Below, one piece after another: positions 1-44,221 of a DNA stretch of 44,221 nucleotides. The notes under the pieces are model-generated. The model saw only the letters and a list, made by a program, of their open reading frames with translations. It was not told the DNA's origin and searched no databases. This DNA comes from Psammoneis japonica. Lineage: Eukaryota. How positions within the stretch are numbered: position 1 is the stretch's first letter; every line of letters begins with the position of its first letter. The DNA is taken from assembly GCA_008632985.1 (NCBI GenBank), contig QPGO01000044.1, positions 496,001 to 540,221 of the forward strand. Direction: 5' to 3'. Both the position numbers and the translations under genes were made by a program.

Positions 1-2
1 CC

Positions 3-173
3 CCAGTAGGAACGGATTCAGGAATGGTTCCTTATTCAGGATCGGGCATTGGGCAACGTTCGGGTCCTCCTGGATCAAGTCTCGATGATTCGGCGGGAGC
101 GTTTGCTGGACCCAGTACTCACGCTTCTACGTCTGCTATCCTTTTCATAGTCGTTGCTTCTGCGCTCTTTTGA
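3..173 (+). CDS. 3' end of a gene entering the window; Gly/Ser-rich tail with hydrophobic C-terminus (GPI-anchor-signal-like)
   Basis: Open frame from base 3: PVGTDSGMVPYSGSG...DSAGAFAGPSTHASTSAILFIVVASALF, TGA at 171-173. Confidence 0.55.
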   Translation, partial: PVGTDSGMVPYSGSGIGQRSGPPGSSLDDSAGAFAGPSTHASTSAILFIVVASALF

Positions 174-745
174 GTTGTTTTCCGATTGCTTGCGATCGTG
201 AGCGCTCTCCCGCTTTTTAAACATTAGAATAAACTATGCTAGAAGCCTATGCTTGCCTGCTATCCACTGCATAGTTCTGAACCATCTGCAGTGAAATAAT
301 TCTAAATGAGGCAATGCTCCCAACCCTTGCCAAACTCGATTTGAATGGAAGGAAACAATAATGCTAGAGTGATGCTCGTTCTAGAGAGAATCTTGCCTCA
401 TCCTCGATCCCAAAAGAGCACTTTCGAATTATTGACACTGGAATTGGCACTGCCGCGAAACCATGAATGCCTAGCTTCGACAACATATGTTGGACGTGCA
501 AGCACAACAACAACGATGAGTTATCTTCGGAGAAGGACAGAAAGGGCAAGAGTATCATAGGTAAAAACTCGGTCTCATCCCAAATAAGATTAATCGGCAG
601 AGAAACGACTTCGCACCATACTGAAGCAAGCCCTGTCTCCAATAGATATCATGTTTGGCTTTCTGTTCCATGTCCTGGTGGTATCTCTCCCTAGCTGTTG
701 CAATGGTAACATCCTACTATCTTTAGATCTAGGACGAACTTAGCT

Positions 746-1570
746 TCATTTGAGACGCAGCTTGTCGACAGTCTCCTTGTAAGTAGCTTCCCGTTCCGAG
801 ACCCAATCCTGTAGTGAGACCGGGTCTTGCTCCACATAGGTTTCCAATTCCTTCACGGTTGACACCAGCTGGAGGCGACTTGCCAATTTCTTTGGTAAAA
901 CCAGTTTCTTCCCAATTGCGACTAAATGTTCAACGACGGGAGGAACTTGCACATAAAGCTTGCCCAAACGGACGTGATGAGTCTCTACATCGTGAATTCG
1001 TTTCAGCTTGACCATCAAGCGGCCGTGATCCACGGCCTTACTCACGGTTGTTTTTTCTGTTTCAGAACTGCGAAGAACTACCGCCACACCCCGTCGTGCC
1101 TCCACCATGTCGGCAGCCGAAAGGTCTAACGCCCAAAACCTCATCGCCAGGAATTCTGCTATCTCTTGATCCGTGCCTTTCAAAAGGTATGTTGGTGAGT
1201 GTTGATAGCACCGAGCAAGAACTCGGCGTCCTTCGTTGTCTCGGCGATAATCAAAAATCAAAAATCCCGGCGATTTCTGATTCAGTTTTTCTAGCACAGA
1301 CTTGGGATCTATCTTGTCAAGATCCATTTTCGTCACAATATCCCGGTAGTTGCGAAGTCTCTTCAGAGCCTCATTGAGACGCTTCTCGTCGGCACGTTTA
1401 TCCGTGTCCTTGGCAACACTTTTGCTCACCAAAACATACTTTGCGAGATCAAAAACCGATCCATACTTTAGCCCCTCCTTGTCGCAAGCCTCCTTGAGGC
1501 GAAGGACACTTTCACGTTCCCAGTCTGTCAGCGAGAATCGAGGGTCTTTATCTGTATTAGGCTGTGGCAT
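746..1570 (-). CDS. CRAL-TRIO/Sec14-like lipid-binding domain protein (about 274 aa)
   Basis: Long ORF, likely ATG at 1570 (MPQPNTDK). The pattern LAKYVLV...EALKRLRNYR...RDNEGRRVL...ALDLSAADMVEARRGVAVV resembles CRAL-TRIO N and core segments. Family called by eye. Confidence 0.55.
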   Translation of the reverse strand: MPQPNTDKDPRFSLTDWERESVLRLKEACDKEGLKYGSVFDLAKYVLVSKSVAKDTDKRADEKRLNEALKRLRNYRDIVTKMDLDKIDPKSVLEKLNQKSPGFLIFDYRRDNEGRRVLARCYQHSPTYLLKGTDQEIAEFLAMRFWALDLSAADMVEARRGVAVVLRSSETEKTTVSKAVDHGRLMVKLKRIHDVETHHVRLGKLYVQVPPVVEHLVAIGKKLVLPKKLASRLQLVSTVKELETYVEQDPVSLQDWVSEREATYKETVDKLRLK

Positions 1571-1895
1571 GAGTGCAACTTTGTTCTGCAAAAACAAAAG
1601 ACCCTGTATTAGTAGCAATCGAAAGTGACCATTGTGAAAGTCGCTCGGTTTTTGCCGGAGAATTGTGAATTTTTCAATCAACGTTTTCAGAACCTAAGAA
1701 ATTCATAAAAATGGCGCGCTAGAAATCGGATCGTTCCTAATTAAAGTTTAACGCTCGTTTTGAATTTTACTTCAGATACGAAGGAAGCATTTATTTTTGG
1801 AATTTTGGCGAAGAATATTATTTTGATTGGACAGATGCTTTGCCTCCGTCTTTCATTGGTGCTCGACATGATTGTGTAGTGTGTTGGATGGGCTC

Positions 1896-2744
1896 ATGAG
1901 TAACCACCAAAATGTTATAGCAGTTGTCGGCATTGTTGCGGGTGCGGCGGCTCATCAATTTCTCCACGATGTTATACGAGCTTTCGGCGGGCATCACCTC
2001 TGGATTTTGGAGGAAGGGCACGCTTTGATTCCGTTTAGTGCAACAAGAGCAGTTTTCCTTCACCGCGTCTTTGCTGGTTGCCATCTAGTGCTCTATTCCT
2101 TGAATCGATGGATTGTGACTGAAAAGACAACAACCATGCATAGATGCGTAGGGCTCGCTACATCTGTTGTTGGAGTCTTAGCGGGTCTTAGCGGAGGATT
2201 TTGTTGGGCTTTTGTTGCCAGAGCCCCAGGAATGGACGGCCTACATCCAACACTCGGATGCAGCCTCTCGCTTTCTGTAGCACTCCCAGCAGCGTACGCT
2301 GCACTGGTTTGGAGCAAAACTGGACGCAGAATTATTTGTGTCACTGCAATAGTGTGCTTTTTGTTTGAAGCCATCACATACGTCTCAATGCTGTGGCACG
2401 GAATGCTGGACTCAATGTACGTTTTTGGGTCTCCAATAGCGCTGGGGAGCTACCTGGCACTGACAATCATTGCATGGTCTTGCATCTCACCAAAGACTCA
2501 GCATGGGCTTCACATTGACTTTGCTTTAGCTGGGATCATGCTAAATTTCGCGAGAACGCCTATGAAGTTCCTATTCAACGACAGAATTCTTCCCTCCTGG
2601 TGGGTATGGTTCCCAGAATTCGTTGCCATCACGGTCGGATTTCTGAAAATGATGGTACAGCTGGAACGTAACATGCGGTCGGAAGGCATCGTAATTGAGA
2701 AGTGGATATCAAAACGAGGCCCCGGTCTGAATGCATTGAAGTAA
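1896..2744 (+). CDS. Multi-pass membrane protein of unknown function
   Basis: Uninterrupted ORF of about 282 aa from ATG 1896 with 7-8 hydrophobic segments. Confidence 0.65.
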   Translation: MSNHQNVIAVVGIVAGAAAHQFLHDVIRAFGGHHLWILEEGHALIPFSATRAVFLHRVFAGCHLVLYSLNRWIVTEKTTTMHRCVGLATSVVGVLAGLSGGFCWAFVARAPGMDGLHPTLGCSLSLSVALPAAYAALVWSKTGRRIICVTAIVCFLFEAITYVSMLWHGMLDSMYVFGSPIALGSYLALTIIAWSCISPKTQHGLHIDFALAGIMLNFARTPMKFLFNDRILPSWWVWFPEFVAITVGFLKMMVQLERNMRSEGIVIEKWISKRGPGLNALK

Positions 2745-3220
2745 TTTGTAGCTATCTTGGGAATGCTGAGAGGTTCGGTTTCCAACAGCAAGAAAGCCGC
2801 CAGCATTTAGCCTTTGGTCTGAATCGGTGTGGATGACACATCTGCAACGGCACTTGGACATGCCTATGCTATTCCGACTCGTCGTATTGTGTTATTTTCG
2901 CTACAAGGGAACCATTCATTTTGGAATTTCGGCTAAGGATATGACGAGATGATGATCTCCGAAAATCTTTGACATCGCCGCTTCGAACAGACGAGCTTGG
3001 TAGAGTGGCTCTAACAAGGGACCAGAGCCAACCGATTTTGCTAGTTACGAAAGGGAAGGCCGTCACCATCAGGGACAGCATCCGACGGGAGTACTGGCGA
3101 GGGTCCATCATTCGAGCCCAATTCCATCCCCAGCAACAACCAAACTCGTAGCTGGTAGCTAACAATGCATTGATTATCTTAGCTCTACAATATTATTCGC
3201 ATGCGCTTTTGCGGCGGAAT

Positions 3221-5179
3221 TCAGTTTATTGAAACCACACGAATCCGTTCCTTTCGCTCCTGTTCCGCTCGAGCCTTGCGATCTTGAATCTGCAGTTGTT
3301 CCGCCTCGAGTGGCAAGCAGGACAGACAATGTCCTCTTGTCTTGAAACGTGCTACGTGAATACCCGCAAACGGCGACCACGACATTACCCATTGGCTGTC
3401 GCTAAATCCGTCACGAGGCTTGAACTCTCCGCAATTGGCGCACTCTCGTCGGGGCATTTTCTCTCGCTCCACCCTCTCTCGTTTCTCGCGTTCCTGACGC
3501 TCTTGGATCACTTTTTGTTCCGCCTCGTGACAAGACAGGCATTGTCCGCTTGAATTGGGTGGCCCTGCCTTGGCCCACTGCAAGTCGCTGAAGGCATTGT
3601 GTGCCTTTATTTCTCCGCAATTGACACACTCTCGGAGCGTGTAATTTTGGAGTTTGATTTCCACGTCATGTGGCAAGCACAGAACGCATTGTCCTTGTGT
3701 TTCAACACTCGAGCCGACTGACCGTGCCTGACTCCACTGCCTTTTGCTGAAACCGTCCTGTGGCTTAGCTTCTCCACATTTTGAGCACTTACGTGGCTTT
3801 TTCTTTTGTTCGATTCTCTTCTGCGAGATTCTCTCTTTTCTCCGTTGCAGCTCCACCTCGTATGGTAGGCACGATAGGCATTCTCCGTTTGTTTCGATAG
3901 TAGAATCGGGCGTCGTTGCCTGGCCCCACTGAAAATTACTATACTCCTCGCGTTGCTTAGTCTCTCCGCATTTGCAGCACTTGCGCGGCTTTCTCTTCTT
4001 CTCTCTTTTCTTTTGCTCCCTCCTCTCTTTTCTCTGTTGTAGTTCCACCTCGTATGGTAGGCACACCAGGCATTGTCCCTTTGTTTCGACACTAGAATCG
4101 GGTGGCACTGCCACGCCCCACTGAAAGTTGCTAAACTCCTCGCGTAGCTTTGCTTCTCCGCAGTTGGAGCACTTGCGGCGCTTCTTTTTTCGTTCTTGTC
4201 GCTGTTGCAGCTCCACCTCTAGCGGAAGGCACGACAGGCATTGTCCCTTTGTCGCGTCATTTGAATCGGATGCCGTCGCCTCGACCCACTGAAAGTTGCT
4301 AAACTCGTCGTGTAGCTTAGCCTCTCCACAGTTAGAGCACTTGCGGCGCTTCTTTTTCCGCTCTTGTCGCTGCTGCAGCTCCACCTCGAGGGGAAGGCAC
4401 GACAGGCATTGTCCCTTTGTTTCGCCGCTAGAATCGGGAGCCTTGGCCAGACCCCACTGAGCGTCGCTAAAAGCTTCTCGGAACTTAGCCTCTCCGCATG
4501 TTTTGCAGCACTTACGGGGCTTTTTCTTTCGCTCTTTTCGCTCTTGTATCTCCATCTCGTACGGTAGGCACGATAAGCATTGTCCCTTTGTTTCGACACT
4601 AGAATCTGGTGCCTTTGCCATGCCCCACTGTTTGTCACTAAAGGCGTCACGGAGCTTGCTTTCTCCGCATTTGTAGCACTTGCGGGGCTTTTTCTGTCGC
4701 TCTTGTCGCTGTTGAAACTCTTCCTCAGGTGGCAGGCACGCCAGGCATTGTCCCTTTGTTTTGGGTGGCTTTGATTCGATCCACTGAATGCTGCTAAACT
4801 CATCGCGAAGCTTGGTCTCTCCACACGTGGTGCACTTTCGAGGCAACTTGTTGGCGAGGCTGTCCATATTTTGTTGATTACTTATACAGTCCTTACAACA
4901 ACCATTATTTTCAAACGCTGCTCTTCTCCACTGTTTGTGGAAGAACTCATCTCGGCTCTTGCAGAGGCCACACGCTGCGCACTTTTGCTCTTCGGCCTTG
5001 AGCTGTTTGTTTTCATCCGCACAGTCCTTGCAGCGACCATCCTTCCCAAAAGTCGCACTAATCCACTGCCTCCGAGAGAAACCATCTCGGGTTTTGCTGG
5101 TACCACATTCCGAGCACTCGCGTTCCTCTTGCGCCTGTTGCGCTTTTACTTTTTGCTTCTTCGCAGGAGGAGGTTCCAT
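3221..5179 (-). CDS. Protein with 11 tandem C4 zinc-binding repeats (CxxC-x3-K-x4-FSxxQW...CxxC; Stc1-domain-like) and an N-terminal NLS
   Basis: 652-aa ORF; 11 repeats counted; starts MEPPPAKKQK; repeat units of about 168 bp visible in the DNA at about 3650-4830. Confidence 0.8.
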   Translation of the reverse strand: MEPPPAKKQKVKAQQAQEERECSECGTSKTRDGFSRRQWISATFGKDGRCKDCADENKQLKAEEQKCAACGLCKSRDEFFHKQWRRAAFENNGCCKDCISNQQNMDSLANKLPRKCTTCGETKLRDEFSSIQWIESKPPKTKGQCLACLPPEEEFQQRQERQKKPRKCYKCGESKLRDAFSDKQWGMAKAPDSSVETKGQCLSCLPYEMEIQERKERKKKPRKCCKTCGEAKFREAFSDAQWGLAKAPDSSGETKGQCLSCLPLEVELQQRQERKKKRRKCSNCGEAKLHDEFSNFQWVEATASDSNDATKGQCLSCLPLEVELQQRQERKKKRRKCSNCGEAKLREEFSNFQWGVAVPPDSSVETKGQCLVCLPYEVELQQRKERREQKKREKKRKPRKCCKCGETKQREEYSNFQWGQATTPDSTIETNGECLSCLPYEVELQRRKERISQKRIEQKKKPRKCSKCGEAKPQDGFSKRQWSQARSVGSSVETQGQCVLCLPHDVEIKLQNYTLRECVNCGEIKAHNAFSDLQWAKAGPPNSSGQCLSCHEAEQKVIQERQEREKRERVEREKMPRRECANCGEFKPRDGFSDSQWVMSWSPFAGIHVARFKTRGHCLSCLPLEAEQLQIQDRKARAEQERKERIRVVSIN

Positions 5180-5829
5180 GTTTCAATGTACTGTACTGCC
5201 GGTTTCTTGTATTATAGTGACGGCATATGCCGTGAGTGTAAGAAAACGCAAAGACAATGGTCGTTGGGTCGTTATTGTCGTTACGATACTCGAGTTTGGA
5301 ATAGAGAAAACGAAAAGATGAGAGCAAAATCAGACGTGGCTCCGTGTGCTTTCTCCTGGAAATGAAAATTATTAACTTCTGATTCATTCGACTCGGGTAG
5401 GGATCGATCAGATTTGTGGGTGTTCGCCTTCATGACGCTTTGTCAAGCACGAAATTGCGTGATTCATTTCTTGGAACCTCTACGTATTGCTCCCTCTAGA
5501 AAAGAAGAAGAGGCAGTGCATTCAGCGCTTGTCTATTAGCGGCGTCGCATTGTCGTTGTTGTCAACAACGCATCGACGCATTATCACACATCAAAAAAAA
5601 AAAAGAGAAGCGAAAAAAGCGCGGAATCGTCATCGCTGATTGACTTTTCTATTTATATTAGACACTGTAGAACCGGATAGACACTCTAATATTGCCCTGC
5701 GGTAATGTGAATTTGTCCAAGTCTTGTCGTCCTCTCCGGCCTCACACAAACACATCACAAGTAAGAGCGGCAACATATATCTGTTGCATTATTAATAACT
5801 TTTACTCCACCAACAGCAACTTGAATATA

Positions 5830-7891
5830 ATGGTGTTGCCAGTCAAGTCTCCATCGTCGTCTGAAAATGACCTTTACACTGGAAAGAGAAAGAAAGGACA
5901 ACAACAACAGGGGATTCACAATCTCGTCGTGCTTGGACTTTGCATGGTTTCGTTTGTCGCGGGGTCCTTGTGGACAACGCCAGGTAGCATGCCTACACTT
6001 CAAATAGACGCCATGCTTACACAAGATCGTTTGATTGAAGAATGTAAGAAATTGTTTGATTCAAACGATGACAGAGCACCTACCGTTCCATTTGATACTT
6101 CATTGAGACAACGGCGAGTCATGGAACAAGCTGATGAGAAGCAATCGAGCAGCGACTCGCAGCAACAGCCTTGCATCAAGCGTGACGGCCAAGATCAAAG
6201 ATTTCCCAAAACTATGAAGAAGTTTGCAAGAGGCATGGCACGAGTCAGCCGAGAGAACTTTACGCAAACTCTTGACTTGGGCGTCCCGATTGACCCTCTG
6301 ATCAAACGGGAAATGAGATGTGTTGTTTTTATACAAAAGTGACAATGCCGCTCCCAACAGTAATCCCCAGACTATCTTTGATGGTGATATTCCAATGTTG
6401 AGCGCAGAAACAGCAATGTCAAATTGCGATACGCTTCACGTGATTTTGACAGAACAATCGACGCAAAAGCAGTGCATGGCGATTGTGCCGCAATACCCGT
6501 CCATGCACATTCAGCGATACGCGCGGGTTCCTCCAATGACGTATCAAGAGAACGGATTTCAACCATTTCGTAAAGTGAATTCAAATGAAAAGTTGCGTTT
6601 GGTTGGAAGAGGCCTTCGGTCGGATGGAATTGAAGAATTCAAAGTCGCCACCAAGGACGCTACCAAGCGGCACTGGAAGAATTTACAAAACTACTTTTCG
6701 TCTGTGGAGAGGGTGACTCAAGAGTTGGATGTATTATTTAAACGAATAGCTCGCGACAATACCGTTGTCGTCATGGTTTGCAATCACGGGCAATCGGAAA
6801 TACTGATAAACTTCGTTTGCTCGGCGCGAGCACGTAACATTGACATTGGACACGTTCTCTTGTTTGCGACCGATTTGGAAACCAAGCAACTTGCCGAATC
6901 AATGGGTATGACTGTCTACTACGATGATACTGTAAGTTGTGGGTGTGTTTCTTGCTCTTGATGTGCTCTGGATTCCGAGGCTCAATATTGTCCAATTCAT
7001 TACGTGCTTCTTTTCAGTTGTTTTCCGATATTCCAACCCAAGCCGCGGGACGATATGGTGACGAAACATTTGCAGCCATGATGATGACCAAGGTATATTG
7101 CGTGCAACTCCTAAGCATGCTAGGATATGATTTGCTATTCCAAGACGTCGACTTGATTTGGTATCGTGACCCGGTCTCCTTTTTCAAAGAAAGAATCCAA
7201 CACGAAGAGTTTGACATTTACTTTCAAGACGACGGCGCGCGCAGTCCAAGGTATTCGCCCTATTCGGCAAATTCGGGCTTTTACTATGCCAAGAGCAATC
7301 CCAAAACTAGCAACTTTTTCAACGCGTTGCTGATGCAGAGTGACATGATTCTGACCTATCGCAGTCACCAACAGTCAATGATTGCGGTCTTGTCCGAGCA
7401 CGCGTCGCTCTTTGGATTGGGCGTCAAGGTGATTGGGAGGGACTCACAAGAATTCCCTTGTGGATTTCAATATCACGCCGATAAGGAGTTTATGAAGGCA
7501 ATGATGAAGGGAGAGACTGATCAGTACAGTAAGTGCATACAGTGTGTAGCTGGTTGATTATCTTCGTGTTCCTTACGACGAATTCGCTCCGGTCTTTTAT
7601 CTTATAGTTTTTCATATGTCTTGGACTGAGAATAAAGACCAAAAATCTTTGTTCTTGAAGCAAATGGGTGAATGGTATGTCAAGGACCAATGCGTTGGAG
7701 CGTCTCACACCGACACTATCGAGGGCGAAGACAACAATGCGTTGATGCAAGGCCAGTGCTGCTCCGCCGAACCACTTTTTTCATGTCATTTCAGCGACAA
7801 ACCCAGCAAGTACCCATGCAGCAATAGCCCACCCATGCGGAACGGTGCAATGCCATTTTGGGCTGCCAACGAGTTTGTTCCCAAAACATGA
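5830..7891 (+). CDS. Nucleotide-diphospho-sugar transferase (GT77/PF03407-like), type II membrane protein, 3 exons
   Basis: N-terminal TM segment; motifs VVVMVCN, LLFATD, TKVYCVQLLSMLGYDLLFQDVD (DxD), ANSGFYY, FHMSW. GT-AG introns 6932-7017 and 7529-7607 splice in frame. One frame break near 6305-6320, probably a sequence error. Confidence 0.85.
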
Positions 7892-9240
7892 CAGTCCTAT
7901 CAGTTTGTGTATGGTAGTGAGGATCGGGGCGAAAACGCAACAGCGACTCCAGATGCTCTACCAGGGGAAGCTGTTGCGGGGGACGACTGAAAAAACCGTC
8001 TTTCTCTGCCGCAAAGCTGTGGAGCGCTTGATTCCTTATGTCGTTCTTTTCTTGAAGCAGGGAGAACAGCAGGCTTATAGCCTCCCCACAGGTTTGCCAT
8101 CGTACCCGATTCGTGCAAACGCATAGGCCCATTAACCAGGACGAGCATTGGCAACGGCTAGAAACTGTTGGGCGTGAGCTACCCCTCCTCTTTCATTTCT
8201 ATCGATTGCCTCTATGATTGGAATATCACAGTATTTGTTTGCGAAGTTCAAATCTGCCCCTGCTCAATCAGCACGCGTGAGAAGTTCACGGAAGAGAAGC
8301 GGTACAAGGAACGTTCTGAAACGCTACGAGAAGACTACGTTCCCGTCAAGACTTTAGCACTAAGATCCAAACTCTTCGCTTGAGAATATTTCGATAAACT
8401 GGGCAAGGATGCTGCAATGTGATAGATCTCGAAACTAGATAAAGCTAAAAGAGAGTTATACACTACACATCCGACAAACCAAATTTGTCCTTCAAAAGCG
8501 AAACCAGCCAAAGCCTAACGGGTTCTTCATTCTGTGTCGGTTGTTTAAGTCAGTAGTCGTCGCCGTGGATGCACCGGTACTATCAACCGCAACGACAGCA
8601 GCATCGCTTGTTGTCCCATCGCCTCCAGTGTTTCCACCAGCATTGTTTCCATCGTCCCGGTCCGTAGTCAACTCCGACCGAATCGAGGTGCTATCGCCGG
8701 AATCACCAATGTTGACGGGGATCAATAAAGAAGTACGACGCTCGTTGATGAGAGACCTCATGTCTTACCATTGGGCTTGAGGAAGTTGAATGAGGCACTC
8801 CAAAACAACATCATCGGGGGGGTGGGGGGGGTCCACGGATGAGGCACGGTAAAAGGAGCAAAAGTTTTGATTTCAGAGGTCAGCTCCACATGAATCTGGC
8901 AGCCACATGCTCCCTTTCCTGCAAAAAGCACTGCCCCAAACTTGTTTGTGTGAGCTGCTGTGAGTGAGTGAGCGGCAGTCATGTCTGTCTCAAATCAAGC
9001 AGCCATTTTGATGACAGCTTCCCAGCCCATGCTTGTTTGCCAAATCGTCCAAGCCAAACATTGGTGGGGGCGGGTGCCTGGCTGGTGCTTGGGCTGTGTC
9101 TTTTTGTCACATTGGGTCAACAGGAACCCAGTGACATGGGACAGGCTCATGGTTGTCCCAAATGATGGCTGAGATGCGTGATTCTGTCTGACCGTTCATT
9201 CTTTCGTGGATTGTCCCACTCATCCATCATGCCACCAATG

Positions 9241-9506
9241 CCCAAACTTCCATTGCATCATGCCACACTTTCAATGCAGTCATTTTGGCATTGTGCTCTG
9301 CACTCATTCTGCATGAAATTTGTGCAGAAAAAAGATCCAATCTTGTGGGTGGTGTGAGCCGATCAACTCTCCAACAACAAAAGAAAAATTCTTCTCACCA
9401 CCATGTGCTCTCTTGGGCCATTTGTCTTGCCGGTTGTTGAGCAGCTGCATCACATGGCAACAGCAGCAAAATTGCATTGGCATCTCTGTCCACAGCTGCT
9501 AGATTG
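9241..9506 (+). pseudogene. Degenerate copy of acnB promoter, 5'UTR and start of the transit peptide
   Basis: Aligns by eye to about 25325-25575 (aaacttcc..gcactttcaa..gaaaaaagatccaatcttg..ccatg..cagcaaaa) with TA/CG replaced by TG/CA. Confidence 0.8.
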
Positions 9507-10264
9507 TTGTCTCTCAACATGGCTCTTCTGCTGGCAGCACTTGCTGTGACTGCTTGGACAAGCCAGAGATGGATGCAAGAATTTTGGTTTGGAGCAATTG
9601 AGAACAATGATGTTCAGGGGAGGCCCTGGGGCAGCCAGACAGATGGCCCAGAAACTGTGGGTTGACATGGCAAAGGGGGAAAACAGGCAAATTGAGCATT
9701 GTTGAAGCAGCAAGAGGAGGCGCGGCAGACTCGGATTGGGCCGGGAGTTGGAGGCACAACTTCTGGTTGAGGGAAGAGCACCAATGACTTGGGCAAGAAC
9801 TGGACTTTGGTGGAGGTAGAAAGATTGTGGTGGGAGGCATCACGGGAAGCTCCGTTGAAAAAGTTTGCAAGATCAAGGAGGACCAAAGCCTTGGAAAGGG
9901 CAGGTGCGCATCACAGGGACACAGGTCGCTGCCCCACAAGGGACAGACCATGAATGTGTGGGACAGACAGGCCACTCCGCAGGATTTCATGTGTGGCACG
10001 CGCACTTGTGTTGTGCAATTGTGCACCCACACTGCCGGCACCTCAGCCTCTGTTGGTTTTCAGTGATGGTTGAGCATTGAGCTCATCACATGTTGTGTGT
10101 GAGATGTGGCTCATGTGTGTGTGTTCTTTCCATTGCGGTGACACCCACCCACCACACGGCATCACTGTGCCATCATCGCATGAGCGCGATCTTCCCACAG
10201 CTTGCGCATCCTTGACAAGGCCCTCTCTCTGCTGGAGAGCACAAGCACTAAAAAGTCAGACAGT

Positions 10265-12717
10265 CATGGCAATGATCCCCTCTTCCAGAGCCATGGTCAC
10301 ACCAGTTTTCAGGACTGGATGGTGCCGTGAACGCTCGAGTTGCGATGATCGTTGCAGCTGCATGCGCGCCAATTACAAGCAGAATTGTCAAAGTTGCCAA
10401 AGATGGATCTGATCAGGACATTGCATCATGCACACATCTGCAGGCTGGGTGCACACTCGTTGTCTTGGCGAGGAAAATCAAGGACTTCCTGCCATTCAAA
10501 GGGACTCAACCCATGGATCCGAAGTGACATGATCAAGGATGGTCGTCCTTCTGCCAAACATTGGCTCAAATTTGATGGGGAAGACAAGGAAGACAGTGTT
10601 GACCCTCCCCACAAGTGGTCATGTGCGCATGGTGAAATCAGGAAGCAGAAGGCGCACGCTGTGGTCCTGGGCCCACTGGCGAGCAAAAAGCCATTCTGGA
10701 CTGTGAACCAACACCCGGAGAAAGTCCAATTTGTGTGAATGCGCCAGCTGGCTGCAGAAAAACAACAACCATTGCCATGCTGTGCAACCATTTGCATGAC
10801 ATGCATGGTGACTTTCAAATCCTTTACCTGGTCTTCGGGAAGAAGACTCAACCAACGCCATGGAATCCAATGAATTCCCGAAGGCACAAATGGAAATTCG
10901 TGCCACGCACGCTTTTGCTCTTTGACACCATTTCGGAGTGCAAAATGTGCACTCCTTCAAACCACCAGAAGATCATGCTCTGGACGACATCATTGAGAGT
11001 GTCGAATTGGAAGAAGACATGAAGGCTGTGTTTCCAGAAGTCTCTTGTAAAAGTCGGAAGTTTACAAAGATGGTGAACTCCGCCGCGCCCTGCATTCCTA
11101 AAACGGTTCACAACTTTCACGCGTCAGCAGACATGGAGCTTTCAGATGAACATGTCCATTGGAGGGCCTGGAAGCAGACTTATCTTCAAAAAAGCAGGAA
11201 GTGGAGGGAAATGATTCCTGTCCACAAGTGCGTTAATTGGGCCACCAAACATTTCGGCTTGATTCGGGAACGATGCAACTGCGTCAGAGAGGGCAGGGGG
11301 AGCAGGAACATGCGTGTTTCGCATGATGGACATCTCAAGGTGGCACAGATGGAGTGTGACATGACTCATGAATTTGATGTTGTTGTTGTGTGATGAAGCA
11401 CAAGATGTGACACCTTGTCAGGCAGACATGTTTTGGGGTGATGACGCTTGGCAAGAATGAATCATGTGCTTGTTTGGTGATCCTCGCCAACAATTGCATC
11501 GATTTCAAGGAGCGAGCACATCATTCAACAGAGTGCACAAATCTGCACCTAATCAATTCAAGCTAATGGGTTCCTTTCAATTTGGGGAGGCAATTGCTGA
11601 GGCTGCATCATTGGTGCTTCAAGCGGTTGATGGCAAGAAATTGGTGGGGCGGGCGACAGACCCTGGTGAGCTGCATCAAGCGGCTGATTTTGACAACAAT
11701 GGAGTTGTCCTTTGTTGCACAAATGAAGGACTTTGTCAGCACCTGTTCTTCAATCAAGCGACAAAGTGGCGCCATTTAGATGGGAGGAAAAAGGTGTTCC
11801 CTGAGCCTCCAAAGTGGGTGAATTTGCTGGAAGATTTTCTCAAGATTGTCAACGCAGATGATGACGACAACAGCAGTGAATGCCAGAGATTCAAGGCACT
11901 TTCTGTTGATCAAGAAGAATTGGACCAAGGACCAGAAGCAAGCTTTCAACACTGAGGCAAAACATTTGGTGTGCTGGGCTCTGTCAAAGAGCACATTGAA
12001 GATGAAGGGGACACTGAACTGTTCAAGTGCCTCAACTTGCTTCTCTTTCTTCAGGCACAGAATCTATCTCTCAATGAGTTCATCAAAAGAATGGAGTGCT
12101 CTTTTGTCCCAATGGCAAATGGAATGGATCCAAATGTGCACAAGGGCATGGCACTGGGGGCTGTTCACAAAGCCAAGGGACTCGAATTTGATCGGGTCCA
12201 TTCATCCGACGACTTTCTGTTAGACTCAATTCTTGTGGCCACCCTCAGTGCACCACACCTCATTGACAAGGCAAACATCCTTTACGTTGCTGTCACAAGG
12301 GTGAAATCACACCTCTTCCTCAGCAACGAGGCCCGGAATTGTCTGGAGAAGCTGTCGGCAAAGCTCGGTCAACAAAAAATGAGGACAGTGCCCCACCGTT
12401 CAATGAAGGAACAACGTGAAGAATGGAAAGAAAAATGGTCAGTCTTCAAGAGTGCAAAGCCACGCATCTGTCAACTCTCAGACATTCTGTTGCCATCTGA
12501 GAATGAGGATGACCCACTTGCTTTGGACAGCACGATGATGGAGAAGGAGCAGCAACTGCACCTTCGAAATTTGCTGCTCCTGTGCCATCCGGACAAGTTC
12601 CTCCCTGTTTTTGATGACGTTGCAGATGGCTGTCGACAGAGCATCACAGAAAAGCTTCACAGCATTTGTCAGTCTGCCAGAAGTGCTCTGCGCTGTTTGC
12701 AAAGCTCAGATCTGTGA
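10265..12717 (+). pseudogene. Degraded FBH1/UvrD-like SF1 DNA helicase with a C-terminal HPDK (J-domain-like) motif
   Basis: Motifs in order across broken frames: NAPAGCRKTTT (Walker A), ILYLVFGK, HDGHLK, DEAQD, GDPRQQLHRFQGA, SFQFG, VLCCTN, VHKAKGLEFDRV, NILYVAVTR, LCHPDKF; stops and frameshifts; start approximate. Confidence 0.85.
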
Positions 12718-12895
12718 GAGAGAAGCAGCCACTGATTTCCCTCCAGACATCCAGACACAAACAAAAGGCCACGCTTCGTGTTTGCAAAATGTCCAGCCCA
12801 TTTTTGGTTTTGCAAAAGCCTGTGATTGGCTCCGTTTGGCCGATTAAAAAGTCTCTCTTTGCTGTCAAATCAATCTTCATTCGTAACTGCCTGCA

Positions 12896-14261
12896 CTGGA
12901 TTTTTAAAGCTGGTGTGACAGAACTCGCTGTCATGAGGACTGATGATGAAAGTGAGTGTGGCAGTGGCACCATGATGAGTGTGATGCAAATGTCAGCTCT
13001 GGAGTCTTGGCAATCCACCTTGCCAGATTTTTCAGGCCAGTGCACCAAAACTCTGGTCACAAAAAGACCGCCGGCAAAAGTGAATGGCAGTGGCATCATG
13101 TTGGATGCAATGCGAATGTTGACCAGTGCTGATCAATCTTCGCTGGGTGTTGCTCTGCTGGCTAGATTTTTAACTTTTTCCACACCCACGCGGTTTCGCG
13201 CGATTGCCCTGTTTAAACAAAATTTTCAATTGTGAAGAATGCCAACATAAATGCAGCAACAAAACTTTTCCACTCAAATGAGTGCAAATGAATGTGTGCT
13301 GTTTCGACCGTGACAGTTTTGTCTGATGGCATTACAAGCCCCAGGACAGACTTTGGACCCATGTGTTGGACAATTGCGAAGAGATCCGTGCCACACACAC
13401 AACCGGACGACACATCTGAATGGACTGGGGCGGTGGGGTGCAAAAAAGTGACAGACAGACGCACGCATGCTGGGGACGCATGCAGACACCATGGAAGAGT
13501 GACTTTTGGCGACAATTTCCAAAATCTTTGGTCCTGTTCAAAGTTTTGCATTGTGCATGCTGCAGGTTTTGTCAGCAGGGCTGTGCACCCTGCTTCACAA
13601 GTGTCTGAACTGGGTGTCTGTGGGTCGAAATGTGTTGAGCCGAGTCATTCTTCTGAAGCTGCTGACAAAGAGGAAAGGCAACATTTTCCATTCAAATGAC
13701 ACAACACCAGGAAATGTGTGATTAATGTGTGAACAACAATGAAATGGCAATTGCACTTGAGCCAATTAGAGAAAATGCTGGGACAAAAAATTTTGTCCCG
13801 CGGGTGCGGAAAAAGTTAAAGCCAGAGTGTGATGCGACAAAGCTCTTGTCACAAAAAAAAAGCCAAGAAAAGTGAACACTGCAACGGCATTGTCATGGGT
13901 GCGATGTAAATGTTGACTGGTCTTGACACAATCACAGTTCACTCTTCTGTCAACGTCGGTGGGCAGAAGTGCCCAGTGTGGGTGCTGATCAATTTTTGTT
14001 CAGCATCACCCTGCTGGCTGGATTTTTAAAACTGGAGCACAGCATGGCTTGCTGTCACAAAAAGACCGCCAACAAAAGTCAGTTGAGAGTGTGTTGCAGC
14101 AATGGCATCATGATGTGGATGCAACTGACAAAAAATTGACTGGTCTTAAGACAGCCACAGCTCACTCTGCTCTCTCTGGACTGCCAGCATGACAAAACTC
14201 GCTGTCACAAAGTGCGCCGCAGATGAAAGTGGGTGGCAATGGCATCATGACAGAGATGCAA
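12896..14261 (+). repeat. Dispersed degenerate repeat of about 70 bp, about 5 copies
   Basis: Core (g)ctgtcacaaaaagaccgcc..aaaagtg..gcartggcatcatg..gatgcaa at about 12921, 13051, 13841, 14051 and 14194; ctggatttttaaa at about 12896 and 14018. Confidence 0.65.
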
Positions 14262-14269
14262 CATGAGCC

Positions 14270-15830
14270 CCAGAAAGTCTCATTCAAAGAAACAGAGAGT
14301 GTGCTGGAGACTCAAGTCTTGACCCCACTTGCCAAGAAGGAGAAACAACCAAAGAGCATGAGCAAGAAGGTGTGCTGCAATTGCACCTTGATGTCCACTT
14401 GCCAAACTCTTGCTTGCTTGTGCTGCAATCACAACCCCGCCATGCAGATCTTGTGCTTGTTTTGCCAAGTGCAAGGACAAGGAAGGGCTCCCAACTTTTG
14501 TGGTGCTTCAAGCAATGGGAGTTTGGGTGAGAAATCATGGAAACTTCAGACCTCCCTGGAAACCAGCCCATTTCAGCCAAAAATGTGTCAACTTTGCACC
14601 GACGCCCCTGACGGTGCTGATGAAGAAGAAAAAGTCGGCCAACCCCAAAACCAACAATGAAAACAACACCACACCCAATGACCAAGCAACAAGTGTTGAC
14701 CAGAGGAGAGATGGCAAGGTGCTCAACACTGCCTCAAGGGAAAGAGAGCAGCCAGAGGATGAGGAGGGAGAAATTTTGTGTCATCACAGGAGAATGACTT
14801 TGTGTCATCACAGGAGAATGACCCCAACATTGCACCCAATGGCTTCAAGTTGGGTGCCAAACAAGTCATTTGTGAGGAGCACGCCAAAGCACAACCTGAG
14901 CAATGACACTCCTCATCTCGGTGGCGGAATGTCAGATGACCATTCTTGGCAAGAGCACCAGTGCAGGCCAGTGCCCCAGCACCCATTGCAACAACATGGC
15001 ACACCAAACAGATCTGCTAGAAAACAATTCATTGCAATGTTGGCAGAGTCACTTTGCAGGGTCAAGATGTGAAAATGAAGCTCAGAGAGGCTTTCAGTGC
15101 ACCAGACAGTATTTTGCAATGGGCTCACAAAGCAGGGGGAGCACAAGACATCAGGGCCCATGCTTGTTGGGCTCCTCACAGATGATGGGACACTGACAAA
15201 CACAAAATTCCAGTCAAATCTACAGAATGGCTGCTTGCAAGCAATCTCAAATCCACTGAGAGGAGCAAAATGCCAAGTTGTGTGCCAAGACATTCAACAG
15301 AGTGGCTCCTCAAGGTGGCCCAAGGGTGCAGTCAGGTGTGTTGCTGAGCTCAAAAAAGGTGGAATGCTTCCACCCACCAGATGATTTTGACACAAAGACA
15401 AAGAGGGCACTGCATTTGAAGTCTTGGAACCCAAACATCCCAGCACAAGAGCTCCAGAAAAATGCTTGCTTAACAAGTGCAGTGAGTCACCCAAGCTTCA
15501 AGATGTCATTGTCACAGACAGCACTGTGGAGATTCTTGTTGCAAGAGGACAACTGTCCAGCAGCTCAGAACTTGGCAGATTTGACATCAACGCAGTGTCA
15601 AAGTGGCTTCTCTGTCACAGAGAGCCAGCAGGGCCAGTGGGTTGCTTGGGGAGGCACCACGCATTGTGGCAGCAAGCCATGGTCAAAGCCATTCTCCTGG
15701 TTTCTGAAGCAGAAGCCAAAGAAGTGCACAACACAGACCAGTCATGTGCTTGATTGGCAGCAGGCATCAAAAGCAGTGCTCACAATGTGACTTGCTCTGG
15801 GAACAACACTTGGCTGACTCTGTCATGCCA
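14270..15830 (+). mobile_element. Relic of a CRE-clade non-LTR retrotransposon (5' Cys-rich region plus start of the RT region, internally deleted)
   Basis: Cys cluster CCNCT..C..LAC.C; NDTPHLGGGMSDD.SWQ; SSER; GGMLPP; EVLEPKHP; KWLL; GPVG...KAIL..EAKE..DQSCA.LAAGIKSSAH. These match remembered CRE-type consensus blocks (HLxGGIxDDxxWQ, WNSER, SKHP, QLCAGLxAGIEGAxH). Confidence 0.7.
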
Positions 15831-16435
15831 GGGCCAGGGGCAGTGGCAGCCAGCAGCATTGATGGTTCTTCTTTCTTGTTTTGCCTTGATCAATTCATGG
15901 AGCTTTGCAAAATGCCAATCAACACATCAGCAGAGATGCACTGCAGTCCAAAGAGGCTCCAAAAAAGTCCTTAAATGCCTGTTGGTCTTTTCATCTTTTG
16001 GCTTGTCCTTGGATGAAAGGATGCAAGAGGTCAAATTCCAACAACAGGTGTTTCCCCAGCATTTTTCTCTCCAGACTTGACACTGTGGTGCACAGGGCAC
16101 AATGTGTCTGTCTTGTGGCATGCACACCCAATCAGCTGAGACAACACGTGGCATCACTTTCAAATCAATTGGCCATTGTCATGAGAGCAATTCTCAGTCC
16201 CTTTTCCATTGTGCACAGTGAAAAAAAGTGGCACAACCAGTGAAAGATTTCTGTGTGTTTGCACCCACAAATTGCACCAGCCTGACTCCTCTGGTGTGCT
16301 TGAACTGTCATTTTGTCAGAGACCATGCATCATCATGTGCTTGCACCAGGAATGCATGGAACAGGCTGTGGAGTTCCTGTCTGAAAGGGTGAGCTGCCTG
16401 TGCTGTGCGATGTGCCCATCATTTGCGCTGTTGTG

Positions 16436-17825
16436 TGGATTTACAAGCAGCTTCAAGTCACCTGTCTTTTGCATCACATGCAACAGGAGGGACAGGTTTC
16501 TGAGGCTTTCGCCCAAGACAGAACCTCTGGGGTCTCACAACACATGGATTCAACCAAGTGCAGCACTGGCTGGCTTTCTGAGCTTGGTCTCCTGTTCAAT
16601 TGCTTTGTGACAATCAGTCTCTGTTGGGCCAAAGTCTGCCAAGACCAGATCATCATCCTTGCCATCATCTCCCAAGAAGATGGTGGCCATTTTTGCTGAG
16701 GCAGCATTTTGTTGCATTCTTGCAGCACCTTCTGCCAGCAGTGTCTTCAAGTCTGCAATGCATTTTTTTCCATGTTTGTGCAGCTGCTGCACAAAAACAC
16801 TGTTGCAGCACAAAAAATGCAACAACTGCCACTTGGTGACACAATCAGTGCCCAACACAACACCCTCTTGACCCATCCCTGAGGAAGAAGTGAGAGCAAC
16901 CAACTGCAAAAGAAGCTGCCTGCTGTTTCAAGTCTGTGCCCTTCCTGTTGTCAGTTCTGCCAATGTGACAGTGTGGGCAAGCACTGGGTCTTTGGCATCA
17001 GTCACTGCATGACCCATTGACTCCTCAGGACCAACAGCCAGATCAGAAAATCCGTTTGACTTGCGCTTCCCAGCTTTCAGCTCAAAAAGTGAATGATGAT
17101 CCCACCAGATGTCACACATGCCAAAGGAAGCACCCCATTGATCTGCAGCAGCAGCAGCAGTTCTCCTTCAAGAATGCATTTGCAGCCTGGCTGTTTGTCT
17201 GCCCCCCCCCCCCCCCCCCCAGGGTCCATTTGTCCTTCTCCAGCATCTGTGCTTGCCTTGCAGATGAAACAACTTCCAGCCAGAATGTCATCTTCAAGCA
17301 CAGACAAGGTGAAATTGATGGTGGCTTCTGGTGTGGGAAGATCAATGGTGGTGGCCATGTCACTCAACTTTTTTCAATTTGTTCGAGCACATTTGACTCA
17401 CATTGCAGCTGCTGTTGCAGCAAAACTTGAGAGTGCAATGGTGAGCAACAGAGAGCAAACGGGAGACAGTTTCGTCAAGAAGTTGCATTTTGTGGCTGAC
17501 AAACAAAAGTGTGTTTTGCGCGACAGTTGCTGTGAGTTGTTGCAGAGCACGATTGCATTCACAAGCAAGAAGAAAGAAAAAGTGTGATTCTGCCTGCTGC
17601 TGGATGCTTTGCATGCAAGCGCCAAGCCAGGATTTCTGAGCAATGCCCTTGACTCTCAACATTTCTTGTAGAGGAGCTCCTCCATGCCCCAAGAATGTCA
17701 CTCAAGTTCACACCATGCAGCACAATGCCATTTTCTGCCACCGCTGATTCCCGCGCACTGTGCTCTCCCTTGTTTTCCTCGTCCGTCATCATGGCGCCAT
17801 TGCTCTGCGCTGATTGTGGTGGAGC
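16436..17825 (-). pseudogene. Full-length degenerate paralogue of the Crinkler-like gene at 19710-20988
   Basis: Colinear with 19670-21010 including the intron; ETPEVLSWAKASETCPSCCM versus intact ETPEVPSWAKASETCPSYYM; frameshifts. Confidence 0.92.
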
Positions 17826-17899
17826 TCAACACAGCGATGACTCAACCCAATTTCTGCGCCATCGTTTGCATGATTTTCCCATTCATCTTCCCCACCACA

Positions 17900-18563
17900 C
17901 AGCTGCCAAACTTCCATCGCATCATGCTGCACTTTCAATGGCAGCCATTTCTCACTCAGCACTGTCCTCCACACTCATTCTGCACAGAATTGTGCAGAAA
18001 AAAGATGCAGCAGAAAAATCTTGCAGTGCAAGCCAGTCAATTTTCCCACAAAGAAGTTCTCAACCATGATGCTCTCTTGAGCCATTCGTCTTGCGGGTTG
18101 TCTGGCAGTTGCGCTGCATGGCAGTGTCAGCAAAACTGCTTCTGTGGCATCTCTGCCAACTCTTGCTGGATCTTCATCGCCTTTGACTGCTGGTTTGATC
18201 AACACGCTGCAACAACGTCTTGCAGCAGTGACAGCAATTTGCTTGTTCATCTCCACTCTGCATCTCTGACTTGCAATTCTTCTTTGCCGTTTTTGAATTC
18301 TTGTGAAGCAGCGGCATCTCTGTTCATTGTTGCTGGATTGTTGTCATTGCCTCAACTGGTTTGATCAACAACAACACTGCTGCACCACTGCAAACACACT
18401 CTGCTCTTCTAACAGCAATTTGCTTGCTCATTTCTGCTTGTCTGCGCTTGCTCGATCAAGTTTTTCTTTTTCTTCTGCTTTTTTGGATTTCTGCCAAGCC
18501 GCGCAGATGATGAACATTCTCAACTTGCTGGCAACATTGGCGTGGCACCCAAACCACTTGACA
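17900..18563 (+). pseudogene. Two tandem degenerate copies of the acnB 5' region (17900-18310 promoter plus transit peptide; 18310-18563 transit peptide to GVAPKPLD)
   Basis: Align to about 25325-25720 and 25545-25782; e.g. gaacattctcaacttgctggcaacattggcgtggcacccaaaccacttgac versus gaacgttctcagttggcgggtggtgtcggtgtcgcaccgaaaccactcgat. Confidence 0.85.
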
Positions 18564-19709
18564 TTGGCACTGCCATCCCTCCTTGTACTTCCACTGCCCC
18601 CCCCCCCCCCCCCCCCCATCATCGCTGCATTGCCAGCCGCTGTTGATGCAACCATCCCAAAGCTCCTTCTTGCCAGTCTGCCTGCTCCTTTTTCTCCAGC
18701 TCTGGCTGAGGCACATGACACAAGAATGAGGTCAAAGTTTCTTGGCCCCACCACATCTTCTTCTTGTGGCTCCCTTGCCACCCAGTCTCTCAACGATGAT
18801 GGGGTCTTCCTTCTTCCTTTTGCCATCGATCACCTCAGTGGTCTCAGCTTCTTCTTTCACTGCTTCCTTTTTTGTTCCTCCTCCTCTTTGCTCTGCTCCT
18901 AACCCAAGCCTTCTTGGTCTGATTCTTCTGCCCTCCAACACCCTGACGCCCCCCACGCCGCCTTCTGCCATGCTCTCACTTTGCCAGCTTCCCTTTTTCT
19001 GCTGACTTTGCCTGGCACCAACTTGCCACCGACCGCTTTGGCAACTCTTGCCGCTCTTCTACTCCCTCTCAATGGGCCACCCAACACCTTGGATACAATG
19101 TCACCCATCATCTTTCCGCCCACACCCTTCGATTTCTCTCTGTTCATACAGCACCCTCCGCACCGCTTCCTCTCCGCTCCCTTCTTTGAAACGCCCTGCG
19201 CGCGTTCTTGCGCGCCCCTTCTTTGCTCCCGCGCTATCCTGCAGCCAGTTCCGTGCCTCCTTTATGCTGATTTGGCTCTTTAATCAACCCTTTACTTAAA
19301 AAATTGAAAGAGACATGATCGTGTCTGTGCATACGATCCCGGTGCGCCAGCATCAATGACAGGCATGAGCACTCGACTGTGACCGAAGATAATCTTCCAC
19401 AGGTACCGGATTCGATACCGTTGTGCAACAAAAATTGGGAGCTTTCGTGAAAGGATCGGGTTTGGCTGTTGCCCAGTCAATTGGATTTGGTCAACAAGGA
19501 ATAGGGTGTATCGATGTTGATATAATGACATATTTGTTGTACATGATAGGACCTTAGTACCAAATAGCAGAAAAAGGTGTTATTCCAACAAGAAACAAGA
19601 AACACAAAATCACGTGCTTTTCTTTGTTTGTAAAATACTTACAATGTCCATATTCTTAAGAATTCTAATATGGATTTAAAAGCAGTTTCAATGTCACCTG
19701 TCCTTTGCA

Positions 19710-20988
19710 TCACATGTAATAGGAGGGACAGGTTTCTGAGGCTTTCGCCCAAGACGGAACCTCTGGGGTCTCACCATACAAAGCTCCAAGCACACCGGCT
19801 AACTTTCTAAGCTTGGCCTCCCGTTCAATTGCTTTGTCCCGATCAGTCTCTTCTGCGCCAAAGTCTGCCATAACTATATCATCATCCTTGCCATCATCGT
19901 CCAAGATGGCGGCCATTTTTGCCGGAGCAGTATTTTGTTGCATTCTCGCAGTACCTTCCACAAGCAGCATCTTCAAGTCGGCGATACACTTTTTCCCATG
20001 TTTGTACGGCTGCACGAAAACACTGTTGTAGCCCGAAAAATGCAACAACCGCCACTTGGTGACGCAATCAGTACCCAACACAACAACACCTTGACCCATC
20101 CCTGAGACAAAAGAGAGAGCAACCAACTGCAGAAGAAGCTGCCCCTGTTTCAAGTCTGCCCTTCCTGTTTTAAGTTCCACTAATGCGACAGTGTAGGCAA
20201 GCACTAGATCTTTGGCATCAGTCACTGCATAACCCATTGACTCCTCAGGACCAACAGCCAGATCAGAAAAGCCGTTTGACTTGCGCTTCCCAGCTTTCAG
20301 TTCGGGAAGTGAACGATTCCGGACGTCATACATGCCGAAGGAAGCACCATTGATCTCCAGTGGCAGCAATTCTCCTTCAAGAATCCGTTTGCAGCCTGGC
20401 TGTCCATCTGCCTCGTGCTCTTTCTCCCCCCAGGGGTATTCCTCCATCTGTCCTTCTCCAGTGTCTTTGTTTACCTCGCGGACAACAACTTCTATCTTCA
20501 TATCTTCAAGCATAGACGAGGTGAAATTCATGGTGGCTTCTGACATGGGAAGATCAACGGTGGCCATGTCGTTCAACTTCTTTTCAATTCGTTCGAGAGT
20601 ATTTAATTCACCTTGTAGCTGCTGGTGCAGCGAAATTTGAGAATGCGATAGCGAGCGGCACAGAGAGAGCAGACGAGAGATAGTTTTATTAAAAGTTGTC
20701 GTGGTTGACGAACAAAAGCATATATCATGACAGTTGCGAGTTGCTGTAGCACGATCGCATTAGCAAGAAAAAGAAAAAAATACGACTCTCACCTACCTGC
20801 TGCTGCTGGATGTTTTGTATGTAAGCGCGAAGCCGGGATTTCCGAGCGATGCCCTCGACACTCAACATTTCGTAGAGCTCCTCCATGCCCCGAATGTCAT
20901 TCGGGTTCACGCCACGCAACACAACGCCATTTTCTGCCGCCGCTGATTCCCATGCACGCTCCTCCTTTTCCTCTTCCGTTGGTGCCAT
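19710..20988 (-). CDS. Crinkler (CRN)-like protein with a predicted PD-(D/E)XK nuclease-type C-terminal domain, 2 exons
   Basis: Exon 1 MAPTEEE...IQQQQ (20988-20797); GT-AG intron about 20796-20622 in phase 0; exon 2 QLQGELN...GFSDLAV...ALVELKT...QGQLLLQLVALS...VVLGTD...KWRLLHF. Intact frame, normal TA/CG. Family called by motif resemblance. Confidence 0.7.
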
Positions 20989-21399
20989 TGCTCTGCTGAT
21001 TGCTTGGAGAGAGTATGAGAGCCATCCGCACGTTTATCCTAAAATTACCGTGACATTTGAATAAGGTTATTTATTAAATAAGTTTATTTATTAGAGTCTA
21101 TTTTTAAAATACAAAACTTGGACGCTTCGCTGGACGGCTGTCTCGTTGTTTGTCTACTGTAGGTACAGCATTATACCGGTAGGACCTACTAACTCTAGCT
21201 ACTAGTAGAGGGCCCTACTCTAGCTAGAGAGTAGAGTGGCAGCAGCTAGAGTAGAGACTGCACGACATGCAGTTGAGACAAAAATTTGAATTTTCGATGA
21301 TGAACATTGTCACATTGTTTGTCATTCTCAGAGAGAATGATGTCAACAAAGTTCTTGGGCTTTGCTGTTTGTCTGCACCAAAAAGACTTTGAACAATGA

Positions 21400-22060
21400 C
21401 GGTGCTGACTGTCAACGGCTCAATCAACTGTTTTGTCCAACTCAGAGGAACCACCGATTCGAGGGTGGTCCAGCAGTGCATTTGAGCAATTGTTCAAGGA
21501 GGGCCAATGTGAAGAAAATCAACAAGCACACCATTGCATCTGGGCCTGGTGAGACACTGGGCTGGGCCAAAGGAAAATGACATCCTCAGCAATGCAGCCC
21601 ATGTGCTGCTGCCACCAATCTTGTCCGAATTGATGTCAATGGTGGCATTTTCAAGAAGGTGCAGACATGGAACACAATGACTCAAAATCTCTTGCACAGC
21701 CACCTCCCACCCATGCAATTGTGGTCCATGTGTGCAAGCAACCTCAAGTGGAAAAAAGCAGAATGCCAGCACCAGGCATGAGCATGTGGATTTTCAAAAG
21801 ATGAGGCATCCAAGAACACTTTGTTTGCAGCCTGTTTGGATGCCAATGTCAAGCAAGCTGGGAACAAATCAAGGCATGTGGACCCACTTCTCAAGCACTG
21901 CCATGGCTGCCCTCTGATGACAAGCCTCAATGAAGGCATGAAGAAAAGGAGAGGTCAATGGCACTGTTGGCTGTTTTGAAGGAGTTGAGGCAGCTGAAGA
22001 AAGAAGGCGTTTCTTGGATGATTTGGAGAGGTTGAGAATTGATGGTTTCTGGATGGTGTT
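21400..22060 (+). mobile_element. Relic of a Pif1-family helicase (Helitron-like)
   Basis: Broken frames give INCFVQL..NHRF..RANVKKIN and HVDPLLKHCHGCPLMTSLN..NGTVG.FEGV..IDGFW, resembling the Pif1/Helitron motifs HRF and DPxLxLYxGxPxMxxxN...NGT. Confidence 0.55.
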
Positions 22061-22349
22061 GAGGCATAAGAAGAAAGCACAGGGGAGGTCTGTTTCATTT
22101 GGTTCCAAGGAAAGAGATGTGCGCTGTCAACTTTCCTGCCCTGTCCCTGTTGTGGGTTTCTTCATTGACAAGAGAACTCCAAGAATCAGTCAGAGAATGC
22201 AGATGACCCAGCTCCCAGTTTTGTGTGACAACACAACAACTGTGCACAAGAAGCTCCAGGGCAGGGGACAATTGAGAGCCTGGTTGTCAACAACTTCAGC
22301 TGCAGAACAACTGGGTTTGTGTGGTTCTGTCTAGAGTGACAACAAGAAA

Positions 22350-23007
22350 AGGACTTTGCCTTGGGAAGAAGCTTGATGGCAGGAAAATGAAGGAGGGCAT
22401 GTTGTTGGTGTTGAATGAGTTCCTTTGGTTGCTCCAGGTGTGCACAAGAGGGCTCCAAGAAGGCTGCAAGGCTCCTGCTGCAAATGACCATGCAAGGCAC
22501 TGCAGCCAAAGATTGTTGTGTTGTCAAACATTGATTTTTAACAACATGGCAAAACAATCCAGGTTTGTGTTGTGTGGCTGCCCTTGTCAGGCACAGAAAC
22601 AAGGGGGTTGAGTTGTTTGCAAATGACCCCCAGTTTGAAAGTGAGTGTGCATGAAAAAAATGATTCCTGTCCCCACCTGTGCAAAGCCCCCCTTGTCCAT
22701 GCAATGGGTGCACCCTGCTTGACCACCTCGCCAATTCAACCTGTCTGATGAAATCTGTCTTTCCATTTCCCATCAGTTGCCCTCAATTTGAGCTGAAATG
22801 TTGTTCTTCATCAGCAACTGCCTCATTCTCACAAGAAAGGGACTTTGTCTCAGAAAGAAGCTTGATGGCAGGTGAATGAAGGGCATGTCATTGGCGCTGG
22901 GTGAGTTCCTTGGTCACTTCAGCAGATGCACAAGAGGACTCCAACAAAAGGCTCCCAGGCTCCTGCTGCAAATGACCATGCAAGGCACTGCAGCCAAAGA
23001 TTGTTGT
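22350..23007 (+). repeat. Direct repeat pair of about 170 bp (22350-22520 and 22839-23007)
   Basis: Both copies contain gaagcttgatggcagg and the identical stretch ggctcctgctgcaaatgaccatgcaaggcactgcagccaaagattgttgt. Confidence 0.85.
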
Positions 23008-24627
23008 CCATTTGCCACATTCTTGCATTTTGTTTGAATTTCATTTGCAACCTTTGTTGATTTGGTGAGTGTTGTTTGAGTCCCTCTGCTTCTTGCCTCT
23101 GAAGTCACATGTGCTGCGACACAAACCTCTGCCACATGGACATCTCATGTGCTGTCTTTCCAGCAAGTTCCACTTTGCCCTGCCTTCCACCAGTGCATCA
23201 CATGTCTTCTCACCAGCTGATGGTGCTCTGCTGTCTGCAGGTGGAGCAACACTTCTGAGCATTGTCGCCACTTTGCAAGATGACTCTGTCACCTGGCAAG
23301 ATCTCGCTGCTGCACACCATGCCAACTGCCATGCTCTGCAAGACATCCCTGTCCAGCAAGATTTTGCTGCTGCCCCTGTGTCAAGTGACAATCTTCATCA
23401 TTTGCTCCAGAGATCTCTTCGTGGTCGCCCAAGCTTCTCATGGATGGCATCATGCTTGGCAATGCCAGCTGCCCCAACAACAGCAAGGTTGACCTCATGC
23501 ACTGCATTGACAAGAGCAAAAAAAGGGAGTGGTTGTCAAATTTTGCCCTCAGACCTGCCCTCCAGATGATGAAGGTCATCTGCAGAGTCAAAGTGCAATG
23601 TCCAAAATGCTGCTGAAAAGGAAGGCTCCAAGTTGGTCACCAACCAGGGTCACGGCATTTTTGAGTGCCACCATCACAAGGTGCACAAGCCAAAGTGCTC
23701 CAAGTCAAATCCATTGAAGAGAACAAGAAAGAGTTTTTAATGAGTCTTTTCCTCAGCGCCAAACATCAGGCAACTTGTGGCACTGGTCCACGCACATGAC
23801 AAAAAGCCAAGTCATGGTCGTGCATTGCAGAAAGATGGATGGTGTGCCACAACTGCTCTCCCTCTCTGCAGAGATCACCATTGTCATTTCTGACTGACCA
23901 TCAAGTTTTGCAAGTTTGGCAATTTGGAAAATGGCCACACTTCTCTGCTTGTCATCTGGACATGGCTGTTGCAACTGCACACACTGCGCGCACCCTTGGG
24001 AGGGACCACAATTCAACCTGGGCAACAAGCAAGCCATGGCAAAATGTTCACCCATGTTGCTGGAGGAAAACAAAGGACAAAGGGAGTGAGTGGCGAGCAT
24101 CTTGACAATTCCACCTTGAAATGCACGTGCACATTTTGCCATGGATGAAATCTGCTGCATTGGCAGGATCATCAGCCCATTGACTTGGAGAACAGCTGTT
24201 CATGACATGTGTTCTTGGCTTGAGATGCTGCCCTGCTGGAGTCTCTGCTTGCAGCATTTCAACAAATGACAATGGCACACCCCACAAATGACCCAAGTGC
24301 TGCAATGTGCGCGCAAACCATTGCTGTGTCAGATGTTGATGATGAAGCGCAAGCCATGCACATCTGTGGCAGAGTTGTCAAGGTCAAAGGCAGTTGCGTC
24401 ATTCAACCATTGTTTTGGGTGTTCTCTCCCAAACTCTCGTTCCTTCCATCATCCCCAGAGCAGCCCCCACCATGCAATGAGTCAACCCCAATGGAGTCAA
24501 TGTGTTGTTTCAAACACTGCTGATGTCATCCACAAGGAATTCCCAAAGTGTTGCAAAAAGACTGCCCGCCCATCAAAACTTCAGCACTTGCAGGCAATTC
24601 AGGCTCTGGGTTGCACCTCTGGCATGG

Positions 24628-24740
24628 CAAAACTTCCGTCGCATCATGCCGCACTTTCGATGGCAGTCCTTTTGGCATTGTCCGTTGGCACTCCTCATTC
24701 TGCGTGTGAAATCAGTGCAGAAAAAAGATCCAATCTTACA
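24628..24740 (+). pseudogene. Degenerate copy of the acnB promoter fragment
   Basis: caaaacttccgtcgcatcatgccgcactttc...cagaaaaaagatccaatctt matches about 25328-25427. Confidence 0.8.
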
Positions 24741-24747
24741 CAAAACA

Positions 24748-25230
24748 CCATTTGTCCTTTTCTCCAGCATCTGTGTTTGCCTCGCAGACAGCAGGCAACA
24801 ACTTTGTCTTCACATCTTCAAGCACAGACGAGGTGTGAAATTCCTCATGGTGGCTTCTGACATGGGAAGATCAATGGTGTGGTGGCCACGTCGTTCAACT
24901 TCTTTTCAATTTGTTTGAGAGTTTTTAACTCACCTTGCAGCTGCTGGTGCAGCAAAATTTGAGAATGCGACAGCAAGCGGCACAGAGAGAGCAGATGAGA
25001 GACAGTTTGTCAAGCTGACATGGTTGACAAACAAAAGCACATTTCATGACAGTTGCTGCGAGTTGTTCCAGCAAGATCGCACACTTGCTGCTGCTGCTGC
25101 TGGATGCTTTGCATGCAAGTGCCAAGCCGAGATTTCCCAGCATGCCCTCGATCTGTCCTATGCACTCACTGTACGCTCCTCCTTTTTTCCCTCGTCCGTC
25201 GTTGGTGCCATTGCTCTGCGCTGATTGGTG
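24748..25230 (-). pseudogene. 5' fragment of the Crinkler-like gene, head-to-head with intact acnB
   Basis: Aligns to about 20443-21005 with deletions; ATG context gttggtgccattgctctg conserved at about 25201-25218. Confidence 0.88.
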
Positions 25231-25465
25231 GAGCTCTACGCGATGATGATTCGATTCGATTGATTCCTGTTCTGCCTGTCGTTCGCACGACATTCCCGTT
25301 CGTCCGTCACACCACACACACACCGCTCAAACTTCCGTCGCGTCACGCCGCACTTTCAACAAGTCATTCGGCATTGTCTTTCGTACTCATTCTACGCAGA
25401 ATTTGTGTAGAAAAAAGATCCAATCTTGCACGAGCCAATCAATTTTCCCATAAAATTCTTCCACC

Positions 25466-28334
25466 ATGATGCTCTCTCGGACCGCCGTTCGTCTCGCCGG
25501 TCGTCGAGCAGTTGCTCTGCGTGGTAGTAGCAGCAAAACTGCTGCAGTGGCGTCTCTATCCACTCTTGCTGGATCGTCGTCGCCGTTGATCAACAACAAC
25601 AACAACAACGACTACATTACTACTACGTCTCGCAGTAGTAGTACTAGTAATCGTCTTGTTCGTTTCTACTCTGCATCTCCGATTCGCAATTCATCTCCAT
25701 TTTTGGATTCCTACCAAGCTCATGTCGAGGAACGTTCTCAGTTGGCGGGTGGTGTCGGTGTCGCACCGAAACCACTCGATGCCAGTCAAGTTCAAGCCTT
25801 GATTGAAGAACTCAAATCCGGTAATTCTCCCAAATCATTAGAATTGGTGGAATTGTTGTCTCACCGTGTCCTCCCGGTGTCGATGATGCCGCGTACGTCA
25901 AGGCAGCCTACTTGTCGCGTTGGCATTACAAGAAGAATCGTGCGATGCACTGCCACGCGAATTGGCAATTGAACTATTGGGTACCATGCAGGGTGGATAC
26001 AATGTTGCCACGCTGATTGAATTGCTCAAGGATGAGAGTGTAGCGGAATTGGCAGCCAACAACTCAAGCATACTTTGTGTCTTTGATGCCTTTTATGATG
26101 TCGAACAACTTCATAAAGATGGAAACAAGGCTGCCACGTCCGTCTTGGAGAGTTGGGCGGCCGCCGAGTGGTTTTTGGAAAAACCAAAAGTCCCCGAAAC
26201 CATGACTGTAACCGTTTCAAAGTAACGGGTGAAACCAACACGGACGATTTGAGTCCCGCCCAAGATGCATGGAGTCGTCCCGACATTCCCTCCATGCCGT
26301 GGCCATGCTCAAGAATGAACGTGATGGTATTGAACCCATGAAAAATGGTGAAATTGGACCTCTCCAACAAATCTCGGATCTCCAACAAAAGGGCTTTCCG
26401 CTGGCCTATGTCGGTGATGTCGTGGGGACGGGTAGTAGCCGTAAATCCGCCACCAATTCCGTGCTTTGGTTCATGGGTGACGACATCCCGTACGTACCCA
26501 ATATCAAGGGTGGTGGTGTTTGTATTGGTGGCAAGATTGCACCCATTTTTTTCAACACCATGGAAGATTCTGGTGCACTTCCGTTGGAAATGGATGTTTC
26601 CTCTCTTCAAATGGGTGACGTCATTACCGTCCATCCCTATGACGGCAAGGTGACGAATCAAGATGGAACCGAAATTACAACGTTTGAATTAAAGACACCC
26701 GTCTTGTTGGATGAAGTCCGTGCCGGTGGACGTATTCCATTGATTATTGGACGTGGTATTACCAGCAAGGCACGTGTGGCCTTGGGTCAAGATGCAAGCG
26801 TTGCCGATGTGTTTGAAATGCCACCCATGCCCACCTCAACACCCAAGGGTTTTACCTTGGCACAAAAAATGGTAGCCAAGGCTGTGGTTTGGACGGCGTT
26901 GTACCGGGACAATATGTCGAACCCACCATGACGACGGTGGGTTCTCAAGACACCACGGGTCCCATGACGCGGGATGAATTGCGTTCCTTGGCGTGTTTGG
27001 GATTTTCCGCCGATTTGGTCATGCAATCCTTTTGTCATACGGCAGCCTATCCGAAACCCGTCGATGTTGTGACACACAATACTCTGCCGGATTTTATTCG
27101 TACCCGTGGAGGTGTTTCCTAAACCCGGTGATGGTATTATTCATTCATGGCTCAATCGCATGTTACTTCCCGATACGGTTGGGACGGGAGGTGATTCGCA
27201 TACGCGATTTCCCATTGGAATCTCCTTTCCGGCTGGTTCGGGATTGGTCGCCTTTGGTGCTGCCACGGGAATCATGCCACTCGACATGCCCGAATCTGTT
27301 CTAGTGAGATTCAAGGGTGACATGCAACCCGGTGTGACACTTCGTGATTTAGTCCAAGCCATTCCCTACACCGCCATTCAACAAGGATTGTTAACGACCG
27401 AAAAAGAGGGAAAAAAGAATATTTTTTCGGGACGCATCCTGGAGATTGAAGGATTGCCCACACTCAAGTGTGAACAAGCCTTTGAATTGAGTGACGCATC
27501 GGCGGAACGGTCTGCGGCGGGATGTACCATCAAGCTTGACAAGGAACCAATCATGGAATATATTCAATCCAATGTCGTTATGCTCAATGGATGATTGCCG
27601 AAGGATACGGTGATGTCCGTACCCTCGAGCGTCGCATTGCGCGCATGGAAGAATGGCTGGCCAATCCCGTACTCATGGAAGCCGACGAGGATGCCGAGTA
27701 TGCCGCCGTGATTGATATTAATCTGGAAGATTTGAAGGAACCCGTCTTGGCTCTTCCTAATGATCCCGATGCATCGGCTCTACTCAGTGACGTGGCTGGG
27801 ACCAAGATTGATGAAGTCTTTATTGGCAGTTGCATGACCAACATTGGTCACTTTCGTGCAGCCGGCAAACTTTTGAAGGGTCTCGACAAGCCCCTTCCGA
27901 CACGTCTTTGGGTTGCTCCACCAACCAAAATGGACGAAGCGCAATTGGTCGAAGAGGGTTATTACAGTATTTTCGGAACGGCCGGTGCCCGTACGGAAAT
28001 GCCGGGATGCAGTCTTTGCATGGGCAATCAAGCACGTGTCGAACCGGGATGTACCGTCGTGTCCACCTCGACGCGGAACTTTCCCAATCGTTTAGGACAG
28101 GGTGCCAATGTCTTTTTGGCATCGGCCGAATTGGCAGCCATTTGTGCCATTGAAGGTAAATTGCCGACCGTACAAGAGTATCATGAGTATATGGATCAAG
28201 TCAATGCCACGGCGGATGATACCTATCGTTATCTTAACTTTGATGAGTTGCCCGACTTTGTAAAGTCGGCGGATAGTGTGGAGATTTCGCAAGAAATGAA
28301 AGCGGCGGCGCAGAAATTGTCCAGTGGAGAGTAG
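25466..28334 (+). CDS. acnB: Aconitate hydratase 2 (bacterial-type AcnB) with a mitochondrial transit peptide; about 8 frame breaks, probably sequence errors
   Basis: [134 protein letters not shown]; Arg/Ser-rich N-terminus without acidic residues. Confidence 0.95.
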
Positions 28335-28346
28335 AAAAAAAGTGTT

Positions 28347-28393
28347 GAGAGAGAGAGTAGAAAAAAAGATTTGAGAGAGAGAGAGAGAGGAGA
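28347..28393 (+). repeat. Interrupted (GA)n microsatellite downstream of acnB
   Basis: gagagagagag...gagagagagagagagagg. Confidence 0.8.
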
Positions 28394-28936
28394 GTATTTT
28401 TGTAATAATTTAGTTTGAATGTAATATTATTTGTGTGTTGGCGTATCGGATTGTAACTACAATGTAAGAGTCGGAGGCTATATGAGAAAAGTGAGTAGGC
28501 TAACTAAGCATTGCACGGCGTGAGATTTCCTTGTGACCGAGCTTCTTGCTTGTCGCTGAAGTACAATAATGCTTGGCACTGCCATTATGGTACTCTACAG
28601 GAGGCAACATATCTCCATGGCCAATGCATTCTAGAGTCTAACTACTAATCATAGTCCGTAGGAGCAGAGCCCTCCCCTCCGAACAAAGAATTCCAATTTG
28701 CAAAAACAGACATTTTCATTCACGAACAAGCGCTCTCGTGTGAATGATTTTGGAGTCACGCATCGCTGAAAACTTCGCGAGCCGTGTTTTCATGTTGGTC
28801 GCGGATCGTGGATGGTCGCGCGAAACGGAGATCTATTCTCTTGTGTCGTCTTTCATCACAATTCCACAACAAAGCTCAAACAAAACCAAGAACAAAACTT
28901 TCTCACGAACGCCTTCTACCACAAAGCTCATACAAA

Positions 28937-29275
28937 ATGACCTCTTCCAATACCAGCAACTATGATGTCTCAGGATTGGCCGTGTATGGGAATTTGTACA
29001 CCAAAATGTCAAACAACAAGAACAAGAATACTTCAAGGAAAGCATCAACAAGCGGAACCAAGTCGAAAAATGATTCAGGCTTAGCTGTTTATGGTAACCT
29101 GTACAAAGTAAGGCCCACGGTTCAAGAGCCAACACGCAAGAGAAAACTATCTATGGTATCACCCGTCTCGTCGGCGGCGGCAAGTTCCAAGGCTTTTTCC
29201 AGAAATGGAGTCTCACGAAGGAATCGACTTTTTTCCAAGTTTATCAAAAGGAGGAAGAATCATATCGCAAGCTAG
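28937..29275 (+). CDS. Small basic hypothetical protein (112 aa) with a twice-repeated SGLAVYGNLY motif
   Basis: ATG in aaaATG context; the peptide repeat is conserved while the codons differ (tca gga ttg gcc gtg tat ggg aat ttg tac versus tca ggc tta gct gtt tat ggt aac ctg tac). Confidence 0.7.
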   Translation: MTSSNTSNYDVSGLAVYGNLYTKMSNNKNKNTSRKASTSGTKSKNDSGLAVYGNLYKVRPTVQEPTRKRKLSMVSPVSSAAASSKAFSRNGVSRRNRLFSKFIKRRKNHIAS

Positions 29276-29465
29276 GAGATACCATAATATTTCGTCCGTC
29301 GAGGTCAGATAATCCTTGAGAAACGACAAAATTTGAACTTTTAGAACTCTTACAATTGTTAATAGCTCTTTCTTGATGCAGGAAAAGATGAGATCCCCAA
29401 GATCCAAAAGGAAATAGAGTAGAAAACACAGCATTTTACACGCCTTCTGCTCCCTTGTACAAGCT

Positions 29466-32153
29466 TTACTCGTCTGCCAATACCACAACAGCATAGAGTT
29501 CACCTGCTTCCTCGTAAATAACACAAGTTACAAGATGTCCCACGAATTCACCCTCTAACGGGTCAACTCCATCGACCAGTTCGGCCATGTGTGCCAATCG
29601 ATGTTCCTCCAATATTTGTTTCCCCATGCTCATTGCATTTTGCCATCCTTCCTCACTGAGTTCAAGGCGGCGGCGCCCTTTGGAGTCAGAGTGGTCAAAA
29701 TCTGCTGACGGTGAATCCGACACTAGAACCGATATACCTTCACTAGTCATTTCATTGGACACTGGGGCAGTTGGTGGAGGAGGTGGGTCACAAGTAAACG
29801 GTCCAATTGGATCGGCAGAAGAGTAATCGACTTCGTAGGTCATATCTTCCAAGGTAGCAATGGTAATTGCGGTGAGTGGCAGAGCCTCGGTCGGACCAAG
29901 GGCTTGCGTCATTAACTCGGATCCAAAACTGAATTCGTTCCAATGGGCTCCTCCTGACTGTACCGGTGGGCATCCGGGGCAACTCGTGATTCGTTGGTAT
30001 TCACGGCAGGCAGCAGTGCCGGATCGGTATGGCCCAAGTCTTCCCGGGCCCGTCAAATTGAAAGCATTTGCACCCCACAAAGTTCCTGTGAAACAACGGA
30101 AACTCAACATTTGAGTGACACCAATGGCGTCCGATCAAGTGTACTATTCATCATTGTTGCACTTACCTATACCCAACGCATGACCCATTTCATGGAGAGC
30201 AATATCAAAAAGAAGATTTCTATTCGCAAAGTTTTGGACATCTCCTGCGTCTATTCGAAATGAAGCGGACGCAGGAAGCCCTTCTCCTACGCCGCCAGCC
30301 GCGGTTCGCGGTCGGACTCTTAGGGGTCCGCCCGATGCAAGAAAGCCACCAGGACCGTCAACAAAAGGCGCGGTTCCACAAACCACGATGTCATCAACAA
30401 TGCGTGGTCGCATTGTGCATCCTGTAGGAGTCGTATCACCAAAATCAAATGAGGGGAGATCTCCAACGACCACTTGTTCCCAACGCCTCGCTGCAGCTCG
30501 AGTAGCTTCACCCGCTGGCTTGATACCACTGAATTGAATGTCAATGTTATACCTGGTATCGTCTGGTGGACGAATCGTCTCACTGCTGCTGGAACTGCGG
30601 CTACTACCACTACTCTTGTTGCTTTCCATGCTCCCACTACTACTGCTGCTGCTACCCTTGCCCTTGCTCTTGCTGCTGGATCCACCCTTGCTTTTGCTGC
30701 TGGATCTTCCCTTACTCTTGCTACCAGATCCACGTTTGCTCTTGCTGCTTGACCCACTTGAACTGGGAGCATGGGAAGGAGGAGGAGGCGGCGGTGGTGG
30801 GGTTGGCTGTGGTATTGGAGCGCCCTTGCTGCTACTCGATCTCTTGCTGGATGATGATGAGCTGCTGTGTGGTTTCGGCGGCGGAAGTGGCGGCACTGGT
30901 GGAGGTGGTGGTGGCGTTGGAGGGGTCGGCGGCGGAGGAGGTGGTGGTGGCAGCGGAGCGCCCTTGCTGCTACTCGACGAGGATCTCTTGCTGGATGATG
31001 ACGAGCTGCTGTGTGGTTTCGGCAGCGGCGGCGGAGATGTTGGTGGCATTGGAGCGCCCTTGCTGCTACTCGATGAGGATCGCTTGCTGGATGATGAGGA
31101 GCTGCTGTGTGGTTTCGGCGGCGGTGGAGGAGGGGAAGGAGGAGGCGGTGGCCGCGGCCTTGGAGCGCCCTTGCTGCTACTCGATGAGGATCTCTTGCTG
31201 GATGATGACGAGCTGCTGTGTGGTATCGGCGGCGGAAGTGGCGGCGTTGGCGCAGGTTGTGGTGGTGGTGGCCTCGGAGCGCTCTTGCTGCTACTCGATG
31301 AGGATCTCTTACTGGATGATGATGAGCTGCTGTGTGGTTTCGGCGGCGGTGGAGGAGGAGGAGAAGGAGGAGGTGGTGGCGGCGGCCTTGGAGCGCCCTT
31401 GCTGCTACTTGATGAGGATCCGTTGCTGGATGATGACGAGCTGCTGTGTGGTTTCGGCGGCGGAGGAGGTGGTGGTGGCGGTGGAGGTGGTGGCGGCATC
31501 GGGGCACCTTTGCTGCTACTCGATGATGATCCTTTGCTCGATGATGACGAGCTGCTGTGTGGTTTCGGCAGCGACTGCGGCGGCGGAGGAGGAGGTGGTG
31601 ACGGCATTGGAGCGCCATTGCTGCTACTTGATGAGGAACCGTTGCTGGATGATGACGAGCTGCTACGCCAGTCGTCACTTGATGATGAAGACTTACTGCT
31701 TGAACTTGAAGAGCTGCTGCGGTTTGATCCAGAGGAACCGCTTGAGCTTTTGCTGCTAGACGAGCCGCTCGAGCTCTTGCTGCTTGAGCCACCCTTGCTG
31801 TTGCTGCTACTGCTACTGCTGCTAGAAGGAGCTGGCACTGGTGGTGTTGGAGTGGGCGGCGGGTGCACAGAGCCTGGAGGACAGCCACTGCTGCTGCTAC
31901 TACTACTGCTTGGAGGCGGCAGCGGAGGAGGCGGTGGTAAATCGGAAGACCCAGAAAAGCTGCTACTTTTGGAGGTGCTTGAGCTGCTGCTGCCCTTTCC
32001 ACTCTTGCTTTTACTACTGCTACTACCCTTCTTTCCACGCAAGCGCCGTTCCATGCTGATGCTGTCACTAACGAACCGGTCGTTTTCGAAACCCAAAATG
32101 CATTGCATCGAGAGGGCCGCCGTTGCGACCACAACTACGAGTGCAAACTTCAT
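29466..32153 (-). CDS. Secreted Ser/Pro/Lys-rich repeat protein fused to a leishmanolysin (M8)-like zinc metalloprotease, 2 exons
   Basis: Signal peptide [14 protein letters not shown]; tandem [26 protein letters not shown] units; HEMGHALG, intron 30166-30086 (G|GA in frame), then [14 protein letters not shown]. Confidence 0.85.
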
Positions 32154-33112
32154 TCTTGTTTCCGCGCGTCTACCCAAACCACCCTAATGTTTACACAAGA
32201 AAGGATTGAGACAAAAAAAGTCAGCAACTTAGGACCTTCGTCTGTAGAGCAGCACACACCTCTCACGTTCAAAGTGCTCTTCTGACAACCAATGGAGCCC
32301 GACGCTTTTTCACACTTTTATTTTTGGGCTCTACAGCAGGAAAACCCTCGATTCAAACAACATCTTCTTACCTGCACCCTGGTGGATTCTCAGGATATCG
32401 ATGCTCGCCAAAGTGGAATGACAAAGTTTCTTTCTTGTCGCACCGCAAGATAAGGGATGGTGGTTGGATCTTGTGAGCAACAAAATTGGCCTGGTCGCGG
32501 AATCAAATTTTTATTATGTCGGAACACGATCCAGATTTTTTAATGTAGCCTTCAATGCTGAATACGTTCATGCCCTCAAACGGTTATAAAAATACTCATT
32601 TCCATAGTAATTGTATAAAGCCTCTGTAAAACAGGCAATACTTTTTTAGCTCGTGTGTTGTTCAAGTGGCTCGTGATTTTGGAGAACGAGCACCGCACCT
32701 CGCCAAGGTTGGCGTGTCCGCTTCTCTTTATAACATGCTCACGTCTCTACAAAAGGATTCCTTCATGATGGCATTGTGAATGCTGTAACCCAAACTGTTC
32801 TCCTCATGAGTGAAGAAGAAAGAGCTTTTTTTTGTGGCCTGAGCAAGGAGCAGGAGCCACGCCCTCCTTTTCTTTGCCTGCTTTGACATTTTTTCTGCCT
32901 TTGTCTCTCTGCCACACTGCCTGTGTGTGACTCTGCATGGCCTCTGGTGCTGCTGATGTCACCTTTCTCTGATGGTGTGATGATGGCTCTAGCCTGCCCA
33001 CTCCGACTGCTGGCTTCTTCTTCTCACATGTTGACATGCCCCCGTTTCATCATCACAAGAAATCTTGCTCATTGGAGAGCAACCAGCACCACGCTCTTTG
33101 GCCAACTTGATT

Positions 33113-33672
33113 GTCATTCTTTTTGGCAATTTGCTCCATTGTCTGCAAAGTTCCATGCAAGATTCAGCACAAATTCTGTGCTCTGAAAGTCATCTCGGAT
33201 GGCTGACTTGCCAACAAACTGTCGACTGCTCTCAGCTCATGCCTCACCGGCATCAATGAACCCCCTTCTGTCTGGTGTCAGTTTCAGCTCCCTGCTTCAT
33301 GTGGTGAACAGTCTTCCATCATTGGCACTCCCAGAAGCTTGAACTTGAGACCAACTCAGCATGATTTGGCCTTTTCTTCCATTTGCTTGCATTTCTGCAC
33401 AAGTTTCAGCACAAGCTCTGCATGTCTTGAAGGTCATTTTGGACGATCAACTTGCCAAACTGTCAACTTCTCTCTGCCCACACCTCTCAGGCATTGACAA
33501 CCCCCTTCCACCCATTGTCAGTTCAAGTTCCCCACTTTGTGTTGTGAACAATCTTGGCATGATCCTGCCTTTCTTTGGTTTGCCTGCATTTCCACACAAG
33601 TTTTGCACGTCTTTGAGGACATTTTGGATGATCGACTTGTCAAACTGTCAATTGCTCTCTGCCCAAGCACTT
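33113..33672 (+). repeat. Three degenerate copies of a unit of about 200 bp
   Basis: Recurrent gtcatYtYgga.gat..acttg.caaactgtc.a.t.ctctc at about 33190, 33433 and 33618; gtgaaca.tctt at about 33304 and 33544. Confidence 0.75.
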
Positions 33673-34853
33673 TGATGTTGATGCTTCATTTTGCCATGCA
33701 GCTTTTGCTGATGCCAGCTCTTTCCTGTGGGGCCCATGCTTGTGGCATCAATCTCAGCCAGTTGTCACATGCTCCTGCCGTGCTGCAATGTGCTGGGGGT
33801 GTGGGTCAGCTTGTTTTCTGGAGTCACAGGGCAGAAGCACAACAGCACTTTAAACATGGAATTTTGGTTTTGGATTGCTGCCCACTTTGACAGCTTTGTA
33901 GAGCAAGGCCATGAAATGGTGCTGTCAATCAAAAGTGGAAATGTCACTTTGATGATCTTCAAATTCTCTGCGCACATGCGGTGATGGTGCCAGATGCCTC
34001 CTGAAGAGCTGCGCCTCTGTTGCAAGCTTGTGCCAGAAGCTGCCAGAGTCTGCAACTTTGGCAAAAAAACAGCACTGGGCAAGGATCAGCAACAACAAAT
34101 CAAAAGAGCAATGGAGCATGAGCACGGTGTGGGCCTGATCTCAAAAACAATGCAGCAGGCTGTTCATGAACTTTTGATGCTTTTTCATCATGCACAGCAA
34201 GTGCATGACTGCTGCTGGTGAATGAAATGACCAACTCTCTAGATCTGGCTGGAGCTGCAATTTCTGAAAAAGGTTTCCATGGCATCCATGCCCCCCCACA
34301 CCCTGCTTTTGAACCAGGTGATTTGGCAGTCAAGACTTCCCTCGCCAATTCTTTGCACCCCAGAAAAAGCAGATTGTTGAGCACACTGTTTTCTGCAGCA
34401 TGGTGTCTCATGTCTCCCTTGGCCACACTTGCTTGGCTTTTTTGAGAGGAGACATTGCTTCCTGTGTCATCCACTCCATGAACACTGCATTGTTCTGTGC
34501 TGCAGGTCTCAAGATGAGGATTAAAATCTCCAACCAGGCTGCCAAAACTGCTCATTGGAGCTTGCAAGTTTTGTTGCACAGGCCTGAGAAATCTTGCCAG
34601 TGGAGTGGATGCCACTGCCTGCTGGTGTTGACAAAAGAGCAAATTGTGGTTGTCAAGAGCAGTCAGCATTTCTGTGCCACATCCATCACAATGCCATTGC
34701 TTTTCACTTTTCAGTGGTCTTGTGACACAGCAAGTTTTGTTGCACTGGCTTGAAACATCTGGCCAGTGGAGCAGTGCCAAATGAAGATTGAACAGTGCTT
34801 GTTGGGCACCACCACCGGGTGTTGACAGAAAAGCAAACTTTGATGATTGGCAT

Positions 34854-35015
34854 CAAGACAGAGTCCACATTTGCACTGCATGCATCACAGTGCCTTGCTG
34901 TTCAATTTTTGATTGTCTTGGTGACAGCTGATTGTCAAGACTGAGAGTCAACATTTGCACTGCATTCATGGCAATGCTGTTTCTGTTCACTTTTGAGAGC
35001 AGTCTTGGTGACAGC
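34854..35015 (+). repeat. Tandem duplication of about 85 bp
   Basis: caagac.gagtc.acatttgcactgcat...gtcttggtgacagc occurs twice. Confidence 0.75.
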
Positions 35016-36039
35016 AAGTTTTGCATGCCCAGCAACAGCAAATTGAGAGCTGTCAACACATGGATGCCAACACCCACTGGCACTGACAAAAGCGTGATCT
35101 GCATTTGTCAAGACAGGCAAACATTTGCATTGCCTCCATCATGTCATCAGCTCCGTTTGTCTTTCAGCAATCTTTGTGACTGTAAGTTTTTCACACTGGC
35201 TTGTCTGCTCCAGGCACAGTCAGGTTCTTGTTGGCTGCGCCACTGCTGCAGTCCTTCTTGGAGGTGTTGTTCAATTTGAATGGCATGCTTGCATTTGTTC
35301 ACATGTCAAAGCTGTCAGCTGAGGTGCTGGTCAAGGCAACAGGTGTTGCAACTCATGTTGTTGGCTGCTGTTGTTTTAAGTTGCATGGGTTCCCCTGCAA
35401 ACCAGAGATGGTTTGCTGCTGCAACAAGCATGGTGAGTGAGCTTGCACATTTTGCAAAGTTGGGCCTCTTCTTCTGTCAGTGATCATCAGCGCATTTGCT
35501 GCCTGAGGATTTTGCTGAGGGGCCCACTTGTGGAATGCTGCAGGCCCAACATCACATGGAGCCCCACCTGGGGCTGGAGCACATTGGCTGCCACAAATGT
35601 TTTGGACAGGGTGCCCACAATTGCATGTGCTCATTGACAAAATGGCGCGGGCCTGGTCAACCCAGAGTTGGCTGGCGTTTGCACACACATCATCACGACA
35701 CTTGAAAAGTGCAGCCTCCAGTGTCTGCTCAATCTTGCTGCCTTGACCCCTGGAGTGTGCAGCATTGCTGCTGCAGTTGATCTCCCTGACACTCTGGTGA
35801 ATGATTTGCCAGCAGATGACAAGTGGGGCAAAAATGCACAGGCTCCAGAGCTGTGCACAGCACAATCTGATGCCAACAAACATGCTTCAGAGGGCAAGAT
35901 GAGCATTTGAAAGCTCATGACATGCACTGCTGTGGCACAGCAAGCTGGCTCATGTGAATTTTGTTGTGCTCAGAAACAAGATGATGACAGGGCTCCCATG
36001 CAGGTGCCAGGAGCAACAACCTCATTCTACACTCACATT

Positions 36040-36760
36040 GCATGATCAGCCAGCAAGCTCTGCAGGGAGTGCACCAGCCACAAGAGAATGATGGGAACAA
36101 ACAACAGTGGGCAATTGTCAAGTGCCTTGCCCAAACTCCAAGGGAGTCATTTTGCAAATCAACTCTCCATGCTTGTGGGGACAATGCGCTGAACACAAAA
36201 AAGTTGAGACCCCATTTTTCCATCAAACATTGTTGACATGTCCACAAAACTGAGAAGCAAACTTGTTGAGCCTGGCAACAAAAGCAACACAAACAGCTGC
36301 ACCCTTCATCATGACCTGCTGGCCAACCAGCAGAGCAGTGGCTGCACTCCAAGGGAGTCATTTTGTCAACCTGCCCTCAACACTTGTGGGGACAATGCAT
36401 TGGACACAAAAAGGCTTGGGCCCCATTTTTCCTGCAAATGTCAACACCCACAGAACTGAGAAGCAAAATTGAGCCAGGCAAAACAAAAAAAAAACAACAA
36501 AGACAGCTGCTGATCACTTTGTCATGACCCTCTGGCCCACAGCACAGCCAGTGGCTGCACTCCAAGGGGGGGACTGTTTTTCCAATCAACTCTCCACACT
36601 TGTGGGGACAATGCACTGTGCACACAAAAAGTTGAGATCCCATTTTTCTTGCAAACATCAAAAAACCACAAAGCAAGCTTGAGCCAAGCAAACAAAAAAC
36701 AACAAAGTCAGCTGTGCCTTTTGTTGTAACCCACTGACCAGCAGCATGATGGTTGCTTTC
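36040..36760 (+). repeat. Tandem repeat with a period of about 211 bp, three copies plus partials
   Basis: ccaaggg...cttgtggggacaatgc...acacaaaaa...cccattttt at about 36138, 36349 and 36562. Confidence 0.85.
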
Positions 36761-39521
36761 TCCAGCAGCCAGAGCAAACATTGAAAATGGGGGCTTGTGG
36801 TCAAAAGAAGAAACAAGCAAGAGTTGGCATCAGGAAGCACAAGGCTGGGCCTTGGCACAATCCCAAGACAAGGTGGTGGGAGATTTTTTGTGAGAGTGTT
36901 GGCTGGCTTGAAAGATCTGCCAGATCTTTCTCCCACACAATTTTGTGTGGAATGAGTGCAACTCCTCAAAAATGGCTGTTGAAAGTGTGGTGTGATGTCA
37001 GTGAGTCATGTGACAAATGATGGGGTCACAGCAAGAGCACAAAAGATCATGCACAGCAATGTTGCTCAACCCTGCAGTGCCACATGCAGTGACAAAAACT
37101 CTTCTGCCAAAGTGCATTTCCAGCTGACTGACTTTGTGCTCATGCCAAGTTCCTGACAACTTTTGGGTTGCAAGCAGGGGTTTGTGTGAGCCACAGAGCT
37201 GTTGCCAAAATTTGTCCCTTGCAGCCACTTTCTCCCTTGCAAAAAAGGCAACTTTTGCAAAAAATCAGCTGCATGCCCTCCAATGTGCCCTGTGCCATGA
37301 ATGGTGTGTGCCCGCCACATTCTTGCAAGACATCATTTTAAAGAGTGGGAGACTGATGATGCTCACATTTTGGAGTTGCACACTTTCTGGCTGCATGTTG
37401 GGGCTCACAAAGTCTGGCCAGCACAAACCCAAAAAGAGAGCTCTCAAGAGTCAAGCATGGGTGCAGATGCTCAAGAATCATGAGACTCAGAGAGCACAAA
37501 AAGGGGAGTCAACCCTTTGTCAATGTCAAGACATGCAACAGGAGCATCAGTGGGAAACCCACTTGTGGCAGCACTCCATTTTGCAGTTTGTTGTTGATCC
37601 CATGACAGCCAAGCTTCTTTGCCTCCTTGGTGCTGCCTTCACTCTCAAGTCACCCAAAAAGCCACCTTTTTTTGCTGAAAGAGTTGGGGCATTTGCCATC
37701 CAAATGTCCATGACAAAGCAGTGCAAAAAGACTTGTTGTTGTCATGTGCCTCTCACACAGCACACCACTCCACTTGCCCACAGTGTGGCTGGACTCAAAT
37801 GCTTGTGCTTGAACAGCACAGAAGAATTGAAAGTGACACATTGACGATGCACAATGTTGACTGCATGCAGTCCAGCATGTCATCAGGAAATGCCACAGAC
37901 ACAATCACACTTTGTGAGGACTTGTGAAAACACTCACAAAAGTCTGACAACCTGACCATTTCACAGATTCTGGCATGCCAAAGGCTCGCTCAGATGTGCG
38001 GCATGTTCCAGCTCCAGTTGAAGCACTTTTGGAAGTCAAAAATGTCTTGCTTAAATTTCTTCTTTGAGTTGGGAAATTTCAAGACAAATGGAAAAATGTT
38101 CACATGAGACACTGCGCTGTCCATGTTGGTGCATCTTTTTGTGGTCGAAACTGGTCAAAAGTGATGGACAAGTTGAGACAGGATTGTTTTGCCAAAAGCC
38201 CCAATTGCATGATTTTGTTTTGCCTGGAGTTGGAGCAGGCTGCTCTCAAAAGAAAGAGAGCAGAGCAGGAGGAGGAGCAATGGGCTCAACAGATGATTGA
38301 AGAGCTGCACCTGGGTTGTGCACCATTTTCATCACATGCCATTGTGGCTTGCAAAAGCAGCATCATGGAGACAGAGATTGTGCAACATGATGATTGCACT
38401 CACAACCCTTGCAAAGTGGCAAACATGCCATTGGAACCAAGGCCTTGTTGATTCACACAAGCCACCATCCTTGTCTCACATCAGCTTTCACCTTGATGGT
38501 CATCAAGCACAAAGCCCACTTTGTTGATGAAGAGAGCAGCGATCATGATGCCAACAAATTCAACAACAACAATGGACTGAGTGTCCAAACTCCACAGTGT
38601 GGCCAAAAATGTCACAGCTCTCAAGAGTGACAGCAATGCCCCCCCCTCCTGTTTGTGACATCTTGCAACTCTTTTGAGCTCAACAAGACCAAAAGCCAGC
38701 CACGATGCAAAGAACGCGGCGGCGGCTGCACTCAAAAGCTCTGCTCTCATTTCTAAAAATGTTGCAGCTTGGGCACCCAAGACATTGCTGCTTTTTCACA
38801 CAGAGTGCCACAATGTTGGTCAAAGTTGAAGCTCAGCTTCAGAGGAGCTCCTCCCATCTTTGCTTGCACACAGGGAGTGGCACGTTGTTTTCTTGCTTTC
38901 TTCTTGTTGATGAGGAGGGCAACACTCGCTCAGAAACAAAGCAATGAGAAATGTGATGCAATGCTGCAGCAAGGCTCATCAACCCATAACCAGGCTCCTG
39001 CAATGTCTTCATTGATGCAGCTCCTGCTCCCCAAGCCACATCTTCTGTGCCCTTCTTGCGGACCCACCTCTTTTGTGCACGAGTGATGAGAGAAAGCATG
39101 ATGGACCACTTTTGACCCTGCTGGGTGGCTGGTTGCTGTGTCAGCATTCCATCACCGTGAGATGTTACGATCAGAGCTCACATGAAAGAGCAAGCAATGC
39201 ATCATTGGGCCCTGCATTCCACCGCATGGCTTCAATGATGCGGTTTCACGCTCAGTGCTCAGTGCAATGATGTGCGCACCGCGCATGTCATGTGAGCGAG
39301 AATGGCCGTTGCGCATGTTTCAGTCACGCTTCGTGATCATTCGCGCATTGTCTTTCCCACGACTCACGACTTCTTCCTTCTCAACGCTTATTCTCGTGAC
39401 ATGTCATGGCAGCCGACGGTGAGGTTTCCCAGCTTCCCACTTTTCATTCAATCTCACAACATCATAGTCAGTAGATCTTCAAGGAACACAGCAGCCAGCA
39501 ATCGGACGCGAAGGGAAAAAA

Positions 39522-40373
39522 ATGGAAGCTCCCCTCGCCAAACGGCAAAAAGTGGAGGAGCGAACGTGTGTAGAAGAAAGGAACCGAGCAGTGGCCCAAC
39601 TCCCCGAAAATCGCCGCAAAGCGCTTGTGAAGCGCGTTTTGGAGCAAAAGGCGAAAGGCATTGTTTACTACGAGTTTGGCAATGGCTGGCAGTGGAATTT
39701 GCTCCAGAATGAAGGGCCTTTTGCGGCTCTTCCATCAGAAAATGTCGCCGGAGAGTATCAGGTTTATTACCAAGCGTTTAAATGCGACTTTTGTTTGGTG
39801 CAACGCACCACGGACCGCACGCTAACTCTGACCGTGGATGACAGCGGCATTCATCAATGTTCCGTAGGAAAAACTCCCAGTGACATGAATTATGGCAGAA
39901 ACGGCCACGTTTGCGAATTCGACGACGAATTTGAGTTCAAGGAAGCACGTAAAGGGGAAACCAGAATCGATTGCGAAATGACCGAGTACCCATCTGCATG
40001 CTCTGAATACGACATTGACGTACAGTTTTCGTTTCTCTCGGAACGAATCGCTTGCAACTGGATTCCTTCGGAGTGGTACAACCCAGACGACCAAGATTCG
40101 GTACAGGACGATTTAGCGCAACCACCGTTTGAAAACATTCAAGCCGCTGAAGCGGCGGTCCGGAGCTATCGAGACAGTTACTCGTGGACGAAAAAACTCA
40201 TTTTTCCAGAGTATGGTACTGTTGGTGAGACAATAAGTGAATACTGCTCACCGCGGCGGCCTTGTCCAGCAATGTTTTTTGAACCTGGCGATTTGTGCGT
40301 CGCGGTGTCTTGGGGAAGTGACTTCTGTTGTTGTGCAAACAGTTTTTACATGGCTCGAAAGAAAGTAGGTTAA
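39522..40373 (+). CDS. Hypothetical protein (283 aa) with an N-terminal NLS-like motif
   Basis: Intact ORF, aaaATG context, starts MEAPLAKRQK, normal Tyr content. Confidence 0.75.
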   Translation: MEAPLAKRQKVEERTCVEERNRAVAQLPENRRKALVKRVLEQKAKGIVYYEFGNGWQWNLLQNEGPFAALPSENVAGEYQVYYQAFKCDFCLVQRTTDRTLTLTVDDSGIHQCSVGKTPSDMNYGRNGHVCEFDDEFEFKEARKGETRIDCEMTEYPSACSEYDIDVQFSFLSERIACNWIPSEWYNPDDQDSVQDDLAQPPFENIQAAEAAVRSYRDSYSWTKKLIFPEYGTVGETISEYCSPRRPCPAMFFEPGDLCVAVSWGSDFCCCANSFYMARKKVG

Positions 40374-40704
40374 ACCAACATATTAGTTTTGCAATTGCTC
40401 GACTTCTATGCTCTGTCATTTTTGTGTATCTGCGACATTTTCCCGTCTTGTTTTCGTCACCGGCGGTAAACTTGAGGTAGAGCGCTTGATTAAAATCAAA
40501 TCTAAAAACGTAGTAGTCCTATGAATGGACTGCGCACTGGCGTTCGGCAAACATAGCACACAATGCATAGAAGAAAAAGTAGGCAATGAAATCACAAGGA
40601 CGCTCATTATGCTACTCGTACTATGGCCTATCTCTTCGGTTTTGCCTATCGCTATTGCAACGCGATCATAGCACAGTGAATATAATTCATTTCAAAGAGT
40701 TTCT

Positions 40705-41854
40705 CTAATGAAGGAGCACAAATCCATCGTCGACAATCGACTCTTGGAAAGACTTGTTCAATTGGGTAAATCCTTCCGCCCCGTTTCTCCTCTGGTTGTA
40801 AACACGTCCCTCCCAGAAGTTCTTGATCTGTTGCTCCATGGTGTGAACATCCTCCTGAACATCGTTTCGACTCCAGCTCTCCAACTAGGCAGCCGTTTGA
40901 AAAAGGGCGTCAGACAAATTATGTCTAGTTGCACACAGCACATGAAATGTCATAATCAAACATACCTGCCATTGCTCTCGATGTCTTCGACGTCGATTGG
41001 TGTATTGCTCTCGACAAAAGGGCAATCCTGGTGCGTTTCCACCCATTTTGCTTCACACTCCTTGCACATTCCGTGAAGACATGGTAGGATAGTCTCTTGA
41101 GGGTTATCAAAGCAAATGCCGCACTCATGCGAGTCTGACGGCTTATTGGTGATGGCGCCCACGCTTTGCTCCGTGAGCTCTGATAGCTGTGCTAGTCGAC
41201 GCAACAAACGTATGTAGATACAAAAGTCCAGCCCAGAAATGGTACAAACAACTCCAACACTGCAAACATCGGGTTGATTCTCGTCAAAAGCATCCAAAAA
41301 GACCAAGCAAATCAAAATCTACAGACAAGAAGTGTCAGAGAAAGCAACAAAGCAACCTTACCACTTCAAAAGAAGGAATCAACGATGGACTCACATGCTG
41401 TTCATAAAATGCTACGCGTTCAAATGCATGGTCAGCTGGAAAGTTAATGACGTCTTTCTGAGTGATGGCCGTATGCCTCTCTTGCGAAGACGAAAACGAG
41501 TTCAGTAGTGAGAGGTGGGATGTAGTCGACATCAACATTAGCCACGGCGGCGAGTCAAGTCATCAATAACGCGACTGACCCATATAACTCACTTCTGTGA
41601 ACTACTCGTCTATTTCTCACAAAGGCTTGAAATAAAACTGGGTACGTAGATTTGTTGGGAAGGACTTGTACTCCGTGAAGGGTATTGGCGGTCACGGATG
41701 CATCTTGCGTCCAATCGACGAGCTCGTCGAGGCATATTGGAATGCTCATCGGGCTAGGTATTTTGTCGTGAACGATCATTGAAGCAACTCCAAAAAGAGA
41801 CAAAGATTTTCCTTCCGATTCGCTGTCATCTTCTCTTGCCATTCGGTTCCCCAT
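40705..41854 (-). CDS. RING-finger (C3HC4) protein, RNF141-like layout, multi-exon
   Basis: MG start; CGICFD..ILPCLHGMCKEC..W...CPF(C), where the last Cys needs one extra T in a T-run near 41017; donor CAG|GTATG near 40965; last exon ends TAG 40707-40705; internal exon structure uncertain. Confidence 0.7.
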
Positions 41855-42374
41855 CTTGGCTGACGCACACCGTTTGGGTACGTAAATAGCGCGGTGTTCT
41901 GTGATAGGTTCAAGGTGGGCAAATCGGTACTGGTAAAATTATCCGCCAAACGATTCCTCAACCAGCACCAGGTACAAGACTACAGTAACACGCAAGTAGG
42001 AAGGGGTTGCTATGGCCTACAGGTTCAGGGACGAGCGTATTGATTTTGTTGTCAAAACATCAACAGTCGGTCGCAGAGGTGTTATTTTTGGTCCCGGGTC
42101 CCGGGTCCCGCGTCGCTCACGAGGCTTTGCGTGGATGGGTCGAACGGAGCTCGCAACACGAGGGCGCAGTCGTCTCACACTTTCTTGCTTCTCATCTATC
42201 AAAAGATGAGGCAACTGTTGTGAGAGTCGCTATTGTTCCTGTTGCTCTATCTTATTGTAGGATTATGAAACTGCTCCCTCCGTAACTTTAGAGTGTTATT
42301 GCCACTATTCCAGGTCGTGGTGCGCGCACGACAAAAATGCTACTTTTCATTCTGCTACTATAATGTCAATACTT

Positions 42375-44023
42375 TTATACTGACACGGCACATTCAAGAA
42401 TACGGGGATTGCCGGAAACCACCCTGAAGGGTCGACTCTCGTTGCGCTTGTCCACATTGAAGACAACAATCTTGAGTTTATCTTGCAGTACTTTCCAATG
42501 GGCACGTTCCTCGTCCGACTTCCAATAGTTTGCAAAGTCGCTCATGAGTGGCGGTGTACGAAGAGAGGTCAGGGCCATGAGAACGGAGAGGCCAACATAG
42601 GATTGCTTGTCGGCGCGAATGGAACTGGGACGGTGTCGAATGGCGCCATGAAGTGGAGTTTGAATGTGCTCTGCGACACTACCCACGTGTTCGTGTCCCG
42701 ATGTGGCGCGGTAGGAAAAGGTGGCCAAGCAATCCAACAAAGCTTGGCGACTGAGGGAATCGGGCAAATCATCGGCAAGCGTGTACTGCTTGAGTAGAGA
42801 CCAGAACTGGACCAATCCAGCATCCTTGGTCACGTCGCTGTCACCCAGCACCTTGTCAAAATAATGAATAAAACAGTCATATACTTCCAATCCATCTTCA
42901 AACAAGGGAAGCTTTCCATTTTGAATCAATGCATTGACTTTGGGTCCCTTGCTCTTGACAAGATCTGGTAGTGGTTTCCATTCTGGTCCCTTGCGGTACG
43001 TTGTTGCCGCTACGGTTTTCAAAGAAGCCCAAGTCAAACTCGTAGTATGATGCACCATGCTTTCTCGTGGCAAGAGTGCGCTGCCGGCTTGGTTGTTGAC
43101 CAGTGCCGTGCGCATGAGAAAGGGTTGGAGCGCTCGACGCACGGCATGGTCTTCCGTCAAGGCCACGGTGCTGGCACGCAACATTTGAGCCGAAACCCAA
43201 AAATGATGATGAAACAAATGATCCACCGCCGTCACGAGACAGAACAGAGAGGATCGCCATGCAAACTTGGCATATTCCCACTTGCTTCCATCGCTCGGTG
43301 TGACCAAACCGTCGGGTGTGTCAATGGCGAGAACCTTTTGGTCGCCATCAAAGTACGCACACGCTCCGTATTTGCCGAAGCCTTTTCGTACCTCCAGAGC
43401 TTTCATAAAGAGGGTATCCACTTCAAATACGGCTCCCGTTGGAGCATTTTCCTTGTTGTCTGGGACAGCCTCAAGTCGATGCGCACCCAATCCATAAAAG
43501 GCTTGACGAGTCATGGCCTCGTCCGACTGGGGGTTCTCAAACACCACGTTGGGTTTGGGGAGGGCCTTGTCAAGCTGTGTCTGCTTTAAAAGTTCAGGCA
43601 ACTCCTTGTCACTGATATCCAACAATACGTCTCTTAATGGAAATAACACAGGATTGTGCAGCATGGTGAGAGCCGCCCAACCACCGGGAGGAAATTTCCC
43701 AAAGGAGGGATCACGCTGTAAATTCTCAAACTTGGTCGATCCGACGCGAGTCACGGTAAGAGGTTGGTTTCCCGTGCCTTTGGGTTGTTCCAAGTGGTTT
43801 TCGGTAATGGGCTCGGATTCGACAATCTTGGGAACAAAGATATCGACAATCTTGCGAGTCCACCTGATGCAAACATGAGCAAACTGATGAGACTGGATAT
43901 AAAGAACAAATATAAAAAAGCACAAACGCACGACCACACCGCATGAGCCGAAAATACGAACCTGTCAAGATCACCAATCAGATCATCCTCATCGGCATCG
44001 CCACGACAACAACTAGAAAACAT
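42375..44023 (-). CDS. Lipoxygenase (catalytic domain only), 2 exons
   Basis: WEYAKF, DHLFHHHF (H-x4-H), HAVRRALQPF, HEHVG, C-terminal ECAVSV; intron 43931-43864 (GTGCGT...CAG) joins the MFSSCCRG exon in frame. Confidence 0.85.
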
Positions 44024-44221
44024 TATTGTTGCAAACGTTGCGGTCACAACGTTATGATGGCGAGAAGCAAAGAAGATACGCTACAACAACGACACGGTCA
44101 CAACGGCGGAACGTCTTTTTTGACGCCAGCCGTGATCAAAATTTTTGCGTGAAAGATTCTCGTACTGGCAGAATAACGGTTCATGTAGCATTCTACAGAG
44201 AGTGTACTGAAGAAATCAGAA

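Follow-up and report, generated by a model that had tools for sequence, protein, structure and literature searches.

Hypermutation directed at TpA is rare; the sole earlier report concerns the unrelated alga Bigelowiella natans, and it is now joined by one for a diatom, in which TpA loss is combined with ordinary CpG decay. In B. natans, TpA-only A:T to G:C hypermutation was measured in mutation-accumulation lines and an ADAT-type deaminase was proposed. According to the available text of that report, 230 of the 231 mutations in two viral regions were A to G or T to C, all of them at TpA, and affected regions were delimited by Rho_TpA <= 0.43 together with Rho_CpA+TpG >= 1.52 in at least three consecutive windows; the editing of DNA by ADAT2 from amphioxus and trypanosomes is also cited there (bioRxiv 10.64898/2026.01.13.699255). 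The statement in a first-pass annotation of the DNA studied here, that no description of such a process was known, is therefore outdated.

Other described systems share single features with this locus. Fungal repeat-induced point mutation (RIP) changes C to T mainly at CpA, creates TpA and turns the DNA AT-rich (PMC2621366, available text). The RID-related DNMT4 is widespread among diatoms and its function is given as unknown in the accessible part of the source (PMC9998398), and in P. tricornutum, small RNAs of 25-30 nt are spaced 180-200 nt apart across highly methylated regions (PMC4247016, available part).

We analyzed a single window of 44,221 nt from Psammoneis japonica (QPGO01000044.1, 496,001 to 540,221); positions below are those of the window. 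Its silent blocks have probably been altered by two context-specific transition processes, TpA hypermutation and CpG decay, with adenine deamination as the likely cause of the former. The likeness to B. natans consists in the TpA-only conversion to TpG/CpA, in regional TpA depletion with CpA+TpG enrichment over runs of 1-kb windows, in the targeting of silent DNA and in an adenine deaminase as the leading idea in both cases. The host was a rhizarian there, whereas it is a stramenopile here; integrated viral DNA was affected there, whereas here it is repeats and decayed host-gene copies rather than recognisable viruses. The depletion is near saturation in P. japonica (O/E 0.02-0.06), in contrast to Rho_TpA 0.45 in the active NCLDV region of B. 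natans, for which 324 CDS with a mean TpA frequency of 0.0018 are also given, and the mutation rate was measured there, whereas our results come from sequence comparison alone. Finally, CpG decay alongside TpA loss and a four-base flank rule were found here, whereas the words CpG and diatom, as well as 'context', 'flanking' and 'trinucleotide', are absent from the main text of that report (bioRxiv 10.64898/2026.01.13.699255).

TpA- and CpG-poor blocks in the window

The borders set from individual TA positions enclose three unstranded blocks: block 1 (8767-19059; 10,293 nt) with 41 TA (O/E 0.062) and 196 CG (0.316), block 2 (21253-25158; 3,906 nt) with 6 TA (0.023) and 46 CG (0.203) and block 3 (32787-39388; 6,602 nt) with 14 TA (0.032) and 60 CG (0.157). 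Together, they contain 61 TpA per 20.8 kb (O/E 0.02-0.06) at a CpG O/E of 0.16-0.32, whereas the four normal stretches have a TA O/E of 0.54-0.67 and a CG O/E of 0.81-1.03. In 1-kb sliding windows, with 9001-18500, 21501-24500 and 33001-38500 taken as inside and windows lying wholly off the blocks as outside, TpA numbered 0-9 inside (O/E 0.00-0.13) and 19-51 outside (O/E 0.41-0.75), CpG O/E was 0.02-0.56 and 0.60-1.26 and TG+CA O/E was 1.55-2.04 and 1.01-1.33, respectively. The G+C content is equal in and out of the blocks (48.4% each, from summed base fractions). With 1-kb windows, the blocks fall within the B. natans cut-offs. These sliding windows and the border counts bear out the TpA- and CpG-poor blocks with normal flanks described in the first-pass annotation, the borders of which (8.8-19.2, 21.3-25.15 and 32.8-39.3 kb) were correct within about 150 nt. 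We established that the borders are sharp: at the left of block 2, a dense series of TA ends at 21252 and none follows before 22067. Hypermutation ends no more than a few hundred bases from active genes, and such borders fit the earlier suggestion of a mutator confined to silent domains.

The TA-less sequence is real. Run X1 is publicly available and comes from the sample used for the assembly, so that it is independent at best by method and not biologically; it contains 82% of the 31-mers sampled from 15001-25000. The X1 k-mer contigs reach 4.5 kb here and carry the same TA-less sequence with a word depth of about 54-68 in the blocks vs 49-62 in the flanks; compared with the blocks, they have 18 other letters per 3,794 nt and 9 per 2,721 nt. 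Since TA-less contigs occur at flank-like depth, it is extremely improbable that modified bases in silent DNA were miscalled by a long-read basecaller and that the true DNA has TA and CG. Such an artefact would agree with the absence from the aconitase gene, in at least 8 places (26056-27585), of single bases which are present in X1 and/or X2 contigs and which show that the assembly has long-read-type errors. It would also agree with 11 of the 40 listed read-window differences (of 181), where the reads have CG and the window TG/CA, and with CA-to-TG double differences at 10160-1 and 10265-6, which are among the differences listed. However, TA was restored by the reads in just 1 of these 40, and 9 run the opposite way (window CG, reads TG/CA). 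Moreover, the mutated and normal copies of gene X, described below, are separated by indels and by 9.4% substitutions (63/667) outside YpR steps, and the mutated copies are therefore real diverged sequences.

Decayed duplicates and the direction of change

Silent DNA makes up the blocks, which lie between active genes and consist of decayed host-gene duplicates, dispersed repeats and a helicase gene, likewise decayed. The active copy of a conserved diatom gene, here called gene X, lies with its flanks in a spared island on the minus strand (19060-21252; TA O/E 0.67, CG O/E 0.81). It comprises, on the same strand, an ORF (19710-20576), an intron (20619-20796) which a run X2 contig leaves out, and an upstream exon reaching 21003. 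A hypermutated duplicate of the active copy lies in block 1 (16436-17887, minus strand), and a third, partial copy lies where block 2 ends on the right (24748-25151, minus strand). When 19671-21002 was aligned with 16436-17816 (1309 aligned columns, 84% identity), 37 of the 38 TA of the active gene were changed in the block 1 duplicate (18 to CA, 13 to TG), as were 48 of the 57 CG (23 to CA, 21 to TG); the remaining dinucleotides showed 60-92% retention. The manual counts given previously, 14 TA and 17 CG in 19711-20100 of the active gene vs 0 TA and 1 CG in 16474-16877 of the duplicate, proved exact.

The direction of these changes was established by two comparisons and agrees with that stated in the first-pass annotation. 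The outgroup protein P0001 shares 72% identity with the normal gene X copy and 44-53% with the mutated one. A second polarised test is provided by a copy, now decayed, of a UvrD/FBH1-like SF1 helicase that is conserved in diatoms (10293-12714, plus strand, block 1); among the 440 codons examined, 2 are in-frame TGA stops. This helicase retains Tyr in 1 of 8 conserved Tyr columns (His in five, Cys in two) and Arg in 3 of 7 conserved Arg columns (Gln in three, Cys in one). Nearly all other conserved residues persist, with full retention of D (11/11), F (14/14), G (11/11) and W (5/5) and with L in 17/18 columns.

In a three-way alignment, the third gene X copy has 10 of 11 aligned TA sites converted and retains CG at 9 sites lost in the block 1 copy. 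The same choice of CA or TG was made in both mutated copies at 30 of 41 sites (p 0.002), so either the mutation was partly inherited or the choice is context-biased, and the two copies are not fully independent witnesses. These shared choices, like the sharp borders, could also be expected if the blocks were foreign DNA, of a virus or transposon, which avoided TA and CG by native composition or selection before insertion. A block repeat family with many related genomic copies points the same way: the unstranded dispersed repeat at 12870-14266, with an inverted copy at 34589-35200, has a summed X1 contig depth of 330-1068 vs about 55-80 elsewhere, which indicates many related copies genome-wide. 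We nevertheless give a foreign origin hardly any credence. The block genes are decayed copies of host genes, the normal relatives of which have ordinary TA, CG and Tyr contents, and in-frame stops and the loss of conserved Tyr and Arg also speak against it. The 90 block ORFs yielded no Pfam domain of viral or transposon type, nor was an LTR or TIR detected, even after collapsing YpR steps. In addition to gene X, the aconitase upstream/5' region has a hypermutated copy in block 1 (17752-18309, plus strand), a normal original (25163-25719) and a further mutated copy (9200-9556).

The mutated gene X copy of block 1 aligns across the region corresponding to the intron 20619-20796 and keeps the upstream region as well. 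This collinearity shows that it arose by DNA duplication, and the retained intron region establishes that the mutation process acts on DNA. As the copy is not a processed one, it is very doubtful that transcripts subjected to A-to-I editing by an ADAR- or ADAT-type enzyme were copied back into DNA. ADAR prefers G 3' of the edited A, and the 3' rule observed here (Y > G >> A) differs from this preference. Both strands are equally affected, site by site, no reverse-transcriptase domain was found among the 90 block ORFs, and CpG loss would be left unexplained. In favor of RNA editing, ADAR usually has a preference for U before the edited A, as noted in the discussion of the B. natans report (bioRxiv 10.64898/2026.01.13.699255, available text).

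Targeting is probably by domain, not by repeats, and the sparing of the active gene X, flanked by two blocks, is established. In RIP, a repeat is mutated in both copies, whereas the active one is spared here, so that a 'reverse RIP', if meant as repeat-induced, is not supported. The likeness to RIP is limited to permanent, dense, context-specific transitions which kill DNA that is silent or duplicated; here, TpA is lost and G+C stays the same, whereas RIP makes TpA and raises AT.

Substitution context and the proposed mechanism

The dinucleotide specificity is clear. The A of TpA was changed to G in 35 of 76 cases, compared with 21/203 for ApA, 12/195 for CpA and 13/177 for GpA (6-10%; Fisher p 2e-15), and the C of CpG was changed to T in 42 of 113 cases vs 5-8% elsewhere by context (Fisher p 1e-15). 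The earlier interpretation had been staked on an excess of A to G changes at TpA over other A contexts, and this excess was found; the observation itself is confirmed and its interpretation partly supported. The process is strand-symmetric and acts site by site: the CA and TG outcomes along the gene X alignment form 39 runs vs 38.2 expected, and the CA-versus-TG skew never reached |z| of 3 in 1-kb bins of the blocks. APOBEC3/AID enzymes, which hypermutate retroelements and viruses, act on single-stranded replication intermediates and leave strand-coordinated runs, whereas there are none here; they also change C, whereas A is changed here, and the contexts differ. What would be common is host deaminase-type defense editing leaving context-specific hypermutated relics, and the APOBEC comparison is also drawn in the discussion of the B. 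natans report (bioRxiv 10.64898/2026.01.13.699255, available text).

The protection of YTAR, above all TTAA, and of GCGC at CG sites in the blocks are new details. Judged from survivor counts, which presume that the original context make-up of the blocks was that of the flanks, YTAR accounts for 35 of the 61 surviving TA in the blocks vs 144/881 outside. TTAA persists (18 per 18-kb block cores vs 26 per 21.8 kb outside; p 1.4e-12); GTAC occurs 0 times in the block cores vs 60 outside and ATAT 0 vs 59. C follows the A at 21/45 changed vs 10/45 unchanged A, a difference that is weak alone (hand chi-square p ~0.1).

TpA and CpG losses share domains, as would be expected if T:G mismatches from 5-methylcytosine deamination recruited a Pol-eta-like polymerase which miscopies nearby WA, as in somatic hypermutation. 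Pol-eta errors fall at WA, i.e. at AA as well as TA, but A to G was not clearly raised at ApA (21/203 vs 25/372 at CpA+GpA; p 0.15), while it reached 35/76 at TpA. The WA to WG errors suggested in the first-pass annotation are thus highly improbable. TpA loss is also fuller than CpG loss everywhere in the blocks (TA O/E 0.057 alongside CG O/E 0.53 at 24637-25158), and CpG decay is 2-4 times slower, expressed as -ln(survival). No clear spatial link was seen between surviving TA and surviving CpG (|z| <2 in 19 of 20 distance bins, one at -2.7). The coupling of the two losses may be a coincidence of domain, since in B. natans the TpA process has no CpG component in the available text (bioRxiv 10.64898/2026.01.13.699255).

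In the two-process reading that we favor, the first process changes 5'-TA-3' to TG or CA (A:T to G:C) nearly completely, and the second changes CpG to TpG/CpA, probably via 5-methylcytosine deamination in methylated silent chromatin. An enzyme would deaminate adenine to hypoxanthine in DNA and, because hypoxanthine pairs with C, A would become G. The putative deaminase would require a 5' T and prefer a 3' pyrimidine (TAY > TAG >> TAA), would be recruited to, or permitted only in, silenced chromatin, perhaps targeted by small RNAs, and would be excluded from transcribed genes and their promoters; it may still be active. An ADAT2/TadA-like DNA adenine deaminase would fit as our best guess. ADAT2/3, TadA and TadA-derived base editors also change A to G through inosine, and the natural ADAT/TadA substrate has U directly before the edited A34. 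We know of no natural ADAT acting on chromatin domains, whereas the blocks are domain-restricted. The preference of the ABE8e A48E variant for YAC resembles the TAY preference here (PMC13109818, available text).

T to C and A to G cannot be told apart by sequence because TA is its own reverse complement, and a TET/JBP-type dioxygenase oxidising T at TpA in silent chromatin to 5-hydroxymethyl- or 5-formyluracil, which would mispair with G and give T to C, is an alternative that we consider unlikely. It would parallel TET/JBP-type action on 5-methylcytosine at CpG; T and 5-methylcytosine are both 5-methylpyrimidines, and TA and CG are both self-complementary YpR steps. 5-Formyluracil is mutagenic, and dinoflagellate 5-hydroxymethyluracil prefers TpA. 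In dinoflagellates, which belong to the SAR lineage like diatoms, this base makes up 12-68% of thymidine (PMC6313786, available text). However, a literature search for 5-hydroxymethyluracil in diatoms gave solely dinoflagellate papers among the matches listed, oxidised 5-methylcytosine does not by itself yield C to T, and the flank rules are unlike, with TTAA protected at TA and GCGC at CG.

The CpG decay that accompanies TpA loss resembles that of methylated silent DNA in other diatoms, where CG is changed to TG/CA; this decay accounts for the CpG half of the finding only, and the available text of the sources makes no mention of a mutational footprint that is periodic (PMC9998398, PMC4247016). 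The surviving CpGs of the blocks are periodic at 180 nt, the observed power being reached in 0 of 500 simulations under each of two nulls; no period of ~180 nt was present among the CpGs outside the blocks. This ~180-nt phasing of surviving CpGs is a new detail and matches the 180-200-nt period of small RNAs in P. tricornutum (PMC4247016, available part).

Composition, borders and read support of the blocks

Three blocks of the window are poor in TpA and CpG: block 1 (8767–19059; 10,293 nt) with 41 TA (observed/expected, O/E, 0.062) and 196 CG (O/E 0.316), block 2 (21253–25158; 3,906 nt) with 6 TA (0.023) and 46 CG (0.203), and block 3 (32787–39388; 6,602 nt) with 14 TA (0.032) and 60 CG (0.157). 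The four normal stretches which make up the remainder show O/E values of 0.54–0.67 for TA and 0.81–1.03 for CG. In 1-kb sliding windows, TpA counts were 0–9 (O/E 0.00–0.13) within the blocks vs 19–51 (0.41–0.75) wholly outside, the CpG O/E was 0.02–0.56 vs 0.60–1.26, and that of TG+CA 1.55–2.04 vs 1.01–1.33. The G+C content (sum of base fractions) is 48.4% both in and out of the blocks, because the rise from TA>TG/CA and the fall from CG>TG/CA offset each other. The hand counts of the first-pass annotation proved exact: 14 TA and 17 CG in 19711–20100, 0 TA and 1 CG in 16474–16877.

The borders, which were set by individual TA positions, are sharp and lie a few hundred bases at most from intact ORFs or from genes covered by X2, a second, RNA-like run. 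Toward its right-hand edge, each of the three blocks regains its CpG density 100–500 nt ahead of its TpA density; the last 522 nt of block 2 (24637–25158) have a TA O/E of 0.057 and a CG O/E of 0.53. TpA was lost faster than CpG: in the five stretches compared, −ln(survival) of TA was 1.6–3.9 times that of CG (hand calculation from O/E), and the stretch of a decayed helicase gene has O/E values of 0.08 for TA and 0.50 for CG. The early return of CpG is consistent with this difference acting along an exposure gradient. Two separate domains at the right-hand borders, considered on account of the same early return, were dropped, since a single domain in which TpA is lost 2–4 times faster explains it equally well.

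As TA loss leaves almost only TGA as a stop, long frames are open in all six frames of the blocks. Both strands of block 1 together contain 501 TGA vs 43 TAA and 19 TAG (62), and in the blocks 90 stop-to-stop ORFs reach 90 aa or more, with translations that are almost without Tyr and abound in Cys, His and Gln. Over-calling by gene finders is to be expected in such DNA, with long false ORFs that encode almost no Tyr.

The sequence was compared with k-mer contigs of X1, a public run from the same sample as the assembly, whose library type and platform are not on record. Of the 31-mers sampled from 15001–25000, 82% were present in X1, and the contig word depth on the blocks (~54–68) was near the flank value (49–62). 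An X1 contig of 4,530 nt on 8001–11794 differed from the window in 18 letters and a contig on 13790–16510 in 9, whereas several hundred TA are missing relative to the flank rate; the reads therefore do not restore TA. The 40 differences listed and classified (of 181) comprise 20 CG<->TG/CA exchanges (11 with TG/CA in the window and CG in the reads, 9 the reverse), four letters forming two CA>TG doubles, two TA>TG, one CA>TA and 13 others, so that TA is restored by the reads in one of these 40. That the depletion arose from basecalling on modified DNA is thus very improbable: the TG/CA state of the blocks, for which the first-pass annotation had proposed a check against raw reads, is shared by the X1 contigs (same sample, platform unrecorded).

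The two CA>TG doubles are at 10160–10161 and 10265–10266, where the window has CA and the X1 contig TG, a double change at one dinucleotide. Two alleles may have settled on different outcomes at an ancestral TA or CG, or these may be consensus errors; similar CA/TG swaps occur between the gene X paralogues described below (6 and 3 cases). In the aconitase gene, 8 places were listed within 26056–27585 where X1 and/or X2 contigs carry one base more than the window. These single-base losses are assembly consensus errors of the long-read type and not biology, and because of the missing bases the gene is split into the ORFs 26269–26931, 27106–27594 and 27591–28334. Such errors mean that the window consensus derives from noisier data than X1, and yet both agree on the TA-less sequence.

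Direction and specificity of the changes

The direction of change was determined with gene X, a conserved diatom gene on the minus strand which is present as an active copy in 19060–21252, between blocks 1 and 2, and as a mutated duplicate at 16436–17887 in block 1. Identity to the outgroup protein P0001 is 72% for the normal copy vs 44–53% for the mutated one, so the latter is derived. The copy at 19671–21002 has 42 TA, 61 CG and an open, conserved ORF; that at 16436–17816 has 2 TA and 17 CG. In their alignment (1309 columns), 37 of 38 TA were changed, 18 to CA and 13 to TG (31/37 to either), as were 48 of 57 CG, 23 to CA and 21 to TG (44/48). Counted on both strands, A>G changes affected 35/76 A at TpA vs 21/203 at ApA, 12/195 at CpA and 13/177 at GpA (Fisher p 2e-15), and C>T changes 42/113 C at CpG vs 10/201 at CpA and 11/133 and 11/169 in the other contexts (p 1e-15). 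Outside any YpR step (TA, CG, TG, CA), 63 of 667 sites had diverged (9.4%), 54 of them by transition; with 1 of 38 TA left against this 9.4%, the TpA change is near saturation and gives only a lower bound on the rate. A>G is therefore in excess at TpA relative to A in the other contexts (35/76 vs 6–10%), the result on which the first-pass annotation had made its proposal depend.

The same data speak against error-prone repair of the Pol-eta type, one of the two agents put forward at first. Pol-eta mutagenesis follows WA>WG and changes A to G at both ApA and TpA. Here ApA was not clearly raised (21/203 vs 25/372 for CpA and GpA together; p 0.15), with TpA at 35/76, and this mechanism is very unlikely to be the agent.

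An independent polarisation was provided by a decayed UvrD/FBH1-like helicase gene in block 1 (10293–12714, plus strand; homologues of 830–960 aa). In columns with at least 70% agreement among 13 homologues, the conserved residues were kept for D (11/11), F (14/14), G (11/11), L (17/18), W (5/5), V (4/4) and Q (4/4). Conserved Tyr was kept in 1 of 8 columns (His in five, Cys in two), which corresponds to TAY>CAY/TGY, and conserved Arg in 3 of 7 (Gln in three, Cys in one), which corresponds to CGN>CAN/TGN. Two in-frame TGA stops occur in 440 codons. This residue pattern shows a gene killed almost purely by two dinucleotide-specific processes.

The changes are strand-symmetric and occur site by site: strand-coordinated CA/TG runs were not found in the gene X alignment (39 runs vs 38.2 expected), and no 1-kb bin of the blocks had a CA-vs-TG skew with |z| of at least 3. 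Collinearity between the mutated duplicate and the active gene extends across the match to the intron 20619–20796 and across the upstream region; the duplicate is hence not a retrocopy, and the process acts at the DNA level. ADAR hyperediting followed by retrotransposition through an RNA intermediate is not compatible with this collinearity or with the strand symmetry. The active copy and its flanks (19060–21252) have retained a TA O/E of 0.67 and a CG O/E of 0.81, and a copy spared in this way indicates that the process is not repeat-induced, as RIP would have mutated both copies. Fungal RIP changes C to T at CpA (or other CpN), which creates TpA and AT-rich DNA, and mutates both duplicates. 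In the diatom, TpA is removed, C>T at CpA reached only 10/201 and G+C is equal in and out of the blocks. The process is thus not RIP, from which it differs in base, in context and in the behaviour of the duplicates.

Between the two mutated copies compared, the choice of CA or TG was shared at 30 of 41 informative sites and differed at 11 (binomial p 0.002). Part of the mutation is therefore older than the duplication of these copies, or the CA/TG choice depends on context; part is independent.

The surviving sites point to an effect of the flanking bases. Among TA left in the blocks, 35/61 are in YTAR vs 144/881 outside. In the 18-kb block cores vs the 21.8 kb outside, TTAA is essentially undepleted (18 vs 26; Fisher p 1.4e-12), with 5 vs 34 for CTAG, 0 vs 60 for GTAC, 0 vs 59 for ATAT and 1 vs 115 for ATAC. 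A 3' C followed 21/45 changed vs 10/45 unchanged A, which is weak alone (hand chi-square p ~0.1). If adenine is the target, survivor counts and these small alignments would suggest the order TAY > TAG >> TAA. For CpG, GCGC survived at 40 sites in the cores vs 60 outside (p 1.8e-9) and a 5' G preceded 9/69 changed vs 22/69 unchanged C, so that C after G was changed least.

CpG periodicity, known systems and candidate mechanism

CpG survivors in the blocks show a period of ~180 nt, the summed segment power being maximal at T = 180 (9.28). The observed power was attained in 0/500 simulations when CpGs were redistributed in 750-nt bins, and in 0/500 when survivors were redrawn among all CG+TG+CA sites; the period persisted without the helicase stretch (0/500). 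The peak is absent for CpGs outside the blocks and for TG+CA within them. In 10267–12516, CpG–CpG distances peak at ~10–30, 170–200, 360–400 and 530–580 nt, and 60-nt bins without CpG tend to higher TG+CA. Surviving TA showed no clear relation to this phase (in their spacing to surviving CpG, |z| <2 in 19 of 20 distance bins and −2.7 in one); with TA so near saturation, the test is not a fair one. The 180-nt period agrees with that of the 25–30-nt small RNAs of Phaeodactylum tricornutum, which in the available text of PMC4247016 have a 180–200-nt period over highly methylated regions; a nucleosome-scale cause was suggested there, and regularly spaced methylation was not detected. It looks like a fossil of nucleosome-phased 5mC in silenced chromatin. 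By this phase it lends indirect support to present or past methylation of the blocks as silent domains, and to the view that on the CpG side the finding would be ordinary 5mC decay. The changes themselves resemble such decay, CG>TG/CA being concentrated at CpG (44/48 of those changed; C>T 42/113 vs 5–8% elsewhere). This sequence-only trace of probable phased methylation provides a tie to the unexplained small-RNA periodicity in diatoms.

We regard it as highly probable that the TpA half reflects genuine mutation directed at TpA and limited to silent domains. The first-pass annotation knew of no description of such a process, but one is available for Bigelowiella natans in a preprint (bioRxiv 10.64898/2026.01.13.699255, dated 2026-04-14), the only description found; nothing on TpA loss in diatoms came up in the literature searched. 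According to the accessible part of the preprint, mutation in two integrated viral regions of mutation-accumulation lines is ~1000 times faster than in the remaining genome; A>G and T>C account for 230 of 231 changes, all at TpA, only some lines are affected, and the authors propose an ADAT2 homologue as the enzyme. The diatom changes are likewise A>G/T>C transitions on TpA. As far as the cut-offs are given in that part (Rho_TpA <=0.43, Rho_CpA+TpG >=1.52, at least 3 consecutive windows), windows in 9001–18500, 21501–24500 and 33001–38500 (TA O/E <=0.13, TG+CA >=1.55) fall within them, and the diatom blocks for this reason belong with TpA hypermutation of the B. natans kind. They differ in lineage, near-complete erasure, host-derived targets, phased CpG decay and the flank rule. 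Whereas the B. natans targets are integrated viral DNA in the text available, the recognisable targets in the diatom are host-like. The words "diatom", "CpG", "context", "flanking" and "trinucleotide" do not occur in the main text of the preprint.

The agent would be an ADAT/TadA-type DNA adenine deaminase, a candidate to which we give slightly less than an even chance. In the natural tRNA substrate, U33-A34 is, to our knowledge, universal. The candidate is favoured by the strict 5' T, the lean to a 3' pyrimidine, the precedent for ADAT2 action on DNA cited in the accessible preprint text, and a TadA variant preferring YAC, as stated in the part of a review available to us (PMC13109818). The main rival is a TET/JBP-type enzyme which oxidises thymine at TpA; as TA is self-complementary, sequence alone cannot separate thymine oxidation from adenine deamination. 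The deaminase would be targeted by chromatin state or small RNAs, as suggested by where the blocks end, by the escape of the active copy and by the 180-nt phase.

All results refer to one window. TpA hypermutation is now seen in a second, ecologically dominant algal lineage, which makes a widespread system more plausible than a peculiarity of one species. The diatom blocks show the process at completion and show that host-derived DNA is erased, not only viral inserts, which makes it a force in pseudogene formation and diatom genome evolution. Both the spared transcribed genes and the flank rule, by which TAY is hit and TTAA spared, are handles for an enzyme hunt, and a natural context-reading DNA adenine deaminase would be of interest to base-editor builders. 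A broader proposal, which we consider rather unlikely, is that diatoms and chlorarachniophytes, perhaps SAR generally, share a chromatin- or small-RNA-guided DNA adenine deaminase at 5'-TA-3' (TAY preferred, TTAA spared) that permanently erases any silenced DNA, duplicated host genes and viruses alike. Next to RIP and APOBEC, it would be a third way in which eukaryotes defend their genomes by mutation, and the shared deaminase would then be a natural, sequence-specific DNA adenine editor.

Genes in and beside the blocks

The source organism is a diatom. The gene X ORF at 19710–20576 (minus strand) has 51 homologues, the best being an MMETSP transcript (73% identity), and two, at 62%, carry the name "expressed unknown protein" of Seminavis robusta. 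One X2 contig skips the gene X intron at 20619–20796. X2 covers the blocks at a depth of 3.3 in one bin and is otherwise blank there, which is not evidence of silence. No Tyr-poor relatives were found among 66 homologues, and TpA depletion was absent from 8 related environmental loci (~23 kb, mostly genic), which is too little DNA to judge other diatoms.

Among the 90 block ORFs (>=90 aa), Pfam found the SF1 helicase as the sole real family, plus four sub-threshold, chance-like matches, and no reverse transcriptase, transposase or other viral or transposon domain. Homologues of the helicase occur in several diatoms and include proteins named from Thalassiosira exigua, Chaetoceros tenuissimus and a Bacillariaceae MAG. 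LTRs and TIRs were found neither by a repeat search nor by self-BLAST with every YpR step collapsed. Scanning the window for tRNA genes and Rfam families gave 0 matches. Besides the helicase and the gene X duplicate, block 1 contains copies of the aconitase 5' region at 17752–18309 and 9200–9556 (normal original at 25163–25719), and block 2 a third, partial gene X fragment at 24748–25151 (minus strand). A dispersed repeat at 12870–14266 in block 1 recurs inverted at 34589–35200 in block 3; its summed contig depth of 330–1068 indicates many genomic relatives. The ORF at 34103–34852 (minus strand) in block 3 had no homologue among 610 candidates, and the translations of the remaining long ORFs in the blocks resemble those of non-coding DNA. 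What could be recognised is host-like and covers a minor share; the greater part of blocks 2 and 3 matched nothing recognisable and may be of foreign origin.

In the flanks, Pfam identified ordinary eukaryotic genes: a Stc1-domain repeat protein, a nucleotide-diphospho-sugar transferase, the AcnB-type aconitase and a weak lipoxygenase-like match. The Stc1 domain (E 2.8e-17) is in a 652-aa ORF at 3221–5179 (minus strand) with 6–8 tandem repeats of 168–192 nt, rich in Cys codons. Stc1 connects RNAi to H3K9 methylation in fission yeast; that the ORF adjoins silent blocks is probably a coincidence. A tandem array at 30647–31784 (G+C ~60%, units of 96–114 nt) lies within long ORFs on both strands (30144–32177) and is probably a repetitive protein-coding gene; a strong TG-over-CA skew (140 vs 19) was observed in 31001–32000.

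What the first reader, a model, noticed from the sequence alone, without database searches (positions are those of the whole stretch)
12800..16000. Surviving TpA sites fall mostly in YTAR context (TTAA, CTAG, TTAG), which suggests the mutator's sequence preference
Seen: the few TpA left in saturated parts are mostly ttaa (about 12844, 12904, 13170, 13213, 13722, 13816, 14025, 14146, 15971; also 22538, 23737, 33850, 34521, 35376, 37338, 38051) or ctag/ttag (about 9499, 13163, 13766, 15017, 22331, 32988, 34239). GTAC, ATAT, GTAT and ATAC are essentially gone. Exceptions exist (ctaa->ctga and ataa->atga in the paralogue pair), so this is a preference. Inference: the favoured target is TAY (RTA on the other strand), reminiscent of the TadA UAC preference. 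This could discriminate between candidate enzymes.
Basis: partly seen in the sequence, partly recalled or inferred. Interest (0 to 1): 0.75.

Follow-up and report, generated by a model that had tools for sequence, protein, structure and literature searches.

The report
Fingerprint of a diatom TpA mutator
In this diatom's transposon-filled DNA nearly every TA step has been rewritten to TG or CA, about three times faster when T or C follows, and neighbouring A's on the same strand sometimes change with it, as with laboratory adenine base editors, which narrows the search for the unknown natural enzyme.

Summary
Observation confirmed, rule refined. In 12800-16000, 13 of 19 surviving TpA are YTAR (26% expected; 10 of 16 after dropping three non-independent TTAA, P=0.002). 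Two listed TTAA are the target-site duplication of a 650-bp piggyBac-like MITE (13170-13819). Rates fitted on 55 retrotransposon copies give, per strand, TAT 1, TAC 0.92, TAG 0.36, TAA 0.33; +2 A and -3 T each halve the rate. This model predicts which sites survive in saturated domains (AUC 0.81). So the target is TAY, but TAA is slowed, not immune, and CTAG is not reliably resistant. Products are 99.3% A>G, strand-symmetric, without AA>AG excess or strand runs. New here: adenines at -2, +1, +2 on the same strand change with the hit TpA (44/1647 against 51/11085 far away; permutation P=2e-4; repeated in the MITE). This fits a DNA adenine deaminase with a few-base window (about 0.55) better than Pol iota (gene present; 0.2) or Pol eta. 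No enzyme is identified. The scan has noted this mutator and its TAY rule on other pieces of this genome; TpA hypermutation is in print for Bigelowiella (2026 preprint), whose main text gives no flanking context.

The parts
8767..19059 (.). TpA-erased domain 1 (41 TA in 10.3 kb, TA o/e 0.06, CG o/e 0.32)
12800..16000 (.). Finding interval: 19 surviving TpA, 13 YTAR, 5 mixed, 1 RTAY; 18 of 19 at or near low predicted rates, GTAT 15110 the exception
13170..13819 (.). 650-bp MITE with 22-nt terminal inverted repeats (TTAA included) and TTAA target-site duplication; 44 genomic matches; 7 TA left against 46-53 in intact copies
13611..13614 (+). Same-strand cluster: TAAA in intact copies reads TGGG here (target A plus +1 and +2 bystanders)
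13273..13762 (.). Further bystander A>G beside hit TpA in the MITE copy (13273, 13282, 13433, 13747, 13762); 8/32 near a same-strand hit against 0/24 near an other-strand hit
12890..14260 (.). Degenerate tandem repeat hosting the MITE; TTAA at 12904, 13170 and 14026 are homologous sites
16436..17816 (-). Erased paralogue: of 39 TA in the intact copy 18 became CA, 13 TG, 2 kept; of 55 CG 42 became CA/TG, 9 kept; 11 short insertions over 900 bases
19671..21002 (-). Intact paralogue in a gene island (ORF 19710-20759, no Pfam match), used as the unmutated state
21253..25383 (.). TpA-erased domain 2 (9 TA), with a third paralogue piece at 24748-25151
32787..39665 (.). TpA-erased domain 3 (18 TA)

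Best explanation
A host mutator acts on chromosomal DNA in sharply bounded domains of transposons and duplicated genes and turns the A of TpA into G on either strand. Its rate depends on flanking bases: best ATAY followed by a base other than A, worst TTTAAA-like sites. Survivors are the slow sites, plus TTAA duplicated by TTAA-targeting transposons. Shown: direction, context rule, purity, strand symmetry, action after insertion, same-strand bystanders. Inferred: the chemistry is adenine deamination (A to inosine, read as G) by a TadA/ADAT- or ADAR-fold enzyme that opens a window of about 5 bases, so that nearby A's on that strand are sometimes hit in the same visit; and targeting is through silent, CpG-methylated chromatin. 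CpG loss in the same domains is a separate, slower process. The context rule itself I put at about 0.9; the confidence given is for the deaminase mechanism.
For: Per-strand rates on 531 TA-origin sites in 55 Copia copies, 95% site-bootstrap intervals: +1 C 0.92 [0.79-1.13], G 0.36 [0.28-0.46], A 0.33 [0.23-0.44] against T; +2 A 0.45; -3 T 0.49; -2 non-A about 0.6; minus strand 0.96 [0.85-1.08]. TAY>TAR holds in each of 4 families. The model ranks survivors among 18,175 domain YR sites with AUC 0.81. Non-coding MITE copies keep RTAY 8/233, mixed 29/409, YTAR 44/171. Purity: 3585 A>G, 15 A>T, 12 A>C. A>G away from TpA: AA 0.0016, CA 0.0014, GA 0.0015 against a hazard of 0.52 per TpA adenine. Bystanders: -2 20/857, +1 18/351, +2 6/439 when the same strand is hit; 5/909, 1/605, 0/476 when the other strand is hit; permutation 44 observed, null 20.9+-3.3, P=2e-4; MITE 24/196 against 6/241. 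TadA-derived editors show YAY>YAR and bystander A edits. No AAG/MPG glycosylase match, which would let inosine persist to replication. Mettrop et al. propose A deamination for the same TpA signature.
Against: No candidate stands out. The deaminase genes found look like the housekeeping set: a TadA-like gene with Asp at the D108-equivalent site, ADAT2 with the usual Asn, two A_deamin genes. CA is not edited, whereas ABE7.10 favours 5' T or C. No link to hairpin loops (rho 0.04 and -0.03, 770 strand-sites), unlike amphioxus ADAT2, which also favours GAA. No strand-coordinated runs, as a deaminase on long single-stranded DNA would leave. The bystander excess did not reach significance in three small sets: families B+C 3/147 against 6/931 (P=0.11), window paralogue pair 4/23 against 1/21, L022/L048 3/40 against 2/54. 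G>A at CpG near hits was also raised (21/583 against 72/4008, P=0.007, one of 24 tests). Sequence cannot tell whether the lesion is on the A or on the paired T. Methylation was not measured.
Confidence: 0.55

Rival explanations
1. Short-patch repair by DNA polymerase iota: something nicks or excises at TpA in silent chromatin, and Pol iota fills 1-4 bases, putting G opposite template T, sometimes at two or three T's.
For: The genome has an intact Pol iota-like gene (best PDB hits human Pol iota E=2e-26, Pol kappa 2e-14; finger motif GQKHII aligned to QQKYLV), with C-terminal segments that I read as UBM- and PIP-like (motif names recalled). Pol iota puts dG opposite dT 3-10 times more often than dA and contributes to tandem mutations (PMC4995076, passages). 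Endo V is present. Transversions at TpA run about 3 times background (15 and 12 among about 11,000 A against 0.0004 and 0.0003).
Against: Fungal Pol iota also puts dT opposite dT more often than dA, yet A>T is 0.4% of A>G. No other substitution class or deletion outside CpG is raised beside hits. It needs a separate TpA-specific trigger. POLI also occurs in Phaeodactylum and Fistulifera, so presence alone says little.
Confidence: 0.2
2. The lesion is on the thymine: an enzyme modifies T in RTA (oxidation to formyluracil, or amination) so that it pairs with G, giving T>C; bystanders are neighbouring T's.
For: All counts read equally as T>C at (R)TA with same-strand neighbours. C5 methyltransferase-fold genes are many (27 matches), and diatom DNMT4 is related to fungal RID with unknown function (PMC9998398, passages).
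Against: No Tet_JBP match in the genome (absence not proven). I know of no DNA enzyme that turns T to C (own knowledge). The genome's methyltransferases were not assigned to families.
Confidence: 0.12
3. Pol eta-type error-prone long-patch mismatch repair (WA>WG), set off by deaminated 5mC.
For: Pol eta genes are present, CpG is lost in the same domains, and TA is a Pol eta hotspot (PMC7884765, passages).
Against: WA includes AA, but AA>AG equals CA and GA rates away from TpA. No strand runs at 30, 100 or more bases. TpA loss runs far ahead of CpG loss: young copies have TA o/e 0.15-0.4 with CG o/e 0.8-1.0.
Confidence: 0.04
4. The survivor pattern is a by-product with no context preference of the mutator: TTAA target-site duplications, tandem repeats, stop-codon-poor baselines and new TA made by other mutations.
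For: Two quoted TTAA are a target-site duplication and three are homologous. TTAA and ATAA exceed the model (69 against 55, 28 against 14).
Against: The same order comes from direct copy-to-copy fates in coding and non-coding families. At mixed sites the TAY strand was the one hit in 224 of 372 cases (P=1e-4).
Confidence: 0.04
5. Editing of element RNA or cDNA before insertion (ADAR-like on RNA, or reverse-transcriptase error).
For: Two A_deamin genes are present; retroelements are main targets.
Against: Both strands are hit equally; a non-coding DNA-transposon MITE and host-gene paralogues are hit; borders fall inside single copies and continue into flanks.
Confidence: 0.02

Closest known systems
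TpA hypermutation of integrated viral DNA in Bigelowiella natans (Mettrop et al., bioRxiv 10.64898/2026.01.13.699255; parts 1-4 of 5 read, supplements not seen)
   Same: TpA>TpG/CpA almost only, both strands, confined to domains of foreign or selfish DNA, uneven among lineages or copies; A deaminase proposed, enzyme unknown.
   Different: Here a diatom, with Copia elements, MITEs and gene duplicates erased to near saturation (TA o/e 0.02-0.11 against 0.45 there) and slower CpG loss alongside. The main text has no occurrence of 'diatom', 'trinucleotide', 'context' or 'flanking'; its Table S2 may hold the context.
TadA-derived adenine base editors (ABE7.10, ABE3.1, ABE8e-YA; PMC12528748, PMC10188366, passages read)
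   Same: A>G of high purity, 5' T favoured, YAY>YAR, bystander edits of nearby A's.
   Different: Engineered and Cas9-guided; they also edit CA. The natural process is strictly TpA, with CA at background, and is faster with A at -2.
Amphioxus ADAT2/3 DNA editing (PMC10354150, passages read)
   Same: Natural A-to-I deamination of DNA by a tRNA editor; needs Asn at the D108-equivalent site, which the diatom ADAT2 has.
   Different: Reported targets are GAA and TCG in hairpin loops; here TAY, no hairpin link, no C editing outside CpG.
Repeat-induced point mutation (RIP) of ascomycetes (search listings and passages in PMC9998398; the CpA rule is recalled)
   Same: Dense transition mutations at one dinucleotide in repeats; diatom DNMT4 groups with RID.
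   Different: Opposite direction: RIP makes TpA from CpA, this removes TpA; G>A at TpG is at background (0.0006).
DNA polymerase iota G:T misinsertion and Pol eta WA mutagenesis
   Same: Both give A>G on the new strand; both genes are present.
   Different: No AA excess, no tracts, almost no A>T.

Membership tests
Bigelowiella-type TpA hypermutation | A>G confined to TpA, both strands | tested here: met
   3585 of 3612 substitutions at one base of TA-origin sites are A>G; non-TpA A>G about 0.0015; strand factor 0.96
Bigelowiella-type TpA hypermutation | Confined to domains of foreign or selfish DNA | tested here: met
   Domains and islands; Copia and MITE copies. Host-like gene duplicates are also hit
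Bigelowiella-type TpA hypermutation | About 1000-fold raised rate per generation, on in some lines only | not testable with these tools
   Needs mutation-accumulation lines; copies differ widely in load
Bigelowiella-type TpA hypermutation | Same enzyme or same flanking context | not testable with these tools
   Enzyme unknown in both; preprint supplements not seen
TadA/ABE-type deaminase | 3' pyrimidine preference (YAY>YAR) | tested here: met
   TAT 1, TAC 0.92, TAG 0.36, TAA 0.33
TadA/ABE-type deaminase | Bystander A>G on the same strand within a few bases | tested here: met
   three small sets not significant
TadA/ABE-type deaminase | 5' C accepted as well as 5' T | tested here: not met
   CA>CG 0.0014, equal to GA
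TadA/ABE-type deaminase | Asn at the D108-equivalent position in a candidate | tested here: inconclusive
   TadA-like L094 has Asp; ADAT2 L097 has Asn, but that residue is conserved in eukaryotic ADAT2
ADAT2/3 DNA editing (amphioxus) | GAA target and hairpin-loop preference | tested here: not met
   GA at background; no correlation with predicted unpairing (a weak test on 32-base windows)
Pol eta mutagenesis | WA hotspots including AA, in patches | tested here: not met
Pol iota mutagenesis | Gene present with conserved finger residues | tested here: met
Pol iota mutagenesis | dT as well as dG opposite template T (A>T by-product) | tested here: not met
   A>T 0.4% of A>G; the diatom enzyme's own fidelity is unknown
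RIP | C>T at CpA raising TpA | tested here: not met
   TpA falls; TG>TA at background
RIP | Needs RID/DNMT4; triggered by repeat pairing | not tested
   27 C5-methyltransferase matches, not assigned
piggyBac-like MITE (13170-13819) | TTAA target-site duplication and terminal inverted repeats | tested here: met
   TIR; right ends read TTAA or its erased form TCAA in 16 of 18 copies with that end
piggyBac-like MITE (13170-13819) | Matching autonomous transposase | tested here: inconclusive
   16 PF13843 matches in the genome; their ends were not compared with the MITE

The most novel reading that the evidence does not exclude
Diatoms, and perhaps other SAR algae, carry a natural chromatin-targeted DNA adenine deaminase that edits chromosomal DNA at TpA with an ABE-like window (TAY preferred, bystanders at -2, +1, +2): an A-to-G counterpart of RIP, shared with Bigelowiella and carried out by an enzyme not yet recognised.
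Probability: 0.5. Interest if true: 0.92.

Novelty: new variant of a known kind. Interest (0 to 1): 0.7.

Why it matters
A>G hypermutation at TpA is so far in print, in the library searched, for one alga and with no enzyme. A measured motif (ATAY best, TTTAAA worst), 99% purity, no AA activity and same-strand bystanders give pass-or-fail criteria for any candidate in a yeast, E. coli or in-vitro assay, and can be checked at once against the Bigelowiella mutation list. A natural DNA adenine editor would be a new form of genome defence and a possible source of base-editing enzymes. For the scan, the context rule is a repeat finding; the bystander signal, the rate table and the MITE confound are the additions.

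Tried and rejected
Literature: ten searches. Those aimed at diatom TpA loss or A>G genome defence listed no paper describing it in diatoms; one search found the Bigelowiella preprint. The library lacks most subscription journals. Other genomes: 0 of 80 related Copia loci from metagenomes have a 1-kb window with TA o/e below 0.2 (lowest 0.29), though many have lost CpG. This is weak, because the peptide seeds contain Tyr codons that the mutator destroys, so erased copies would be missed. No RNA holder listed. Strand runs: none. Hairpin, GC and A-tract predictors of site rate: none significant. A first apparent strand bias (0.80) vanished once context was modelled (0.96). An apparent AA>AG excess in the MITE (35/1043) resolved largely into bystanders. 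An insertion bias in the erased paralogue (11 against 0 in intact copies) was not general: young erased retroelements show none, and two other old pairs gave 9 insertions/11 deletions and 5/6. The looser site set was replaced by the strict one; both gave the same order. Rows left out: 70 of 150 listed RVT_2 loci were fetched; 64 fell into six families; the strict fit used families A, D, E, F (55 copies) and dropped B and C (9 copies, too few per family); columns with gaps or N were dropped. MITE: 30 of 44 matches came as loci; one duplicate intact copy and one split locus were left out. SBS9 was not compared numerically, as no signature table was at hand. UV TA photoproduct and 6mA at ApT were set aside from recall: wrong product, and ApT is little depleted.
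Full report
Setting. The window is the end of contig C46 of a 91.4-Mb genome. Its aconitase B is 78-80% identical to named Seminavis and Odontella proteins, so the organism is taken as a diatom. Gene islands (TA o/e about 0.56, CG about 1.0) alternate with three domains that have lost TpA (o/e 0.03-0.06) and much CpG (0.2-0.3) and gained CpA/TpG. The same two states hold over 150 kb elsewhere. A paralogue pair in the window shows the direction: of 39 TA in the intact copy, 31 became CA or TG and 2 were kept.

The observation. Every quoted site is there. In 12800-16000, 13 of 19 TA are YTAR against 26% expected (P=1e-4). RTAY is nearly gone: GTAC 2, ATAT 0, GTAT 1, ATAC 0 in domains. Outside the window ATAT is 0/783 and TTAA 50/986. 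There are three confounds. A 650-bp MITE sits at 13170-13819, with 22-nt inverted ends, 44 genomic matches and TTAA at both ends, so two quoted TTAA are one duplicated target. Three TTAA are homologous sites of a tandem repeat. Coding islands are poor in TTAA, which inflates domain/island ratios. With three TTAA removed the skew stays (10 of 16, P=0.002; domains P=2e-8).

Direct rates. Survivor counts mix loss, gain and baseline, so I measured fates. Of 150 listed RVT_2 matches, 70 were fetched and 64 formed six families of 94-99% identical copies. Copies differ at single sites in whether TA became TG or CA, and some have borders inside the element, so most hits came after insertion. A competing-risk fit on 531 sites in 55 copies gives per-strand factors: +1 T 1, C 0.92, G 0.36, A 0.33; +2 A 0.45; -2 non-A about 0.6; -3 T 0.49; strand 0.96. 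TAAA is about 0.10 of TATC. Copies share some ancestry, so intervals come from a bootstrap over sites. These rates, fitted on other loci, rank the 273 surviving TA among 18,175 domain YR sites with AUC 0.81; survival falls from 6.6% in the slowest tenth to 0.13% in the fastest quarter. ATAA and TTAA exceed the prediction and CTAG falls short. In 24 erased MITE copies set against intact ones, RTAY was kept 8/233, mixed 29/409, YTAR 44/171, the duplicated TTAA 16/23 and CTAG 0/36. TAY is therefore the target; TAA is slowed about threefold and is close to TAG.

What the signature excludes. A>G away from TpA is flat: AA 0.0016, CA 0.0014, GA 0.0015, against a hazard of 0.52 per TpA adenine. Pol eta's WA rule includes AA, so it is not met. 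Neighbouring hits show no strand runs. Products are 3585 A>G, 15 A>T and 12 A>C. Equal strands and erased MITEs exclude RNA editing before insertion. CpG decay in the same copies is much slower (singleton G>A 0.013 per base, a lower bound), and related elements elsewhere lose CpG without losing TpA.

Same-strand bystanders. Non-TpA adenines next to a hit TpA change with it: ATA>GTG 20/857, TAA>TGG 18/351, +2 6/439. When the other strand was hit the counts are 5/909, 1/605 and 0/476; when TA was kept, 3/424, 1/827 and 1/1268; background is about 0.4%. The 44 events lie at 41 distinct sites, on both strands and in all three families. Shuffling outcomes among copies within each site gives 20.9+-3.3 against 44 (P=2e-4). 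The MITE family repeats it (24/196 against 6/241), as does the copy in the finding interval (8/32 against 0/24, including TAAA>TGGG at 13611-13614). Three small sets point the same way without significance. No other non-CpG change is raised beside hits; G>A at CpG is (P=0.007 among 24 tests). One look-up of the scan's notes for this signal returned nothing.

Mechanism. Pure A>G, a strict 5' T, TAY>TAR and bystanders within about five bases on one strand resemble TadA-derived editors. I infer an adenine deaminase that opens the duplex locally in silent chromatin, with inosine fixed at replication; no AAG/MPG match was found, Endo V was. Diatom transposons are CpG-methylated, but methylation was not measured here. 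Candidates found are ordinary: a TadA-like gene with Asp where DNA-editing variants have Asn (the numbering offset to D108 is my reading), ADAT2 with Asn, two A_deamin genes, and dCMP deaminase, RibD and guanine-deaminase-like genes (the last two labels are my reading). Amphioxus ADAT2 favours GAA and hairpins, which does not fit. The main rival is Pol iota, present and intact: it puts G opposite T and takes part in tandem mutations, but the fungal enzyme also puts T opposite T often, while A>T is 0.4% here. A lesion on the thymine cannot be excluded by sequence; no Tet_JBP match was found.

Comparison. The process works like the TpA hypermutation of Bigelowiella and meets its two testable features; rate and enzyme cannot be tested. 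It is not RIP, whose direction is opposite. It resembles a TadA editor but fails the CA test, so I do not file it as one. Papers seen: the Bigelowiella preprint, parts 1-4 of 5, no supplements; PMC12528748, PMC10188366, PMC9998398, PMC7884765, PMC10354150, PMC3031609, PMC8595933, PMC4995076, PMC10779026 and PMC3979402 as passages only.

Verdict. The pattern is real and reflects the mutator's context preference, in a finer form than YTAR. The scan has already noted the mutator and the TAY rule on other pieces of this genome. Interest 0.7; new variant of a known kind.

Noticed in passing
window 16436-17816: The erased paralogue carries 11 short insertions (many 2-3 base duplications) and 3 deletions over 900 bases where the two intact copies have no insertion. 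Not seen in young erased retroelements or clearly in two other old pairs.
   Followed up: partly
window 13170-13819: piggyBac-like TTAA MITE family with intact and erased copies; intact copies lie mostly in less erased flanks, so erasure follows the neighbourhood.
   Followed up: yes
window 20988-23203: Read depth rises to 180-590 against about 60: another multi-copy repeat in domain 2.
   Followed up: no
window 11956-12717: UvrD-like helicase C-terminal remnant inside domain 1; a host-type gene erased of TpA.
   Followed up: no
window 19710-20759: 349-aa ORF with no Pfam match; the Atlas gives weak likeness to oomycete clusters, one auto-named Crinkler N-terminal (recognition below threshold). 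It has one intact and two erased paralogues.
   Followed up: partly
window 3221-5182: 653-aa ORF with 156-192-nt repeats and one Stc1 domain match. Stc1 links RNAi to heterochromatin in fission yeast (recalled); a related locus lies about 14 kb before the window.
   Followed up: no
window 42375-43964: 529-aa ORF with a weak lipoxygenase match (E=0.0018, below cut-off).
   Followed up: no
L107 (G000:C22:251128-254793): Intact Pol iota-like gene with C-terminal UBM- and PIP-like segments.
   Followed up: partly
L117-L119 (G000:C301, C297) and L101 (C151): Several C5-methyltransferase copies and one deaminase-like copy are themselves TpA-erased (TA o/e 0.02-0.07).
   Followed up: no
window 8800-25400, run X1: Of the 40 best-supported differences (119 not shown), 20 are CG against TG/CA, 2 are TA>TG (12066, 22068) and 1 creates a TA: both processes may still be segregating.
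   Followed up: partly
L040, L050, L057, L060, L071: Single retrotransposon copies with a sharp internal border between erased and untouched parts; useful for mapping how domains spread.
   Followed up: no
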